Part shown: piece after piece, positions 1 through 64,000 of the stretch
Position numbering within the stretch: the first letter of the stretch is position 1
Layout of the letters: each line of letters begins with the position of its first letter
Assembly: GCA_030704615.1 (NCBI GenBank)
Contig: CM060734.1
Coordinates: 930,001-994,000 of the forward strand
From: Takakia lepidozioides
Lineage: Eukaryota; Plantae; Bryophyta
Direction: 5' to 3'
Length of the DNA stretch: 64,000 bases
Notes under the pieces: model-generated
Databases searched by the model: none
Told to the model about the DNA's origin: nothing
What the model saw: only the letters and a program-made list of their open reading frames with translations
Translations under genes and position numbers: made by a program

Positions 1-579
1 AGGCTGCTTTTTTGGCGTCTCAGCCCAGTTTGGATAGGGAGGCGATCCATTGGGGGAGAGAGGCAGGGTCACATGGCGGGGGCATAAGTGAGTGGCACAC
101 AGTTAAGGTACTTAAGCTGGTTATGCGACGATCGGATCTCCAGTCGCTCTGTGGGAGGGACGAGGCGGAGAGTATGATAGCTAGAGCTCGGCGGATGGTG
201 TGATAGATATTAAGGTGGGCAGTCCATTCCCGTTTTTGTGTTCTGGTGAGGTAGCCACCGTTTTGCTTTGAGCGGGTGGTCTGGGGAAGGTCTGGGGGGG
301 CCGAGCATGTGGCAAGAACACTCGTAGTCAGTTCTAGTAACGTGGAGGTGAATATGCCCTCAGCTTGAGCCCAAGCAGTCTCAGGGAATAGGCGTACGTT
401 GGTATCGGAGAGTACGGGGGTAATTTTGTGTATGAAGATGGAGGAGGCTGAGTGGAAATGATATTGGAACGCCTTTATGTTGCTGTGGGGAATAGGGGAT
501 AGAATTTGGGGTTGAGGAGGTGGGGGTGTGCATGTCCGGGATGGGCCAGAATGGGACAAGAGAAGGGGGGAGGGAGATA

Positions 580-1345
580 GATACCGGGTAGTGATCCGAG
601 TTGCAGAGGCTATTAATATGGACATGGCTCTGGAGGTAAGTTGGGATGTCATTACAGGTTCTGAGATAGAAGCCATCAAGTAGGCTTAATGAGGAGTAGT
701 GGAGACCGCCTTGTCTATAGTCGGCGGGAATGTATTTAAGTGTAAGGAGTTGGGTGAATGCAGCCCATTCGTGGTCCATCGAGGACGGGGCTTGTGGGTT
801 CCGTTGTATGAGTGACCAGACAGTGCAATATCTCTGTTGAAGTCACCGGCGAGTATGACATGGTGTTGCTGATAATCGGGATGGGTGACTGTGCCGGAGA
901 TGGTGTGTAGAATGTCCAGTATAAGGGGGAGATCATCAGTATGAGAGGGCATATATAGGTGTATAAGGGTAATGGGGCATAAGGCTGGTGGGTGTAGTTG
1001 AACTATTTGGAGATATGAGCGGATGGGGATGGGGACGGTTATCTTGGTGGTAGTGTTGGGGGAGTAGTGAGAGCGAAGGATCCCTAGTGCTACGCCTCCC
1101 CGGGTGGGCTTGTATGGGGCGGATCAACGCAGGAGGCATTGAGGTGCTGTGTAGGGGTTGCCATATAGTAGGTGATAGTCCGGTAGGAGTTTATTAATAT
1201 AAGAGCTGCTGGTGTTGGTGGTGTGTAGCTTAGTTTCTTGTAGAAGGAAGATGTGTGGTTGTGAAGTGCTAGAGAAGAGGTGAAGCAGGCTTTGTATACT
1301 CGTAGCCAGGGAGCCCACATTCCATGAGGTGATAGTAAGTGTATT
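580..1345 (-). pseudogene. APE-like endonuclease domain of the LINE, frameshifted
   Basis: WNV / LQET / GDFN / SDH motifs are split over ORFs 1124-1570, 686-952 and 381-779. Confidence 0.85.
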
Positions 1346-2085
1346 GTGGCAGGCCTCGGGGGGCCCGGTCGGGTGGGATGGGACTGGGGGGCCGACAAGG
1401 GCTCCGCGACATGAGTTCTGGTAGGTGGGGGGTCGTAGTCTGGTAATGGCATTGAGTGTGGCGTCTAGGATATCGGCAGAAAGGAAGGGAAATTTGTTAA
1501 TGATGTTTTGTTGGTCATGATCTGGTGTGGTAACCGTTACTAGGTAGTCCCCCAAAATATTGTGGACCACCTTGGTTTGTGAATCTAAGAGTTTGAGGGA
1601 GCGGTGGATCTCGGTTAAACGTGAGGAGGGTCCACATACTGGTGAGAGAGCGGAGGTAGCCCTTTTAGTTGACGTAAAGCCATCACCAAATGGCTTGCGT
1701 GACCTGGATGATATGACAAAGGCAGTGTGGCCATATATATCAGAGATGGCTAGAGGATTGAGTGTGACTGGAAATATCCATTACAAGTTTCGGGAAGAGG
1801 GGAGATAGTGACGATTAGCGAAAAAAAGAGCTGGCATGTGGTAAACGTCTTAAGTTTATGGAGGGCCTTAGTGAGAGCTGGGTATAAGTTGGGGGGTAGC
1901 CCGAAAGTTTCGATGTGGTGCGTGGGTACGTGTGTCGGGTTTGGTTGGTTAGGGAAGTAAGGTATGAAGTGGTCAAGAATGTGTCGGTAGCTATGTGAGA
2001 GTGAGGTGGTGTTAGGCTGGAAGTATAGAGCATATCTGTCTTGTGCGTCTATGGGTAGTTTCTGGATAATTTCATTAATAGAGGA

Positions 2086-2137
2086 CGGTCCTGGATTGGG
2101 GTGGATATCACCACATCTCAACAGTATTAATGCAAGG
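2086..2137 (-). other. 2A-like (StopGo) peptide LALILLRCGDIHPNPGP upstream of the APE domain
   Basis: Matches the hydrophobic-GD(V/I)xxNPGP 2A-like pattern known from APE-type LINEs; H replaces the consensus E. Confidence 0.7.
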
Positions 2138-4356
2138 CATGTGTTGATGTATGTGTTATTATGGGTAGGGGGCTGATAGTAGAAATGTTTAGATTTTGTG
2201 ACAGGGAGATTATATCGTCCATACAGGCCATGGGTAAGAAGGTTAGATTGGTAAAGAGTGGGATAGGATAATGGATGACTAAAGAAGGATGAATATGGGT
2301 ACCAGATGTGGTACGGGATGGTGGAGCTGGTGGCTGTTGAGTGAGGGAAAAAGAAATATCGGGAAGTGGTTGGGTGAGAAGGTTTTTGTGATTGCCCTAG
2401 TGGCCATGTCATGGTGCTCGGATGCAGGTTGAGATTTGAATAGAATAACCGTGTGGGGGGCTTGGGTCCAAATATATATATAATAAATATGTGATATGGT
2501 AAAGGTGCTGATGAGATGGGTTGCAATTATTTATATGGGCTGGATGAATTAAAGTCATCCATGTTCGCGTGGCGCTTGTGGGAGCCTGGGAAGTTTGGAT
2601 GTGGTTTTGAACGAGTAGTACCGGATAGGTGTACCTAGTGGGTTGAAAGTAGGGGGCATGAGAGCCGTTACTTGCCCGCGGGCCGGGATGCTGCATTATG
2701 AGAGAGTGGGATGGGGTGCTTGGGTGGAAATTATGTTTGCGTTGAAAGGCATGTTTGTACCGGGTGGCAGGACAGATGTCATTAGATAAGAAGCAGGGCG
2801 GCCAAGCGGCATGGGCTGGTAGGTCGAGCGGGCGAGACTCATGACGTGGATAAGACGGGAGCCGCGAGGTGGAGTGCGGGGCAGGACGAAATGATGGTAG
2901 TGAGTGAGAAGGTTGTGATGGCTCGGGAGGGGAGAGCTGGAGGTCCTAAGTGTTGGGGAGAGGTAGGCGGAGAGAGCAGCTGCGATGGTAGTGAGGATGA
3001 GGAGAGAGGAGTGTGGTCAGGAGGAAAGCGAGAGGGTCAGAAGAGAGAGCTGAGCGTGGATTTTGAGAGTGTAGAGGGATGAGAGGGCATATTGGGTAGA
3101 GAGAGCACAAAACGTCGTCAACCGCTTGTGAATATTGCGAGTACAAGAGGGCCGCAGCCAACATGAAGAAGAGACGTCCTCAGAAGGACAAACATGAAAA
3201 TGATATAGAGACTGCATTGGAGTAGCGCATGAGACCTACGGGCCCTGCTATGGCCATGGGTATACGCTTGTTGTTCTCACATTGGCATTTTTGGTGATCA
3301 TGATGTTGTTGTCCCCGTTTGTAGTGGCGGGTGTGCATTGGGGCTCTGGCAACCCCTGTTGTCTGACCGCTGGAGCAGGCTGAGCACCCAACAAGCCAGC
3401 CGTGCCTAACTTGTGTGGTCCGTTGTGTTGCAGCTCGAGAAGGGCCATTGGCCTATAGCCCCCATTCCGGCTGGCGGGCAGAGTGCTGGATTCGCCGTGT
3501 CTTGTAGAGCTGGTGATCTTACTTGGCGGGAGCGGTAGCTTGTCAAGTACCATGTTGGCATGAGTGTAGAAATTGGCCAAGTTGGCCCCCAAGTTTTTGG
3601 TGATGGAGTCTTGTAGTGACACTAGATATGAGTGGTTCTCCTCCTGTTGTGCAGCCATGGTGATAGCGACCTTGGATTCCATAGCTGCAAGTGTTAACCG
3701 CTAGTTTATGACTTAGACAAAACAGGCTCTCATCACTACTGCCCATTTCCCAAGACATGCAACAGAGGTTGTCCGACGGTATGCCTTTGGAAACAATTAC
3801 AGAGTAATCGCTTAAGGCATCTCACGTTTTGTCATAATGCATGTTCTTTCCATCTCACAATCACTCTACATAGAGATGCTTTGAATAGCATGGCTTTACT
3901 TCAGAGTCATCACGTCATAGCACAAGTACACATTAAATCACTATGATTCTACACTGATACACTCATACATCCTAAGTTGCGTGCAGTCCTTTTATACTAT
4001 GCTTGAAAGAGCCGTTTACAGCCTACGGTCGTTAATGACCGTTGCCTAACTACCTACGCAACCTAAAAAGTTTGCCAAAAAGTGGCCCGTGGTCCGTGGT
4101 CGTGGTCGTGACTCGTGGTCATGTGCCTATCGTGGTACACGGCTCACGGCCTCTCACTAACCCTACTAGTAAAGCCTATGCTACCGTGGCCGTGTGACAT
4201 CGTGGTTCACGGCCCACGGCTGCTACACTACCCACTACTGCTCCTCATGGTAGTGTTCCCGTGCTTCGCTGCTGCTAAGTGCCGAGCACTTAGCCTTTTC
4301 TGCCTCGTGGCCGGTAGTGTGAAGTAAATCACTACTCGCCATGTACCTTTGTGGCT

Positions 4357-6400
4357 TCAGCTGCCGTGCCCACTCCCTTCATTCAACCATGCTCGTGCCA
4401 AGGCTGCATCTGCTTCATCCAACCCTGCTTGAAGTGTCAGCTTCTCCAGCTGCTGCTTCCATTCTTGTTCATTGTTTATGGCAATTTCTCTCTCCGTGGT
4501 GGCTGTGAATAGCCTACTTTCAACATTTTCCCTTTCCCTCAGAAGTACAGTGTTGCATGATAGCAACTTGTTTCCATGGTCTTTAGCAGCTTGCAGCTGC
4601 CCCTTGAGTGCCTCCACCTCTGCCTATGTGTTTCGAGATCGTTCTCTTTCTGCATCAAGGTCGGCTTGGACATGTTGTGTTTCGTCCCTCTACCTTTGCC
4701 ACTTCTGTTTCCACTCGTCTCAGCATTCTATCAAGGTGTTGTACTGGCAAAGCATAGTAGTCTGTTGATCCTCCAATACTGCAATTGTAACCTTGTGGTT
4801 ACGTACAATTCATGTTGCTGCCAGTTCCTTCTAGTGTTTTTCTTTGAGGTGGTCCATGATCATGGTAAGGTTCTCCGGACTTATGTAGTCATTGGCTCTG
4901 TCCATGTAGGCTGTCACTTGGCCCAACGCTTGTACTGCCTGCAGAATTGCATTTGGTGGTGCTTCCTCCAAACCTGTGTCCCATGCTGTTGTATCCAGGA
5001 CCTGTTCTGAGAGTAATAATTCCAAGTTGGAATTATTATCTTGCTGGGAAACTTGCTGCTGGCCTTGTGTCACCTGTAGTGCTTGTTGTGGCTGTGCAAC
5101 TAGGGCTTGTACCTCGTTTGCTTGTTGTGCAAGCTCTGCGGTTGCTGCTGGCTATACCTCCGTATTAGCAGGTGTAGTGTCCATCGGGGCTGCTTCATGG
5201 GTCTGCTACTGGCTTCATTTACCTTGGGGTACCGAGTTCCCTTGGTGTTGATCCTCTCCATCTCTCTGCAGTGTAGAAAAAAAGGTGGACGCGTTGCCGA
5301 ATCAAGCGTAACTTATGGTGTTACTTGACCCAGAAGGGCTACTGCCTTCCGGTAGGAAGGTGGACACCTTTGTAACAACCAACAGGGTAGTTTGAACCCA
5401 CAACCACTCGTAAGAGTCGTAAGAGGGTATATGCTCTTACCACTGGGCTACATGTTGGTTGTTGCAGTGTAGAATCTGCTGTGGAGATAAGCAATTGTTC
5501 TGCCATGGCGCTCGTCGCCCCTTCGTCTAATTGGGCCCTCTTTGCAAATCCGCCCTCCACCTGCAATGGTTGTTCTTCTTCCTGATGCTCTGGGCTGTCT
5601 CGCTTCCATCTTCTTCCAACGTTTCTGCTCACTGTATGATTCCCAGAGTGTTCTGCTCTTCTGGTGTCAAGTGCACTGTGTGTCGAATCATTTGGAGCAA
5701 CAGGGAAGTCACCATAGTCATTGTTGGTTCCTTCTTCTTCTTTGTCAGCTTGGTTAATTCTTGGGTCAACTTCTTCAACAAGAAGCTTGCCCAATTCACG
5801 ATTTGCCCGTTGAGGCAAATCAACACCTGGTCTATTAGCTCCTTGGTGCAATAGCTATGGTTTTGCCTGAGGCAAAGCAACGTGCTAAGCACCAGGGCTA
5901 TCTTCTTAAAAACCGGGGTTTTTGCCGTGACTGCATGTGTAGCCCTGGTCGGCTTGGTTGAGATTCTTGAACACGTCCGCAATTACAAACCTTGGTGGTT
6001 TTCTGCTGTGTGCTGGGACGTCCTGACTGGGAAGATGAAACACTTCCGCCAAGTACTTCTTCGTCAATAGAATATGTGTGTCGTTTGTGCTTCGAGCGCT
6101 GGTGTTATAGTTCTCCAAGAACTCCTTGCACATATCGTTGTGCTTAAGGTTTCAGTCCAAAGTGTTGATGAAGTACCGCAGGCCAAGACTGTCCAACGTC
6201 TCATGTGTCTCTGAGTCTTGCTCGATCTTCCTCAACGCCGGGCTGATTTTGAAATTCAACTGCCTATAATGACCTGGTGTCTTCCGCTTGGTGCCTGCCA
6301 TTTCCCTTAGTTTTGCTGTTGCTGTAAGGAATTGGAGCACCAATTCCTGTATCAAGAGCAGTAGGAAGCACACTGGAATTTGTGTAGACAACAATTTTCA
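4357..6400 (-). pseudogene. Degenerate retroelement accessory ORF(s) with C-terminal coiled coil
   Basis: Segment VLICLNGQIVNWASFLLKKLTQEL resembles ILKALRGEDVAWAELMYNGLVEEM in the gypsy accessory ORF at 16128-17441. Both are followed by a low-complexity linker and a coiled coil. Interrupted by stops. Confidence 0.45.
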
Positions 6401-7789
6401 GTTTGCGGAAGAGGAAGTGTGGGACTCGTTTCTGGGTTTAAGTAGGGGTTTTGCCTTTTGGGCTTCCATTCTTGCTTCTCTCGAAGTTCTCATGGAGGTA
6501 ATTCTGTCGTGCTGTCCTCCTAGGTTTAAAGCGCAGTTAGCTTTAATTGTTGGGCCCGTACTTACCAAGAAGCACTTGGCTTTTGGTAACGGTTTTGGAT
6601 AGATCTCATCCTTTTTCTGGACTAGACCACGATGTCTTTCACATACTAGGTAACTCTTGCACTTCTTCAAACTCATAGCTGAATACCGTGGGCTATGCAC
6701 GAGCCCTTCCATAACAACCTGAGAACGAAATCGCTGGTCATTTCCCCGCAAAACAGGGTAGAGAACCCAAAAGTATGCAGAGAGTTCCAGGTTATTTCCC
6801 GGTTATCCTGCAGACGTGACGCCATCACTTGCAAGCGCCTTGGGCTCCGCATTGCAAAGCTGGCTGCCGATTTCAGCTGCACAGAGCCCGTGAAATTCCT
6901 GTATGATGTGAGGCCGCCCGCCTGTTCAGTGCAAGGAGAAGACAAGGTCATGATTCTGAAGTCTCCCTGCCCACATAGGAGAACGCCAGTGCACCCTACC
7001 ATTCCTTTGCCTGTGAGAGAGCGGACACGGAGCGGGAAGCAAGAAGAGCAAGGTCTGATGTCTGATCCTCTTTCATATCCTTTTTCCATCTCAGCTTCAT
7101 TTGTCTTCACGAGCACAGAGCATGCAGTTTCCAAAGGAGTCCCAAAGGACCCTGCGCGAAGTCCACAAAAGGGTTTCCAACGGGTCAATCTGACGCTCTT
7201 CACAACTTTGAGGGGTTTCTAGATTTCTACTGTGGACGGCGACAGCGATGGCGACTTGCAGTTGCTTTGGATTGCTGCTCTTCTTGGCTTCTCCTATCAA
7301 TACAAATCCAGTGGATTTTGTTGCTCAAATCATTTTCTTTTCGTCTTCCAGATTGAAAGGCCTTCGAATTAATCCTCGTCAGTCCTTTGGATAGATGCAT
7401 TCGGAAGGGAGTGTACTCCACAGGTGCTCATCGAACCTCACATTCTTAAGCACACAAGAGCATTTAGTAGTATGTCAGTATTGCTTTCCCCCCCTTTTTT
7501 GGGAACTTCTCATCTTCTGTACATTCGCCCATTGTACATGTTGTAAATAAAATCTTACAGGGTTTCATCCATTTAAGTAGTATATCAGTATTGCTTGACT
7601 CCCAAACGGTTTTAATTTTTCAAGTTCCTGAGGACAGTGCCTTCTTGCTGCAAACTGGGTACTTTGTTTTTTTGAGGAGGTCCTCAAGGATGGGATGATG
7701 GGGCACGATGAGACATTGTCACTGACAGAGGAGGCAGTGGTCACTGCTCAAGAGGTTTCAGCATAGCAACCACGGGACGCGTCTTCTAC

Positions 7790-10262
7790 CTCTAAGCCTG
7801 CTGGACTCAAGGTTGCAGTCACGGAGGACAACTGGGAGCCTGATGTTGGACCTATAGTCACCGGAGGAGAGAGACGACGTATACGGCGGTTCTTGAGGGC
7901 TTACAGGAACTGCTTTGCCTTCAGTTTGAAGGACTTATGAGCACTGAAGGGTCAAGATATTCGCATTGAATTGGCTACTGACACGCCAATCTTTCGGAGA
8001 CCCTATAGATACAGTGACATGGAGAGGTCCTTGATTCAGATGAGAACTCAGGACCTTTGGGAGGCTGGTTTGGTGGAGCTATCTGGGGGAGAGTATGCTT
8101 CAGCCACAGTGATGCCAGCCAAGAAGGATGTCTTTGGCAATTGGATGGAGAGACGTATGTGCGGTGATTACCGGCCTGTAAATCGTCAGACCAAGTCCAA
8201 TAGGTATGCCATGCCAACACCAGAGGAGATCTTTGATGCCATTGGGCATGCCAAGGTCTTTAGCACGTTGGATTTACGATGTTGCTGATCAAGGAGGCGG
8301 ATAAGCAAAAGACGACATTCTGGGGGATCAATGAGCACGGGAAGGATTGCCTATACCAGTGGCGGTTCTTACCATTTGGGCTATAGCTCATATGAGGGAG
8401 AATGCTTAGCTGCAGTGTGGGCCGTGGCACACTTCAGGTGCTATCTATACGGCAATCTCTTCACCCTTGTCACGGATCACCAACCACTCAAGTGGTTGAT
8501 GGAGTCAGACAAGCTTACGGGGAAGCTTGCACGGTGGGCACTCATACTTCAAGAGTATGACTTTCAGGTGGTGCATCGACCGGGTTTGGTCAATTGCAAT
8601 GCAGATGGGTTGAGTCGCAATCCATGCACGAGCCAGCAGGATGACACTGGAGCTCGGTGGCATGGTGAGACGGACGAGGAGATGGTGCCCGGATGGCATG
8701 CATCTGCATTTCTGTGTATCTTGGCAGCGGAAGGCCAGGTTGGACCTGCAACAGGGATGACTGTAGATCAAGTGTCTGAGGACCCTGAGGCCAGCAATGA
8801 GCAAGGTGGCGCCAAAGATATACATGAGGATTCAATTGTGTTGGACTACCTCCGCACTAGAGACACTACAGCCACTGTGACTGCCAAGGAGAGGGATCGG
8901 ATCCTACAACGAGCCAAGAGGTTCAAGTGGGAGGGGACACACCTGCTCCGAGTGTGGGAGGATGGTCGAGTGAGGATTGTGCCTCACCCAACACAGCGGG
9001 CACGGTTAGTGCGGCATGCCCATGAGGAGTTCGGGCATTTTGGGGTGCGACACACTCATAGTCTACTGCAAGGGCAGTATTGGTGGCGTGGTATGCACAC
9101 AGAGGTGCAACAATTTGTGGCTAGGTGCATGGTGTGTGACAGGGTGCGTGCTTCATTCAACGCCCCTACTCCACAATTGTACCCTCTTCCGATCATGGGA
9201 TTGGGCTACAGGTGGAGTCTTGACTTCGCAGGGCCGTTGCCACTGACCATGCGCCACAACAAGTACGTGTTGGTGATGGTGGAGCACTTCTCCAAGTGGA
9301 TTGAATTGGTTCCATTGCCTGATAAGGCTAGTGAGGGAGCTGCGTATGCATTCTTGGATTGTGTGCTTAGCCAATTCGGTGCTCCAGCTGAGGTACTCAC
9401 GGACCAAGGGAGAGAGTTCTTGGGGGAGTTTCAGGCTTTGTGTGACAAGGCCTTGATAGACCACCGCACCACTTCTCGGGATCATCCTGAGGCCGATGGC
9501 TTGGCAGAGAGAGTTGTTCAGACAGTAAAGAGGGGTTTGCGCAAATATGGCTTGCAGAAGGGACACCTAGGAGATTGGGACCTTCAGTTACCCTGGTTAG
9601 CCATGGGCTACAGATTCAGCAAGCAAGCATCACTTGCCTCCTTCTCACCATACTTTCTTCTCTTTGGCCGAGAGCCGGATTTGCCTACATCCATTCGCAA
9701 AGAAGCTGCTACAGTTCTTAACCTTGACGATCCGGACGTGTGAGCACGTGCATGTGAGAAGCGTGCAGAGTTGTTCAAGAAAGTCATGCCCATGGCTTTC
9801 GAGAACCTTGCCATTGCACAACATTGTGATACGTTGAGGTATGCTACCATACGTGGTGGGGGCTATCGTCCTGGGGTTCGGAGATTCAACCTTGGTGACT
9901 ATGTTTATCTGCAGTAAACTGTTCCTGCGACCTTGGATGTGACTGCAGGACGTACTATTTTGAGGGTTCGAGAGGTGTTGCCCTCAGGAGTCCTGATCTT
10001 GGAGGGTCGGGATGGCATGATTTGGAAGGACCATGTGCGTAATTGCGCACCATGTCACCTTCCAAATGTTGATGGAAGGGTTGACCCAAACCTGGCAGTG
10101 GTACCTGCAAGTTTGAGGTGCATGTTGTGTGGGTCTGCTAGAGGGGCAGCCACCATGCTGGTGTGTGATCAATGCTCTAGAGGTTGGCATATGGGATGCT
10201 TGACTCCACCTCTTGAGATGGTTCCTGATGGGGATTGGTTATGTCCGCATTGCATTGGATAG
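7790..10262 (+). pseudogene. pol remnant: partial RT, RNase H, integrase (HHCC, DDE), PHD finger
   Basis: RMCGDYRPVN, FSTLDLR, LVTDHQPLKWL, H-x4-H..CxxC, WSLDFAGP, LTDQGREF; contains stops and deletions. Confidence 0.9.
10119..10253 (+). other. PHD finger (C4HC3) at the integrase C-terminus
   Basis: CMLC..MLVCDQC..WHMGCLTPPL..VPDGDWLCPHC. Confidence 0.9.
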
Positions 10263-10519
10263 TGGGAGTGGATACAACCATGGAAGGCTAACAAGAAATG
10301 CAAGGCCAAGCTACTAGGAGACCAACACACGAGATCCTGACTCAAGTTCACAGATTGCAAGACGGCAACTAACGATGGGGTTGCTCTTGTACCCGACCTC
10401 TTGGTCTATAGAGTTTGAGTACAATTGGGACAGTGATAGAGGACTTAGTACGGCTGTGGCTATTACATCTTATAGCTATCTAGAGTTAGAGGGACCTAAC
10501 CACCAGCTAGGGGGGCGAT

Positions 10520-10604
10520 TGTGGTATAGCTTTCTAGGATTGTGTGCTTAGATTGTGTGGTGGACAACGATGTATGTTGTGGCACGATGCTTAGGTGCAC
10601 GACA
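10520..10604 (+). repeat. 85-bp TG..CA terminal repeat (LTR or LTR sub-repeat), copy 1, directly after PPT AGGGGGGCGA
   Basis: TGTGGTATAG...GCACGACA; near-identical copy at 11029-11113. Confidence 0.8.
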
Positions 10605-11028
10605 ACTATCATGGTTTTAGTCATGGTTATCTAGAATTACCTACTTCTAGTTAACTAGGACATTTTAGATATTTATATTTATATTTTGTGTGTTGGGACT
10701 TCATTTGGTCTCACATGCCAAGTGAGGTGTCGAGCCTCACTTGAGACATGGAGATAGGTTTTCCCCTTGTGAGTGTTGAGGAGGCTCATCTTCTTGTAGT
10801 TGAGCCTCCATGAGCTTCTCTCACCTCCATAGCTCTAGGTATTGAGAGGGAGTGTGTTGAGGGCTTTGTAGGGTGGATTCCTTTAGCAAAGGTGCCCTTG
10901 GCTTGACTTAGTTTATGTGATAGAGTGGATTTCACTTGGAAGGACTAGGGCTTGTTCTTCATGTGATTGCTTCATGCTTTGAGAGCTTTTATTGTCTTCT
11001 ACTTCTCTCATTTCTCATCTCTTATCAT

Positions 11029-11113
11029 TGTGGTATAGCTTTCTAGGATTGTGTGCTTAGATTGTGTGGTGGACAGCGCTGTATGTTGTGGCACGATGCT
11101 TAGGTGTACGACA
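11029..11113 (+). repeat. 85-bp TG..CA terminal repeat, copy 2
   Basis: Direct repeat of 10520-10604 with a few substitutions. Confidence 0.8.
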
Positions 11114-11827
11114 CAGTCGTACACACCCTATCATAGTCTATCACAGCCAGACACAGCCTTACACAGTCTATCACAGTCAATCACAACCTATCACAGTTAG
11201 TCACAGTCTATCACAGCTCGACACAGCTTCGCACAGCCAGTCACAGCCCGACACAGCACGACACAGCCTGACACAGCTTTACACAGCCAGTCACAGCTCG
11301 GCACAGTCACAGCCCATCACAGCTTGGCATAGCCCGTCACAGCGTACATAGGGAACAGTTATCATTGGTAGGGATCGACTGTGTGGGAACGACATCTGCA
11401 GAGGGAACGTGTTTACTTCTTAGGTGACAGTTAGTTAGTTAGGCAGTTAGAACAGCTTGCAGGTAGATTAAGGAGTGCAGTAACAGGGAGGGGACACACT
11501 TCACGGGGAACACTTCTTGGTCATGCATGAGAGGAGATCAGGCGGAGATCAAGAACGGGAGCAAGGATGGAGAGCACGGTGAAGGAGGAGAGATGATTAG
11601 TAGATGCTTGTTATATGCAAAGCTGTAGTGATACTGTAGAGCATATTAGAGACACAACGGCTTCGGCCTGATACCTGATAGATCTTAATCTGATACTTAT
11701 TCGATACAATCATGCTGTGTAGAGAGACATGAATGAAGCTGTGGAATGAATGGATGAGTGAATCGAACCTGGTAGATACTGAAGCAATCTGATGTTTCAG
11801 TATACACAGTAAGGTAATTTGCTAACA
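11114..11827 (+). repeat. 5' LTR of element B (start missing, abutted by element A); contains ~10-bp TCACAGCCAG-type tandem repeats
   Basis: Homologous to ~19031-19396. Ends in CTAACA, the inverse of the TGTTAG that starts the 3' LTR. Confidence 0.7.
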
Positions 11828-12759
11828 TGAAGGCAAGAAGAAATACAAATAGGAAGCACAACCATGATTCACTAGCTGTAGGTCATGACTGATTGTTCTG
11901 AGCGGGCTGAGTGCTTAGAGATATCCAACTCTATTATCTTGGAGTTTCCACCTCGGATAGCGAAGGGATGGATGAGTAAAAGTCGCTCGACATTTGGCGA
12001 CCATATTGGGGAACTGGGTCAAGAACAACCAGATGTGACAGTCATCTGGTGGGATCATGGTGGTTGGAGAATTAAAGAATTTGATGTGAATGAAATTCCC
12101 TGTGGAACGGAGAAAGGAAGGTTGTGCAAGCAATTCTTTTAGAGATTCTTGGAATTGCCAGACGGTTGCAAGGAAAACATTCTTAAAAGAGTGCATGATG
12201 CGGATCCTGAGTGGGGTCTGGAGAAAGGAGTGATAAAGATTTATCAAGTGGCCTGTAGAGGGAGAGCAAGTTGGTTGCGAACACTGGTTTATGTGATAGC
12301 ATTGCTATCCATTAAACGAGTGGAGTTTGAAGGCTGGGAGGAACGGAAAGTGAATGTTTACACTCATATGCATGAAGAGTTGGTACTGGTAAAGAATTGG
12401 ATTCCTAAGGATATCCTGTGGATCAAACTGACACCAAGAACAGCTTTTTAGACGTGCTTGCCATATGGTTATATGGTAACAGAGACTTCTAGTATAGCCA
12501 AGGGTGCATTGAAGCTTGAAAGAAACCCAGGCATATACGAGAGATACTACAAAAGAGTGTTTTGGTTATTGCCTCATTGAAGATATGAAAGACATGGGAC
12601 ATGGGTGATGAAAGAGAAGCTAGACTTCACAGATATTCAGCAAAAAGATAAAGTTATTTGAAAGCTAATTATCCATATCTCTGGGAGAGAGGAATAGACA
12701 TAGGAGAATCGTCTGGACCTCTCACACCATTAAGATCAAAGAGTACATCACCCATACTG

Positions 12760-14850
12760 GAACTTCAGTGTGTACAACTCTAAGAATGAGCACTTGTAGA
12801 AGTTGGAGTTATGCTTGGCCATATGCAGGATGAGAGGTCTCAGACTGAAACCGGAAAAATGTACTTTCTGTGTGAACTCAGGGGTACTACTAGGACACAT
12901 TGTGTGTAAGAAGGGACTGCTTGTGGATCCCAGAAAGACAGAGGCCATTAAAGCATCTCCACCACCAGGAAATACTAAAAGTCTAAGGAGATTCCTTGGA
13001 CAAACCAGTTATTACAGAAGATTTGTGAGACGGTATGCACAGATGGCAGCACCTTTGAGCAAGCTTCTGAAGATGGATGCAGTGTTTACATGGACAGCTG
13101 AATGTCAACAGGCTTTTGAGGAACTTACATTGTCAGTAACAACTACACTTGTGCTGATTAACCCTCACTGGCACGTAGTATTTCATGTACACTGTGATGC
13201 CTCAAGAGAAGCATTGGGAGCTGTGTTCTTGTGTACTATGCTAGCAGGTTATTGAACAGTGCTGAAAGGAACTATAGCACCACTGAAAGAGAAACATTGG
13301 CAATGATTTATGCAATCAAGAAATTCAGGCATTACCTATTAGGAAGGAAGTTTATGTTTTATGTGGATCATTAGGCTTTGATTTATCTGGTGAACAAGCC
13401 TTTGATAAGTGGCAGGATAGCAAGATGGTTAATAATCTTGCACGAGTTTGAATTCAAAGTTGTTTACAAGCCTGGCCGTTTGCATCTTGTGGCAGATCAC
13501 TTGTCACGCCCATCAACAGGAGAGGCCGCCACGGGAGTAGACAACCAACTACCTGATGCGAGTCTATTTGCACTGGAGGTGCAAGGAAATGCAGATGACT
13601 GGTTAGATTGGCAGTGGCCAATTAGATATTACCTTACTCATGGTCAGTGCCCACCCAGTTATGGGAAGGAACAAAGGAAGAGAATAGCTATCAAGGCTTT
13701 ACCTTACACTATGATAGGTGGCAGATTATATAAGCTAGGACCTGATGGAGTTCTGAAATGATGCTTGTACCACCATGAAGTAAATAAAGTTTTGGAGGAA
13801 GTTCATAAGGGAGTGGCTGGAGGTCATTTTGGAGAGGAGACTACCAGTAGGAAGATACTACTTGCAGGTTACTGGTGGCTTACTTTGTTCAAAGATGTGC
13901 ACAGGTATTGCAAGAGTTGTGATGAGTGTCAGAGGCTAGGACCTTTGCAAAGATCTAGGAAGATGGCTTTGCATCCGACGATGCCTACTGAACCATTTCA
14001 GAAATGGGGACTAGACTTTGTTCGACCAATAAACCCACCAGCCAGAAATACACAGAACAAGTATATAATCACAGCCACTGATTATATTACAAAGTGGGTG
14101 GAAGCTAAAGCTCTGAGGGATAACACAGCTAAGTCCACAGCAAGGTTCCTGTATGAGAACATACTTACAAGATTTGGCTGTCCCCTGGAATTTATTAGTG
14201 ACCAGGGAAGTCATTTCATTAACGAGACTATAGAACTATTGACTAAAGAGTTCATGATTGGAAGAGTACAACTTATTACCCACAGGGTAATGGGCATGCA
14301 GAGGCCACAAACAAAATACTATGCATTATCTTGGCTAAGATAGTCAATGCAAACAGAACAGATTGGGATACAAAGCTTCTGACAGCTTTGTGGTCATACA
14401 GAACTTCATATAAAGTCACAACCAAGTATACACCATTCCAATTAGTTTATGGTATAGAAGCTTTACTTCCAGTGGAATTCTTGTTATCTACCATGAGAAC
14501 TGAATGGGGAAGGAGAACGGAATTGGAAGATTCAATTAAAGTCAGGAAACATGAATTATATCATGTGGAAGAAGTACGTGTTGATGCAGCAGATAACATG
14601 ACCAGAATTCAGATGAAGAGAAAGGATCAATTTGATGAAGGTAAACTGAAAACTTTTAAGACGGGTGATTTGGTTCTATTGTTGCAGAAGAAGGGAAAGA
14701 TTAAAGCTTCTAAGCTTAAGTCACCATAGAAAGGACCTTATGTCATACAGAAGATGTATGACAACAACACAACCATGTTACAAACCATTAACAAAGAGAT
14801 GCTGGGAAGAGTCAATGCCAATAAGTTGAAGGGATATAGTGGTATCCATG
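12760..14850 (+). pseudogene. pol remnant of element B: RT C-terminus, RNase H, integrase, GPY motif
   Basis: [60 protein letters not shown]; multiple stops and frameshifts. Confidence 0.9.
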
Positions 14851-15154
14851 ACAAACCATTGCAACATGATTTGCATGTTGAAACACAGAAACAGTCACGG
14901 GCTGCACCGATAATACCAACGGAGTATGAAGCACTTGTCGTAAAGCCGAATGTGTATGGCCTGAGCGGAGAACACGGGTGTTTGCACAGTTATCACAGCC
15001 CATCGCAACATCACACAACCTATCACAGTTTACCATAGTTTGACACAGCCTGTCACAACCCAACACAGCCTACGCAGGTTGCACAGTCCATAGGGTCAGT
15101 GACAGGTGGACGCGGGTTAACGTCAGAAAAGTGGCCGGCAAGTGAAAGGACAGC

Positions 15155-18100
15155 TTGGAAGTCAAACTCGGAGAATGTGCCACTCGGACAGGGGAAGATG
15201 GGAGCATGTTTAAAATCGAACACGTGGCCACTAGGGCGAAGCACACCGCGGAGCATATATTGCAAAGTGGGTGTCATCATGCAAGAGGACAAACTGGGCC
15301 GTCAAAGTACCTACCCGGTACATCAGCCAAAACTATTTGTGGGCCCATTAATGCATTCAGGGCAAAGGTAACGGAACCCTTTACGTGTACAGAAAAGAGG
15401 GACCTTTGCCACATGTGCTATCCTAGTGGACATTCCAGGTGGGAATGTCCACTGAGGGAGGTAAAATTAAGAAGTTACCCAAGGAGACAACAGCCAATCA
15501 GGAGCGAGAATTTCATGCAGGTGGTTCCCTCCAAGAAACAAGAACAAGAAATTAGAAGAGTTATGAGCGGAAGAGTCGGGGTGGCTCCGAATAACCAGCG
15601 TCTCGACGGGAGGGGCAATCAAAGCTATAGCTTTGTAGCTATGGCGGATATTACAGACTACACATTAGCTTTACTTCTCACGCACTGGCGCAAGGACGGA
15701 CGGATTGAAAGAACATTCTCTCTTACCCACTATCTGCAAGCCCCACAAGCTTACACGCACTTACATGTTCCTTTCTGTGCCAACCATACCTTTATGCTCT
15801 ATGCCCTGCAAGCTTTCCGACAGCTGTTTCAAACAAGGCCTTCTTGTTTGTCTGGGATGAAGAGAGTTAGGGGAATGGAGGATATTAGGGTGAAGAGCAC
15901 CACGATTCTGCAGAAGCAAACAATTGCTACACCACAGGCAGTGCACCTGCTGAAGGAGTTGCGATTGGAAGGGCTGCTACGCAAGGACTGGTCCTTGCAT
16001 CATCGGAAGTATATGATTCAATTTATTTAGAACTTTGAGCCTCGGATAGGAGTTACCCAGGTGAGAGGAGTAGATATAGAAATTACTCCCCTGTACTTGC
16101 AACAATTGTTCGATTTGCCATCGGGTCATGTGGATGTGGATGATAGGGAATTTGTTCCAAGAAGGGAGTTTCTTTAAGACTCAAGGATATACCTGCACCA
16201 AGGCCGAATACCCAGGGCTAAGAGAAGTTGGCCAAATACTGAAGGTTCTGTTTGCCATGAACCAGAACCAACAGTACTTGAGCAGATCATTCACGGAGGA
16301 GATACTGAAAGCTTTGAGGGGAGAGGATGTAGCTTGGGCGGAGTTAATGTACAATGGTCTAGTGGAAGAGATGAAGCGGTTACAGGGCACTGCTGCTAAG
16401 TCTCCGATCATTGTGTCTGGCCCAGTCATTGCGCAAATTATTCTTGACTCTTGCATACTTGATGCACGAGAACGTAAGGAGATGGGAGTGTTTGAGACAG
16501 CAACCACTGCAATTGAGGAGCAGGGCTCTTCACATGGTGAAGGTGGATTGGAGGGGCAGCACCAGTCCAAGAGGCAGAAGCGGGATATGACTGTGGCAGA
16601 CCCACTAGCTTCAAGGAAACCACAAGATGATGTTTCCATAGCGCTTGCGTATGATGAGGAGCAGCAGCACAAGGGGTTGTTATTGCTGGAAGCACGGCCT
16701 TTGGAGAGGGAGGAAGAAGTCACCTCGATACCACAACCACCACAGCCAGATGACTCAGTTGTTCCAGGGGTCACTCAGTTAGTCCATGCTGTTACACCAG
16801 AGCCTATTGCTGTGGAAGGAGAAGGGTTGGACATTCCCACTACAGAGCAGGTAGTGGCAGAAATTGAGAAGGGTGACCTTCTCTATGAAAACTCTGGCTT
16901 GGTCAGGGAACCAGTGGTACCCAAGATGCAGAGTTTGTCCAAGCAAGTCCCTGTTGTGCATGTGATACCCAAACTTGTGGCGGAGGTTCCAGGGGTAGAA
17001 TGTAAGGGCACTGCAGCACATGTGGAGAATGAGGTCGTTCAGGAAGAAGATCTTGTGGGAACATGGCCTGAATGGTTGGTGAAACATCACACTGTGGAGA
17101 TTCAGGGGGACCATCAACAAGTTTCCCATGAAGACCCACAGCAGGCCATGCTTATGAGTTCCATAAGCATGACACTCAATTTGTTGGGCACTTATGTGAA
17201 ATCCCATGTTCCATCTACACAATTGGCAGCTTTGAGGGAGGAACTCAAGCAGGAGTTTGAGGCTAGAATTGCCACCGAGTGTGCAAATAAGGCGGATGTG
17301 GAGGCCAACCTCAAGTTGCAGAAAGAATTGGAGGACACGAAGGCTGCCCTGCAGCTGGCAAAGGGGAATCTAATTGAAGCGGGTCTAGAGCAGGAGAAGT
17401 TGCATGAAGCACATAAGCAACAGCTAACCAATTGCAGGTGAAGCATGAGAGCAAGTTGCAAATTGCCACAACTACTATAGACAATGTCTATAGTAGGATA
17501 GCGGAGTTACAGGATGATGTGGAAGGCCTGCAGACTCAAGTGGATGACCTAAGTTCTAATATTGACAAAAGAGTCTTTGTTCCTGAGGAGCAGCTGGTGG
17601 CTACTTATTTGCATGCCAGGACTCTGATTTTTCAGTCTTCTTCGCAGGAGGTGCAGGAGTTGTCAGTAGTAGGAAGGATAGTGGCGGCAATATCACAGCC
17701 CCCACAGCAGGTGGTTGACCCTGTTGATACCATGGCAAAGCCACAGTCTGAGGTTTGGGGGGATGTTGTTTTTAACCCACCGAGAACTCCTGCTGCACTG
17801 GAGTACAATCGGGCTATGATTATGCCCTTCAACCAAATTCCCATTGTGATGGATTTGGCTTGGAAGGAATTTAGTCCTCCACAGTCTTTGGCACATTATT
17901 GCCAGATCATGCGCATTTGGTTGCCAGTGGCAACTCGGACTAAGGTTCTTCCGAACAATCGACCCATTGAGGATCATCATTATGCAAGGTACTGGTCTGA
18001 GGCAGGCACCATGTTGAAGGAATTAATTGCTTTCCAGGTTGTTCATGGGTACATCTACACCAAGAACAAGGAAGTATCTAGTATTGTCATGGGTTGTGGA

Positions 18101-18832
18101 TTCTACTATGCTGCTTGTTTCATTGCGCGTTATCACATTGAGCAGCAGAAGATGCAATCACGATTTTTGAGTTATTCTAGTGGGGATAATTGGGTCTTAC
18201 CTTCAATTCCACCTCATATGTATCTGTATGATGCGAAAGTCATGATGCAGAAGGATTCCCAACTTTGTTCATGGTTTAATCTGGCTTGGAACAACTTGGC
18301 CAAAGAGAAATTGGGCCCTGATGATATTTTCTATAAGGGACATGAAGCCTGGAAATACTTACACTGTTCCAAAGTCATTGGCACACCTCTTACCTATATG
18401 GCAAAGGAGTTCAGGGAGTTCACACATTTTGCTTGCAAGCGATTAAAGCAAGTGGTACAGTTTAAGCTTCAGACATGGTGGGCCAACACTGTATGCCACG
18501 CAGGATTCCTGAGGAGCCACTTAAAGTTCGGCCACCGAAACACCTCAGGGCGGAAGATGATTATGATACTACTGGTTCTTCAGAAGAACCTTTTGACATG
18601 GCGGAGAATTATGCACTCCAGATGGCAGAGAAGAAACGACGGGAATCTCCTATGCCTGAGAGGTTACCTCGTTATCAACCACAGGAGGGTCAGACATTTC
18701 CATTTGGTGCTCAATCGCCTCCATCAGCCAGTGACAGGGCTCGAGCTCGCACACAAAGCCCTTCAAGAGACTCTCACTGACATAAAGGTGCTCGCTCACA
18801 AAGGTTTGCTGATCCTAAACAGTAAACCGTGA
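15155..18832 (+). pseudogene. Accessory 3' ORFs of element B (CCHC knuckle, coiled coil, unknown C-terminal domain)
   Basis: ORFs of 291, 437 and 466 aa lie between integrase and PPT on the sense strand and probably derive from one or two frameshifted genes. Confidence 0.65.
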
Positions 18833-18863
18833 GGACACGGCTTTTTGAGAGGGGGAGGGGTAA

Positions 18864-19396
18864 TGTTAGAGGGCTGTCTGGGACTTAGACACTTTTATGG
18901 GCTCTATGGGGTACCCTTAATTTTTGCGCAGACTTACGGATGGTAGATTTAGACCAACAGAGGTCTTAGGGGTGACAGACACATGCTTTAGGGGTGGTAG
19001 ACAGGTTTACACACTCAGTCACAGTCTTACACAGTCGTACACACCCTATCATAGTCTATCACAGCCAGACACAGCCTTACACAGTCTGTCACAGTCAATC
19101 ACAGCCTATCACAGTTAGTCACAGTCTATCACAGCTCGACACAGCTTCGCACAGCCAGTCACAGCCTGACACAGCACGACACAGCTCGACACATCTTTAC
19201 ACAGCCAGTCACAGCTCGGCACAGTCACAGCCCAACACAACTTGGCACAGCCCGTCACAACGTACGTAGGGAACGGTTGTGTGGGAACAGCTTGCAGATA
19301 GATTAAGGAGTGCAGCATCAGGGAGGGGATACACTTCATGGGGAGCACTTCTTTGTCATGCATGAGAGGAGATCAGGCGGAGAGCAAGAACGGGAG
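18864..19396 (+). repeat. 3' LTR of element B (3'-truncated)
   Basis: Starts TGTTAG after the PPT; homology to the 5' LTR stops at ...AAGAACGGGAG. Confidence 0.8.
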
Positions 19397-20559
19397 GGGG
19401 GCTGCTATTTCATGAGCCATGAGCCATGAGCGGCATGAGCCATGAGAGTGTCATAAGTGTCGAAAAAAACAATAGCAGGACTATTTTCCGGAAATGAGTG
19501 TCCGCGGGAATAGGGTTTAGGGTGTCACGGTCATAGGGGGAGAAGGACCTCCCGACGAAGGAGGTTCGGCAATGTTTTTTAGAATTACATATTGAAAGGC
19601 AATGTTTCGCGAATGGTAGGGTGGTACTGCTCTGTACAATGGGGGCCCATTTCAGCCTACCAGCCACTTGCAAAATCCACCCACACTCCCAATCCCAAAC
19701 GAAATGAGGAATGATGCATTTTGGGAACGATGGATACAGAATAGAACAAAAAGGGGGGCTGCTATTTCATGAGCGACATGAGCATGAGCGGAAAAAAAAA
19801 AAGCATGAGCAGACCATTGTGAGTCCACGGAAATAGGGTTAGGAGGCACGGAAATAGGGTCATGTGAAGTTGGAATGTGACACCAGTGGACTTGAAATGC
19901 AACATTTTATTGCAAATTTTGTGGCAAGCCACGTCTATACAAGTGTGTTCTAACTGTCATAGCCGGAATGGGCACTACTCTCCTACACCCTCCGAGGAAC
20001 TTGCCCCACCTTCTTCCTCATCCCCCTCATCCCCCTCATCCTCCGAGCTCTGTGATGCATCAGTTCCATTATGCCTCTCAAAAATCCCATCCTCTTGGGG
20101 GACTGTCCACCTCACCTCCTAGGAATCTTCTGCATCTTCTCCCCCACTTTCCTCAGCTGAATCCAAGACAAATCTACGAGCCTGACGGGCTCTAATAGCT
20201 GCTGCCTCCTCCCTCATCTTCATTTTCTTGAGGTTTGCCTCGTCTAAAATCTGTTGTACACGACTAGGTTCGGAACACCTTCTAATGGACACCGAAGCAA
20301 GCCGGGCAACATAAGTAGGAAGGATGTAGTCCCTTTCTGGACTAGGCATGAAATCCCCCCTGGCAAAAAAATGCACGTTCCTCCTGCCCATGAACTGCGG
20401 TGTAGACGTCCCTCCTACAGTAAGAACAAATCCACTTGAAGAATGTCAAGACCAGCAGAAGCAGAAACGGTCTTTCAATGAAATAAAAGAGCGAGGGAGG
20501 TGCCTCACAAAATCAGGAGGCAACTTACAATGCGACCACTCACTCGTAAACCATTTTCG

Positions 20560-21749
20560 CCACCATTTTCCTAGGTTGGGCCCGAAAATGGCTAAGTCCC
20601 AGAATTGACTGGGCGCGGAACTAGAAAAATGGCGCCGAATTTCCGGTTGCGGTTCCAGCCACCCTAGGGACTTAGCCATTTTCGAAGCCCTGAACTCGAA
20701 AAATGGCGCCATTTTTCCATTTTGGGGCTGAAAATGGCTAAGTCCCAGATCTGACTGCGCCCGGAACTGGAAAAATGGCGCCGAATTTCCGATTTTGCTG
20801 CCAGCCACCCTAGGGACTTAGCCATTTTCGGCATTTTTCCAGTTCGGGGCCAAGAATGGCTAAGTCCCAGATCTGACAGGGTGCGGAACTGGAAAAATGG
20901 CGCCGAATTTTCGGTTGCGGTTCCAGCCACCCTAGGGACTTAGCCATTTTTGGGGCCTTGAATTGGAAAAATGGCGCCATTTTTCCATTTCGGGGCCGAA
21001 AATGGCTAAGTCCCAGATCTGACTAGGCCCGGAACTGGAAAAATGGCGCCGAATTTCCGATTTTGGTGCCAGTCAGATCTAGGACTAAGCCATTTTCGGC
21101 CCCGAACTAGAAAAATGGCTTTTTTTTTGTTTTTTTTTCGGTGCCATTTTTCCAGTTTGGGGCCGAAAATGGCTAAGTCCCAGATCTGACTGGGCCCGGA
21201 ACTGGAAAAATGGCGCCGAATTTCTGATTTTGGTGCCACCCACCCTAGGGACTTAGCCATTTTCGGCCCCGAACTGGAAAAATGGCGACATTTTTCCTGT
21301 TCGGGGCCTAAAATGGCTAAGTCCCAGATCTGATAGGGCGCGGAACTGGAAAAATGGTGCCGAATTTCCAGTTGCGGTTCCAGCCATCGTAAGGACTTAG
21401 CCATTTTCGGGGCCCTGAACTGGAAAAATGGCGCCATTTTTCCATTTCGGGGCCGAAAATGGCTAAGTCCCAGATCTAACTGGGCCCAGAACTGGAAAAA
21501 TGGCGCCGAATTTCCGATTTTGGGTGCCAGTCAGATCTGGGACTTAGCCGTTTTCGGCCCCGAACTGCAAAAATAGCGTTTTTTTTTTTTTTTTTTTTTT
21601 TTTCAGCGCCATTTTTCCAGTTCGGGGCCGAAAATGGCTAAGTCCCAGATCTGACTGGGCCCAGAACTGGAAAAATGGCGCCGAATTTCCGATTTTGGTG
21701 CCAGTCAGATCTGGGACTTAGCCGTTTTCGGCCCCGAACTAGTAAAGGC

Positions 21750-21810
<61 letters not shown>

Positions 21811-21920
21811 CTAGTTCGGGGCCGTAAATGGCTAAGTCCCAGATCTGACTAGGCCCAGAACTGGAAATATGGCGCCGAAATTCAGATTTTGGTGCCAGTC
21901 AGATCTGGGACTTAGCCGTT
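20560..21920. repeat. Satellite / foldback-like array of ~60-bp subunits in alternating orientation, with poly-T tracts
   Basis: Recurring GGCTAAGTCCCAGATCTGACT and its reverse complement; GAACTGGAAAAATGGCGCC and its reverse complement; palindromic AAAATGGCGCCATTTT. Confidence 0.9.
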
Positions 21921-21946
21921 TTTAGGGTTTAGGGTTTAGGGTTTAG
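21920..21946 (+). repeat. Interstitial telomeric tract (TTTAGGG)n
   Basis: TTTAGGGTTTAGGGTTTAGGGTTTAG. Confidence 0.95.
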
Positions 21947-22810
21947 CGTCAAAACAAGTGTAGCAGTACAACGCGGATGCACCGGGTGCAAGATAAACAC
22001 GATCCGGGCAAACAAGTTTTAGGGGGGCCAGTTATGCACCCCTGGAAAAATTTCAGATCCTGTGAATCAAAGCTGAAAGGAGAGATCCTGATAGACAGGA
22101 AACTAGAATAGAAGTATGCGAGGTGTCCTGAAATGCAACTACAAACCTATGCAAGAGGCAAATGTGCGTATGAGAACTATTTCACTGGATGCACAGGAGA
22201 ATAAGAACCCTATCTCTGTTTTGCAAGAGAATGGACACACTAGGAACAACTTAGATGCAGATCTCACATGCACTACTCGAAAGGGAGTTTATGGCATAGA
22301 ATAGAAGTATGCGAGGTGTCCTGCAATGCAACTACAAACCTATGCAAGAGGCAAATGTGCGTATGAGAACTATTTCACTGGATGCACAGGAGAATAAGAA
22401 CCCTATCTTTGTTTTGCAAGAGAATGGACCACTAGGAACAACTTAGATGCAAATCTCACATACACTACTCGAAAGGGAGTTTATGGCATAGAACAGAAGT
22501 ATGCGAGGTGTCCTGAAATGCAACTGTAAACCTATATGCAAGAGGCAAATGTGCGTATGAGAACTATTTCACTGGATGCACAGGAGAATAAGAACCCTAT
22601 CTCTGTTTTGCAAGAGAATGGACACACTAGGAACAACTTAGATGCAGATCTCACATGCACTACTCGAAATGGAGTTTATGGCATGCCGTATAGACACAGA
22701 GCACATAACAATGCAATGATCTAAAGCAGGGGATACAAACGCATCTAAAACTCGACAACTTCAAAGGGTGAGACCACGAGGCAAGATCATGCAAAGTAGC
22801 GAAGCCAAAT

Positions 22811-22864
22811 CTTTATAGACCCCAGACTAGTTTCGCTCAGCGCGTGAGCTCATCAGTGGGAAAG
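22811..22864 (-). ncRNA. Type I hammerhead ribozyme (unit family)
   Basis: Minus strand TCCCA-CTGATGA-GCTCA-cgcgc-TGAGC-GAAA-CTAG-TC/TGGGG: complete core, stem I, 5-bp stem II, minimal palindromic stem III, GUC cleavage triplet. Confidence 0.9.
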
Positions 22865-22895
22865 AAAAGGAATGAGATACAAACCCCACCCCCCG

Positions 22896-22903
22896 CTTAT
22901 ATA
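22896..22903 (-). promoter_or_regulatory. TATA-box-like TATATAAG ~30-35 nt upstream of the hammerhead (present in every unit that spans this position)
   Basis: The same motif and spacing occur in the diverged unit (~42490) and the PLE (~39122, ~43827). Confidence 0.55.
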
Positions 22904-23658
22904 CTACTAGGCGTGAACTGCCTCGTGTGGACAATCTTCCAGTGGATGTCTCGTGAGGAGAAAAACCATCCAACAGATGTCTCGTACGGAGAGAATAGTC
23001 CAAAAAGTCTCGGTGGGAGAAAGTCATCCAATGGATGAAAACAAGTTCTCGACAAGAGAGAACTAGATCCAAAGAATAAAAATCATCCAAATAGTCAATT
23101 GCATATATCTCAAATACAACTAACTCCGTGAGTTTATGACTATGCAACAACCAATTATGCTGAAGTTAGAGCATGTTGTGCAAAGTCGTAAGGGCTGAAA
23201 CCACTTCGAAAGGAACGCACAACTCGTAAGAGCTTTGCACACGCAGACCATCGCGCAACCATCGTCTTGCTAAAGCCTGCAGCTGTGTTGTCCTGAATGT
23301 GTCCAACCACGATCCCCACCTTCCGACCTCCAAGACGAAACACGGCTCGGTCTTCGTATTGTTGCCTCATCACATGAATGAGCAGCTTGGTCAAAAGAAT
23401 GAAGATCAACATCTGCCTCCATTACGTGAAGGCGATTAAAGATGTGTTGCAGCTAACACTATAAGAAAGTTTAGGGTTCACATAAAGCATCAAAACAAGT
23501 GTAGCAGTACAACGCGGATGCACCGGGTGCAAGGTAAACACGATCCGGGCAAACAAGTTTTAGGGGGGCCAGTTATGCACCCCTGGAAAAATTTCAGATC
23601 ATGTGAATCGAAGCTGAAAGGAGAGATCCTGAGAGACATGAAACTAGAATAGAAGTAT

Positions 23659-25500
23659 TTGCAGTATCATCCCACCTGCCAGCTGCGGCATAGATGTTTG
23701 ATAGCAACACATAAGTCGCGCCATCCTGTTCATCCCACTAGAGGATAGATGTTGCCGTTCAGCCATCTCCACATTGCCATGGATTCTGCAGGCACCAAGC
23801 AAGGCCTTCCACACCACAACATCTGGATTTCAGTAGGCCAGTGTGGCTGCATGCAGAGAGAACACATATAAAGGTGATACTGTCCGGCTTCAAGCATTTC
23901 TTTTGCATTCCTTCAAATAGTTGCAGGACCTCCCTATGACAACCATGCTGGGCATATCCTGCGATCATCGCATTCCATGACACCACATTTCATTCAGCCA
24001 TATTGTCAAATACTCACTTTGCATCCTCACTGCACCCACATTTCACATACATGTCCACCAGGGCAGCGTCCAGAATGACATTTGGTACAGTTCCAGCTTT
24101 GATGATGTCACCATGGCGCACCTCTTTACTGGAATGCCATGCATCCATGCCTCCATGGAACACCATGCTCTGCCAGGCTTGCAAACACACACAAACATGA
24201 TATGGTCGGGCTTCACCCCTTCCCCCAGGCCTCCATCCCGCGCTCTGCTGTGCATATCCTGCAAGCATGGTGTTCCATGACACCAAATCTCATTCAGCCA
24301 TATTGTTGAACACTCCCTCCACATCCTCAATGCTCCCACATTTGGCATACATGTCTACGATGGTATTGTTCAGAATCACATCTGGTACAATTCCAGCTTT
24401 GGCGATGCAACCATGCACCTCTTTGCCCTTTTCCAGGGCTGCCAGGCTTGCACACGCAGTGCAAACGCACACAAACGTGATGTGGTCGAGCTTCACCCCT
24501 TTGCACATCATTCCAAGGCCTCCATCCCGCGCCCCTGCTGTGCATACCCTGCAAGCATTGAGTTCCATGACACCACATCTCGTTCAACCGTAGTCTTGAA
24601 AACTCCCTTCGCATCCTTAATGCACCCACATTTGGCATACATGTCCACCAGGGCAGTGTTCAGGATGACATCTGGCACAATTCCAGCTTTGACGATGTCG
24701 CCATGGGCCTCTTTCCCCTTTTCCAGAGCTGCCAGGCTTGCAAACACAAACAAATGTGATGTGGTTGGGCTTCACCCCTTCGCACATCATTTGCTTATAG
24801 GTCTGCAAAGCCTCTATCCCGCACCCTTGCTGTGCATATCATGCAATCATCGCACTCCACAACACCACATCTCGTTCAGCCATACTGTCGAACACTCCCT
24901 TAGCATCCTTGATGCACCCACATTTGACATACATGTCCACCAGGGCAGTGTTCAGCATGACACCGGGTACAATTCCAGATTTGACGATGCAACCATGGAC
25001 CTCTTTGCACTTTTCCAGGCTGCCAGGCTTGCACACGCACTGCAAACGCACACAAACATGATGTGGTTGAGCTTCACCCCTTCCCCCATCATTTGCTGAT
25101 AGGTCTCCAAAGCCCCATCCCGCGCCCCTGCTGTGCACACCCTGCAAGCATCGTGTTCCACGACACCACATCTCGTTCAGCCATAGGTTGAACACTCCCT
25201 TGGCATCCTCAATGCTCCCACATTTGGCATACATGTCCACCAGAGCAGTGTTCAGGATGACATCTGGTACAATTGATGATGTCACCATGGATCTCTTTGC
25301 CAGGGCTGCCAGACGCACTGCAAACGCACAGAAATGTTATGTGGGCGGTTTCACCCCTTCCCCCATCATTTGCTCATAGGTCTCCAAAGCCTCCATCCCG
25401 CACCCCTGCTGTGCATACCCTGCAAACATCACAATCCACCACACCACATCTCGCTCAGCCATAGTGTTCAGAATGACAGGTAATCTGACAGGCATTCACC
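23659..25500 (-). pseudogene. PLS-class PPR protein remnant with partial E domain
   Basis: Repeated VILNTALVDMYAKCG..DA..VF / DVVSWN.M.AGYAQ.G / PDSITFICVLSACSH.GL motifs and ATYVLLSNIYAAAGRWD; many frameshifts. Confidence 0.9.
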
Positions 25501-25805
25501 TTTTTGCCTCGGTTGTCCCACTGAAATGCAACTGCAAACCTATGCAAGAGGCAAATGTGCGTATGAGAACTATTTCACTGGATGCACAGGAGAATAAGAA
25601 CCCTATCTCTGTTTTGCAAGAGAATGGACACACTAGGAACAACTTAGATGCAAATCTCACATGCACTACTCGAAAGGGAGTTTATGGCATGCCGTATAGA
25701 CACAGAGCACATGATCTAAAGCAGGGGATACAAACGCATCTAAAACTCGACAACTTCAAAGGGTGAGACAACGAGGCAAGATCATGCAAAGTAGTAAAGC
25801 CAAAT

Positions 25806-25859
25806 CTTTATAGACCCCAGACTAGTTTCGCTCAGCGCGTGAGCTCATCAGTGGGAAAG
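25806..25859 (-). ncRNA. Type I hammerhead ribozyme (unit family)
   Basis: Core identical to 22811-22864. Confidence 0.9.
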
Positions 25860-25872
25860 AAAAGGAATGAGA

Positions 25873-25959
25873 TGTCGTGCGCATACATATCGCTACACAA
25901 CTACATCGCTGTCCAAACCACACCACACATATATATGCACAATAAAGTAGTCTGCCACA
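25873..25959 (-). repeat. 87-bp 3' terminal repeat (mini-LTR) of element C after the PPT (25961-25971)
   Basis: TGTGGCAG...GCACGACA on the minus strand; diverged homolog of the 85-bp repeat at 10520. Confidence 0.75.
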
Positions 25960-26218
25960 ATCGCCCCCCTAGCTGGTGGATAGGTCCCTCTAACTCTAGA
26001 TAGCTACAATATGTAATAGCCACAGCCGTCCTAAGTCCCCTATCACTGTCCCTATTGTACTCAAATTCTATAGACCAAGAGGCCGGGTACAAGAGTAGCC
26101 CCATCGTTAGTCGCCGTCTTGCAATCTGTGAATTTGAGCCAGGACTTCGTGTATTCAAGGTATCTTGTAGCTGGGCCTTGCGTTGCTTGTTAGCCTTCCA
26201 TGGTTGTATCCACTCCCA

Positions 26219-29200
26219 CTATCCAATGCATTGTGGACATAACCAATCCCCATCCGGAACCATCTCAAGAGGTGGAGTCAAGCATCCCATATGCCAACCT
26301 CTAGAGCATCGATCACACACCAGCATGGTGGCTGCCCCTTTAGCAGACCCACACAACATGCACCTCAAACCAGCAGATACCACTGCCAGGTTTGGGTCAA
26401 TCCTGCCATCGACATTCGGAAGGTGACATGGCGCACAATTACGCACATGGTCCTTCCAAGTTATGCCATCCCGACCCTCCAAGACCAAGACGCCTGAGGG
26501 CAAGACCTCTTGAACCCTCAAAATAACACGTCCTGCAGTCACATCCAGGGTCGTAGGAGCAGTTTGCTGCAGATAGACATAGTCACCAGGGTTGAATCTC
26601 CGGACCCCAGGACGATAGCCCCCACCACGTATGGTAGCATACCTCAACGTATCACGGTGTTGTGCAATGGCAAGGTTCTCGAAAGCCATGGGCATGGCTC
26701 TCTTGAACAACTCTGAACGCTGCTCACATGCACGTGCCCACACGTCCGGATCGTCAAGGTTAAGAACTGTAGCAGCTTCTCTGCGAATGGATGTAGGCAA
26801 ATCCGGCTCTCGGCCAAAGAGAAGAAAATATGGTGAGAAGGAGGCAAGTGATGCTTGTTTGCTGAACCTGTAGCCCATGGCTAACCAGGGTAACTGAAGG
26901 TCCCAATCTCCTAGGTGTCCCTTCTGCAAGCCATACTTGCGCAAACCCCTCTTTACTGTCTGAACAAATCTCTCTGCCAAGCCATCGGCCTCAGGATGAT
27001 CCCGAGAAGTGGTGCGGTGGTCTATCAAGGCCTTGTTACACAAAGCCTGAAACTCCCCAAGAACTCTCTCCCTTGGTCCGTGAGTACCTCAGCTGGAGCA
27101 CCGAATCGGCTAAGCACACAATCCAAGAATGCATACGCAACTCCCTCACTAGCCTTATCAGGCAATGGAACCAATTCAATCCACTTGGAGAAGTGCTCCA
27201 CCATCACCAACACATACTTGTTGTGGCGCATGGTCAGTGGCAACGGCCCTGCGAAGTCAAGACTCCACCTGTAGCCCAATCCCATGATCGGAAGAGGGTG
27301 CAATTGTGGAGTAGGGCGTTGAATGAAGCACGCACCCTGTCACACACCATGCACCTAGCCACAAATTGTTGCACCTCTGTGTGCATACCACGCCACCAAT
27401 ACTGCCCCTGCAGTAGACTATGAGTGCGTCGCACCCCAAAATGCCCCAACTCCTCATGGGCATGCCGCACTAACCGTGCCCGCTGTGTTGGGTGAGGCAC
27501 AATCCTCACTCGACCATCCTCCCACACTCGGAGCAGGTGTGTTTCCTCCCACTTGAACCTCTTGGCTCGTTGTAGGATCCGATCCCTCTCTTTGGCAGTC
27601 ACAGTGGCTGTAGTGTCTCCAGTGCGGAGGGAGTCCAACACAATTGAATCCTCATGTATATCTTTGGCGCCACCTTGCTCATTGCTGGCCTCAGGGTCCT
27701 CAGACACTTGATCTACAGTCATCCCTGTTGCAGGTCCAACCTGGCCTTCCGCTGCCAAGATACACAGAAATGCAGATGCATGCCATCCGGGCACCATCTC
27801 CTCGTCCGTCTCACCATGCCACCGAGCTCCAGTGTCATCCTGCTGGCTCGTGCATGGATTGCGACTCAACCCATCTGCATTGCAATTGACCAAACCCGGT
27901 CGATGCACCACCTGAAAGTCATACTCTTGAAGTATGAGTGCCCACCGTGCAAGCTTCCCCGTAAGTTTGTCTGACTCCATCAACCACTTGAGTGGTTGGT
28001 GATCCGTGACAAGGGTGAAGAGGTTGCCGTATAGATAGCACCTGAAGTGTGCCATGGCCCACACTGCAGCTAAGCATTCTCCCTCATATGAGCTATACTT
28101 AGACTCTGCAGCATTGTTCGAGCGGCTAGCATAAGCCACTACAAACTCTCTTCCCTCATCATCCACCTGTGTGAGCACCGCTCCAAGCCCCAGCATGCTC
28201 CAATCTGTATGCAGCTGGAAAGGACGCCCCCTGATAGGTCATCTCAAGATGGGCGCCGAGGTCAACCTCGCCTTGAGCTCTTGAAAAGCTTGTTCTTGCT
28301 CATCTTCCCACTGCCACTCCTGGTCCACCTTGGTCAGCTTGGTTAGAGCCTTTGCAATGGCACTAAATCCTTAACAAACCGTCTATAATAGTTTGCTAAC
28401 CCCATGAAAGCTCGAACTCGGCTCACATCCGTGGGGCGTGGAACCTGTGCAATGGACTCTACCTTAGTCTGTTGTACCCCCAATCCTCCAGGATATATCA
28501 TGTGACCCAGATACTCAATCTGGTTGTGGAAAAACTTGCACTTGCCCGGATGTAACTTCAATCCGTGCGTCCTCAAGCGCTCAAATACCCCCTGAAGGTG
28601 TCTCTCATGCTCCTCCACCGTAGCACTAAAGATGATGATGTCATCTATGTAGCACCGAGCAAACTCCACCCCTGCTAGAATCCTGTCCATGACTCTTTGA
28701 AACTTAGCGGGAGCGTTTTTAAGCCCAAATGGTAAGAACCGCCACTGGTATAGGCAATCCTTCCCGTGCTCATTGATCCCCCAGAATGCCGTCTTTTGCT
28801 TATCCGCCTCCTTGATCGGCAACTGGTGATATCCGGATCGTAAATCCAACGTGCTAAAGACCATGGAATGCCCAATGGCATCAAAGATCTCCTCTGGTGT
28901 CGGCATGGCATACCTATCGGACTTGGTCTGACGATTTACAGGCCGGTAATCACCGCACATACGTCTCTCCGTCCAATTGCCATAGACATCCTTCTTGGCT
29001 CATCACTGTGGCTGAAGCATACTCTCCACCAGAGAGCTCCACCAAACCTGCCTCCCAGAGATCTTGAGTCCTCATCTGAATCAAAGACCTCTCCATGTCA
29101 CTGTATCTATAGGGTCTCCGAAAGATTGGCGTGTCAGTGGCCAACTCAATACGGATCTCTTGACCCTTCAGTGCTCCCAAGTCTTTCAAACTGAAGGCAA

Positions 29201-29300
29201 AGCAATTCCTGTGAGCCCTCAGGAACCGCCATATACGTCGTCTCTCTCCTCCGGTGACAATGGGTCCAATGTCAGGCTCCCAATTGTGCTCCATAACTGC
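26219..29300 (-). pseudogene. RT, RNase H, integrase and PHD of element C (frameshifted)
   Basis: LPFGLKNAP, YIDDIIIFS, GLGAVLTQ..VAYASR, WSLDFAGP; PHD at 26228-26362. Confidence 0.92.
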
Positions 29301-29659
29301 AACCTTAAGTCCAGTGGGCTTAGGGATAGAGGACGCGTCCCGTGGTTGCTATGCTGCAACCTCTTGAGCAGTACTTCCTTCCTGCTCAGTCAATGACAAG
29401 GCCTCATCCTGCCCCATCATCTCATCATTGAGAACCTCCTCATCCCGAGAAGAATCCCCAACCTCATCCATCACAGCTGCTTTGGCTGCCAACTCCCTCT
29501 GAACCTCGAGCACCTCCCACGTGTGCCATGGATGTCTACACCCCGTGGTCCTCACCGACTCGCCCCCACTCGCTGCCTGTACCGTCTCGGTAGGCAGAGA
29601 GACCGTCAAGGGAAGTGCACTCCGCACTCTACGTTGCTCAGGCATAGCCAAGCTGATAA

Positions 29660-30620
29660 TCCAGGTCAAGCAATTGAGATCCATTGCTTGCCCCAACACC
29701 TGACGACGTGATGCCTCAGAAAGAGAAGGCACCGCCGTGGTCCCAGTGGAAAACCCCATAGCCCGCTCTCACTCATCGGCATTAGGCTCCACTAACTGCT
29801 GCAACTGATTATCCCACAGGAGGCCAGGTCCACCATCCCGAAAAGCATGGGATCCTGAGAAGCTGAGCAGTGTAGGTAATGCTGTCTCGTGGTTGACCCA
29901 CCCTGTTGACCACTGCCAAAGGCGAACGGTCATCGTGTCTCACACGTTGAGACTGCCTCCCTGTGTCCAAAATGCCATCCACGGTGAGGTGGGCTGACCG
30001 CTGCACCCCATCAAATGCATGCTTGAGCAGTGCGGGTGGCATCAAGTTAGTCCACCAAAGCCGTGGACGATGAGCCCGTGACCCCACTGCAGCTGCATCC
30101 AGCAACGCTGCTGACCCAAGCCACGACCGGACTTGATGCACACTGGCCATCACCCTGGCCCGAGAATCACCCATCAGTGGCACATTCTCCAAGATGTATG
30201 CTGGAGATACAGCTTGATGAAGCTGCAAGTGGGCGCAAAACCCGTACCATACCATCCTCAAAACAACACCCGTCCTTGAGTCTCCAACCCTTGCCATGCC
30301 CGGCTTGATGACATCCCTTGGTAGGGGCCAACCTGCCACTACCAGATCAATGGAGCCAACCTGCTCCAAATCCGGCGCCCCCAGCAACGAAATGTCGGCT
30401 GGCAAGGCTTGTTGGTATCCCGAACTGCAGATACTGGCAACAAAGCAGGTACTACTGCTATACAAACCAATAAAACAACTGAGCCCATTGCGCAGTGAGA
30501 CGCTTCGTGCAGTCTCATCCCTCTCCACTACAGGAACGCCTTACTTGCACACACCTCTATAGCACAGCAGCCAATCGGTGCTGATTCCCTCCAAACAAGT
30601 CCAGAAGGCAAATGCCTTCT
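29660..30620 (-). pseudogene. DNMT3/DRM-like C5 cytosine DNA methyltransferase domain within pol (frameshifted)
   Basis: Motif I LLDLFGG(I)ST; II ERDETAR; IV DLVVAGWP(x)QG; VI YILENV; VIII GSRAHRPRLWWTN; IX ERERAMGF..GTT; X SRRQVLGQAMD. Confidence 0.85.
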
Positions 30621-31149
30621 TGGATATTGCCACACAATAGGTGTGGTATCCAATGGTGACAACTGAGGTGGTCCTGGTGCAATACCGCACTCTCCCTCAC
30701 TCTACCGCACTACTCTCTCCTCCTCCTGTCCTCCCCAAAAGCCTCTACCCAGGCTTGTTGCAACCGTTCGATCACAACTGCTGCAAATCCTTGCTCGTAC
30801 CCACATGGAGTTGTGAGCAACCAAAGCAGACAACCCCACCATACCATGCATGTCAATCCTGCTTCTGCTGGAGGTGGCACTCTCTGCATGGGCATGCCTT
30901 CCAGCAACTCTCGGGCCAACTAATGCAGCTGTAAAGGCGGCTAGTGTGGCATGTTGCCCCGCGGGCAGCCGCAATAACCCCAATGAATGTTACAGGGAGC
31001 TGTGCACGACGACCATCCCCTGACTGCCATCCAGTCTATAGAATGCTGACTCCTCCCAAAAGTCCGGGTGAAGCCTATGGGTTACCTGCACTGCCCCACC
31101 AACGAGGACATCGTAAGAGACCGCGTCTGTCCACAATGCCTTGGCTCGC

Positions 31150-31430
31150 ATTACTGAGCCATCGATAGGATGATCCGGCTGCAGTCTAATGGCCAAACTG
31201 ATGTCGTGTCATGCCCCCGAGCCTGCGCTGATCCTCCCAGAGATGTCTGTATCGGAAGGACAAGGCTCCATATCCGCCTCGATAAGGCCCAACCACCTGC
31301 AATAGCACTCCTGCCCAACATCAGTGGCTGAGCTCCCGAGTCCAACAAGACCCGCAGTGGCGGTACTTCTTGCCTGCCGGTCCACTCAAAGAGAAAAATG
31401 CCATCCTGGTTTGTCAACACAAACAACTCC
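31150..31430 (-). pseudogene. Aspartic protease of element C
   Basis: RVLLDSGAQPLMLG. Confidence 0.8.
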
Positions 31431-32299
31431 AGTGTGTCACCGTGGCGCGCTCCAGGCTGGCCTAGCTGGCAGCTCCGTCAACCTGGCAGCTGCGCTTGCC
31501 ATGGCGCAGCCGTGGCAGTCTTGACCCTCAAATCCGAGGATCCCTCTGCCACTTACAACCTTCCAGTAACTCCGCAGAAGATGAAGTGACTCCCCACTCT
31601 CACAGAGTGTTGCTGCTAGTCTGAACACTGCAGCTGGTCTTACCCCCGGCCCCGGTGTCGCAATCATGGTTGCCGAGAACGTGGGGCTTTGACACACAGA
31701 GGTGGCTACTCCCAAACACAACACACCGGCTGCACTAGCCTTGGCAGCAGGTGTCAGTTGCCGCACGTGTAGCTCTCCCCAATGGCATAGAAAACCTCCA
31801 CCTCGGTAACAGTCCGGGCGAGAACTAGGTGCCATGGATGGTGTTGACACTGTCTCCGCCAAGGTGAATGACTGAGGCAGCCTCGCTCCGACGGCTTGCC
31901 TCTCCCCCGTTGTGGATCCAATCTCCACCTCTGCACCTCGTGGCTCAGGAACTCGTGCTGCTCTTGAGTCACGGCTGCAACAGACTCCACCTGCACTAGT
32001 GGTAGTGCTGCTTTGCTCCGCACCTGAATCCCATGCCTCCCATATCTCCTCCCTCAGGAGCAGGAGGTGGACCATCCCGCCTGGAGCCGGTACCGCCCTG
32101 AGCTATAGCCATGGCCAGCGAGCCTCTGCTCTAGCTGCTGAAGCCGATTGGCCATGCCTTGGTCCACACCCGGACCTCCGCGTCCTTGGCCATGTGGAGC
32201 TTGCCCTTGGCCTGCACCTCGTGCCCCGACCACCTCGTCCTCTTTGGGCTGGTCCACCTCGCCCCCGGCCACCATTATTCCCTTGGAAACTGGCCTGGG

Positions 32300-33618
32300 C
32301 GCAACTCAGGATGCAATCATAACACTAACACTGGCATCTCCATGCCCATAACTTGCCGCAATGCCCCACACTGCAAACTGTGCAGCTGTGCTTGTGCCCG
32401 GTCTTTTGCCACTCCTCTGGGCAATCTCTCTTGACATGGGGTCCTCCACATGTCCAACATATCACCCCTAGTTGCTGTTGGCCTGCAAAAGATGCCACGG
32501 GCCTCTGCACCTGAGGTCCCCTATAAGCTCCATGGAACTTGGGCTGGGCAACCTTGCCCCCCTGACCACACTGTTGGGCAGTCCCTTGTGCCTGTGGGCT
32601 GACAGCTGTGCCCCGTGCAGGCATGTCCTTGCCAAATCCAATTGTAACAACTCGCTCCTCCACCATGTTGAGCTCAATCCGCTCAGCCTGCAGAAACACA
32701 TCTGCTAATGTGGGTTGGGCTGCTTGTAACAGGGTTGCATCTCGCACCCTTCTCTTGAGCTCCTTGTCCAGAATTCCATACCAAAACTGGATTGCCTGAG
32801 CTTCAGTAACCCCTTGGGTCACACTTATCAAGCGCCTCATACGAGTGTACGCCTCTTGCAGGCTCTCACTGGGTTTGCGCTGGAAGTCTTGCAAACTTCG
32901 CAGCTCTCTTCTCTGTCCGTACACCTTGGTAGTTCCTCCGCAACTCCTGGAAGAACTCCACCACCGGGTTGAATCTAGGCACATGTGTTGTAGTCGTGGC
33001 AGGAGGAGTAGTAGCACCTTTTGAACTGGTACCACCTACAGAAGTACCAGCACTACTTGCTCCACTACTAGTGCTGGCAGTGGGAGCTATTGGTACTGAT
33101 GCAGCTACTGGTCGCGTCGTGCCTCGAGTAATGGAGACGTAGTCAGGTGACCAATACATCCTCCACTCCTCAATCTCCGCTTCATGTCCTCGCCTGAACT
33201 CGTGGTAATCGTCCATAGGCGGGCCTTCAAATGCTGGAACAGTCCCTTCCACGCCATGAATGGGGTGAATAGCTGTGGATTGCTCCATCTGCTGCAAATC
33301 ACACCAGCTGTCGAACTCCTGGATAAAGTCATCCAACTCGATTGTGCCCACAGCTCCAGAGTACCTACGAGGCCCCTTGGTAGCTCCATACATCTCCTCC
33401 ATGTCGTCCCACAACAATGGCGAATGAAAGTGCACACCTGTTGATGAAGCCTCCGAGTCTGTGTCTGACTCTACAGTAATTGAGGGTGGCGGTGAAGGTG
33501 GTCTGAACCGAATACCTCGTCTTGTGAACCCACTCTCACTGTTACTGCCTGTAGCCGTACTCCCCTCAAAACCCTTGGGTAACTCCGTAATGACACTCAC
33601 AATGTGCACCTCCTCCAC
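32300..33618 (-). pseudogene. gag of element C with zinc knuckle
   Basis: FQRKPSESLQEAYTRMRRL (gag major-homology-like) and CWTCGGPHVKRDC; frameshifted. Confidence 0.8.
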
Positions 33619-34140
33619 GTAACACTATAAAGCTCTAGTACTAATCTAATAGTGACACGGGTGGGCACCTGTTGCAGTTTAAGGGTCATATCCCAATGGC
33701 TCAGGGCACCTGCACCTGCATCCACCGCAAGAACTCATATGGTTGGCTGGTCATCAACCCAGCCTCACCATAGAAGAAACACTGGTGGTCTTGCTGGTCA
33801 TCACTCCAGCCTCACCACCGACAGCATACTCTAGGATTGACTGGTGATCAAATCCGGCCTAATCCCTATGAAAGCAAGCGCCCACACAAAACCAACACAT
33901 GGCGCACAGTCAAGCATGCAGGTGTTGGGGGGGGATCCAAACACAAGAAATCAAAACATCAACACCCCCACACCAAAATCCAGCTGCAATGCTGATCCTG
34001 CAGAATATCCCAGCCCAAAACCCCGGACTGACTGGCCTCCACCAAGAGAGGCTTTGGCAACTACGAGTACAAGGTAATGAAAATAGTACAGAGATGGAGG
34101 GGAAGAATAGAAGCCCGCCCAAGCAAGATCTAATCCTGAT

Positions 34141-34890
34141 CTATGCTATCAACTTCCAGACTTCTCTCAAAGTGCCTCGCTCTGCTTGATGATAAGGTGT
34201 AGGAGGTATATCTATGTCCAGAAACCTGCCACTAACCTTGTCCCAAGCTACAGTAGCTCGCTCTAACCAACCCTCCTCATCTTTCTGCCAGGTAGAGACA
34301 AAGCAATACTCCCCTATCTCCCGCTCACTGAACACTAAAGAAAACAAAGGTAGGGTCTGATAGTCTCTCAACTCGAAAGCTTTGAGACGGTTGCGGGTGT
34401 CCTCATTGCGAATGACTGCATCTCCTTCACGCACAACAAACATGTCATTGCTGATGAACCCCCGCTCGTGGTTGCCCTGTGCAGAGCGTATCCGGCTGCA
34501 ACCGTGTATGATTGCACAAACTTGTGTAGCTCCTGCTCCTCTGCTCCAGTACACCACGGCCTTGTGGCCGAACACCTTGGTCCCCGGGGCTGTCTTTGGC
34601 TGTGTTCCAAGCCTAGCTTTCACCCACTTTGGTATTTCACTTACAGCTGCAGAACTGCTGGCTCCAACATAGTTCTGACTGTCCAAGGCGATATTGAGGC
34701 CCTCAACGCCAACTACAGCAGTCTGTTGTCTACTGCTAATGCCTGACTCCCAGTATGCAATCAACTCGTCCAACTGTTCTCCACTCAAATCAGTCTGAGT
34801 TCCTTGGGAAACATAAATCATATCCCCTTGTGTGCACAGGCTAAGAGAAGAGACCTGCCCGTCAATTACGTCCTCATTTCCCCCAGCCAT
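34141..34890 (-). CDS. Unknown 249-aa ORF upstream of gag inside element C
   Basis: ATG-initiated open frame on the element's sense strand; no motif recognised. Confidence 0.45.
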   Translation of the reverse strand: MAGGNEDVIDGQVSSLSLCTQGDMIYVSQGTQTDLSGEQLDELIAYWESGISSRQQTAVVGVEGLNIALDSQNYVGASSSAAVSEIPKWVKARLGTQPKTAPGTKVFGHKAVVYWSRGAGATQVCAIIHGCSRIRSAQGNHERGFISNDMFVVREGDAVIRNEDTRNRLKAFELRDYQTLPLFSLVFSEREIGEYCFVSTWQKDEEGWLERATVAWDKVSGRFLDIDIPPTPYHQAERGTLREVWKLIA

Positions 34891-37800
34891 ACAAGGAGTA
34901 CATCCACAGATTTGTCTCTCATATAGACCAGCACAGGTTCTAGAAACAGAATTGTGGATCTTTCATGACACACTCACACTCTAAAAATTCCATAGATTTT
35001 AAGCAGAGTCCTAAAAACAAAAACCAGGTCTAGATAGGTAGATTTCCCCTTTCTGCAGCTATCCCCCCAAAAACTGAGTCAAACAGAGCCCATATGACAA
35101 AGATATGACCAATTAGGCTCTAAATCATTCGAATTAGATCAAAAAGGTTTTTTTTTTTTTTTCTTAACACCAAAACATTCTCGCCATTAAAAACTGTTCC
35201 CATGTTATCTACGGGTTGATCTGTCGGATAAGTGATATCCACACTTGTGCCCTCCGTTCCCTGCAGGTTCCCGATTTTCCATCTGAACAGCCCGTCTCGA
35301 GTCTCTCCACACATGGGCGGGTCTTGGGGAATTACGATGAATACGGTGGCACGCTGAAGCTCAGCAGCAGGTAGACAATGTGTCCGTTAATGTAAAGAGC
35401 CTGGCAGATCGACAGTTTGAAACGATCAATGCTTCATCTCCTGTTATGCCATTCGCATCAGCCTGCCGTAGATTGTCTGTCAGCCAATATCCGAGTTCAA
35501 TTGTCCAAGCAGAAATCTACCAGAAATCTACCAACCGGCTACTGATTCCATAAATACTGGCAACTCCCATTCCGGATCTGTACTCAATGGATCAGTATAG
35601 AGTGGCTGCCCTTAGGGTGCGCTTCATCCCAACCAGGGTAATCTGCACTGAAGCCGAGATGACACTTGAAGCGGCTGCTTCCACAATGCTCCCTCTTTGG
35701 TGCATTCATCGTGCTAATCTAGCACTGCCCAAACCACGCCACAACTCTCGTTGGTGCAGGAAGTATGGCTGCCGCATTGCAGGTCTCGGGTCAGGCTCTC
35801 CATATCCTAGGCGTGCATATTGCTGCTGATATTGGGGCTGCCTTCAAATTGACTGCCAATAGGCCCGAACCTGTTTCATTAAAACCGAGACTGTCGAATT
35901 TCCGTCCAAAAAATGCTAGTGGGTATTTGCCATGACAGGCACCTGACAATGTATGAAAGCCCACCATAAAATCCGAATATCTTCAATCAGAAGTTGGAAT
36001 TCGTAATGGCCTCCATTCTGGTCTGTTTCATTGCCCCTTTGGCCTGCTTCATGATCAGCTCCTACGCTAACTCAATTTTCCCACGGATTGTAATAGATCC
36101 AACTCTTTTCTTAGAGTTCAAGAGGGTTCAAAAGAGGGGCCTCTTTGGCTAGCTGACAACAGGCATGTGCCCATTGATACTCCGGCCAAGAGTAACACCT
36201 GAAAAGCTGAATTTGGCAGATCCTAAGTACTTTACATTCCAGTTTTCTCGTTAAGTAACCTGCAGTACTCATACATACTCGACTAACCGTAATAAGGAGC
36301 TTAAGGAAGTCCTGGTGGATCAGGAGGCGGGGGCGAGGGAGGTGATGGACAGCACCTTAATTACGCACTTGCTAGAAAATCTAGCCTGACCCCGTCCATC
36401 CATTTGCTTGCTTCCTCGCGATGTGCAGCCAGACAACCTCACATCAACCAGCCCACAACCACTCCTTCATGGTGGCTGTGCTATAGTCGCACACCGACTT
36501 CCCACCCATTGCTAGTAACCATTCCACATGAAAGCCAACGACGGCACAATCTGCCTTCATGCCAGCCTGTCCCTCCTCGCTGACCAAGAAAACCAACGAT
36601 AGCCAGCCAACTTCTCAACTCGGCCTTTACTGATTGCACACCATGATATACGCCATGAACAACTTCACCAAATCGTTTGTCATCAGTACCGATATACCAT
36701 TGGCACAACGACTTGTAGACATGAGCCCATCAACCAGTCCAACACCTTGGCTGCTCACTATGTGCAGGTCTGAAACCATCAGTCTGCTCAGGAATTACCT
36801 ATAGCATGGTATTTTTATCTCTGCAGCTGAAGTCGAAGACCACGGTCCACCTACTCGCGTAACCAGCTGCACCTCCGCTTCTAACCACCAAGACAATGAA
36901 GGCTTGCATCCCAGCCTTGCGAGACAACAATAATGCTGATCGTTTCACCATGCTCGGCTCTCAATCTGCCGCTCAGCCAGTGACCGTTATAAAGGGAGAA
37001 TACCCATACATTTTTGTGTTACCGCTTTCAACACACAGAAGCCTAACTTGCCATTGCACCCTCGTGTTTCTCTCTCATCTTCACACAAAATCCACAAGTG
37101 CTAAAAACTAATTAAGCTCACATCTTGCACTCACAGAAGCAAACTGATCTCTCTCGAGTGATAAACAAAGCTAAGAACACACTGTTCACTCGTTAAAACA
37201 GAAGTCGAGCCAGGGGCACCCCAAGCTATGGGGACTCCACCCCACAACAACCTACACTCCCATCATAAACACACTCATATCTGAAGCGATGAAGGAGCTC
37301 GGTCGCGCAGGCTCAACTCGAGAGAGATGAACCACGCGACTGCCGCTCTCGTGAAGATAAGGCCGTTCAGGTGTCAAACTAAACTTGACACCTGATTTAA
37401 CACTTGACCTAAATCCAAGTGTTAAATACAAATAACTAGCTTTATTCTAGTTGTTTTCACACTGTGCTTATTTAACTTGACAGAGATACAAACCCCACCC
37501 CCCGCTTATATACTACTAGGAGTGAACTGCCTCGTGTGGACAATCTTCCAGTGGATGTCTCGTGAGGAAAAAAAACCATCCAACAGATGTCTCGTACGGA
37601 GAGAATAGTCCAAAAAGTCTCGGTGGGGGAAAGTCATCCAGTGGATGAAAACAAGTTCTCGACAAGAGAGAACTAGATCCAAAGAATAAAAATCATCCAA
37701 ATAGTCAATTGCATATCTCTCAAATACAACTAACTCCGTGAGTTTATGACTATGCAACAACCAATTATGCTGAAGTTAGAGCATGTTGTGCAAAGTCGTA

Positions 37801-38133
37801 AGGGCTGAAACCACTTCGAAAGGAACGCACAACTCGTAAGAGCTTTGCACACGCAGACCATCGCGCAACCATCGTCTTGCTAAAGCCTGCAGCTGTGTTG
37901 TCCTGAACGTGTCCAACCACGATCCCCACCTTCCGACCTCCAAGACGAAACACGGCTCGGTCTTCGTATTGTTGCCTCATCACATGAATGAGCAGCTTGG
38001 TCAAAAGAATGAAGATCAACATCTGCCTCCATTACGTGAAGGCGATTAAAGATGTGTTGCAGCTAACACTATAAGAAAGTTTAGGGTTCACATAAAGCGT
38101 CAAAACAATTGTAGCAGTAGAACGCGGATGCAC

Positions 38134-38216
38134 AAGTTTAAGGTTTGGGGTTTGGGGTTTAGGGTTAAGGGTTTTTTGGTTTAGGGTTTTTAGGGTTTTT
38201 GGTTTAGGGTTTAGGG
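38134..38216 (+). repeat. Degenerate telomeric tract
   Basis: TTTAGGG plus variants (TTTGGGG, TTAAGGG, TTTTTGG). Confidence 0.9.
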
Positions 38217-39458
38217 TGGTCAACAAAGGCTTGCAAAAGTAACAAAAAGTAGAAAAAATACTGGAAAAAGACACAGTAAAATTTTAAGGGGGGCCGGTTC
38301 GGACCCAAATACAAATGCAATGGAAACCAAGACAAATGCATACAAAGTGCGCCTATCGTGCCTAAAGGGATGCTATAAGACTATTATGTCTTATGCAAGG
38401 ACTCCCGCCCTCACGAGATAAGGTTCTCTAATTGAAGAATGAGGTACTTTCGCTCCAACCGTAAGCTTTTTTATGTTTGCTTCTCCTTGTTTAGCGACAA
38501 AAATCTTGCTCACTATGGGCAAGCATGCGCTCAAGGCACTCATAAACATAGGGTCAAGTCTCAACCCCTAGTTGGAAAACTTATATGCCCCACCTTCAAA
38601 AAGAGGTTCGTACCTCTAAGGAAGAATGGGAGGGATTACCGCATAAGGTCATCGACGAGAAGGTTAGGTCGGCAGAGGCTTGCGCATGCCCATAGTCCTC
38701 TAATCGCTCGAGATGAACTCGAGGGAGGATCAACCAAATCCCTTCTCTCTGACCATCGGGCGTACGACAGGGGGAACCGTGTAGTCGGGGCTAAATTAGC
38801 TTGCCCGACACGATTACCATATACCCCCAGCCGCCTTCCCCATTGTAAGCGGTGGCTAAGATGGCGTCAAACGGAAGGCTCTATACGCCCGTGCTTTGGA
38901 AAGAAAAAAGACCTCGGAAGTATCCAAGGGTTGGGATTCCCCTCGGAGCCGAGCATCCCTTCGATCCAAGTTGCCCGGGCGGGCAAGGACTAGACTCTCG
39001 ACTTCTCTAAATGTGGAGACACAAAAAGAGTTAAGGTGTTTTATTCCAAACAAGTTTCGCTTGATTGCTCAAGCTCATCAGTGGAACACCAAGAGATGAA
39101 GTCCTAAGAGCCAAGCCTATCCTTATATACTAGAAAAGCACCCTCATTATGTGCAAACGATATGGGATAATTCCCAAGGCAATAATAATGCCACTAAAGC
39201 ACTAATTTAGCCTCCAAGTCAAGACTGCGTTAATTAGTCAATGGTCCAAATTAATTGTTGGAACCCTTTGACTTTAACATCAACACTAGGGCTATCAAAG
39301 AGGCAAAATTAATAATGCTAGGGACATTTGCACTACAAAATCATCCTATCATTCTAGATTTAACAAAGAATGAACTCAGCTTTCGCGGATTCCTCCAACA
39401 AATCATCGCTCGAGGAAGAAACCGAAGCTCCGGGACTTGCTCAAGCAACTCGTGGAAT
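38217..39458 (-). mobile_element. Penelope-like element copy 1: 3' region plus the last ~40 RT codons, 5'-truncated and capped by telomere repeats
   Basis: Near-identical to 42924-44166. Confidence 0.85.
39035..39090 (-). ncRNA. Type I hammerhead ribozyme (PLE family)
   Basis: GGTG-TTCCA-CTGATGA-GCTTGA-gcaa-TCAAGC-GAAA-CTTG-TT/TGGAA-taaaa-CACC; GUU triplet. Confidence 0.9.
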
Positions 39459-39508
39459 CTAGGGTTTAGGGTTTAGGGTTTTTAGGGTTAGGGTTTAGGG
39501 TTTAGGGT
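39459..39508 (+). repeat. Telomeric tract
   Basis: About 7 TTTAGGG-type units. Confidence 0.95.
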
Positions 39509-41853
39509 TCACATAAAGCGTCAAAACAAGTGTAGCAGTACAACACGGATGCACCGGGTGCAAGAGAAACACGATCTGGGCAAACAAGTTTTAGGGGGGC
39601 CAGTTATGCACCCCTAGAAAAATTTCAGATCCTTTGAATCAAACCTGAAAGGAGAGATCCTGAGAGACAGGAAACTAGAATAGAAGTATGCGAGGTGTCC
39701 TGAAATGCAACTGCAAACCTATGCAAGAGGCAAATGTGCGTATGAGAACTATTTCACTGGATGCACAGGAGAATAAGAACCCTATCTTTGTTTTGCAAGA
39801 AAATGGACACACTAGGAACAACTTAGATGCAGATCTCACATGCACTACTCAAAAGAGAGTTTATGGCATAGAATAGAAATATGCGAGGTGTCCTGAAATG
39901 CAACTGCAAACCTATGCAAGAGGCAAATGTGCGTATGAGAACTATTTCACTGGATGCACAGGAGAATAAGAACCCTATCTTTGTTTTGCAAGAAAATGGA
40001 CACACTAGGAACAACTTAGATGCAGATCTCACATGCACTACTCGAAAGAGAGTTTATGGCATAGAATAGAAATATGCGAGGTGTCCTGAAATGCAACTGC
40101 AAACCTATGCAAGAGGCAAATGTGCGTATGAGAACTATTTCACTGGATGCACAGGAGAATAAGAACCCTATCTCTGTTTTGCAAGAGAATGGACACACTA
40201 AGAACAACTTAGATGCAGATCTCACATGCACTACTCGAAAGGGAGTTTATGGCATGCCGTATAGACACAGAGTTTACATAAAGCATCAAAACAAATGTAG
40301 CAGTACAACGCGGATGCACCGGGTGCAAGATAAACACGATCCGGGCAAACAAGTTTTAGGGGGGCCAGTTATGCACCCCTGGAAAAATTTCAGATCCTGT
40401 GAATCAAACCTGAAAGGAGAGATCCTGAGAGACAGGAAACTAGAATAGAAATATGCGAGGTGTCCTGAAATGCAACTGCAAACCTATGCAAGAGGCAAAT
40501 GTGCGTATGAGAACTATTTCACTGGATGCACAGGAGAATAAGAACCCTATCTCTGTTTTGCAAGAGAATGGACACACTAGGAACAACTTAGATGCAGATC
40601 TCCCATGCACTACTCGAGAGGGAGTTTATGGCATGCCGTATAGACACAGAGCACATAACAATGCAATGATCTAAAGCAGGGGATACAAACGCATCTAAAA
40701 CTCGACAACTTCAAAGGGTGAGACCACGAGGCAAGATCATGCAAAGTAGTGAAGCCAAATCTTTATAGACCCCAGACTAATTTCGCTCAGCGCGTGAGCT
40801 CATAAGTGGGAAAGAAAATGAATGAGATACAAACCCCACCCCCCGCTTATATACTACTAGGAGTGAACTGCCTCGTGTGGACAATCTTCCAGTGGAGGTC
40901 TCGTGCGGAGAAAAACCATCCAACAGATGTCTCGTACGGAGAGAATAGTCCAAAAAGTCTCGGTGGGAGAAAGTCATCCAGTGGATGAAAACAAGTTCTC
41001 GACAAGAGAGAACTAGATCCAAAGAATAAAAATCATCCAAATAGTCAATTGCATATCTCTCAAATACAACTAACTCCGTGAGTTTATGACTATGCAACAA
41101 CCAATTATGCTGAAGTTAGAGCATGTTGTGCAAAGTCGTAAGGGCTGAAACCACTTCGAAAGGAACGCACAACTCGTAAGAGCTTTGCACACGCAGACCA
41201 TCGCGCAACCATCGTCTTGCTAAAGCCTGCAGCTGTGTTGTCCTGAACGTGTCCAACCACGATCCCCACCTTCCGACCTCCAAGACGAAACACGGCTCGG
41301 TCTTCGTATTGTTGCCTCATCACATGAATGAGCAGCTTGGTCAAAAGAATGAAGATCAACATCTGCCTCCAATACGTGAAGGCGATTAAAGATGTGTTGC
41401 AGCTAACACTGTAAGAAAGTTTAGGGTTCACATAAAGCGTCAAAACAAGTGTAGCAGTACAACGCGGATGCACCGGGTGCAAGATAAACACGATCCGGGC
41501 AAACAAGTTTTAGGGGGGCCAGTTATGCACCCCTGGAAAAATTTCAGATCCTGTGAATCAAACCTGAAAGGAGAGATCCTGAGAGACAGGAAACTAGAAT
41601 AGAAGTATGCGAGGTGTCCTGAAATGCAACTGCAAACCTATGCAAGAGGTAAATGTGCGTATGAGAACTATTTCACTGGATGCACAGGAGAATAAGAACC
41701 CTATCTCTGTTTTGCAAGAGAATGGACACACTAGGAACAACTTAGATGCAGATCTCCCATGCACTACTCGAGAGGGAGTTTATGGCATGCCGTATAGACA
41801 CAGAGCACATAACAATGCAATGATCTAAAGCAGGGGATACAAACGCATCTAAA
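39509..41853 (-). mobile_element. Array 2 of the hammerhead unit
   Basis: Partial unit with 3 sub-repeats, restart at ~40277, one full unit, then a truncated unit. Confidence 0.85.
40761..40814 (-). ncRNA. Mutated, probably inactive hammerhead copy
   Basis: CTGATGA>CTTATGA and GAAAC>GAAAT. Confidence 0.75.
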
Positions 41854-41880
41854 AGTTTAGGGTTTAGGGTTTAGGGTTTA
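41854..41880 (+). repeat. Telomeric tract
   Basis: (GTTTAGG)n. Confidence 0.95.
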
Positions 41881-42860
41881 CAAAAGAGTGGAAACAAATA
41901 CATGTAGCAGTGCAACAGAGTTCGAACCGCGAATGCACCGGGTGCATTAGTAGCAAAGTGCAAACAAGTTTTTGGGGGGGCCAGTTATGGACACCTTAGA
42001 AAGCTTGTAGAAATATCTAGCCTGTGATTCAAAACTAAAAGAATCGATCCTGAGACACAAAACTAGAATAGAACAGAGTGGGAGTGATGTTGCAACGTTC
42101 TAAAGTGCAAATGCAAGTATATGCAAGAGGCAAGTGTGTGTGATGAAACTAATTCACTGTAAGGACAGGAGAATAGTAACCTATCTCTGAGAAAGAGAAT
42201 AGACACACTAAAGAGCAGTCTTAGAAGGAGATCTAACATGTAACACTCGAAAAGGAGTTTAAAACATGCACTACAATAGACACAAAGCAAATGAATGCAA
42301 TGAACTATGCAGAAGATCAAATCTAAAACTCAACAAGAACAACAACAACGCCGCCAATGAGACAAAGAGACAAGAACACAAGATGCAGCAAAGCGAATCT
42401 ATATAATCCCCAAACTAGTTTCGCTCAGCGCGTGAGCTCATCAGTGGGAAAGAGAAGGAAAAGAGATACAATGTGCACCCCTCACCCCGCTTATATACTG
42501 CGGAAAGTGAACTTGTCTCCGAGGGGGAGAGAAAATACCTAATGGATGGAAAACATCCAAAATTGTCATGGCTGGAGAGATCGTCCAACACATGAAAACT
42601 TAGATGAAAAACATCCAAAGTTTTCTCGGCAGGGGAGAAATATCCAACGCATGAAAATCTAGATGAAAAACATCCTAATGTTCTCTCCAAAATGGATAAT
42701 CATCCAAACTAGAAGCTAACTGCATGTCTCAAATACAACTAGCCTCTAGGTTTGTAACATAGCACGAACTAGATAGGAACGCAAGTTCCGTGCCCTCTTC
42801 CAACATACCATAGGTCTGTCAAAAGACGCTAACTGCGGAACTTTCAAAAACCCCTCATGA
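41881..42860 (-). mobile_element. Diverged second family of the non-coding hammerhead unit
   Basis: Colinear but clearly diverged from the main unit; retains TGCACCGGGTGCA, GGGGGGCCAGTT, the hammerhead and the TATA. Confidence 0.8.
42407..42452 (-). ncRNA. Type I hammerhead ribozyme (diverged unit family)
   Basis: Same core and stem II as the main family; GUU cleavage triplet. Confidence 0.88.
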
Positions 42861-42923
42861 AGTTTAGGGTTTAGGACTCCCTCAAAGCTTAGAGCTTGAG
42901 TATTAGGGTTTAGGGTTTAGGGT
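42861..42923 (+). repeat. Telomeric tract interrupted by ~27 nt of non-telomeric sequence
   Basis: GTTTAGGGTTTAGG-actccctcaaagcttagagcttgagta-TTAGGGTTTAGGGTTTAGGG. Confidence 0.85.
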
Positions 42924-43739
42924 GGTTAGCAAAGGCTTGCAAAGGTAACAAAAAGTAGAAAAAATACTGGAAAAAGACACAGTAAAAATTAAGGGGGGCC
43001 GGTTCGGACCCAAATACAAATGCAATGGAAACCAAGACAAATGCATACAAAGTGCGCCTATCGTGCCTAAAGGGATGCTATAAGACTATTATGTCTTATG
43101 CAAGGACTCCCGCCCTCACGAGATAAGGTTCTCTAATTGAAGAATGAGGTACTTTCGTTCCAACCGTAAGCTTTTTTATGTTTGCTTCTCCTTGTTTAGC
43201 GACAAAAATCTTGCTCACTATGGCCAAGCATGCGCTCAAGGCACTCACAAACATAGGGTCAAGTCTCAACCCCTAGTTGGAAAACTTATATGCCCCACCT
43301 TCAAAAAGAGGTTCGTACCTCTAAGGAAGAATGGGAGGGATTACCGCATAAGGTCATCGACGAGAAGGTTAGGTCGGCAGAGGCTTGCGCATGCCCATAG
43401 TCCTCTGATCGCTCGAGATGAACTCGAGGGAGGATCAACCAAATCCCTTCTCTCCGACCATCGGGCGTACGACAGAGGGAACCGTGTAGTCGGGGCTAAA
43501 TTAGCTTGCCCGACACGATTACCATATACCCCCAGCCGCCTTCCCCATTGTAAGCGGTGGCTAAGATGGCGTCAAACGGAAGGCTCTATACGCCCGTGCT
43601 TTGGAAAGAAAAAAGGCCTCGGAAGTATCCAAGGGTTGGGATTCCCCTCGGAGCCGAGCACCCCTTCGATCCAAGTTGCCCGGGCGGGCAAGGACTAGAC
43701 TCTCGACTTCTCTAAATGTGGAGACACAAAAAGAGTTAA

Positions 43740-43795
43740 GGTGTTTTATTCCAAACAAGTTTCGCTTGATTGCTCAAGCTCATCAGTGGAACACC
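43740..43795 (-). ncRNA. Type I hammerhead ribozyme (PLE family)
   Basis: Identical to 39035-39090. Confidence 0.9.
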
Positions 43796-44046
43796 AAGAG
43801 ATGAAGTCCTAAGAGCCAAGCCTATCCTTATATACTAGAAAAGCACCCTCACTATGTGCAAACGATATGGGATAATTCCCAAGGCAATAATAATGCCACT
43901 AAAGCACTAATTTAGCCTCCAAGTCAAGACTGCATTAATTAGTCAATGGTCCAAATTAAATTGTTGGAACCCTTTGACTTTAACATCAACACTAGGGCTA
44001 TCAAAGAGGCAAAATTAATAATGCTAGGGACATTTGCACTACAAAA

Positions 44047-45189
44047 TCATCCTATCATTCTAGATTTAACTAGGAATGAACTCAGCTTTCGCGGATTCCT
44101 CCAACAAATCATCGCTCGAGGAAGAAACCGAAGCTCCGGGACTTGCTGAAGCAACTCGTGGAGTCTAGGGTTTAGGGTGGCCCCCAAGTTCAAGGCTCGA
44201 GTGTACGAAGAGTAGTCGAGCTTAAGAACAAGGGGGGCCCGTTTACCCTCAACTGCACGTTGCGTCTGTTGGTCGAGTAGAGCGGATCTGAGGTCGTAGG
44301 AGATCTTGGTGAAGCAACTCCGGATGAACGCCGCCGGATAACCTCGGGCTCGAAGACGTTTGTAAAACAAAAGTCGCAAATGGTTGAACCCTTGGATGGT
44401 GCTTTCTCGTATTACGTACCGTTGGAGCTCGCCGATGACGAAAGCTTTCTTTTGGTGATGTGGATGCCACGAGGACCAAGGCAAGTATTGATACTTGTTC
44501 TGGGCCTTTTGATGACATCTAGTAGAGAGCCGTCGAGTTTGGATGAAGTCGTCTCCTTTGAGGAAGGTGATATCCAAGATGTCGGCGGACGTCGAGCTTA
44601 TGGCGGTCGTGATTTTGATGCCATCGAACATGGAACCGTAGTTCCGTAACCAGGACCGGAGGCTCTTTTCGGAGCCTACCCAGATGCCAAAGCCGTCGTC
44701 GATATAGCGCTTAAGATAAAGCAGCTCTTGCTCCGATGGGCACACGTACTCCATGTACATCTCCAACCGACAGAGGAACAAACAAGCGTAAACAACTGCA
44801 AAGTTGCTCCCCATGGCCGTCCCGCGAATTTGGTGCCAAAAACTACCATTGAACTCAAGGTAATGGTGTTTCAAGACTAATCCAGCGAGGGTCATGATCA
44901 GGTCTTTTTTGTGTTTGGTGAAATTACCTCCAATAGCACATTCGAGCTCATACAAGCCGAGCTCGGTTATGATGCTGGGATATAGAGATTCCACGTCAAA
45001 CGTAAAAAGAAAAGCATGTGAGGGGACCTCGAGTTGGGAAACCTCTCGAAGAAGCGTGAGAGAATCAACCAAATGAGTGGGTTCCTTGAGAAGTACCGGA
45101 AGGAGTTGGTGATGGAGCCAAATTGAAGCATGCTCGAAGATGTAGTCGTTGTAGGAACAAATGGGTCTTCCAACAAGCACGGGTTTGTG
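44047..45189 (-). CDS. Penelope-like reverse transcriptase (N-terminally truncated, frame uninterrupted)
   Basis: HKP..GRPICS, FTFDVESLYPSI, YLEFNGSFWHQIRGTAMGSNFA, KRYIDDGFGIW, ILDITF; PLE thumb YLPWSSWHP..QK and RLRARGYP. Confidence 0.92.
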   Translation of the reverse strand, partial: HKPVLVGRPICSYNDYIFEHASIWLHHQLLPVLLKEPTHLVDSLTLLREVSQLEVPSHAFLFTFDVESLYPSIITELGLYELECAIGGNFTKHKKDLIMTLAGLVLKHHYLEFNGSFWHQIRGTAMGSNFAVVYACLFLCRLEMYMEYVCPSEQELLYLKRYIDDGFGIWVGSEKSLRSWLRNYGSMFDGIKITTAISSTSADILDITFLKGDDFIQTRRLSTRCHQKAQNKYQYLPWSSWHPHHQKKAFVIGELQRYVIRESTIQGFNHLRLLFYKRLRARGYPAAFIRSCFTKISYDLRSALLDQQTQRAVEGKRAPLVLKLDYSSYTRALNLGATLNPRLHELLQQVPELRFLPRAMICWRNPRKLSSFLVKSRMIG

Positions 45190-45214
45190 GGTTTAGGGTT
45201 TAGGGTTTAGGGTT
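45190..45214 (+). repeat. Telomeric tract capping the RT truncation
   Basis: GGTTTAGGGTTTAGGGTTTAGGGTTT. Confidence 0.95.
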
Positions 45215-48200
45215 TACATAAAGCGTCAAAACAAGTGTAGCAGTACAACGCGGATGCACCGGGTGCAAGATAAACACGATCCGGGCAAACAAGTTTTGGG
45301 GGGGCCAGTTATGCACCCCTGGAAAAATTTCAGATCCTGTGAATCAAACCTGAAAGGAGAGATCCTGAGAGACAGGAAACTAGAATAGAAGTATGCGAGG
45401 TGTCCTGAAATGCAACTGCAAACCTATGCAAGAGGCAAATGTGCGTATGAGAACTATTTCACTGGATGCACAGGAGAATAAGAACCCTATCTCTGTTTTG
45501 CAAGAGAATGGACACACTAGGAACAACTTAGATGTAGATCTCACATGCACTACTCGAGAGGGAGTTTATGGCATGTCGTATAGACACAGAGCACATAACA
45601 ATGCAATGATCTAAAGCAGGGGATACAAACGCATCTAAAACTCGACAACTTCAAAGGGTGAGACCACGAGGCAAGATCATACAAAGTAGTGAAGCCAAAT
45701 CTTTATAGACCCCAGACTAGTTTCGCTCGGCGCGTGAGCTCATCAGTGGGAAAGAAAATGAATGAGATACAAACCCCACCCCCCCGCTTATATACTACTA
45801 GGAGTGAACTGCCTCGTGTGGACAATCTTCCAGTGGATGTCTCGTGAGGAGAAAAACCATCCAACAGATGTCTCGTACGGAGAGAATAGTCCAAAAAATC
45901 TCGGTGGGAGAAAGTCATCCAGTGGATGAAAACAAGTTCTCGACAAGAGAGAACTAGATCCAAAGAATAAAAATCATCCAAATAGTCAATTGCACATCTC
46001 TCAAATACAACAACTAACTCCGTGAGTTTATGACTATGCAACAACCAATTATGCTGAAGTTAGAGCATGTCGTGCAAAGTCGTAAGGGCTGAAACCACTT
46101 CGAAAGGAACGCACAAACTCGTAAGAGCTTTGCACACGCAGACCATCGCGCAACCATCGTCTTGCTAAATCATGCAGCTGTGTTGTCCTGAACGTGTCCA
46201 ACCACGATCCCCACCTTCCGACCTCCAAGACGAAACACGGCTCGGTCTTCGTATTGTTGCCTCATCACATGAATGAGCAGCTTGGTCAAAAGAATGAAGA
46301 TCAACATCTGCCTCCATTACGTGAAGGCGATCAAAGATGTGTTGCAGCTAACACTATAAGAAAGTTTAGGGTTCACATAAAGCGTCAAAACAAGTGTAGC
46401 AGTACAACGCGGATGCACCGGGTGCAAGATAAACACGATCCGGGCAAACAAGTTTTGGGGGGGCCAGTTATGCACCCCTGGAAAAATTTCAGATCCTGTG
46501 AATCAAACCTGAAAGGAGAGATCCTGAGAGACAGGAAACTAGAATAGAAGTATGCAAGGTGTCCTGAAATGCAACTGCAAACCTATGCAAGAGGCAAATG
46601 TGCGTATGAGAACTATTTCACTGGATGCACAGGAGAATAAGAACCCTATCTCTGTTTTGCAAGAGAATGGACACACTAGGAACAACTTAGATGTAGATCT
46701 CACATGCACTACTCGAGAGAGTTTTATGGCATGTCGTATAGACACAGAGCACATAACAATGCAATGATCTAAAGCAGGGGATACAAACGCATCTAAAACT
46801 CGACAACTTCAAAGGGTGAGACCACGAGGCAAGATCATACAAAGTAGTGAAGCCAAATCTTTATAGACCCCAGACTAGTTTCGCTCGGCGCGTGAGCTCA
46901 TCAGTGGGAAAGAAATGAATGAGATACAAACCCCCCCCCCCCCGCTTATATACTACTAGGAGTGAACTGCCTCGTGTGGACAATCTTCCAGTGGATGTCT
47001 CGTGAGGAGAAAAACCATCCAACAGATGTCTCGTACGGAGAGAATAGTCCAAAAAATCTCGGTGGGAGAAAGTCATCCAGTGGATGAAAACAAGTTCTCG
47101 ACAAGAGAGAACTAGATCCAAAGAATAAAAATCATCCAAATAGTCAATTGCACATCTCTCAAATACAACTAACTCCGTGAGTTTATGACTATGCAACAAC
47201 CAATTATGCTGAAGTTAGAGCATGTCGTGCAAAGTCGTAAGGGCTGAAACCACTTCGAAAGGAACGCACAAACTCGTAAGAGCTTTGCACACGCAGACCA
47301 TCGCGCAACCATCGTCTTGCTAAATCATGCAGCTGTGTTGTCCTGAACGCGTGTCAACCACGATCCCCACCTTCCGACCTCCAAGACGAAACACGGCTCG
47401 GTCTTCGTATTGTTGCCTCATCACATGAATGAGCAGCTTGGTCAAAAGAATGAAGATCAACATCTGCCTCCATTACGTGAAGGCGATCAAAGATGTGTTG
47501 CAGCTAACACTATAAGGAAGTTTAGGGTTCACATAAAGCGTCAAAACAAGTGTAGCAGTACAACGCGGATGCACCGGGTGCAAGATAAACACGATCCGGG
47601 CAAACAAGTTTTGGGGGGGCCAGTTATGCACCCCTGGAAAAATTCAGATCCTGTGAATCAAACCTGAAAGGAGAGATCCTGAGAGACAGGAAACTAGAAT
47701 AGAAGTATGCGAGGTGTCCTGAAATGCAACTGCAAACCTATGCAAGAGGCAAATGTGCGTATGAGAACTATTTCACTGGATGCACAGGAGAATAAGAACC
47801 CTATCTCTGTTTTGCAAGAGAATGGACACACTAGGAACAACTTAGATGTAGATCTCACATGCACTACTCACTACGAGAGGGAGTTTATGGCATGTCGTAT
47901 AGACACAGAGCACATAACAATGCAATGATCTAAAGCAGGGGATACAAACGCATCTAAAACTCGACAACTTCAAAGGGTGAGACCACGAGGCAAGATCATG
48001 CAAAGTAGTGAAGCCAAATCTTTATAGACCCCAGACTAGTTTCGCTCGGCGCGTGAGCTCATCAGTGGGAAAGAAAAGGAATGAGATACAACCCCACCCC
48101 CCCCCCGCTTATATACTACTAGGAGTGAACTGCCTCGTGTGGACAATCTTCCAGTGGATGTCTCGTGAGGAGAAAAACCATCCAACAGATGTCTCGTACG

Positions 48201-48343
48201 GAGAGAATAGTCCAAAAAATCTCGGTGGAGAAAGTCATCCAGTGGATGAAAACAAGTTCTCGACAAGAGAGAACTAGATCCAAAGAATAAAAATCATCCA
48301 AATAGTCAATTGCACATCTCTCAAATACAACTAACTCCGTGAG
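45215..48343 (-). mobile_element. Array 3: ~2.7 units of ~1155 bp; hammerheads at ~45701-45754, 46859-46912, 48020-48073
   Basis: Head-to-tail units joined at AAAGTTTAGGGTTCACAT; all three share a stem II variant. Confidence 0.9.
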
Positions 48344-48387
48344 TTTAGGGTTTAGGGTTTTAGGGTTAGGGTTTAGGGTTTAGGGTT
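48343..48387 (+). repeat. Telomeric tract
   Basis: About 6 TTTAGGG-type units. Confidence 0.95.
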
Positions 48388-51300
48388 CACATAAAGCGTC
48401 AAAACAAGTGTAGCAGTACAACGCGGATGCACCTGGTGCAAGATAAACACGATCCGGGCAAACGAGTTTTAGGGGGGGCCAGTTATGCACCCTGGAAAAA
48501 TTTCAGATCCTGTGAATCAAAGCTGAAAGGAGAGATCCTGAGAGACAGGAAACTAGAATAGATGTATGCAAGGTGTCCTGAAATGCAACTGCAAACCTAT
48601 GCAAGAGGCAATGTGCGTATGAGAACTATTTCACTGGATGCACAGGAGAATAAGAACCCTATCTCTGTTTTGCAAGAGAATGGACACACTAGGAACAACT
48701 TAGATGCAGATCTCACATGCACTACTCGAGAGGGAGTTTATGGCATGTCGTATAGACACAGAGCACATAACAATGCAATGATCTAAAGCAGGGGATACAA
48801 ACGCATCTAAAACTCGACAACTTCAAAGGGTGAGACCACGAGGCAAGATCATGCAAAGTAGTGAAGCCAAATCTTTATAGACCCCAGACTAGTTTCGCTC
48901 AGCGCGTGAGCTCATCAGTGGGAAAGAAAATGAATGAGATACAAACCCCCCCCCCCCCGCTTATATACTACTAGGAGTGAACTGCCCGTGTGGACAATCT
49001 TCCAGTGGATGTCTCGTGAGGAGAAAAACCATCCAACAAATGTCTCGTACGGAGAGAATAGTCCAAAAAGTCTCGGTGGGAGAAAGTCATCCAGTGGATG
49101 AAAACAGTTCTCGACAAAGAGAGACTAGATCCAAAGAATAAAAATCATCCAAATAGTCAATTGCATATCTCTAAAATACAACTAACTCCGTGAGTTTATG
49201 ACTATGCAACAACCAATTATGCTGAAGTTAGAGCATGTCGTGCAAAGTCGTAAGGGCTGAAACCACTTCGAAAGGAACGCACAACTCGTAAGAGCTTTGC
49301 ACACGCAGACCATCGCGCAACCATCGTCTTGCTAAAGCATGCAGCTGTGTTGTCCTGAACGTGTCCAACCACGATCCCACCTTCCGACCTCCAAGACGAA
49401 ACACGGCTCGGTCTTCGTATTGTTGCCTCATCACATGAATGAGCAGCTTGGTCAAAGAATGAAGATCAACATCTGCCTCCATTACGTGAAGGCGATTAAA
49501 GATGTGTTGCAGCTAACACTTATAGAAAGTTTAGGGTTCACATAAAGCGTCAAAACAAGTGTAGCAGTACAACGCGGATGCACCGGGTGCAAGATAAACA
49601 CGATCCGGGCAAACAAGTTTTAGGGGGGGCCAGTTATGCACCCCTGGAAAAATTTCAGATCCTGTGAATCAAACCTGAAAGGAGAGATCCTGAGAGACAG
49701 GAAACTAGAATAGAAGTATGCGAGGTGTCCTGAAATGCAACTGCAAACCTATGCAAGAGGCAAATGTGCGTATGAGAACTATTTCACTGGATGCACAGGA
49801 GAATAAGAACCCTATCTCTGTTTTGCAAGAGAATGGACACACTAGGAACAACTTAGATGCAGATCTCACATGCACTACTCGAGAGGGAGTTTATGGCATG
49901 TCGTATAGACACAGAGCACATAACAATGCAATGATCTAAAGCAGGGGATACAAACGCATCTAAAACTCGACAACTTCAAAGGTGAGACCACGAGGCAAGA
50001 TCATGCAAAGTAGTGAAGCCAAATCTTTATAGACCCCAGACTAGTTTCGCTCAGCGCGTGAGCTCATCAGTGGGAAAGAAAAGGAATGAGATACAAACCC
50101 CACCCCCCGCTTATATACTACTAGGAGTGAACTGCCTCGTGTGGACAATCTTCCAGTGGATGTCTCGTGAGGAGAAAAACCATCCACAGATGTCTCGTAC
50201 GGAGAGAATAGTCCAAAAAAGTCTCGGTGGGAGAAAGTCATCCAGTGGATGAAAACAAGTTCTCGACAAGAGAGAACTAGATCCAAAGAATAAAAATCAT
50301 CCAAAAGTCAATTGCATATCTCTCAAATACAACTAACTCCGTGAGTTTATGACTATGCAACAACCAATTATGCTGAAGTTAGAGCATGTTGTGCAAAGTC
50401 GTAAGGGCTGAAACCACTTCGAAAGGAACGCACAACTCGTAAGAGCTTTGCACACGCAGACCATCGCGCAACCATCGTCTTGCTAAAGCCTGCAGCTGTG
50501 TTGTCCTGAACGTGTCCAACCACGATCCCCACCTTCCGACCTCCAAGACGAAACACGGCTCGGTCTTCGTATTGTTGCCTCATCACATGAATGAGCAGCT
50601 TGGTCAAAAAATGAAGATCAACATCTGCCTCCATTACGTGAAGGCGATTAAAGATGTGTTGCAGCTAACACTATAAGAAAGTTTAGGGTTCACATAAAGC
50701 GTCAAAACAAGTGTAGCAGTACAACGCGGATGCACCGGGTGCAAGATAAACACGATCCGGGCAAACAAGTTTTGGGGGCCAGTTATGCACCCCTGGAAAA
50801 ATTTCAGATCCTGTGAATCAAACCTGAAAGGAGAGATCCTGAGAGACAGGAAACTAGAATAGAAGTATGCGAGGTGTCCTGAAATGCAACTGCAAACCTA
50901 TGCAAGAGGCAAATGTGCGTATGAGAACTATTTCACTGGATGCACAGGAGAATAAGAACCCTATCTCTGTTTTGCAAGAGAATGGACACACTAGGAACAA
51001 CTTAGATGTAGATCTCACATGCACTACTCGAGAGGGAGTTATGGCATGTCGTATAGACACAGAGCACAAATACAATGCATGATCTAAAGCAGGGGATACA
51101 AACGCATCTAAAACTCGACAACTTCAAAGGGTGAGACCACGAGGCAAGATCATGCAAAGTAGTGAAGCCAAATCTTTATAGACCCCAGACTAGTTTCGCT
51201 CAGCGCGTGAGCTCATCAGTGGGAAAGAAAAGGAATGAGATACAAACCCCCCCCCCCGCTTATATACTACTACTAGGAGTGAACTGCCTCGTGTGGACAA

Positions 51301-51500
51301 TCTTCCAGTGGATGTCTCGTGAGGAGAAAAACCATCCAAGATGTCTCGTACGGAGAGAATAGTCCAAAAAGTCTCGGTGGGAGAAAGTCATCCCAGTGGA
51401 TGAAAACAAGTTCTCGACAAGAGAGAACTAGATCCAAAGAATAAAAATCATCCAAATAGTCAATTGCATATCTCTCAAATACAACTAACTCCGTGAGTTT
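48388..51500 (-). mobile_element. Array 4: ~2.7 units; hammerheads at ~48873-48926, 50025-50078, 51174-51227
   Basis: Same unit; ends at the same GAGTTTA site as array 3. Confidence 0.9.
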
Positions 51501-51638
51501 ATGGTTAGGGTTTTAGGTTAGGGTTTATGGTTTAGGGTTCACATAAAGCTCGAAAACAAGGTTTAGGGTTTAGGGTTTAGGGTTTAGGGGTTAGGGTTAG
51601 GGTTTAGGGGTTAGGGTTAGGGTTTAGGGTTTAGGGTT
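51497..51638 (+). repeat. Telomeric tract containing a ~21-nt abortive unit start (51540-51560)
   Basis: TTTAGGG variants flank CACATAAAGCTCGAAAACAAG. Confidence 0.9.
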
Positions 51639-54600
51639 CACATAAAGCGTCAAAACAAGTGTAGCAGTACAACGCGGATGCACCGGGTGCAAGATAAACA
51701 CGATCCGGGCAAACAAGTTTTAGGGGGGCCAGTTATGCACCCCTGGAAAAATTTCAGATCCTGTGAATCAAACCTGAAAGGAGAGATCCTGAGAGACAGG
51801 AAACTAGAATAGAAATATGCGAGGTGTCCTGAAATGCAACTGCAAACCTATGCAAGAGGCAAATGTGCGTATGAGAACTATTTCACTGGATGGACACAGG
51901 AGAATAAGAACCCTATCTCTGTTTTGCAAGAGAATGGACACACTAGGAACAACTTAGATGCAGATCTCACATGCACTACTCGAAAGGGAGTTTATGGCAT
52001 AGAATAGAAGTATGCGAGGTGTCCTGAAATGCAACTGCAAACTTATGCAAGAGGCAAATGTGCGTATGAGAACTATTTCACTGGATGCACAGGAGAATAA
52101 GAACCCTATCTCTGTTTTGCAAGAGAATGGACACACTAGGAACAACTTAGATGCAGATCTCACATGCACTACTCGAAAGGGAGTTTATGGCATGCCGTAT
52201 AGACACAGAGCACATAACAATGCAATGATCTAAAGCAGGGGATACAAACGCATCTAAAACTCGACAACTTCAAAGGGTGAGACCACGAGGCAAGATCATG
52301 CAAAGTAGTGAAGCCAAATCTTTATAGACCCCAGACTAGTTTCGCTCAGCGCGTGAGCTCATCAGTGGGAAAGAAAAGGAATGAGATACAAACCCCACCC
52401 CCCGCTTATATACTACTAGGAGTGAACTGCCTCGTGTGGACAATCTTCCAGTGGATGTCTCGTGAGGAGAAAAACCATCCAAGAGATGTCTCGTACGGAG
52501 AGAATAGTCCAAAAAGTCTCGGTGGGAGAAAGTCATCCAGTGGATGAAAACAAGTTCTCGACAAGAGAGAACTAGATCCAAAGAATAAAAATCATCCAAA
52601 TAGTCAATTGCATATCTCTCAAATACAACTAACTCCGTGAGTTTATGACTATGCAACAACCAATTATGCTGAAGTTAGAGCATGTTGTGCAAAGTCGTAA
52701 GGGCTGAAACCACTTCGAAAGGAACGCACAACTCGTAAGAGCTTTGCACACGCAGACCATCGCGCAACCATCGTCTTGCTAAAGCCTGCAGCTGTGTTGT
52801 CCTGAACGTGACCAACCACGATCCCCACCTTCCGACCTCCAAGACGAAACACGGCTCGGTCTTCGTATTGTTGCCTCATCACATGAATGAGCAGCTTGGT
52901 CAAAAGAATGAAGATCAACATCTGCCTCCATTACGTGAAGGCGATTAAAGATGTGTTGCAGCTAACACTGTAAGAAAGTTTAGGGTTCACATAAAGCGTC
53001 AAAACAAGTGTAGCAGTACAACGCGGATGCACCGGGTGCAAGATAAACACGATCCGGGCAAACAAGTTTTAGGGGGGCCAGTTATGCACCCCTGGAAAAA
53101 TTTCAGATCCTGTGAATCAAACCTGAAAGGAGAGATCCTGAGAGACAGGAAACTAGAATAGAAATATGCGAGGTGTCCTGAAATGCAACTGCAAACCTAT
53201 GCAAGAGGCAAATGTGCGTATGAGAACTATTTCACTGGATGCACAGGAGAATAAGAACCCTATCTCTGTTTTGCAAGAGAATGGACACACTAGGAACAAC
53301 TTAGATGCAGATCTCACATGCACTACTCGAAAGGGAGTTTATGGCATAGAATAGAAGTATGCGAGGTGTCCTGAAATGCAACTGCAAACTTATGCAAGAG
53401 GCAAATGTGCGTATGAGAACTATTTCACTGGATGCAGGAGAATAAGAACCCTATCTCTGTTTTGCAAGAGAATGGACACACTAGGAACAACTTAGATGCA
53501 GATCTCACATGCACTACTCGAAAGGGAGTTTATGGCATGCCGTATAGACACAGAGCACATAACAATGCAATGATCTAAAGCAGGGGATACAAACGCATCT
53601 AAAACTCGACAACTTCAAAGGGTGAGACCACGAGGCAAGATCATGCAAAGTAGTGAAGCCAAATCTTTATAGACCCCAGACTAGTTTCGCTCAGCGCGTG
53701 AGCTCATCAGTGGGAAAGAAAAGGAATGAGATACAAACCCACCCCCCGCTTATATACTACTAGGAGTGAACTGCCTCGTGTGGACAATCTTCCAGTGGAT
53801 GTCTCGTGAGGAGAAAAACCATCCAAGAGATGTCTCGTACGGAGAGAATAGTCCAAAAAGTCTCGGTGGGAGAAAGTCATCCAGTGGATGAAAACAAGTT
53901 CTCGACAAGAGAGAACTAGATCCAAAGAATAAAAATCATCCAAATAGTCAATTGCATATCTCTCAAATACAACTAACTCCGTGAGTTTATGACTATGCAA
54001 CAACCAATTATGCTGAAGTTAGAGCATGTTGTGCAAAGTCGTAAGGGCTGAAACCACTTCGAAAGGAACGCACAACTCGTAAGAGCTTTGCACACGCAGA
54101 CCATCGCGCAACCATCGTCTTGCTAAAGCCTGCAGCTGTGTTGTCCCGAACGTGACCAACCACGATCCCCACCTTCCGACCTCCAAGACGAAACACGGCT
54201 CGGTCTTCGTATTGTTGCCTCATCACATGAATGAGCAGCTTGGTCAAAAGAATGAAGATCAACATCTGCCTCCATTACGTGAAGGCGATTAAAGATGTGT
54301 TGCAGCTAACACTGTAAGAAAGTTTAGGGTTCACATAAAGCGTCAAAACAAGTGTAGCAGTACAACGCGGATGCACCGGGTGCAAGATAAACACGATCCG
54401 GGCAAACAAGTTTTAGGGGGGCCAGTTATGCACCCCTGGAAAAATTTCAGATCCTGTGAATCAAACCTGAAAGGAGAGATCCTGAGAGACAGGAAACTAG
54501 AATAGAAATATGCGAGGTGTCCTGAAATGCAACTGCAAACCTATGCAGAGGCAAATGTGCGTATGAGAACTATTTCACTGGATGCACAGGAGAATAAGAA

Positions 54601-57600
54601 CCCTATCTCTGTTTTGCAAGAGAATGGACACACTAGGAACAACTTAGATGCAGATCTCACATGCACTACTCGAAAGGGAGTTTATGGCATAGAATAGAAG
54701 TATGCGAGGTGTCCTGAAATGCAACTGCAAACTTATGCAAGAGGCAAATGTGCGTATGAGAACTATTTCACTGGATGCACAGGAGAATAAGAACCCTATC
54801 TCTGTTTTGCAAGAGAATGGACACACTAGGAACAACTTAGATGCAGATCTCACATGCACTACTCGAAAGGGAGTTTATGGCATGCCGTATAGACACAGAG
54901 CACATAACAACAATGCAATGATCTAAAGCAGGGGATACAAACGCATCTAAAACTCGACAACTTCAAAGGGTGAGACCACGAGGCAAGATCATGCAAAGTA
55001 GTGAAGCCAAATCTTTATAGACCCCAGACTAGTTTCGCTCAGCGCGTGAGCTCATCAGTGGGAAAGAAAAGGAATGAGATACAAACCCCACCCCCCGCTT
55101 ATATACTACTAGGAGTGAACTGCCTCGTGTGGACAATCTTCCAGTGGATGTCTCGTGAGGAGAAAAACCATCCAAGAGATGTGTCTCGTACGGAGAGAAT
55201 AGTCCAAAAAGTCTCGGTGGGAGAAAGTCATCCAGTGGATGAAAACAAGTTCTCGACAAGAGAGAACTAGATCCAAAGAATAAAAATCATCCAAATAGTC
55301 AATTGCATATCTCTCAAATACAACTAACTCCGTGAGTTTGACTATGCAACAACCAATTATGCTGAAGTTAGAGCATGTTGTGCAAAGTCGTAAGGGCTGA
55401 AACCACTTCGAAATGAACGCACAACTCGTAAGAGCTTTGCACACGCAGACCATCGCGCAACCACCATCGTCTTGCTAAAGCCTGCAGCTGTGTTGTCCCG
55501 AACGTGACCAACCACGATCCCCACCTTCCGACCTCCAAGACGAAACACGGCTCGGTCTTCGTATTGTTGCCTCATCACATGAATGAGCAGCTTGGTCAAA
55601 AGAATGAAGATCAACATCTGCCTCCATTACGTGAAGGCGATTAAAGATGTGTTGCAGCTAACACTGTAAGAAAGTTTAGGGTTCACATAAAGCGTCAAAA
55701 CAAGTGTAGCAGTACAACGCGGATGCACCGGGTGCAAGATAAAACACGATCCGGGCAAACAAGTTTTAGGGGGCCAGTTATGCACCCCTGGAAAAATTTC
55801 AGATCCTGTGAATCAAACCTGAAAGGAGAGATCCTGAGAGACAGGAAACTAGAATAGAAATATGCGAGGTGTCCTGAAATGCAACTGCAAACCTATGCAA
55901 GAGGCAAATGTGCGTATGAGAACTATTTCACTGGATGCACAGGAGAATAAGAACCCTATCTCTGTTTTGCAAGAGAATGGACACACTAGGAACAACTTAG
56001 ATGCAGATCTCACATGCACTACTCGAAAGGGAGTTTATGGCATAGAATAGAAGTATGCGAGGTGTCCTGAAATGCAACTGCAAACTTATGCAAGAGGCAA
56101 ATGTGCGTATGAGAACTATTTCACTGGATGCACAGGAGAATAAGAACCCTATCTCTGTTTTGCAAGAGAATGGACACACTAGGAACAACTTAGATGCAGA
56201 TCTCACATGCACTACTCGAAAGGGAGTTTATGGCATGCCGTATAGACACAGAGCAACACATAACAATGCAATGATCTAAAGCAGGGGATACAAACGCATC
56301 TAAAACTCGACAACTTCAAAGGGTGAGACCACGAGGCAAGATCATGCAAAGTAGTGAAGCCAAATCTTTATAGACCCCAGACTAGTTTCGCTCAGCGCGT
56401 GAGCTCATCAGTGGGAAAGAAAAGGAATGAGATACAAACCCCACCCCACCCGCTTATATACTACTAGGAGTGAACTGCCTCGTGTGGACAATCTTCCAGT
56501 GGATGTCTCGTGAGGAGAAAAACCATCCAAGAGATGTCTCGTACGGAGAGAATAGTCCAAAAAGTCTCGGTGGGAGAAAGTCATCCAGTGGATGAAAACA
56601 AGTTCTCGACAAGAGAGAACTAGATCCAAAGAATAAAAATCATCCAAATAGTCAATTGCATATCTCTCAAATACAACTAACTCCGTGAGTTTATGACTAT
56701 GCAACAACCAATTATGCTGAAGTTAGAGCATGTTGTGCAAAGTCGTAAGGGCTGAAACCACTTCGAAATGAACGCACAACTCGTAAGAGCTTTGCACACG
56801 CAGACCATCGCGCAACCATCGTCTTGCTAAAGCCTGCAGCTGTGTTGTCCGAACGTGACCAACCACGATCCCCACCTTCCGACCTCCAAGACGAAACACG
56901 GCTCGGTCTTCGTATTGTTGCCTCATCACATGAATGAGCAGCTTGGTCAAAAGAATGAAGATCAACATCTGCCTCCATTACGTGAAGGCGATTAAAGATG
57001 TGTTGCAGCTAACACTGTAAGAAAGTTTAGGGTTCACATAAAGCGTCAAAACAAGTGTAGCAGTACAACGCGGATGCACCGGGTGCAAGATAAACACGAT
57101 CCGGGCAAACAAGTTTTAGGGGGGCCAGTTATGCACCCCTGGAAAAATTTCAGATCCTGTGAATCAAACCTGAAAGGAGAGATCCTGAGAGACAGGAAAC
57201 TAGAATAGAAATATGCGAGGTGTCCTGAAATGCAACTGCAAACCTATGCAAGAGGCAAATGTGCGTATGAGAACTATTTCACTGGATGCACAGGAGAATA
57301 AGAACCCTATCTCTGTTTTGCAAGAGAATGGACACACTAGGAACAACTTAGATGCAGATCTCACATGCACTACTCGAAAGGGAGTTTATGGCATAGAATA
57401 GAAGTATGCGAGGTGTCCTGAAATGCAACTGCAAACTTATGCAAGAGGCAAATGTGCGTATGAGAACTATTTCACTGGATGCACAGGAGAATAAGAACCT
57501 ATCTCTGTTTTGCAAGAGAATGGACACACTAGGAACAACTTAGATGCAGATCTCACATGCACTACTCGAAAGGGAGTTTATGGCATGCCGTATAGACACA

Positions 57601-58333
57601 GAGCACATAACAATGCAATGATCTAAAGCAGGGGATACAAACGCATCTAAAACTCGACAACTTCAAAGGGTGAGACCACGAGGCAAGATCATGCAAAGTA
57701 GTGAAGCCAAATCTTTATAGACCCCAGACTAGTTTCGCTCAGCGCGTGAGCTCATCAGTGGGAAAGAAAAGAATGAGATACAAACCCCACCCCCCGCTTA
57801 TATACTACTAGGAGTGAACTGCCTCGTGTGGACAATCTTCCAGTGGATGTCTCGTGAGGAGAAAAACCATCCAAGAGATGTCTCGTACGGAGAGAATAGT
57901 CCAAAAAGTCTCGGTGGGAGAAAGTCATCCAGTGGATGAAAACAAGTTCTCGACAAGAGAGAACTAGATCCAAAGAATAAAAATCATCCAAATAGTCAAT
58001 TGCATATCTCTCAAATACAACTAACTCCGTGAGTTTATGACTATGCAACAACCAATTATGCTGAAGTTAGAGCATGTTGTGCAAAGTCGTAAGGGCTGAA
58101 ACCACTTCGAAATGAACGCACAACTCGTAAGAGCTTTGCACACGCAGACCATCGCGCAACCATCGTCTTGCTAAAGCCTGCAGCTGTGTTGTCCCGAACG
58201 TGACCAACCACGATCCCCACCTTCCGACCTCCAAGACGAAACACGGCTCGGTCTTCGTATTGTTGCCTCATCACATGAATGAGCAGCTTGGTCAAAAAGA
58301 ATGAAGATCACATCTGCCTCCATTACGTGAAGG
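51639..58333 (-). mobile_element. Array 5: ~5 units of ~1345 bp (two 193-bp sub-repeats each); hammerheads at ~52320-52373, 53665-53718, 55013-55066, 56366-56419, 57713-57766
   Basis: Head-to-tail units running into the assembly gap. Confidence 0.9.
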
Positions 58334-58833
58334 NNNNNNNNNNNNNNNNNNNNNNNNNNNNNNNNNNNNNNNNNNNNNNNNNNNNNNNNNNNNNNNNNNN
58401 NNNNNNNNNNNNNNNNNNNNNNNNNNNNNNNNNNNNNNNNNNNNNNNNNNNNNNNNNNNNNNNNNNNNNNNNNNNNNNNNNNNNNNNNNNNNNNNNNNNN
58501 NNNNNNNNNNNNNNNNNNNNNNNNNNNNNNNNNNNNNNNNNNNNNNNNNNNNNNNNNNNNNNNNNNNNNNNNNNNNNNNNNNNNNNNNNNNNNNNNNNNN
58601 NNNNNNNNNNNNNNNNNNNNNNNNNNNNNNNNNNNNNNNNNNNNNNNNNNNNNNNNNNNNNNNNNNNNNNNNNNNNNNNNNNNNNNNNNNNNNNNNNNNN
58701 NNNNNNNNNNNNNNNNNNNNNNNNNNNNNNNNNNNNNNNNNNNNNNNNNNNNNNNNNNNNNNNNNNNNNNNNNNNNNNNNNNNNNNNNNNNNNNNNNNNN
58801 NNNNNNNNNNNNNNNNNNNNNNNNNNNNNNNNN
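58334..58833. other. Assembly gap (500 N)
   Basis: Run of N. Confidence 1.
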
Positions 58834-61800
58834 CAACATAAACACTTGAGCCTTTGAGAATGAGTTGCAGGTGTTGCAATTCCAAGAGCCCAGCCTGATA
58901 ATGTAGACCAGCCAGCATGCTATGTCTATGTTCCATGAATGCACAAAGGTCTGGATCTGGTTTTCCAAACATCGATCTCCAAAACTCAATCAGAGTGGAG
59001 TGCTACAATGAGCATAATCAGAACTTTATAGACAACGCCAGCTCTTCCAAAAGGCTAGTTTGATAAGTTAAACCAGCCCCTATGTATTTTGAAAAAGCCC
59101 AACAAGACCACTGCTTGGTATTCTTCCAAGTCAAGTACAGCTTGGTACTTTCCAAGTTAACATAGTAAAACTGAACCTGTTTCAAATTCAAAGGATGGTT
59201 CGCAACCTTAAAACAGGTGTTATGTAATCTGAAAAGCCCATCACGCCAGCTGCTTGGTAATCTCCAAGTTAGAACAGTGTAACCAGGGCTGTTTTAAATT
59301 TAGAACTTTGACCTCAATGTTCAAAAAGTATCGCTTGGTACTTACCGTGTTAAATCAGCATAAGAAGGCCTATCTCAAGCATCATCGGATAGCCTTATAA
59401 GGTCTGGAGATGGTACTCCAGCACCATATCAAAATGCACCCGAAGCTCAGACTGGTATCATGCCAGAAAACTGATTTACAATCGGGTTGAAAACCCCACT
59501 AATATGGTGCCAAAGTTCGGACTGGTATCATACCAGAAAACTGACTTATAATCAGGTTACAACCCATAAAAACCAAAAAGGATCAAGGTTGAGAGGCCGA
59601 ATCGTATCAGATGCCCCACTGAAGCAGTATGTAGCGTCAATCGTCACCATCGCCAAGTCCTTTGATCATCTGCAAACTGAAAAAATACACATCCAGTGAA
59701 GACCCTCACCTGTGCCCGTCCCAAAAACCACCACATCAAGATGTGTGTCAGTGAGGATGCACGAGGTGAGTAGCAGGTCTTCACAGTTGCTATCCATGTC
59801 CAACATGCATTCTACAGTGAGCAAATTGATCAAAAGTAAAACATAGATGCGACACCACAAAGAACTTTAATCGTTTGTGGAGTGGGACGCTGCGGCATTC
59901 AACACCTGAATCTCAAGAGATCACAGCAGAATGCAACAAATTGGGATACTTGAGGACAAATTGCATATTTTACAAAGTGCACGATACTTCCCCCATCACC
60001 TTATGAGCGCCGCTGCTTCACGAATAAGAAAGATTGCAGGCAAACACAGCAGTAGGTCATTGCCAGTGCGGGAAATGGAAGAGTCTACCGCCATCGCGCA
60101 AGAAAAAACAAAATGCACGCGCATCGTGATGCTGGAGCACTCAGCTCAGCCGCCATCGCCATCCTCCAGAGAAAACAAGCACGAGTATCGTGCCGTGCTT
60201 AGGGCAGAGAGGCGGTTAGCAAACCATCCCGCGATGTCATCCACTGGGATGAAATTTTGCACTTCATTAGAGTTACATCCTCTTAGGTTTACATCCGTCA
60301 GGGTAACATCCAGGATGGATGTAATCCGTCATGGATGAAAAATTGCAGGCTACATCCTTAGTGGTAAGGCTCGAGACAATAATTCATCCAGTCAGGGATT
60401 ATACCTGGCATATTTTTCATCCGGTATGGATGAAATTCAAAACATATTCCATTAGGGATTAGAAAGAAGGTATTTCCAAACCAGGTAGGCTTAGGAAAAT
60501 AATTGTTAATCCCAAACAGATAATTGGAGAGAGGGAGAGAGGGGGCGCCCACCATCCAACCCCTAGTATGGCAGTCCCTTATGGAGTGAGTGTGGTATGC
60601 ACTCACCCCGTAAGGGAGTGCATACCGGACCCATTCTCATAAGGCTCTCCCTCTACAATGTAGTTCTGTCCTTGGACTTGAATACCAAAAAGATAAAAGG
60701 TCTACATTCTCTCTGCCCTCAGATCACGAGTGAACATTGGCATAGCATAAATCAAACTTGGCAAGAATATGGAGTCATGCGTTTTCCGTCTTACCTCTTA
60801 TCTTGTCAACAAGCTCTTGTAAAGAAGTAGAGACCAAGGAAGAATCTCCGTGCGATGTAGTTTTATCTTTGGTTAAAAAGCTACAGTCTCTGCTTCCCAA
60901 GTCAAGAGAAAATTATATGGACAAAACATTCATATAGCTGGGCACGCAAGAGTTCATAAATTACAGGTGTTCTTCAACCGATGCCAGTAAATTACTGCAC
61001 ATTTTTCCACGACATCAGCCAACTTTATGGTTGGAACCGTTTTTCCAAAGGTATGAATAAGAACTTGTGTTCTTCAGCCAGTGGCAGTAGTCTACTGCCC
61101 GTGATTCACAACATGAACATGTGAATAAAAACATTGGCAGCAATGTGCTGCCCATCTTTTTCACCATATCAGCCAGCTTTATGGTTTTAAAACCAGATTT
61201 CCTTAAGGTACGAAAAAGGACATATCACGTTACACCTGGGCATTTTTTTAGTGGTGCTATAAGGAGCAAACCCACATCCAAGAGAAGTATTAAAGCCCAC
61301 GAGTAGGGAAGGCTTTTCATCACAAGGGATCTGATGCTGACATAAGGCATCAACTACAGGTTACCAGTTAACAGGAGTAATGTGCATTGACCGGATCATG
61401 TAGAAGGAGTACACACATACTCTAACAGGCTGTTTTACCCGGGCCTAGCTCATAATATCAGTATGCAAGAAACCCTTAGATGTCCTTCAAGTAATATCGG
61501 CAATGCCTTTCTCTCGTTGTCCAATCCGCCAACAAATTTTTGTCGGAGAGGATCATCATACCTTATGAGGGATTTTTTGCTCCACACTATTGTTATGGAG
61601 GTATAGGGGGCTGATACCCCATGGCTTTCCATTAAAGGTGTTAGTACATCATAGTAAGAAAACTGGAAAATGGCAGGTGAGAGAGAGAGAGAGAGAGAGA
61701 GAGTGTACAGAAAGCACTGAGTACACTGGTCAAGAATAGAGAGGGAAGATACTATGTCTTGTCGGGACATGGACAAGACCAAACAAGGTCTTTGTCAAAT

Positions 61801-63762
61801 CAACGACAAATCAGCCTCATAACAAGGCACTATCTAACTTCACCTTCCATAGGCAGTATCTTACCTGATAAAAACTCGTGTCATCTTCCTGAAAACACAT
61901 GAAAAAAAAAATTAGGGTGGGAGGGTGGGATTTCCAAGACAACCATCGCCCTAGATTCAGATGTCATTCATCATTGAAGGAGTCTTGTTTTTCTTATAAA
62001 ACAATCGGGACAAACACCACCTTTGGTACATACCAGATCAACATAAACACTTGAGCCTTTGAGAATGAGTTGCAGGTGTTGCAATTCCAAGAGCCCAGCC
62101 TGATAATGTAGACCAGCCAGCATGCTATGTCTATGTTCCATGAATGCACAAAGGTCTGGATCTGGTTTTCCAATCATCGATCTCCAAAACTCAATCAGAG
62201 TGGAGTGCTACAATGAGCATAATCAGAACTTTATAGACAACGCCAGCTCTTCCAAAAGGCTAGTTTGATAAGTTAAACCAGCCCCTATGTATTTTGAAAA
62301 AGCCCAACAAGACCACTGCTTGGTATTCTTCCAAGTCAAGTACAGCTTGGTACTTTCCAAGTTAACATAGTAAAACTGAACCTGTTTCAAATTCAAAGGA
62401 TGGTTCGCAACCTTAAAACAGGTGTTATGTAATCTGAAAAGCCCATCACGCCAGCTGCTTGGTAATCTCCAAGTTAGAACAGTGTAACCAGGGCTGTTTT
62501 AAATTTAGAACTTTGACCTCAATGTTCAAAAAGTATCGCTTGGTACTTACCGTGTTAAATCAGCATAAGAAGGCCTATCTCAAGCATCATCGGATAGCCT
62601 TATAAGGTCTGGAGATGGTACTCCAGCACCATATCAAAATGCACCCGAAGCTCAGACTGGTATCATGCCAGAAAACTGATTTACAATCGGGTTGAAAACC
62701 CCACTAATATGGTGCCAAAGTTCGGACTGGTATCATACCAGAAAACTGACTTATAATCAGGTTACAACCCATAAAAACCAAAAAGGATCAAGGTTGAGAG
62801 GCCGAATCGTATCAGATGCCCCACTGAAGCAGTATGTAGCGTCAATCGTCACCATCGCCAAGTCCTTTGATCATCTGCAAACTGAAAAAATACACATCCA
62901 GTGAAGACCCTCACCTGTGCCCGTCCCAAAAACCACCACATCAAGATGTGTGTCAGTGAGGATGCACGAGGTGAGTAGCAGGTCTTCACAGTTGCTATCC
63001 ATGTCCAACATGCATTCTACAGTGAGCAAATTGATCAAAAGTAAAACATAGATGCGACACCACAAAGAACTTTAATCGTTTGTGGAGTGGGACGCTGCGG
63101 CATTCAACACCTGAATCTCAAGAGATCACAGCAGAATGCAACAAATTGGGATACTTGAGGACAAATTGCATATTTTACAAAGTGCACGATACTTCCCCCA
63201 TCACCTTATGAGCGCCGCTGCTTCACGAATAAGAAAGATTGCAGGCAAACACAGCAGTAGGTCATTTGCCAGTGCGGGAAATGGAAGAGTCTGCCGCCAT
63301 CGCGCAAGAAAAAACAAAATGCACGCGCATCGTGATGCTGGAGCACTCAGCTCAGCCGCCATCGCCATCCTCCAGAGAAAACAAGCACGAGTATCGTGCC
63401 GTGCTTAGGGCAGAGAGGCGGTTAGCAAACCATCCCGCGATGTCATCCACTGGGATGAAATTTTGCACTTCATTAGAGTTACATCCTCTTAGGTTTACAT
63501 CCGTCAGGGTAACATCCAGGATGGATGTAATCCGTCATGGATGAAAAATTGCAGGCTACATCCTTAGTGGTAAGGCTCGAGACAACAATTCATCCAGTCA
63601 GGGATTATACCTGGCATATTTTTCATCCGGTATGGATGAAATTCAAAACATATTCCATTAGGGATTAGAAAGAAGGTATTTCCAAACCAGGTAGGCTTAG
63701 GAAAATAATTGTTAATCCCAAACAGATAATTGGAGAGAGGGAGAGAGGGGGCGCCCACCATC
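58834..63762 (+). repeat. Direct duplication: 58834-~60556 repeated at ~62040-63762
   Basis: Near-identical sequence at an offset of ~3.2 kb. Confidence 0.9.
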
Positions 63763-64000
63763 AGATAAGATACTGCCTATGGAAGGTGAAGTTAGATAGT
63801 GCCTTGTTATGAGGCTGATTTGTCGTTGATTTGACAAAGACCTTGTTTGGTCTTGTCCATGTCCCGACAAGACATAGTATCTTCTTTCTCTATTCTTGAC
63901 CAGTGTACTCAGTGGTTTCTGTACACTCTCTCTCTCTCTCTCTCACCTGCCATTTTCCAGTTTTCTTACTATGATGTACTAACACCTTTAATGGAAAGCC
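63763..64000 (-). repeat. Inverted copy of ~61623-61865 including the (GA)n microsatellite
   Basis: Reverse-complement match, e.g. CTAACTTCACCTTCCATAGGCAGTATCTTA vs TAAGATACTGCCTATGGAAGGTGAAGTTAG. Confidence 0.9.

What the first reader, a model, noticed from the sequence alone, without database searches (positions are those of the whole stretch)
21920..58333. Telomere-extending system of a Penelope-like RT plus hammerhead-ribozyme non-coding elements (telomeric retrozymes)
Seen: ~36 kb made of blocks separated by short TTTAGGG tracts. Every block is antisense to the G-rich strand, starts at a fixed point right after telomere repeats, and ends truncated and capped by new repeats. Blocks are either a PLE RT element or non-coding units, and all three families carry TATA plus a type I hammerhead. 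Known: endonuclease-deficient PLEs (Athena, Coprina and relatives in Selaginella) attach to chromosome ends in this polarity, and minimal type I hammerheads typify PLEs and retrozymes. Inference: the chromosome 3' overhang primes reverse transcription of these RNAs, alternating with telomerase. The dominant cargo is a non-autonomous ribozyme RNA. I do not know of a described telomere-targeted retrozyme family in plants.
Basis: partly seen in the sequence, partly recalled or inferred. Interest (0 to 1): 0.93.

Follow-up and report, generated by a model that had tools for sequence, protein, structure and literature searches.

The report
Telomere-primed ribozyme passenger of plant retroelements
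A plant chromosome carries a stack of retroelements that attach themselves to telomere repeats, and most of the stack is a protein-free, ribozyme-bearing passenger cut down from one of them, a combination whose parts are known separately but that I did not find described together.

Summary
Largely real, with corrections. All blocks are antisense to the G-rich strand (61 TTTAGGG on +, no CCCTAAA), start at a telomere-complementary site, and carry TATA plus a type I hammerhead. But 13.5 of the 36 kb are later inserts (Ty3, PPR piece), the stack ends at a scaffold gap inside a >62 Mb piece, and only one family (A, 1.15-1.55 kb, ~18 kb) is non-autonomous: B and C are truncated copies of two endonuclease-less Penelope-like elements (PLEs) of the Selaginella/Cryptomeria clade. 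A is an internal-deletion derivative of a B-like PLE. An independent sample assembles A (1.17 kb) and full C (4.05 kb) as cycles, so the priming site lies inside the hammerhead-to-hammerhead monomer, as in relatives, just before ORF1. Best model: telomeric 3' ends prime PLE reverse transcription internally on circular or uncleaved multimeric RNA; telomerase caps each truncated copy. A second telomere-complementary site is dual-coded in the RT gene of many relatives. Telomeric EN-less PLEs, non-autonomous PLE tandems and MoTeR2 are known; their union in a land plant was not found in searchable papers. The scan noted the same system on other pieces of this genome. Terminal location and RNA circles untested.

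The parts
20551..21919 (.). Palindromic repeat array; the stack begins exactly at the 3' foot of a ~100-nt hairpin (candidate break site)
   Evidence: -61 kcal/mol fold
21920..21941 (+). First telomere tract (3 repeats)
21927..38133 (-). A array I: I.1 (21927-23468, 3 sub-repeats), I.2 (23469-38078, interrupted twice), I.3 (55 bp, truncated)
23659..25520 (-). Decayed PLS-class PPR fragment replacing part of A unit I.2, same polarity as A, no TSD
25873..37482 (-). Ty3-type retrotransposon (RT, RNase H, integrase, PHD) inserted later into A, TG..CA ends, 4-bp TSD
38134..38216 (+). Degenerate telomere tract
38209..39472 (-). Family C solo pseudo-LTR: from the terminal priming site to the in-ORF telomere-like site; hammerhead cleavage site 39049
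39460..39507 (+). Telomere tract
39500..41854 (-). A array II: II.0 (truncated, 3 sub-repeats), direct jump to II.1 (mutated hammerhead), II.2 truncated
41855..41880 (+). Telomere tract
41869..42903 (-). Family B: 3' end of a second EN-less PLE (RT C-terminal codons 42761-42901, TATA, hammerhead cleavage 42413), ~70% like A
42903..42922 (+). Telomere tract overlapping the 15-nt priming site of C
42908..45189 (-). Family C PLE, 5'-truncated: RT, stop, USE-like box 43863-43873, TATA 43827-43834, hammerhead cleavage 43754, 830-nt leader, priming site
44047..45192 (-). RT ORF fragment, 381 aa, motifs FDVESLY, GTAMGS, RYIDD, thumb; no endonuclease
44167..44177 (-). In-ORF telomere-complementary site encoding T-L-N-P
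45189..45216 (+). Telomere tract capping the truncated RT
45205..48347 (-). A array III, 2 full units + 1 truncated, own haplotype; hammerheads 45715, 46873, 48034
48343..48387 (+). Telomere tract
48378..51503 (-). A array IV, 2 full units + 1 truncated, mosaic haplotypes; hammerheads 48887, 50039, 51188
51498..51638 (+). Two variant telomere tracts enclosing a 31-bp abortive A start (51530-51560)
51629..58333 (-). A array V, 5 near-identical units with 2 sub-repeats, cut by the gap; hammerheads 52334, 53679, 55027, 56380, 57727
52978..52987 (-). Example of A's built-in 10-nt telomere-complementary priming site (1.4 repeats), one per monomer
   Evidence: 0.4% of shuffles reach 10 nt
58334..58833 (.). 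500-N scaffold gap ending the contig

Best explanation
The stack was built left to right at a DNA end bearing telomere repeats. Two autonomous endonuclease-less PLE families (B, C; ~4-kb monomers with ORF1 + RT) and one non-autonomous derivative (A) share a design: TATA, type I hammerhead, a leader, then 10-15 nt complementary to TTTAGGG just before ORF1. The single-stranded G-rich 3' end anneals to that internal site, the PLE RT copies backwards through the ribozyme and promoter into the preceding monomer (possible only on a circle or an uncleaved multimer), synthesis stops or the end is later cut back, telomerase adds a few repeats, and the cycle restarts. A is a B-like element that lost ORF1 and nearly all of RT, gained 193-bp sub-repeats, and is copied in trans, giving 2-5 monomers per event. 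Shown: anatomy, polarity, homologies, cyclic assembly, clade. Inferred: priming, RNA form (circle ~45%, linear multimer ~55%), telomerase as the capping enzyme, which RT serves A.
For: Single polarity of all blocks and repeats. RT nests in a 100%-supported clade of EN-less RTs with Selaginella, Ginkgo and Cryptomeria proteins. Cryptomeria contigs show the same chains: the site after the hammerhead is followed either by ORF1 or by telomere repeats; site-to-ATG 18-25 nt in five relatives. Independent sample X5 assembles C as a 4053-nt cycle through the priming site and A as a 1174-nt cycle; B continues into an RT, and B's sequence beyond its priming site matches A's (13-nt identity, 20/24 in register). 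A and B align also upstream of TATA (score 73 vs 27+-3.6). A telomere-type T or deletion at the junction occurs in 3 of 7 array starts and 0 of 11 internal junctions (p=0.04). Units cluster by array (0.84% within, 1.9% between, 0/20000 permutations). No TSDs; several truncation points end in telomere-like microhomology. Stem III is palindromic in A, B and relatives, stems I/II covary. Internal initiation by a PLE RT is shown in vitro (PMC11167929); telomere attachment of EN-less PLEs is established (PMC8557442, PMC6431247).
Against: Not at an assembled chromosome end. Tracts are only ~15-80 bp, against 150-1250 bp in Cryptomeria, hard to square with priming on normal telomeres. No contig spans this locus's own junctions, and no raw reads were available. 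Array IV is mosaic and arrays III and IV end at almost the same base, as recombination would give. An A-like copy without telomere repeats at its start exists in X7/X10. Cleavage, circles and transcription strand untested; 13 of 14 intact A ribozymes is not enough to show selection.
Confidence: 0.75

Rival explanations
1. One retrotransposition seeds each block, but the head-to-tail A arrays are multiplied at DNA level (break-induced replication with D-loops, unequal exchange), so A is partly a subtelomeric satellite.
For: Array-specific haplotypes and identical internal junctions are equally expected; the same pattern in MoTeR2 arrays was assigned to BIR (10.1101/845669). Arrays III and IV have the same 2+1 shape and share two variants; sub-repeat number varies 1-3.
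Against: Every array still starts at the priming site with start-specific junction bases; III carries eight variants absent from IV; an abortive 31-bp start between two tracts is a reverse-transcription-like product.
Confidence: 0.3
2. The locus is a healed internal break or a fossil end, not a working telomere: a cruciform-prone palindrome broke, telomerase and PLE RTs extended the end in a short burst, and it was later rejoined. The elements are parasites of unprotected ends and do not maintain telomeres.
For: First junction at the foot of a hairpin; very short tracts; interior scaffold position; a Ty3 and a PPR piece in the proximal array show it has lain internal for some time; other scan notes report interstitial chains (unchecked).
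Against: The contig ends inside the most homogeneous array, pointing outward, as a mis-joined terminal contig would; units V.1-V.4 differ by 0.0-0.2%.
Confidence: 0.45
3. The elements are inserted into existing internal telomere repeats by an endonuclease supplied in trans (TRAS/SART/MoTeR style).
For: Would explain short tracts on both sides and interior sites.
Against: No endonuclease in this RT or its ~600-aa full-length relatives; 10-15 nt of primer complementarity is built into each RNA; caps follow arbitrary truncation points.
Confidence: 0.07
4. The chain is an assembly artefact stitched through shared telomere repeats and repeat units.
For: Indel noise in arrays III-V; no independent contig spans the block order.
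Against: Each family and the A-A junction are recovered in an independent study; tracts differ in sequence and length; arrays have distinct haplotypes; Cryptomeria shows the same architecture.
Confidence: 0.05

Closest known systems
EN-deficient telomeric PLEs (Coprina clade incl. Selaginella Sm1/Sm2; Athena) - Gladyshev & Arkhipova 2007, as summarised in PMC8557442, PMC12477314, PMC13159263
   Same: RT without GIY-YIG, 5' end facing the telomere, 5' truncation capped by repeats, reverse-complement telomere stretch, hammerhead in the pseudo-LTR (PMC4209133 for Selaginella). B and C are members.
   Different: Here a non-autonomous derivative forms multi-unit arrays in the chain; hammerheads are minimal/dimeric type; tracts are very short. 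I could not read the 2007 paper (not held), so whether it already reports the in-ORF site is from memory only (probably yes).
Terminons of bdelloid rotifers (PMC6431247)
   Same: Chains at telomeres, 5' truncation by short repeat stretches, captured host genes, secondary TE insertions.
   Different: There the telomere-complementary stretch is immediately next to the hammerhead at the 3' end; here it is 540-830 nt downstream and inside the monomer; units are 1-4 kb, not up to 40 kb.
Non-LTR retrozymes of animals (PMC7229834; bioRxiv 10.64898/2026.07.22.740005)
   Same: Non-coding tandem repeats with one type I hammerhead per unit, derived from PLE pseudo-LTRs.
   Different: Units 150-450 nt, tied to EN+ PLEs, no telomere priming site, mostly metazoan; A is 1.15-1.55 kb, from an EN-less PLE, in a land plant; circles not shown here.
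Non-autonomous Chlamys elements such as MRC1 (PMC8557442)
   Same: Green-lineage non-autonomous PLEs with multicopy head-to-tail insertions.
   Different: EN+ clade, dispersed, not telomere-primed.
MoTeR1/MoTeR2 of Magnaporthe (10.1101/845669); HeT-A of Drosophila (own knowledge)
   Same: Autonomous plus RT-less partner in polar head-to-tail telomeric arrays with short interstitial tracts, truncations and LTR-element insertions.
   Different: LINE-type RT with endonuclease, no ribozyme, each copy separated by a tract; not PLE.
Plant LTR retrozymes (PMC4918200 abstract; PMC7229834)
   Same: Non-autonomous, hammerhead-bearing, plant.
   Different: Type III hammerhead, LTRs, PBS/PPT, 4-bp TSD, Ty3-driven; none of these apply.

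Membership tests
EN-deficient telomeric PLE (families B, C) | PLE-type RT | tested here: met
   50-71% identity to plant PLE RTs with DKN motif in full-length relatives; clade support 100
EN-deficient telomeric PLE (families B, C) | No GIY-YIG endonuclease after the thumb | tested here: met
   ORF stops 45 codons after GATLNP; relatives end likewise, unlike P0097
EN-deficient telomeric PLE (families B, C) | Reverse-complement telomere stretch and hammerhead in the pseudo-LTR | tested here: met
EN-deficient telomeric PLE (families B, C) | 5' truncation capped by telomere repeats, single polarity | tested here: met
EN-deficient telomeric PLE (families B, C) | Located at or near chromosome ends | tested here: inconclusive
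   ends at scaffold gap inside a >62 Mb piece
EN-deficient telomeric PLE (families B, C) | Placement in the named Coprina clade against reference elements | not tested
   Repbase references not available; only nearness to a Selaginella protein shown
Non-LTR retrozyme (family A) | Two or more consecutive tandem units with complete type I hammerhead | tested here: met
   arrays III, IV, V; 13 of 14 cores intact
Non-LTR retrozyme (family A) | No protein-coding capacity | tested here: met
   no RT or ORF1 hit, only short open frames
Non-LTR retrozyme (family A) | Derived from a PLE pseudo-LTR | tested here: met
   homology to family B on both sides of the junction
Non-LTR retrozyme (family A) | Small unit of 150-450 nt | tested here: not met
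   1150-1550 nt
Non-LTR retrozyme (family A) | Expressed as self-cleaved linear and circular monomers | not testable with these tools
   only contigs; parts of A lie in two runs guessed to be RNA
Plant LTR retrozyme | Type III hammerhead in LTRs, PBS/PPT, 4-bp TSD | tested here: not met
   type I topology, no LTR pair, no TSD
Terminon | Telomere-complementary stretch immediately adjacent to the hammerhead | tested here: not met
   536-831 nt apart in B and C, ~500-900 in A

The most novel reading that the evidence does not exclude
The PLE RT and the A RNA form a two-component, telomerase-like machine: a TERT-sister enzyme uses a separate non-coding circular RNA with a 1.4-repeat template to cap and extend unprotected chromosome ends, writes the short variant repeat tracts itself by slipping on that template, and contributes to telomere upkeep in this plant.
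Probability: 0.08. Interest if true: 0.92.

Novelty: new variant of a known kind. Interest (0 to 1): 0.62.

Why it matters
It joins two lines that have been separate: telomere-attaching EN-less PLEs and hammerhead retrozymes. A needs only a promoter, a ribozyme and a 10-nt telomere-pairing site to be copied onto DNA ends by an enzyme that is the sister group of telomerase, so it defines a minimal RNA substrate for an in vitro test of how PLEs prime, whether the hammerhead/circle is needed (open since the 2014 circular-template proposal and questioned in vitro in 2024), and how a trans-acting RT-RNA pair could lead to telomerase. The side result that the same clade forms telomere chains in a conifer, with a telomere-pairing site dual-coded in the RT gene, widens a group that a 2025 review knew in plants only from Selaginella.

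Tried and rejected
Rfam scans do not detect the minimal hammerheads above noise; miRNA hits are the palindromic array. Pfam copy here has no model for the RT fragment. The 184-aa plus-strand ORFs at 38439 and 43144 and the ORFs across the N gap have no family and were dismissed. ORF1 proteins of relatives find nothing in A, B or C, so A's retention of the ORF1 start is inferred from position only. The idea that C's 1.26-kb block is its own non-coding circle got no support: no joint from the in-ORF site back to the priming site in any run; it is a solo pseudo-LTR as in Cryptomeria. A simple proximal-old to distal-young gradient is not clean (I 2.1%, III 0.7%, IV 1.9%, V 0.4%; part of IV and V.5 is indel noise). 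The GGCCCCC motif upstream of priming sites in A, B, C and of the in-ORF site is not significant in local alignments. Circular A is only mildly structured (z=-2.2) and the priming site is not notably exposed. JGI metagenomes hold neither the ribozyme pattern nor the RT. Gladyshev 2007 and Arkhipova 2017 are not held. The careful tree did not finish; the quick one is cited.
Full report
Observation. The span 21920-58333 is strongly polar: TTTAGGG occurs 61 times on + and its complement never. Self-comparison and mapping resolve it into five arrays of one unit (A), one copy of a related sequence (B), two copies of a PLE (C), and short telomere tracts of about 15-80 bp. A core-plus-stems search finds 16 intact type I hammerheads, all on the minus strand, each 46-53 nt behind a TATA box; a 17th in unit II.1 has a core mutation. 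Rfam does not score them. Of the 36.4 kb, 11.6 kb is a Ty3-type element with a 4-bp target duplication inside A unit I.2 and 1.9 kb a decayed PPR piece in the same unit; A makes up about 18 kb. The last array runs into a 500-N gap, and the piece continues for more than 62 Mb, so a chromosome end is not demonstrated. The source is a land plant (telomere motif, PLS-class PPR); its name is coded.

The autonomous parts. ORF 44047-45192 (-) is the C-terminal 381 aa of an RT. Its relatives are ~600-aa proteins without GIY-YIG, among them Selaginella moellendorffii (50%), Cryptomeria (55%) and Ginkgo proteins; the alignment shows PLE motifs and a common stop position, unlike an amphibian EN+ protein, and a quick tree puts it in a 100%-supported clade with them. 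Laying public contigs on 41810-46380 settles both: in X5, a sample from another study, B runs on into RT-like sequence, and C assembles as a 4053-nt cycle that goes from the truncation point through 1774 further letters back to the priming site at 42908. So full C is a ~4-kb head-to-tail monomer, and the telomere-pairing site is inside it.

Relatives confirm the design. In Cryptomeria contigs L002 and L011 and in cyclic contigs L003, L004 and L008, the order is RT, stop, (TATA), hammerhead, leader of 108-428 nt, telomere-complementary site, ORF1 start 18-25 nt later. Where a chain is anchored, telomere repeats replace ORF1 exactly at that site. Stems I and II vary with compensation between families, and stem III is a 6-nt palindrome in nearly all (imperfect in C), the dimer-dependent form described for PLEs (PMC4209133). 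A second telomere-complementary site lies in the RT frame 44-51 codons before the stop; the rare Leu codon needed for it is used in all eight genes checked that carry the peptide motif (related sequences, not independent). Block 38209-39472 and a Cryptomeria 655-bp block end exactly there, which makes it the far border of the pseudo-LTR.

Family A. A has no coding remnant detectable by tblastn but is ~70% like B from the priming site to the TATA box, aligns further up to B's RT stop (score 73 against 27+-3.6), and on the other side of its junction matches what X5 shows beyond B's priming site (13 identical nt, 20 of 24 in register). It is therefore a B-like PLE with ORF1 and RT deleted, plus 1-3 copies of a 193-bp sub-repeat. 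X5 and X1 both show the A-to-A junction; X5 assembles A as a 1174-nt cycle. The single repeat at each internal junction is part of the monomer: 10 nt pairing with telomeric DNA, reached by 0.4% of shuffles.

Mechanism. Shown: every block begins at the pairing site (A 10, B 12, C 15 nt), crosses the ribozyme and promoter, and ends at varied points, mostly followed by repeats, without target duplications. Three of seven A starts carry a telomere-type base or a short deletion at the junction and none of eleven internal junctions does (p=0.04, weak), as expected if the primer supplies those bases. Units group by array (0.84% against 1.9%, none of 20000 permutations). Inferred: a G-rich 3' end anneals to the internal site, the PLE RT copies more than one monomer, telomerase caps the product. 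Because the copy passes the cleavage site, the template must be a circle or an uncleaved multimer. The circular route was proposed for PLEs in 2014 (PMC4209133); a purified EN+ PLE initiates internally and does not need cleavage in vitro (PMC11167929), so I hold the two about even. DNA-level amplification remains a real contributor: identical junctions in MoTeR2 arrays were explained by break-induced replication (10.1101/845669), array IV is mosaic, and III and IV stop at nearly the same base, though that base ends a 5-nt telomere microhomology.

Where it happened is open. The contig ends in the most uniform array, facing outward, which fits a mis-joined chromosome end. But the first junction sits at the foot of a long hairpin, tracts are far shorter than in Cryptomeria, and scan notes report interstitial chains elsewhere (unchecked), which fits healing of breaks. 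One A-like copy without telomere repeats appears in X7 and X10, and in X1 contigs of C outweigh A, so A's dominance is local and its telomere link may not be exclusive. Only contigs were available: junction order at this locus, transcription strand, cleavage and circles are untested.

Comparison. B and C are new members of the telomere-attaching EN-less PLEs known from Selaginella, fungi and rotifers (PMC8557442, PMC12477314, PMC13159263, PMC6431247). A works like a non-LTR retrozyme, meeting the tandem-hammerhead and PLE-origin criteria (PMC7229834; 10.64898/2026.07.22.740005) but not the size range, and it differs by a telomere priming site and an EN-less parent. Non-autonomous PLE tandems exist in Chlamydomonas, and RT-less telomeric partners exist for LINE-type elements (MoTeR2, HeT-A). 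Eight paper searches found no telomere-primed non-autonomous PLE in a plant, but the two primary papers on telomeric PLEs could not be read.

Verdict. Real, mostly as described, a new variant of a known kind. Interest 0.62. The telomerase-like reading (RT plus separate template RNA maintaining ends) is not excluded but has about 8% probability.

Noticed in passing
window 44167-44177; L001 11616, L002 3564, L003 2125, L008 3486, L010 3433, L011: In all 8 RT genes checked that encode G-x-x-L-N-P, the codons read xxC CTA AAC CC, i.e. a telomere-complementary site, although CTA is only 3-9% of their Leu codons. About half of the clade has the motif. Solo pseudo-LTRs end there in this window and in Cryptomeria: probably a programmed telomerase seed that keeps promoter and ribozyme ahead of the next ORF1.
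   Followed up: yes
L002 and L011 (Cryptomeria japonica contigs): Head-to-tail 4.3-kb EN-less PLE units and chains separated by 150-1250 bp telomere tracts; not found described in the papers searched.
   Followed up: partly
L002 3767-3865, 8106-8204, 12445-12543: A 5S rRNA-derived segment sits upstream of the hammerhead in each Cryptomeria unit; L010 ends in a similar segment.
   Followed up: partly
window 43827-43873; L006 ~3520-3560: snRNA-type USE-like box 28 nt before TATA in family C, with a U5-6 run ~20 nt after the cleavage site: a Pol III transcript would be a ~100-nt free hammerhead that could partner the dimeric ribozyme in trans. Speculative.
   Followed up: partly
window 25873-37482: 11.6-kb Ty3-type element with TG..CA ends and 4-bp TSD but no internal LTR pair by self-BLAST; PHD after the integrase; an inverted related copy at 7673-10607 shares the same terminus.
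   Followed up: partly
window 23659-25520: PPR fragment ending at the E motif, in A's polarity, replacing part of the sub-repeats without TSD: template switch onto a host RNA or repair filler.
   Followed up: partly
window 20551-21919: Array of ~70-145 bp palindromic units with poly-T spacers; gives spurious miRNA hits.
   Followed up: partly
window 11111-19278: 250-bp direct repeats built of 10-bp tandem units flank an 8-kb element with integrase followed by long unnamed ORFs.
   Followed up: no
window 58834-64000: Beyond the gap, a 1724-bp direct repeat at 99.8% identity and a 247-bp inverted repeat; possibly an assembly duplication.
   Followed up: no
runs X7 and X10 on window 45216-45636: A diverged A-like copy flanked by unrelated sequence, without telomere repeats at its start, in two samples.
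   Followed up: no

What the first reader, a model, noticed from the sequence alone, without database searches (positions are those of the whole stretch)
22811..57766. Seventeen type I hammerhead ribozymes in three families with covarying stems
There are 14 copies in the main unit (one with a mutated core), 1 in the diverged unit and 2 in the PLE. The core CUGAUGA..GAAA..UH is constant, while stem II (GCUCA/UGAGC vs GCUUGA/UCAAGC) and stem I (UCCCA/UGGGG vs UUCCA/UGGAA) change compensatorily. Stem III is minimal and, in the non-coding units, palindromic (ACUAGU). Known PLE hammerheads of this form cleave as dimers, which would favour cleavage in multimeric transcripts such as these arrays would make.
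Basis: partly seen in the sequence, partly recalled or inferred. Interest (0 to 1): 0.85.

Follow-up and report, generated by a model that had tools for sequence, protein, structure and literature searches.

The report
Hammerhead ribozymes in telomere-attached plant retroelements
The window holds 17 copies (16 with an intact core) of a small self-cutting RNA motif, carried by jumping genes and a gene-less derivative that were repeatedly copied onto telomere repeats of a plant chromosome; the motif is a known kind, but the gene-less, multi-unit, telomere-primed form is not described for plants in the papers I could search.

Summary
Observation confirmed. Seventeen type I hammerhead (HHR) motifs lie on the minus strand, 16 with an intact CUGAUGA..GAAA..UH core and one core mutant.

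- **Independent test.** A covariance model built only from HHRs of related elements in other plants or samples finds exactly these 17 (31-45 bits; next hit 11.5).
- **Covariation.** Across 12 lineages helices I and II covary, and the helix III hexamer stays palindromic while its sequence changes. That fits cleavage as a dimer.
- **Rfam.** No hammerhead model reaches its gathering score.
- **Carriers.** Two endonuclease-less Penelope-like element (PLE) families and a 1.15-1.35 kb ORF-less derivative.
- **Layout.** Eight head-to-tail segments each end on short TTTAGGG blocks. Each join is at an AACCCTAAAC site that is internal to the tandem non-coding unit, 0.5-0.8 kb 3' of the HHR in one-sub-repeat copies.
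- **Untested.** Every copy runs through at least one HHR, so templates were uncleaved or religated. Self-cleavage could not be tested; the only runs were contigs.

HHRs in telomeric plant PLEs are published for Selaginella. The ORF-less arrays and the distant priming site are a new variant. First-stage notes, untested here, report similar systems on other pieces of this genome.

The parts
57722..57763 (-). HHR, main unit, array C (cleavage after C57727)
   Evidence: 40.3 bits
56375..56416 (-). HHR, main unit, array C
   Evidence: 38.5 bits
55022..55063 (-). HHR, main unit, array C
53674..53715 (-). HHR, main unit, array C
52329..52370 (-). HHR, main unit, array C
51183..51224 (-). HHR, main unit, array B
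50034..50075 (-). HHR, main unit, array B
48882..48923 (-). HHR, main unit, array B
48029..48070 (-). HHR, main unit, array A; stem II closing pair is A.C (U to C variant shared by all three array A copies)
46868..46909 (-). HHR, main unit, array A (same variant)
45710..45751 (-). HHR, main unit, array A (same variant)
43749..43791 (-). HHR of PLE-a copy 1 (GUU site, stem II GCUUGA/UCAAGC, extended stem I)
   Evidence: 45.3 bits
42407..42450 (-).
   Evidence: 43.9 bits
40770..40811 (-). HHR with mutated core (CUUAUGA, GAAAU), array D; predicted inactive
   Evidence: 30.8 bits
39044..39086 (-). HHR of PLE-a copy 2
   Evidence: 45.3 bits
25815..25856 (-). HHR, main unit, array E
22820..22861 (-). 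HHR, main unit, array E
51639..58333 (-). Array C: at least 5 tandem 1.35-kb ORF-less units (two 193-bp sub-repeats each), cut off by the 500-N gap
48388..51503 (-). Array B: 0.3 + 2 + 0.45 units of 1.15 kb
45217..48347 (-). Array A: 0.3 + 2 + 0.45 units of 1.15 kb
42923..45188 (-). PLE-a copy 1, 5'-truncated: last 377-380 codons of the RT ORF (YIDD motif, stop at 44047-44049), then TATA, HHR and an 831-nt 3' region
41881..42902 (-). PLE-b, 5'-truncated: last ~50 codons of a second RT ORF, then TATA, HHR and a 532-nt 3' region; 64-70% identical to the ORF-less unit
39510..41854 (-). Array D: about 1.9 ORF-less units, with extra 193-bp sub-repeats in the 3' part
38218..39459 (-). PLE-a copy 2, 98.5% identical to copy 1; its 5' end falls on a telomere-like CCCTAAACCCTA motif inside the RT ORF
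21947..38133 (-). Array E: about 2.5 ORF-less units, interrupted by a Gypsy element (25874-37482) and a 1.86-kb insertion (23659-25520)
51498..51638 (+). TTTAGGG-type block between arrays C and B; contains a ~21-32-nt fragment of the unit's 3' end (about 51530-51560), read as an aborted copying event
48343..48387 (+). telomeric block between arrays B and A
45189..45216 (+). telomeric block between array A and PLE-a copy 1
42903..42922 (+). telomeric block between PLE-a copy 1 and PLE-b
41855..41880 (+). telomeric block between PLE-b and array D
39460..39509 (+). telomeric block between array D and PLE-a copy 2
38136..38217 (+). telomeric block (degenerate) between PLE-a copy 2 and array E
21920..21946 (+). 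innermost telomeric block, joined to 144-bp tandem repeats on its left
46364..46382 (-). Example of the telomere-complementary site internal to a tandem unit (..CTTTATGTG-AACCCTAAAC..); the homologous position is the 3' junction of arrays A, B, C and D (array E joins a few bases upstream)
50111..50117 (-). Example of the TATATAA box that starts 47 nt upstream of CUGAUGA; also present in PLE-a (48 nt), PLE-b (53 nt) and most relatives

Best explanation
These are genuine type I hammerhead ribozyme sequences with a minimal helix III. They belong to a TATA-HHR module found 3' of the RT gene in a land-plant lineage of endonuclease-less, telomere-attaching Penelope-like elements.

The window holds two such PLE families (PLE-a twice, PLE-b once, all 5'-truncated). 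It also holds 14 copies of an ORF-less deletion derivative of a PLE-b-like element.

Shown here:
- Eight head-to-tail segments each end on a short (CCCTAAA)n block.
- In four of the five ORF-less arrays the join is exactly at an AACCCTAAAC site that is internal to the tandem unit; array E joins a few bases upstream of it. The PLE copies join at their own fixed 3' end. The join lies 0.5-0.8 kb 3' of the last HHR in copies with one sub-repeat.
- Every segment reads through at least one HHR cleavage site.

Inferred mechanism:
1. The G-rich telomeric 3' end pairs with this site on the RNA and primes the PLE reverse transcriptase.
2. Copying proceeds 5'-wards through one to five or more unit lengths.
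3. Transcripts start at the TATA box just upstream of each HHR.
4. Two HHRs on a multimeric transcript pair through their palindromic A-NNNN-U hexamers into a double hammerhead and cut after GUC or GUU. [quoted passage not shown]
5. Those RNAs can be religated into circles. Templates for the observed copies were either uncleaved multimers or religated circles.
For: - **Motif.** Exact core in 16 of 17 copies. A covariance model built only from 9 relatives finds exactly the 17 copies.
- **Covariation.** Helices I and II covary and the helix III palindrome is kept over 12 lineages.
- **Same module in relatives.** The RT stop, a TATA-like box, the HHR and then an AACCCTAAAC site occur in Cryptomeria, Selaginella and unnamed plant-associated contigs. 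Several of these assemble as circular permutations.
- **RT.** YIDD motif. Homologues of 560-636 aa have no endonuclease family listed. A family profile hits RT structures.
- **Junctions.** Constant 3' ends on telomere repeats and variable 5' ends. A ~21-32-nt aborted copy sits inside a telomere block.
- **Origin of the ORF-less unit.** 64-70% identical to PLE-b on both sides of the HHR.
- **Literature.** EN- PLEs of Selaginella carry type I HHRs (PMC4209133). PLE HHRs with a short palindromic helix III act as dimers (PMC6765202). PLE RT can start internally on its template (PMC11167929).
Against: - No Rfam hammerhead model reaches its gathering score. The best are Hammerhead_3 at 20.8 bits (cutoff 48.5) and HH9 at 15.7 bits (cutoff 52).
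- No cleavage evidence. The only runs were Logan contigs, which cannot show RNA ends.
- No segment in the window starts at a cleavage site, so none of the copied templates was cut and left linear.
- Published minimal PLE HHRs cleave poorly even as dimers. One PLE inserts without cleavage, and no RNA-seq ends were seen at its site (PMC4209133, PMC11167929).
- The PLE-a hexamer ACUUGU has two central U.U mismatches.
- PLE membership of the RT rests on homology to Selaginella elements and on context, not on a comparison with a reference PLE RT.
- The locus is internal in the scaffold and ends at an N gap, so it may not be a present-day chromosome end.
Confidence: 0.72

Rival explanations
1. The motifs are conserved structural or protein-binding RNA elements of the PLE pseudo-LTR, or hitch-hiking parasites of it, and do not self-cleave to any useful extent in vivo. 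The arrays come from read-through multimeric transcripts and later unequal crossing-over, with no processing step.
For: - Every genomic copy reads through its HHR sites.
- Array B is heterogeneous: B1 and B2 differ at 16 substituted columns, about six of them an alignment shift, and are not sister units. That does not fit copying of one circular monomer.
- In array C a derived variant is shared by neighbouring units only (column 282), as unequal crossing-over would give.
- A PLE tested in vitro does not need HHR cleavage, and no RNA ends were seen at its site (PMC11167929).
- PLE HHRs cleave poorly in vitro (PMC4209133).
Against: - All 13 catalytic-core positions are invariant across 12 lineages whose RTs are only 39-71% identical, while the stems change by compensation and the intermolecular palindrome is kept. 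A mere binding site would not need the catalytic nucleotides or a self-complementary hexamer.
- The one copy with a core mutation sits in an old, decayed array.
Confidence: 0.2
2. A sub-hypothesis about how the arrays form. Each multi-unit array is the product of rolling-circle reverse transcription of one HHR-processed, ligated circular unit RNA (the retrozyme model), primed by the telomeric overhang.
For: - Variants are fixed within an array: six private to array A, including the HHR stem II U to C in all three copies, and three shared by all units of array C.
- The four full units of array C differ by only 0-2 substitutions in ~660 nt.
- The number of 193-bp sub-repeats is constant among the units of array C.
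- The priming site is internal to the unit, so a copy longer than ~0.5 kb needs a template that continues past the cleavage site.
- Unit-length, circularly permuted contigs of relatives.
- The model is already proposed for retrozymes (PMC7761336, PMC6765202).
Against: - Array B is not homogeneous.
- Arrays A and B have the same 5' end and the same unit count, which also fits duplication or copying of a linear multimer.
- Tandem DNA and circular RNA cannot be told apart from contigs.
- Excess folding energy of the unit RNA is not strand-specific: z -3.4 sense, -3.0 antisense.
Confidence: 0.35
3. Chance matches to a short consensus inside an ordinary satellite repeat.
For: Fourteen of the 17 are copies of one repeat unit, so the raw count overstates independence. 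Rfam reports nothing at gathering score.
Against: - Three diverged lineages in the window and nine more elsewhere keep the core and compensate in the stems.
- A model trained elsewhere gives E 1e-7 to 1e-9 here and nothing else above 11.5 bits in 128 kb of both strands.
Confidence: 0.01

Closest known systems
Type I hammerheads in pseudo-LTRs of telomere-associated, endonuclease-deficient PLEs of Selaginella moellendorffii (Gladyshev & Arkhipova 2007; Cervera & de la Pena 2014, PMC4209133)
   Same: - RT family: a Selaginella protein is 50% identical to the window's RT fragment. Its locus carries CCCTAAA blocks and a type I HHR with an ACCGGU hexamer.
- No endonuclease.
- Head-to-tail copies on TTTAGGG repeats.
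   Different: - The paper calls the Selaginella HHRs 'canonical' with a typical helix III. Here, and in the Selaginella copy I read, helix III is 2 bp with a 2-nt loop.
- The ORF-less multi-unit derivative is not described there.
- The window's genome is another plant.
Athena PLEs and Terminons of bdelloid rotifers (Arkhipova et al. 2017, as reviewed in PMC6431247)
   Same: - EN- PLE RT and HHR motif.
- 5'-truncated copies separated by short telomeric repeats in long head-to-tail chains.
- Attachment by telomere-complementary RNA sequence.
   Different: - In Terminons the reverse-complement telomeric stretch lies immediately downstream of the HHR, which is the 3'-terminal fold. Here the site is a single ~10-nt AACCCTAAAC, internal to the repeating unit, and it lies 0.3-0.8 kb downstream of the HHR in one-sub-repeat copies and relatives.
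- The elements here are small (about 4 kb in relatives), not giant.
Metazoan non-LTR retrozymes (Cervera & de la Pena 2020, PMC7229834; Li et al. 2026 bioRxiv 10.64898/2026.07.22.740005)
   Same: - ORF-less tandem repeats, each with a type I HHR with weak helix III.
- Thought to be non-autonomous derivatives of PLE pseudo-LTRs that spread through unit RNAs and multimeric cDNA.
   Different: - Those are 170-400 nt and animal-only in the papers I could search, and they carry no recognisable priming motif (PMC7761336).
- These units are 1.15-1.35 kb, in a plant, sit on telomere repeats, and carry an explicit telomere-complementary priming site shared with the autonomous PLE.
Plant LTR retrozymes (Cervera et al. 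2016, as reviewed in PMC7761336 and PMC11722881)
   Same: Plant, non-autonomous, about 1 kb, HHR-flanked unit RNA, proposed circular intermediate.
   Different: Those have type III HHRs inside LTRs, a tRNA-Met primer-binding site, a polypurine tract and target-site duplications, and use Ty3/Gypsy RT. None of these is present here.
Minimal PLE hammerheads that cleave as dimers (Lunse, Weinberg & Breaker 2017, cited in PMC6765202 and PMC11722881; the paper itself was not readable here)
   Same: Type I topology, a very short palindromic helix III, and tandem layout.
   Different: I could not read the paper, so I made no feature-by-feature comparison. Activity of the present sequences is untested.

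Membership tests
Hammerhead ribozyme, type I | Conserved catalytic core CUGANGA ... GAAA ... UH with a cleavable NUH triplet | tested here: met
   16 of 17 copies are exact (GUC or GUU). One copy reads CUUAUGA and GAAAU. The core is invariant in 12 lineages.
Hammerhead ribozyme, type I | Helices I and II flank the core and are supported by covariation; helix I is open (type I topology) | tested here: met
   Helix I is 90% paired, with 4 of 5 pairs showing double changes. Helix II is 81% paired, with 5 of 6. 0 of 500 shuffles reach the observed score. RNAalifold predicts both helices.
Hammerhead ribozyme, type I | Helix III closing the three-way junction | tested here: inconclusive
   The monomer offers only A-U and C-G around a 2-nt loop, which is not a stable hairpin. 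The hexamer is self-complementary in 11 of the 12 aligned lineages, with 5 different sequences, so helix III can form between two copies. A nearest-neighbour energy for the double hammerhead could not be computed because the topology is crossed.
Hammerhead ribozyme, type I | Match to a curated Rfam hammerhead model at gathering score | tested here: not met
   No hit at gathering score and none in a 36-kb E-value search. In 100-nt searches the best are Hammerhead_3 at 20.8 bits against 48.5 and HH9 at 15.7 bits against 52. The shortfall lies in the missing helix III.
Hammerhead ribozyme, type I | [quoted passage not shown] | not testable with these tools
   The only runs on offer were Logan contigs, with none on record as RNA.
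Endonuclease-deficient Penelope-like elements (Athena/Coprina-type) | PLE/telomerase-related reverse transcriptase | tested here: inconclusive
   - RT is shown: YIDD motif, and a profile of 28 homologues hits RT structures (8bgj E 8e-6, group II and retron RTs; TERT only E about 0.1).
- The local Pfam copy gives nothing above cutoff.
- The link to PLEs is by 50% identity to a Selaginella protein in a locus with the published features.
- No reference PLE RT was available for a tree.
Endonuclease-deficient Penelope-like elements (Athena/Coprina-type) | No GIY-YIG endonuclease domain | tested here: met
   The ORF stops about 45 codons after the last conserved block. Full-length homologues are 560-636 aa, and no endonuclease family is listed for them.
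Endonuclease-deficient Penelope-like elements (Athena/Coprina-type) | 5'-truncated copies in head-to-tail chains, each joined at its 3' end to short telomeric repeats in the orientation expected for priming by the G-strand | tested here: met
   Eight segments show constant 3' junctions and variable 5' ends. TTTAGGG is on the + strand and the elements on the - strand.
Non-LTR retrozymes | ORF-less tandem units, each with a type I HHR, related to a PLE pseudo-LTR | tested here: met
   - Units of 1146-1353 bp.
- No ORF1 or RT similarity in the units by tblastn.
- 64-70% identity to the PLE-b region around the HHR.
Non-LTR retrozymes | Accumulation of unit-length circular RNA | not testable with these tools
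   No raw RNA reads were available.

The most novel reading that the evidence does not exclude
The ORF-less unit may be a dedicated template RNA rather than a mere parasite. In this reading it is transcribed from its own TATA promoter (possibly snRNA-type), trimmed by the double hammerhead and circularised. The PLE RT then uses it, primed at a telomerase-template-like AACCCUAAAC site, to add several kilobases to a chromosome end in one rolling-circle event. That would be a retrozyme-based way of capping or healing chromosome ends in a plant, working alongside telomerase.
Probability: 0.2. Interest if true: 0.85.

Novelty: new variant of a known kind. Interest (0 to 1): 0.55.

Why it matters
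Hammerheads in telomeric plant PLEs were reported once, for Selaginella. This locus and its relatives add the following.

- **Breadth.** The same RT-TATA-HHR-priming-site module occurs in at least one conifer and Selaginella. Homologous RT proteins also occur in Ginkgo.
- **Selection on dimer formation.** The intermolecular helix III palindrome is kept while its sequence changes. This is sequence-level evidence that dimer formation is selected.
- **A deducible primer.** For animal non-LTR retrozymes the priming step is unknown. Here an ORF-less, retrozyme-like derivative carries a visible primer-binding site (AACCCUAAAC) and a visible primer (the telomeric G-strand). Questions about how such elements are copied, and whether from circles or from multimers, become directly testable in a plant.
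- **An interpretive trap.** Short interstitial TTTAGGG blocks in plant assemblies may be records of such events.

Tried and rejected
- **Rfam.** Searching at gathering score and in E-value mode on the whole region returned nothing. Only 100-nt searches gave sub-threshold hammerhead hits.
- **RNA evidence.** One run search and one read-laying run found three small runs, all kept as contigs. They show related sequence at about 95% identity but no ends, joints or strand. This is no test of cleavage.
- **Thermodynamic folding.** The MFE of 56-63-nt HHR pieces, alone and as dimers, gives alternative pairings, as expected for a core held by non-canonical contacts. The double-hammerhead structure is crossed and could not be scored.
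- **Whole-unit folding.** z = -3.4 for the sense strand but -3.0 for the antisense strand, so it is not evidence for a structured RNA. A circular-fold version timed out.
- **A withdrawn idea.** I first thought arrays A and B begin at the homologue of the telomere-like motif inside the RT ORF. The alignment shows they begin near the homologue of the RT stop codon instead. Only PLE-a copy 2 starts on that motif.
- **snRNA-type upstream element (USE).** A match within 2 mismatches lies upstream of the TATA box in PLE-a, L007 and L011. It is absent from the main unit, PLE-b and the other relatives, so the promoter type stays open.
- **ORF1.** ORF1 proteins of relatives find nothing in the window. 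No full-length element is present here.
- **Structures and papers.** A single-sequence PDB search with a full-length homologue found nothing. Gladyshev 2007, Arkhipova 2017 and Lunse 2017 are not held, so I used them only through papers that cite them.


Full report
**1. The observation**

A pattern search for CTGATGA-N4-30-GAAA gives 17 hits, against 1.64 +/- 1.09 in dinucleotide shuffles (0 of 100 shuffles reach 17). Sixteen hits lie on the minus strand between 22.8 and 57.8 kb, and one is an unrelated + strand hit at 18318.

Reading the flanks adds the seventeenth copy at 40775-40806. Its core is CUUAUGA and GAAAU.
- 14 copies in one repeat unit: GCUCA/UGAGC stem II, UCCCA/UGGGG stem I, ACUAGU hexamer, GUC site.
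- 1 copy in a diverged relative (GUU site).
- 2 copies in a coding element: GCUUGA/UCAAGC, UUCCA/UGGAA with a distal extension of stem I, ACUUGU hexamer, GUU site.

The three copies of array A share a U to C change that opens the last pair of stem II.

**2. Are they hammerheads?**

Rfam is silent at gathering score and in an E-value search of the 36-kb region. In 100-nt searches the best matches are hammerhead families far below their cutoffs: Hammerhead_3 at 20.8 bits against 48.5, and HH9 at 15.7 bits against 52. The alignments show the shortfall is the near-absent helix III.

I therefore looked for independent evidence. The RT fragment next to one copy (44050-45189, minus strand) has homologues in Cryptomeria japonica (55% identity), Selaginella moellendorffii (50%), Ginkgo and many unnamed contigs.

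I fetched 15 loci for eleven of these proteins. Thirteen of them carry a CUGANGA..GAAA motif of the same form on the RT strand, about 0.15-0.9 kb from the RT gene on the linear or circularised contig (downstream of the stop wherever the contig reaches that far). The two without one (L006, L008) end within about 110 bp of the RT stop. In L009 and L005 the HHR found is the one upstream of the ORFs.

On an alignment of 12 lineages, 3 from the window and 9 from elsewhere:
- The 13 core positions are invariant.
- 87.5% of cells pair, and 11 of 14 pairs show changes on both sides.
- No shuffle out of 500 reaches the observed covariation. Sliding the partners by one to three columns drops pairing to 26-44%.
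- RNAalifold predicts helices I and II on its own.

A covariance model built only from the nine outside sequences finds exactly the 17 window copies. Sixteen score 37.1-45.3 bits (E 6.5e-9 to 8e-7), the mutant scores 30.8 bits, and the next hit is 11.5 bits (E 3). I take the identification as secure.

**3. Helix III**

In the monomer only A15.1-U16.1 and one C-G pair can form, around a 2-nt loop. The hexamer A-NNNN-U is ACUAGU, ACAUGU, ACCGGU, AUGCAU or AUCGAU in different lineages. It is a perfect palindrome in 11 of the 12 aligned lineages; the two inner pairs change on both sides.

That is the signature expected if helix III forms between two ribozyme copies. This is the double hammerhead proposed for newt, viroid and PLE motifs (PMC4209133; PMC6765202, which also cites Lunse et al. 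2017). The exception is the window's PLE-a (ACUUGU, two central U.U).

Energy calculations were not informative.

**4. What carries them**

Mapping one unit against the window and reading the junctions gives eight consecutive segments on the minus strand. From the distal (right) end:

| Segment | Coordinates | Content |
|---|---|---|
| Array C | 51639-58333 | at least 5 units of 1.35 kb, cut off by a 500-N gap |
| Array B | 48388-51503 | 0.3 + 2 + 0.45 units of 1.15 kb |
| Array A | 45217-48347 | 0.3 + 2 + 0.45 units of 1.15 kb |
| PLE-a copy 1 | 42923-45188 | 5'-truncated coding element |
| Array D | 39510-41854 | about 1.9 units |
| PLE-a copy 2 | 38218-39459 | 98.5% identical to copy 1 |
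| Array E | 21947-38133 | about 2.5 units |

Array E is interrupted by a Gypsy element (25874-37482; RT, RNase H, integrase and PHD domains; 4-5-bp target duplication). It also holds a 1.86-kb insertion (23659-25520).

Each segment ends at its 3' side on a 20-141-bp block of (CCCTAAA)n, read as TTTAGGG on the + strand. The 5' ends vary: unit positions 849/851, 77 and 462, or inside the RT ORF. This is the layout of endonuclease-less, telomere-attaching PLEs (PMC8557442, PMC6431247).

The orientation is the one expected if the G-strand 3' end primes cDNA synthesis. That step is an inference.

The RT ORF has YIDD. It stops without an endonuclease domain. Its full-length homologues are 560-636 aa and usually preceded by a 427-665-aa ORF1. 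A profile of 28 homologues hits RT structures, with TERT only weakly. I could not place it in a PLE tree.

**5. The 'diverged unit' and the ORF-less unit**

The segment 41881-42902 opens with an uninterrupted reading frame. That frame matches the last ~50 residues of the RT of PLE-a and of the relatives, down to the stop. It is therefore a 5'-truncated copy of a second coding family, PLE-b.

The 14-copy unit has no similarity to ORF1 or to the RT. It is 64% identical to PLE-b from the RT stop to the HHR, and 70% identical from the HHR to the 3' end. It is an internally deleted, non-autonomous derivative of a PLE-b-like element.

**6. The priming site**

In arrays A-D the ORF-less unit joins the telomere at ..CTTTATGTG followed by AACCCTAAAC; array E joins a few bases upstream. 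In the tandem arrays the same 19 nt occur inside every unit and continue into unit sequence.

| Element | Distance from cleavage site to 3' junction |
|---|---|
| One-sub-repeat ORF-less units | 498-499 nt |
| PLE-b | 532 nt |
| PLE-a | 831 nt |
| Units with extra 193-bp sub-repeats | 695-1265 nt |

(All.) Relatives have an AACCCTAAAC-type site 0.3-0.5 kb downstream of their HHR and just upstream of ORF1.

A ~21-32-nt piece of the unit's 3' end sits inside the telomere block at about 51530-51560. It looks like an aborted copying event.

This differs from rotifer Terminons, where the telomere-complementary stretch lies immediately after the HHR (PMC6431247). It fits the finding that a PLE RT starts internally on its template (PMC11167929).

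Because the site is internal, any copy longer than about 0.5 kb must come from a template that continues across a cleavage site. The template was therefore an uncleaved multimer or a religated circle.

**7. Circle or multimer?**

Variants fixed within arrays favour one recent source per array:
- Six variants are private to array A, and three are shared by all units of array C.
- The four full units of array C differ by 0-2 substitutions in ~660 nt.

Other observations point to linear multimers, duplication or later unequal crossing-over:
- B1 and B2 differ at 16 substituted columns, about six of them a local alignment shift, and do not group together.
- One derived variant in array C is shared only by neighbouring units.
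- Arrays A and B have the same 5' end and the same unit count.

Several relatives assemble as circularly permuted, unit-length contigs. Contigs cannot tell tandem DNA from circular RNA. I leave this open at about one in three for rolling-circle copying.

**8. Promoter**

A TATATAA box starts 47-53 nt upstream of CUGAUGA in all three window families. TATA-like boxes lie 39-60 nt upstream in nearly all relatives. A normal start 25-35 nt downstream of the box would put the HHR at the very 5' end of the transcript; this is an inference from general knowledge of TATA promoters.

A plant snRNA-type upstream element (TCCCACATCG-like, two mismatches or fewer) precedes the TATA in PLE-a, L007 and L011 only.

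**9. RNA evidence**

None was obtainable. The run search returned three small runs kept as contigs, none on record as RNA. Laid on one unit (1101 bases), they show related sequence and nothing about ends.

**10. Comparison and novelty**

Already known:
- Type I HHRs in the pseudo-LTRs of telomeric EN- PLEs of Selaginella (PMC4209133).
- Dimeric action of PLE HHRs with short palindromic helix III (PMC6765202).
- Telomere attachment by complementary repeats (PMC6431247).
- ORF-less PLE-derived tandem HHR repeats in animals (PMC7229834; bioRxiv 10.64898/2026.07.22.740005).

Not found in the papers I could search:
- A plant counterpart of the non-LTR retrozyme.
- Its stacking as multi-unit arrays on telomere repeats.
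- A priming site placed internally, far from the HHR.
- The conserved TATA-HHR arrangement.

I therefore rate the hammerheads themselves as new members of a known kind and the system as a new variant. First-stage notes of this scan describe similar chains on other pieces of the same genome. I did not see those sequences.

Noticed in passing
window 25874-37482: An 11.6-kb Ty3/Gypsy element (minus strand: RVT_1, RNase H, integrase zinc finger, PHD finger) is inserted into an ORF-less unit 17 nt upstream of the CUGAUGA box of the HHR at 25851, with a 4-5-bp target duplication (GAGA/GAGAT). BLAST of its first 3 kb against its last 3 kb finds no terminal direct repeat.
   Followed up: partly
window 23659-25520: A 1.86-kb insertion inside a unit of array E is made largely of about 4.3 copies of a 292-bp tandem repeat. 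No Pfam hit for its 228-aa ORF.
   Followed up: partly
window 44140-44165 and 39445-39470; L006:1630, L008:3433, L010:3486: The RT gene itself contains a telomere-like CCCTAAACCCTA(A/G/C)A stretch about 45 codons before its stop. It is conserved in several relatives. PLE-a copy 2 is 5'-truncated exactly there, so its cDNA would have ended in a perfect telomeric repeat.
   Followed up: partly
window 46440-46460, 41960-41985, 42990-43010: A C-run followed by (T)TAAA (GGCCCCCC-TAAAAC and similar) lies 75-95 nt upstream of the priming site in all three families, and loosely in some relatives. It could be a second telomere-like or RT-binding box.
   Followed up: no
window 43865-43875 (PLE-a); L007 and L011 upstream of their HHRs: A plant snRNA-type upstream sequence element (TCCCATATCG, TCCCACATTG) lies 32-38 bp upstream of the TATA box that faces the HHR. 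It is absent from the ORF-less unit.
   Followed up: partly
window 20587-21900: Immediately proximal to the innermost telomere block: 72/144/268-bp tandem repeats (GCCATTTTTCCAGTTCGGGGCC...) and two long T runs (25 and 60 T).
   Followed up: no
window 58334-58833: A 500-N gap cuts array C at its distal end. The sequence beyond it (58834-64000) has no unit or telomere similarity, so the chain may end at a scaffolding join rather than at a true neighbour.
   Followed up: partly
window 11112-11322 and 19008-19224: Two similar arrays of a 10-bp CACAGYCTAT-type repeat about 7.9 kb apart flank integrase and RNase H ORFs (8331-9743, 13765-14343). They are probably parts of another LTR-type element.
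   Followed up: no
L001-L003, L010, L011, L014: Contigs of related two-ORF elements from public runs and metagenomes are unit-length. They are circular permutations of each other or carry 29-119-nt end overlaps. The elements therefore occur as tandem arrays or circles in those samples too.
   Followed up: partly

Follow-up and report, generated by a model that had tools for sequence, protein, structure and literature searches.

Hammerhead-bearing repeat arrays that begin at a telomere-complementary seed in Takakia lepidozioides, and the likely nature of their template

A stack of repeat arrays, Penelope-like element pieces and short telomere tracts occupies 21.9–58.3 kb of a 64,000 nt stretch of Takakia lepidozioides DNA (GenBank assembly GCA_030704615.1, contig CM060734.1, positions 930,001 to 994,000; termed the window). 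It appears to be a fossil record of additions by a Penelope-like reverse transcriptase (RT) that were templated by long uncut read-through multimers, with some DNA duplication. The probability given to this explanation as a whole is about 0.5. Primed retro-addition is well supported. The original prediction was that each array was copied from one circular template. Of this, seed-primed retro-addition from a multi-unit template stands and the circularised monomer does not. A monomeric RNA circle is neither needed nor favoured, and long uncut multimeric transcripts together with some DNA-level duplication fit better.

The repeat unit is approximately 1156 nt in length and the reference copy is at 46374–47529 on the minus strand. 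A longer form of 1345 nt is due to doubling of a 193-bp sub-repeat. The unit displays no open reading frame greater than 117 aa and no open reading frame is conserved between units. Each unit has one internal seed, GTTTAGGGTT (RNA sense AACCCUAAAC), exemplified at 46364–46373 (minus strand), and the seed-plus-start motif is found 17 times in the window. Going downstream from a ribozyme cut, the seed is reached after 499 nt and the following cut 657 nt beyond it.

A type-I hammerhead is predicted in the reference unit at 46862–46915 (minus strand, core at 46878–46904). The predicted cut is after GUC, between plus-strand positions 46873 and 46872 (offset 500|499). Helix III consists of a 2-bp stem with the palindrome ACUAGU and helix I is open; a helix III of this type resembles that of dimer-dependent ribozymes (PMC4209133). 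Folded alone, the hammerhead is no better than shuffled sequences, as expected for a dimer-dependent motif. Minus-strand type-I cores of the form CUGAUGA...GAAA with helices I and II number 16 in the window, where 0 are expected, and there is one hammerhead per unit in all units. All 16, as well as the RT open reading frame described below, are on the strand whose RNA complements the G-strand. Rfam searches, at the gathering threshold and also with E-values up to 10, gave no match to the unit hammerhead, and the Penelope-like tail gave a sub-threshold type-III match (19.6 bits compared with the 48.5 needed). Thus the ribozyme call rests on the core motif and helices.

A TATA box, AGTATATAAG, is at 46945–46954 (minus strand), about 45 nt upstream of the hammerhead core. 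It is conserved in the unit, in the diverged family B and in the Penelope-like tail, and the TATA-plus-hammerhead module is common to all three. The layout of the unit would be a TATA box, a type-I hammerhead, a 500-nt body and a telomere-complementary motif, and the unit may represent a protein-free relative of the ribozyme-bearing end of a Penelope-like element.

The most proximal telomere tract of the stack is at 21920–21941 (plus strand). It is followed by array 0, the oldest, which spans 21942–38133 (minus strand) in three pieces, 21942–23658, 25521–25873 and 37483–38133. Array 0 has about 2 units, begins at offset 10 and finishes at offset 45, and is interrupted by an insertion at 23659–25520 and by a Ty3/gypsy element at 25874–37482 with a 4-bp duplication. 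At 38218–39460 (minus strand) the Penelope-like tail is present as a short copy that carries a TATA box and hammerhead (39054–39081) of its own; it terminates at the internal telomere-like stretch of the Penelope-like element. Next is an irregular telomere-like tract at 39465–39509 (plus strand) with repeat lengths of 7-7-9-6-7-7, near-identical to the tract at 48344–48387.

Array 1′ (39510–40272, minus strand) begins with the seed, contains three copies of the 193-bp sub-repeat and breaks off at offset 376. Array 1″ (40273–41854, minus strand) re-starts at the seed and has 1.37 units that end at offset 425. Its junction, TTTA|CATAAAG, is of the same form as the start of array 3, and its hammerhead core is mutated. 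Family B, a diverged relative of the unit (about 74% identity), is at 41877–42862 (minus strand) with telomere tracts on both sides and carries its TATA box and a hammerhead at 42418–42444.

A 5′-truncated Penelope-like element is found at 42923–45188 (minus strand). Its tail has a TATA box and a hammerhead at 43759–43786. An RT open reading frame fragment at 44047–45180 (minus strand) runs through a telomere-like stretch at 44164–44180 and stops 260 nt before the tail hammerhead. The fragment has 84 relatives, which are Penelope-type RTs with E-values from 2e-179 (best) to 1e-100, among them sequences of Selaginella and conifers. Many of these relatives, including Selaginella and Cryptomeria proteins, carry PF00078, PF28514 and PF26215. 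With respect to the GIY-YIG domain, the close relatives (580–620 aa) list no PF01541 and two distant matches do; the copy in the window is 5′-truncated. A Penelope-clade RT is therefore present in the stack as a fragment and not as a full gene.

The distal part of the stack consists of arrays 3, 4 and 5 and their tracts. A regular telomere tract at 45189–45214 (plus strand) is the putative primer of array 3, which is at 45215–48343 (minus strand) and has 2.70 units that end at offset 812, inside GAGTTTA. Tract 2 (48344–48387, plus strand) has six repeats with lengths of 7-7-8-6-7-7. Array 4 (48388–51504, minus strand) also has 2.70 units and ends at offset 814. Tract 3 (51505–51560, plus strand) repeats tract 2 in degenerate form before a 21-nt unit start at 51540–51560. 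Tract 4 (51561–51638, plus strand) has 11 repeats and a 20-nt period, and six of the 11 repeats are irregular. Array 5 (51639–58333, minus strand) has 4.96 units of the 1345-nt form and is cut by a 500-N assembly gap at 58334–58833. The arrays had been described as seamless multimers; this holds for arrays 3, 4 and 5 (2.70, 2.70 and at least 4.96 units), but array 5 stops at the gap and has no natural end, thus its count of "at least 5" units reflects the assembly.

The prediction that arrays begin at the internal seed is borne out, as arrays 3, 4 and 5 start right after TTTAGGG tracts (at 45215, 48388 and 51639). Unit offset 1–3 also follows TTTAGGG at 39510, at 40275 and at the 21-nt abortive start at 51540. 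In total, seven junctions between telomere tract and unit are at offset 1–10 of 1156, and no array uses the ribozyme cut (offset 499/500) as its start. The 21-nt unit start breaks off into telomere repeats, and the re-start at 40273 is mid-unit and exactly at the seed. Every element in 21.9–58.3 kb begins, on the plus strand, directly after a TTTAGGG tract, and all tracts are on the plus strand. The junctions thus show the annealing and priming step. Cut sites are read through in 17 of 17 cases in the window, which shows that in the copied templates the ribozyme was routinely uncut or resealed. The telomere-like microhomology GAGTTTA at offset 806–812 may have served for re-capping at distal ends.

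In the favoured explanation, 21.9–58.3 kb would represent at least ten successive additions to a G-strand 3′ end, made by the RT of a Penelope-like element that lacks the endonuclease. Either the TTTAGGG 3′ end of the chromosome or that of the preceding cDNA would anneal to the motif or to a longer telomere-like tail in minus-strand RNA and prime copying, which would continue through the ribozyme and promoter into further units. The template would be a long transcript that reads through a pre-existing tandem array and stays uncut, and daughter arrays would inherit the unit type, internal differences, end point and irregular leading tract of the parent. Erosion or RT stalling, and then re-capping at telomere-like microhomologies, would set the distal ends, and local DNA-level duplication probably added units or whole blocks later.

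A multimeric linear template is favoured by the read-through of all 17 cut sites, by the length, end point and irregular tract that arrays 3 and 4 have in common, by differences among the units of one array at sites that also vary from array to array, and by the variation of sub-repeat number within arrays 0 and 1. Penelope-like RT is reported to initiate internally and to have unprocessed RNA as its main substrate (PMC11167929), and Penelope hammerheads cut poorly and act as dimers (PMC4209133). The density of private substitutions in the units declines along the stack, being about 8 per kb proximally and about 1 per kb distally, as predicted by sequential end addition. Against the favoured explanation, the uniform arrays 3 and 5 need homogeneous parent arrays, and the question of uniformity is thereby moved one step back.

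Units within an array had been said to share private variants. This is the case for arrays 3 and 5, but array 4 has none. In array 3 the stem-II variant and TGCACATCTC are restricted to its three units, exactly as described, and private variants are found at offsets 514, 683 and 780 (three units) and at 897, 952 and 1115 (the two units that reach them). In array 5, AACTTATGC is present without change in all five units and nowhere else. CCAAGAGATG is likewise found in five of five units and is absent from other unit copies; its only other matches are to the two Penelope-like tail copies, at 39089 and 43794. The doubled 193-bp sub-repeat is confirmed, with copy-specific bases in 5/5 units, and private variants are at offsets 210 (second sub-repeat copy), 650 and 980/981. 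Divergence within arrays is 0.50% in array 3, 1.10% in array 4 and 0.26% in array 5, and between arrays it is 1.2–2.3%; the internal divergence of array 4 is thus about the between-array level. Array 4 has many 1-nt homopolymer indels, which may be consensus errors, and the within-array evidence as a whole consists of a few single-base differences in an assembled repeat beside a gap, some of which may be errors.

Two sites, 84 and 683, appeared to be shared by arrays 3 and 4; the raw sequence indicates a homopolymer-length alignment artefact. A further source considered for the shared sites, gene conversion from array 3 to the initial unit of array 4, was rejected, in that shared and unshared sites interleave at distances down to 2 nt (952/954).

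A phylogeny of units from many chromosome ends had been expected to cluster by array. In the window, arrays 3 (support 89/91) and 5 (98/93) form clades, but array 4 as a clade is rejected by the AU test (p 0.017) and is heterogeneous and paraphyletic. The units of array 5 form a ladder, a|b|c,d,e, which is defined by offsets 971 and 888 (90/85 and 90/86). Array 3 splits as a,b|c (94/86), and c keeps the ancestral base at 466 and 543. A single circle predicts star-like units; arrays 3 and 5 are ladders and a circularised-monomer template is therefore not supported. Variants shuffled across arrays and stepwise gradients had both been named beforehand as contrary to the circle, and the features of arrays 3, 4 and 5 are of these kinds. 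A tree that was star-like at first could be hidden by DNA exchange at a later time or by errors of assembly.

Array 3 with its tract and array 4 with its tract form a 3.16-kb higher-order repeat of 2.007 copies with 98.9% identity over aligned bases. Common to the two are the 2.70-unit length, the end offset (812/814) and the following irregular six-repeat tract, which has the same 8-nt and 6-nt irregular repeats in both and whose last 30 nt recur exactly in front of array 1′. Independent arrays would be expected to differ in number of turns, end point and primer tract, and arrays 3 and 4 do not. These shared properties point to copying of whole arrays as packages, and from the sequence comparison arrays 3 and 4 appear to be copies of one block and not two independent products. 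Their units do not pair by position, which is against a simple parent-copy relation.

Amplification at the DNA level is a possible explanation for the arrays as a whole, although a rather improbable one. One unit and a part, or a block, would be added first, and growth would follow by unequal exchange, slippage and duplication of the 3.16-kb block, which leaves start and end offsets unchanged. Unequal exchange is an accepted route of satellite growth. It has also been invoked for animal retrozymes (bioRxiv 10.64898/2026.07.22.740005). The array 5 ladder follows the physical order of the units, and the higher-order repeat of arrays 3 and 4 is in accord with block duplication. But read-through of the cut site and promoter in even the shortest additions is not explained, nor is the exact 30-nt match of tract ends before arrays 1′ and 4, which are 9 kb apart and in different contexts. 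The six or seven variants that are fixed in array 3 and absent from array 4 would need repeated conversion in three units, and the proposed exchange points have in common only about 30 nt of homologous sequence.

Rolling-circle copying, a mechanism already put forward for type-I retrozymes (PMC7229834), is plausible as such but appears unlikely here. Hammerhead-cut monomers would be ligated to circles of 1.16 or 1.35 kb, a G-overhang would prime on the seed, and an RT without RNase H would pass around the circle several times to give a uniform array per event. Arrays 3 and 5 would then be cDNAs of such circles and their ladders the result of later DNA exchange or assembly noise. Several properties agree with this: the clades of arrays 3 and 5 with their private variants; the same doubled sub-repeat and copy-specific bases in every array 5 unit; the position of the array ends, none of which coincides with the cut site or is close to the predicted start of transcription, as though a 5′ end were missing from the template; and the first junction base of array 3, which is T where internal junctions have C and is consistent with a primer-derived base. 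A dimer-dependent helix III would also spare monomeric circles from re-cutting (PMC4209133). On the other hand, no array is star-like. Array 4 is distal and should be younger than the uniform array 3, yet it is as diverse as unrelated units. Two independent runs would have to stop at 2.70 turns and then gain the same irregular tract, sub-repeat number changes within arrays 0 and 1, and TTTA is present at the 40273 re-start although there is no telomere primer from which it could derive. Folded as a circle, the unit RNA shows no unusual stability relative to shuffled sequence (z = −1.2), and much the same holds for the plus strand, which is a weak negative result. If true, arrays 3 and 5 would be the first genomic footprint of chromosome-end extension templated by circular RNA, and the element the first type-I "telomeric retrozyme" in plants.

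Copying without RNA, in which an eroded telomeric 3′ end invades a 10-nt seed elsewhere and starts break-induced replication of the ALT-like type, would also put array starts at the seed after a telomere tract and would copy the donor end point and following tract as in arrays 3 and 4, but it is very improbable: ten bases are very little homology for strand invasion, ribozyme-sense RNA complements the G-strand in 16/16 cases, and the stack holds 5′-truncated RT-gene pieces, tails that start at their own RNA 3′ ends, a 21-nt abortive start and an RT gene of the telomere-attaching type.

Four public sequence runs were compared with the 1156-nt unit; all four consist of contigs and none is on record as RNA. 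Two of the runs, guessed to be RNA, have only relatives of 91–95% identity that cover offsets 1–421 and 511–1020 and leave the cut site uncovered, and contigs of this kind cannot show ends or circles. DNA contigs display the joint where the 1156-nt unit goes back to its start, which confirms tandem DNA only. Two metagenome scans with the ribozyme sequence gave no match. The window is inside a piece of more than 59 Mb and is not terminal on the chromosome today; as the stack runs into a scaffold gap, a mis-join is possible.

Returning to the favoured explanation of read-through templates copied by a Penelope-like RT, the closest known systems include the endonuclease-deficient Penelope-like elements. 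These elements (Athena, Coprina) are reported from Selaginella, fungi, protists and rotifers, and attach to G-rich overhangs via reverse-complement telomeric repeats near hammerhead motifs (PMC8557442, PMC4209133). The stack has in common with these elements the 5′-truncated, same-facing copies with short telomere tracts between them, a type-I hammerhead and TATA-type promoter in the repeated end (PMC8557442, PMC4209133), and an RT fragment of that type. Unlike Penelope-like elements, the unit has no open reading frame, its priming motif is internal and not at a ribozyme-made 3′ end, and as many as five or more copies of it are joined head to tail. Tandem Penelope-like elements and their ribozyme passengers have been proposed to arise by template jumping, from read-through templates or from RNA circles. 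In this respect the stack would be of value as a record of about ten events, dated and in order, whose junctions are resolved to the base. Among them are initiation at an internal 10-nt motif, a start that was aborted, a re-start in the middle of a unit, re-capping at telomere-like microhomologies and arrays that carry their leading tract.

The metazoan non-LTR retrozymes are also non-coding tandem units, each with a type-I hammerhead that in many cases depends on dimers. They are presumed to make use of Penelope-like RTs, and a primed circular RNA that yields tandem cDNA has already been proposed for them (PMC7229834; bioRxiv 10.64898/2026.07.22.740005). In animals the units are 170–400 nt and lack both a telomere-complementary priming site and telomere tracts where the arrays begin, whereas here they are 1156 or 1345 nt with plant-type TTTAGGG repeats. 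Metazoan retrozyme circles have been demonstrated on gels; the element described here is known from DNA sequence. The plant LTR retrozymes, which form circular RNAs of 600–1000 nt (PMC4918200, PMC5680766), are likewise non-autonomous plant retroelements with hammerheads. They differ in having type-III hammerheads in true LTRs, a primer-binding site, a polypurine tract, target duplications and Gypsy helpers, none of which is seen here; the unit has a type-I topology and no LTRs, and its arrays are bounded by telomere tracts. A plant, telomere-primed, non-coding element with a type-I hammerhead was not found in the literature searched.

Drosophila HeT-A, TART and TAHRE similarly form head-to-tail stacks of 5′-truncated retro-additions at the ends of chromosomes, in which the 3′ end of the RNA is directed toward the centromere (PMC5537684). 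They are non-LTR elements, poly(A)-primed and without a ribozyme, and they replace telomerase, whereas here telomerase-type repeats alternate with the elements. The telomerase RNA template is a further parallel. The 10-nt seed complements about 1.4 telomere repeats and aligns the G-strand 3′ end, and by analogy slippage and repeated copying of the seed could account for the irregular 6- and 8-nt repeats next to the arrays. Unlike a telomerase template, copying here passes the boundary and runs on for kilobases. The element would thus join telomerase-like templating to retroelement parasitism.

A chain of repeated elements punctuated by TTTAGGG tracts is found at 21.9–58.3 kb. The tracts are on the plus strand only (30 matches versus 0.02 expected over the whole window). 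The arrays were mapped by a BLAST of the reference unit (46374–47529, a 1156-nt minus-strand repeat with a hammerhead ribozyme) against the window. Array 0, the most proximal, has about two units (21942–23658, 25521–25873 and 37483–38133), is split by two insertions and ends at offset 45 of the unit. Array 1′ (39510–40272) is 0.33 unit with the 193-bp sub-repeat present three times and ends at offset 376; array 1′′ (40273–41854) has 1.37 units and ends at offset 425. Array 3 (45215–48343) and array 4 (48388–51504) have 2.70 units each, with end offsets of 812 and 814. Array 5 (51639–58333) is of a 1345-nt form with a doubled sub-repeat. At least five units were proposed for it and 4.96 are counted, however the array is cut by a 500-N gap at 58334–58833. 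No unit or telomere motif is present beyond the gap in the window. The contig end may be a true chromosome end that scaffolding mis-joined, or part of the array may just be missing from the assembly.

Both insertions in array 0 are in the same unit. One is an 11.6 kb Ty3/gypsy element (25874–37482, minus strand) that displays RNase H, integrase and PHD open reading frames at 26219–28196, TG..CA ends and a 4-bp GAGA duplication. The other (23659–25520) contains a 292-bp tandem repeat at 24229–25468 (4.3 copies, 80% matches). Immediately left of the first telomere tract is a satellite-like array of 144–175 bp repeats with a 60-T run (20587–21810), which may mark where the end originally broke or was healed. 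Further upstream, similar blocks of 10-bp CACAG-type repeats (11112–11322 and 19008–19224) are 7.9 kb apart and flank open reading frames at 12803–18832; they probably represent the terminal repeats of a further retroelement.

The plus-strand start of each element in the 21.9–58.3 kb stack directly follows a telomere tract. This is a known signature of endonuclease-less Penelope-like elements (PMC8557442) and is seen in every element here. The unit-start motif follows a tract at 39510, 45215, 48388, 51540 and 51639, and elsewhere follows the internal 10-nt telomere-complementary seed GTTTAGGGTT; the start of array 0 is shifted 9 nt further into the unit. The ribozyme cut, predicted in the reference unit between plus-strand positions 46873 and 46872 (offset 500|499), is at no array boundary, and in the window all 17 such sites are read through. 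The original prediction that arrays begin at the seed and not at the cut is thus upheld. The boundaries show that a TTTAGGG-type 3′ end primes on a minus-strand RNA, at its telomere-complementary motif or beside it, that copying passes through ribozyme and promoter into further units, and that the end is re-capped afterwards. At 40262–40285 copying stops at offset 376 and restarts at the seed, with TTTA separating the two. The junction matches that at the start of array 3 in form, although the restart has no telomere tract before it.

Each unit displays a minus-strand hammerhead core (CUGAUGA, a 5-bp helix II, GAAA and ACUAGUC). There are 16 cores in the window versus 0 expected, all on the minus strand. 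Helices I and II are recovered by folding, and helix III is the palindrome ACUAGU with a 2-bp stem, the dimer-dependent type-I form found in Penelope-like elements and animal satellites (PMC4209133). No Rfam model reaches threshold for these hammerheads. A TATA box about 45 nt upstream of the core is conserved across the unit, a relative that is 74% identical (family B, 41877–42862) and a third element. No open reading frame is conserved in the unit. The core is lost in the full unit of array 1′′ (40766–40810, where CUGAUGA and ACUAGU are both changed), and the remaining 13 complete unit ribozymes are intact; the loss is consistent with the proximal arrays being older. Substitutions private to a unit number about 8 per kb in arrays 0 and 1 but only about 1 per kb in arrays 3 and 5, which fits successive additions at a growing end.

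Arrays 3 and 4 were treated as separate in the original prediction, but they are not independent. They are equal in length and share the end site GAGTTTA(TG). A tract of six repeats comes after each, with one and the same irregular order of lengths (two normal, 8 nt, 6 nt, two normal), and a unit start follows both tracts; after array 4 it stops at 21 nt. Arrays 3 and 4 with this 21-nt stub form 2.007 copies of one 3.16-kb block, with 98.9% identity across the aligned bases. An exact copy of the final 30 nt of the irregular tract stands before array 1′, 9 kb off and behind a different element. A fresh telomerase-made tract would not reproduce such an irregular pattern. Thus the tract travels with the array and belonged to the template, whether this was DNA or read-through RNA from an existing array. 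Telomere-like tracts that were irregular from birth, with 6- and 8-nt repeats, are beside the young arrays (39480–39509, 48358–48387, 51510–51539 and 51561–51638), and one has a 20-nt period. These could reflect inheritance, or reverse transcriptase slippage with repeated telomerase-style copying of the 10-nt seed. The common end point of arrays 3 and 4 is attributable to the resemblance of GAGTTTA to the telomere repeat. Other arrays also end at small telomere-like matches and the Penelope copies at an internal telomere-like stretch, thus the end points are uninformative on the RNA 5′ end.

The template would be a long uncut multimeric transcript of a pre-existing array, from which daughter arrays would take over unit type, internal differences, end point and leading tract. 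Such a template calls for fewer steps than a circle, which would have to be cut, ligated and copied by strand-displacing synthesis. It agrees with data on a Penelope-like reverse transcriptase, where initiation is internal, unprocessed RNA is the main substrate and no reads end at the ribozyme site (PMC11167929). Penelope hammerheads show weak activity (PMC4209133). The restart at 40273 and the 21-nt stub show that the enzyme, or the end, readily switches templates. Additional DNA-level duplication on top of retro-addition is likely. Multimeric read-through RNA together with some DNA-level duplication is given a probability of about 0.5. A purely DNA-level origin of the multimers is considered doubtful.

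The original prediction held that each array was copied from one circular monomer. One circle copied repeatedly would give units identical at birth, a star tree and differences each confined to a single unit. Arrays 3 and 5 are indeed uniform. Both strings assigned to array 3 are restricted, exactly, to its three units, and AACTTATGC is in all five units of array 5 and nowhere else. CCAAGAGATG is likewise in all five and in no other unit copy, but also occurs once in each Penelope tail, the ribozyme-bearing end (39089 and 43794). The two copies of the doubled sub-repeat differ at the same two sites in 5/5 units. Array 4, however, has no private variant. In the maximum-likelihood tree array 5 is a clade (98/93), as is array 3 (89/91), and arrays 3 and 4 group together (84/86); array 4 is paraphyletic, and its constraint as a clade is rejected (AU test, p 0.017). 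Substitution divergence is 0.26% within array 5, 0.50% in array 3, 1.10% in array 4 and 1.78% in array 0, and 1.2–2.3% between arrays. Array 4 has twice the diversity of array 3 despite its distal position, where a younger age is expected; most of this diversity must therefore date from the birth of the array or stem from assembly error. Array 4 also has sixteen 1-nt indels, mainly in short homopolymers. The raw sequence of array 5 displays a ladder in physical order, position 971 being derived in units b–e and 888 in c–e (branch support 90/85 and 90/86). In array 3, the bases at 466 and 543 are derived in units a and b and ancestral in c. With ladder, split and paraphyly, none of the three arrays is star-like; ladder and paraphyly are patterns named beforehand as contrary to a circle. 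Besides the uniformity of arrays 3 and 5, several points favour a circle: neither the cut nor the predicted transcription start coincides with an array end, array 3 has T at its first junction versus C at internal junctions, as a primer-derived base would give, and a dimer-dependent helix III would shield circles from re-cutting. A monomer circle is possible but unproven, unlikely overall and, in its pure form, contradicted. When folded as a circle the unit shows no unusual stability (z −1.2). Break-induced copying free of RNA is highly improbable.

Unit-like contigs in two runs guessed to be RNA are only 91–95% relatives, covering offsets 1–421 and 511–1020 (46374–47393), and continue into unrelated sequence. 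This may reflect transcription of a diverged relative of the unit, with the part upstream of the TATA box included. Metagenome scans gave no further copies.

The stack also contains Penelope-like sequences. At 44047–45180 an open reading frame on the minus strand represents a fragment of a Penelope-like reverse transcriptase, with 84 relatives (best E-value 2e-179), including Selaginella and conifer proteins, most of which are without an endonuclease domain. It is continuous through the telomere-like stretch at 44164–44180, thus 42923–45188 is a single 5′-truncated copy of an autonomous element; it has its own TATA box and hammerhead tail. A shorter copy (38218–39460) ends at the internal telomere-like stretch of the element. 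In endonuclease-less Penelope-like elements the C-rich RNA tail anneals to the G-overhang (PMC8557442), and those at telomeres, including the ones of a spike moss, carry hammerheads (PMC8557442, PMC4209133). Animals have non-coding type-I hammerhead tandem repeats, for which tandem cDNA from primed circular RNA has been proposed (PMC7229834; bioRxiv 10.64898/2026.07.22.740005). Unlike these, the present arrays are in a plant host, have a 1.16-kb unit and an internal, telomerase-template-like priming motif, and are bounded by telomere tracts, a combination not found described in the literature searched. The general kind of element is already known; it is in this combination of features that the Takakia arrays differ.
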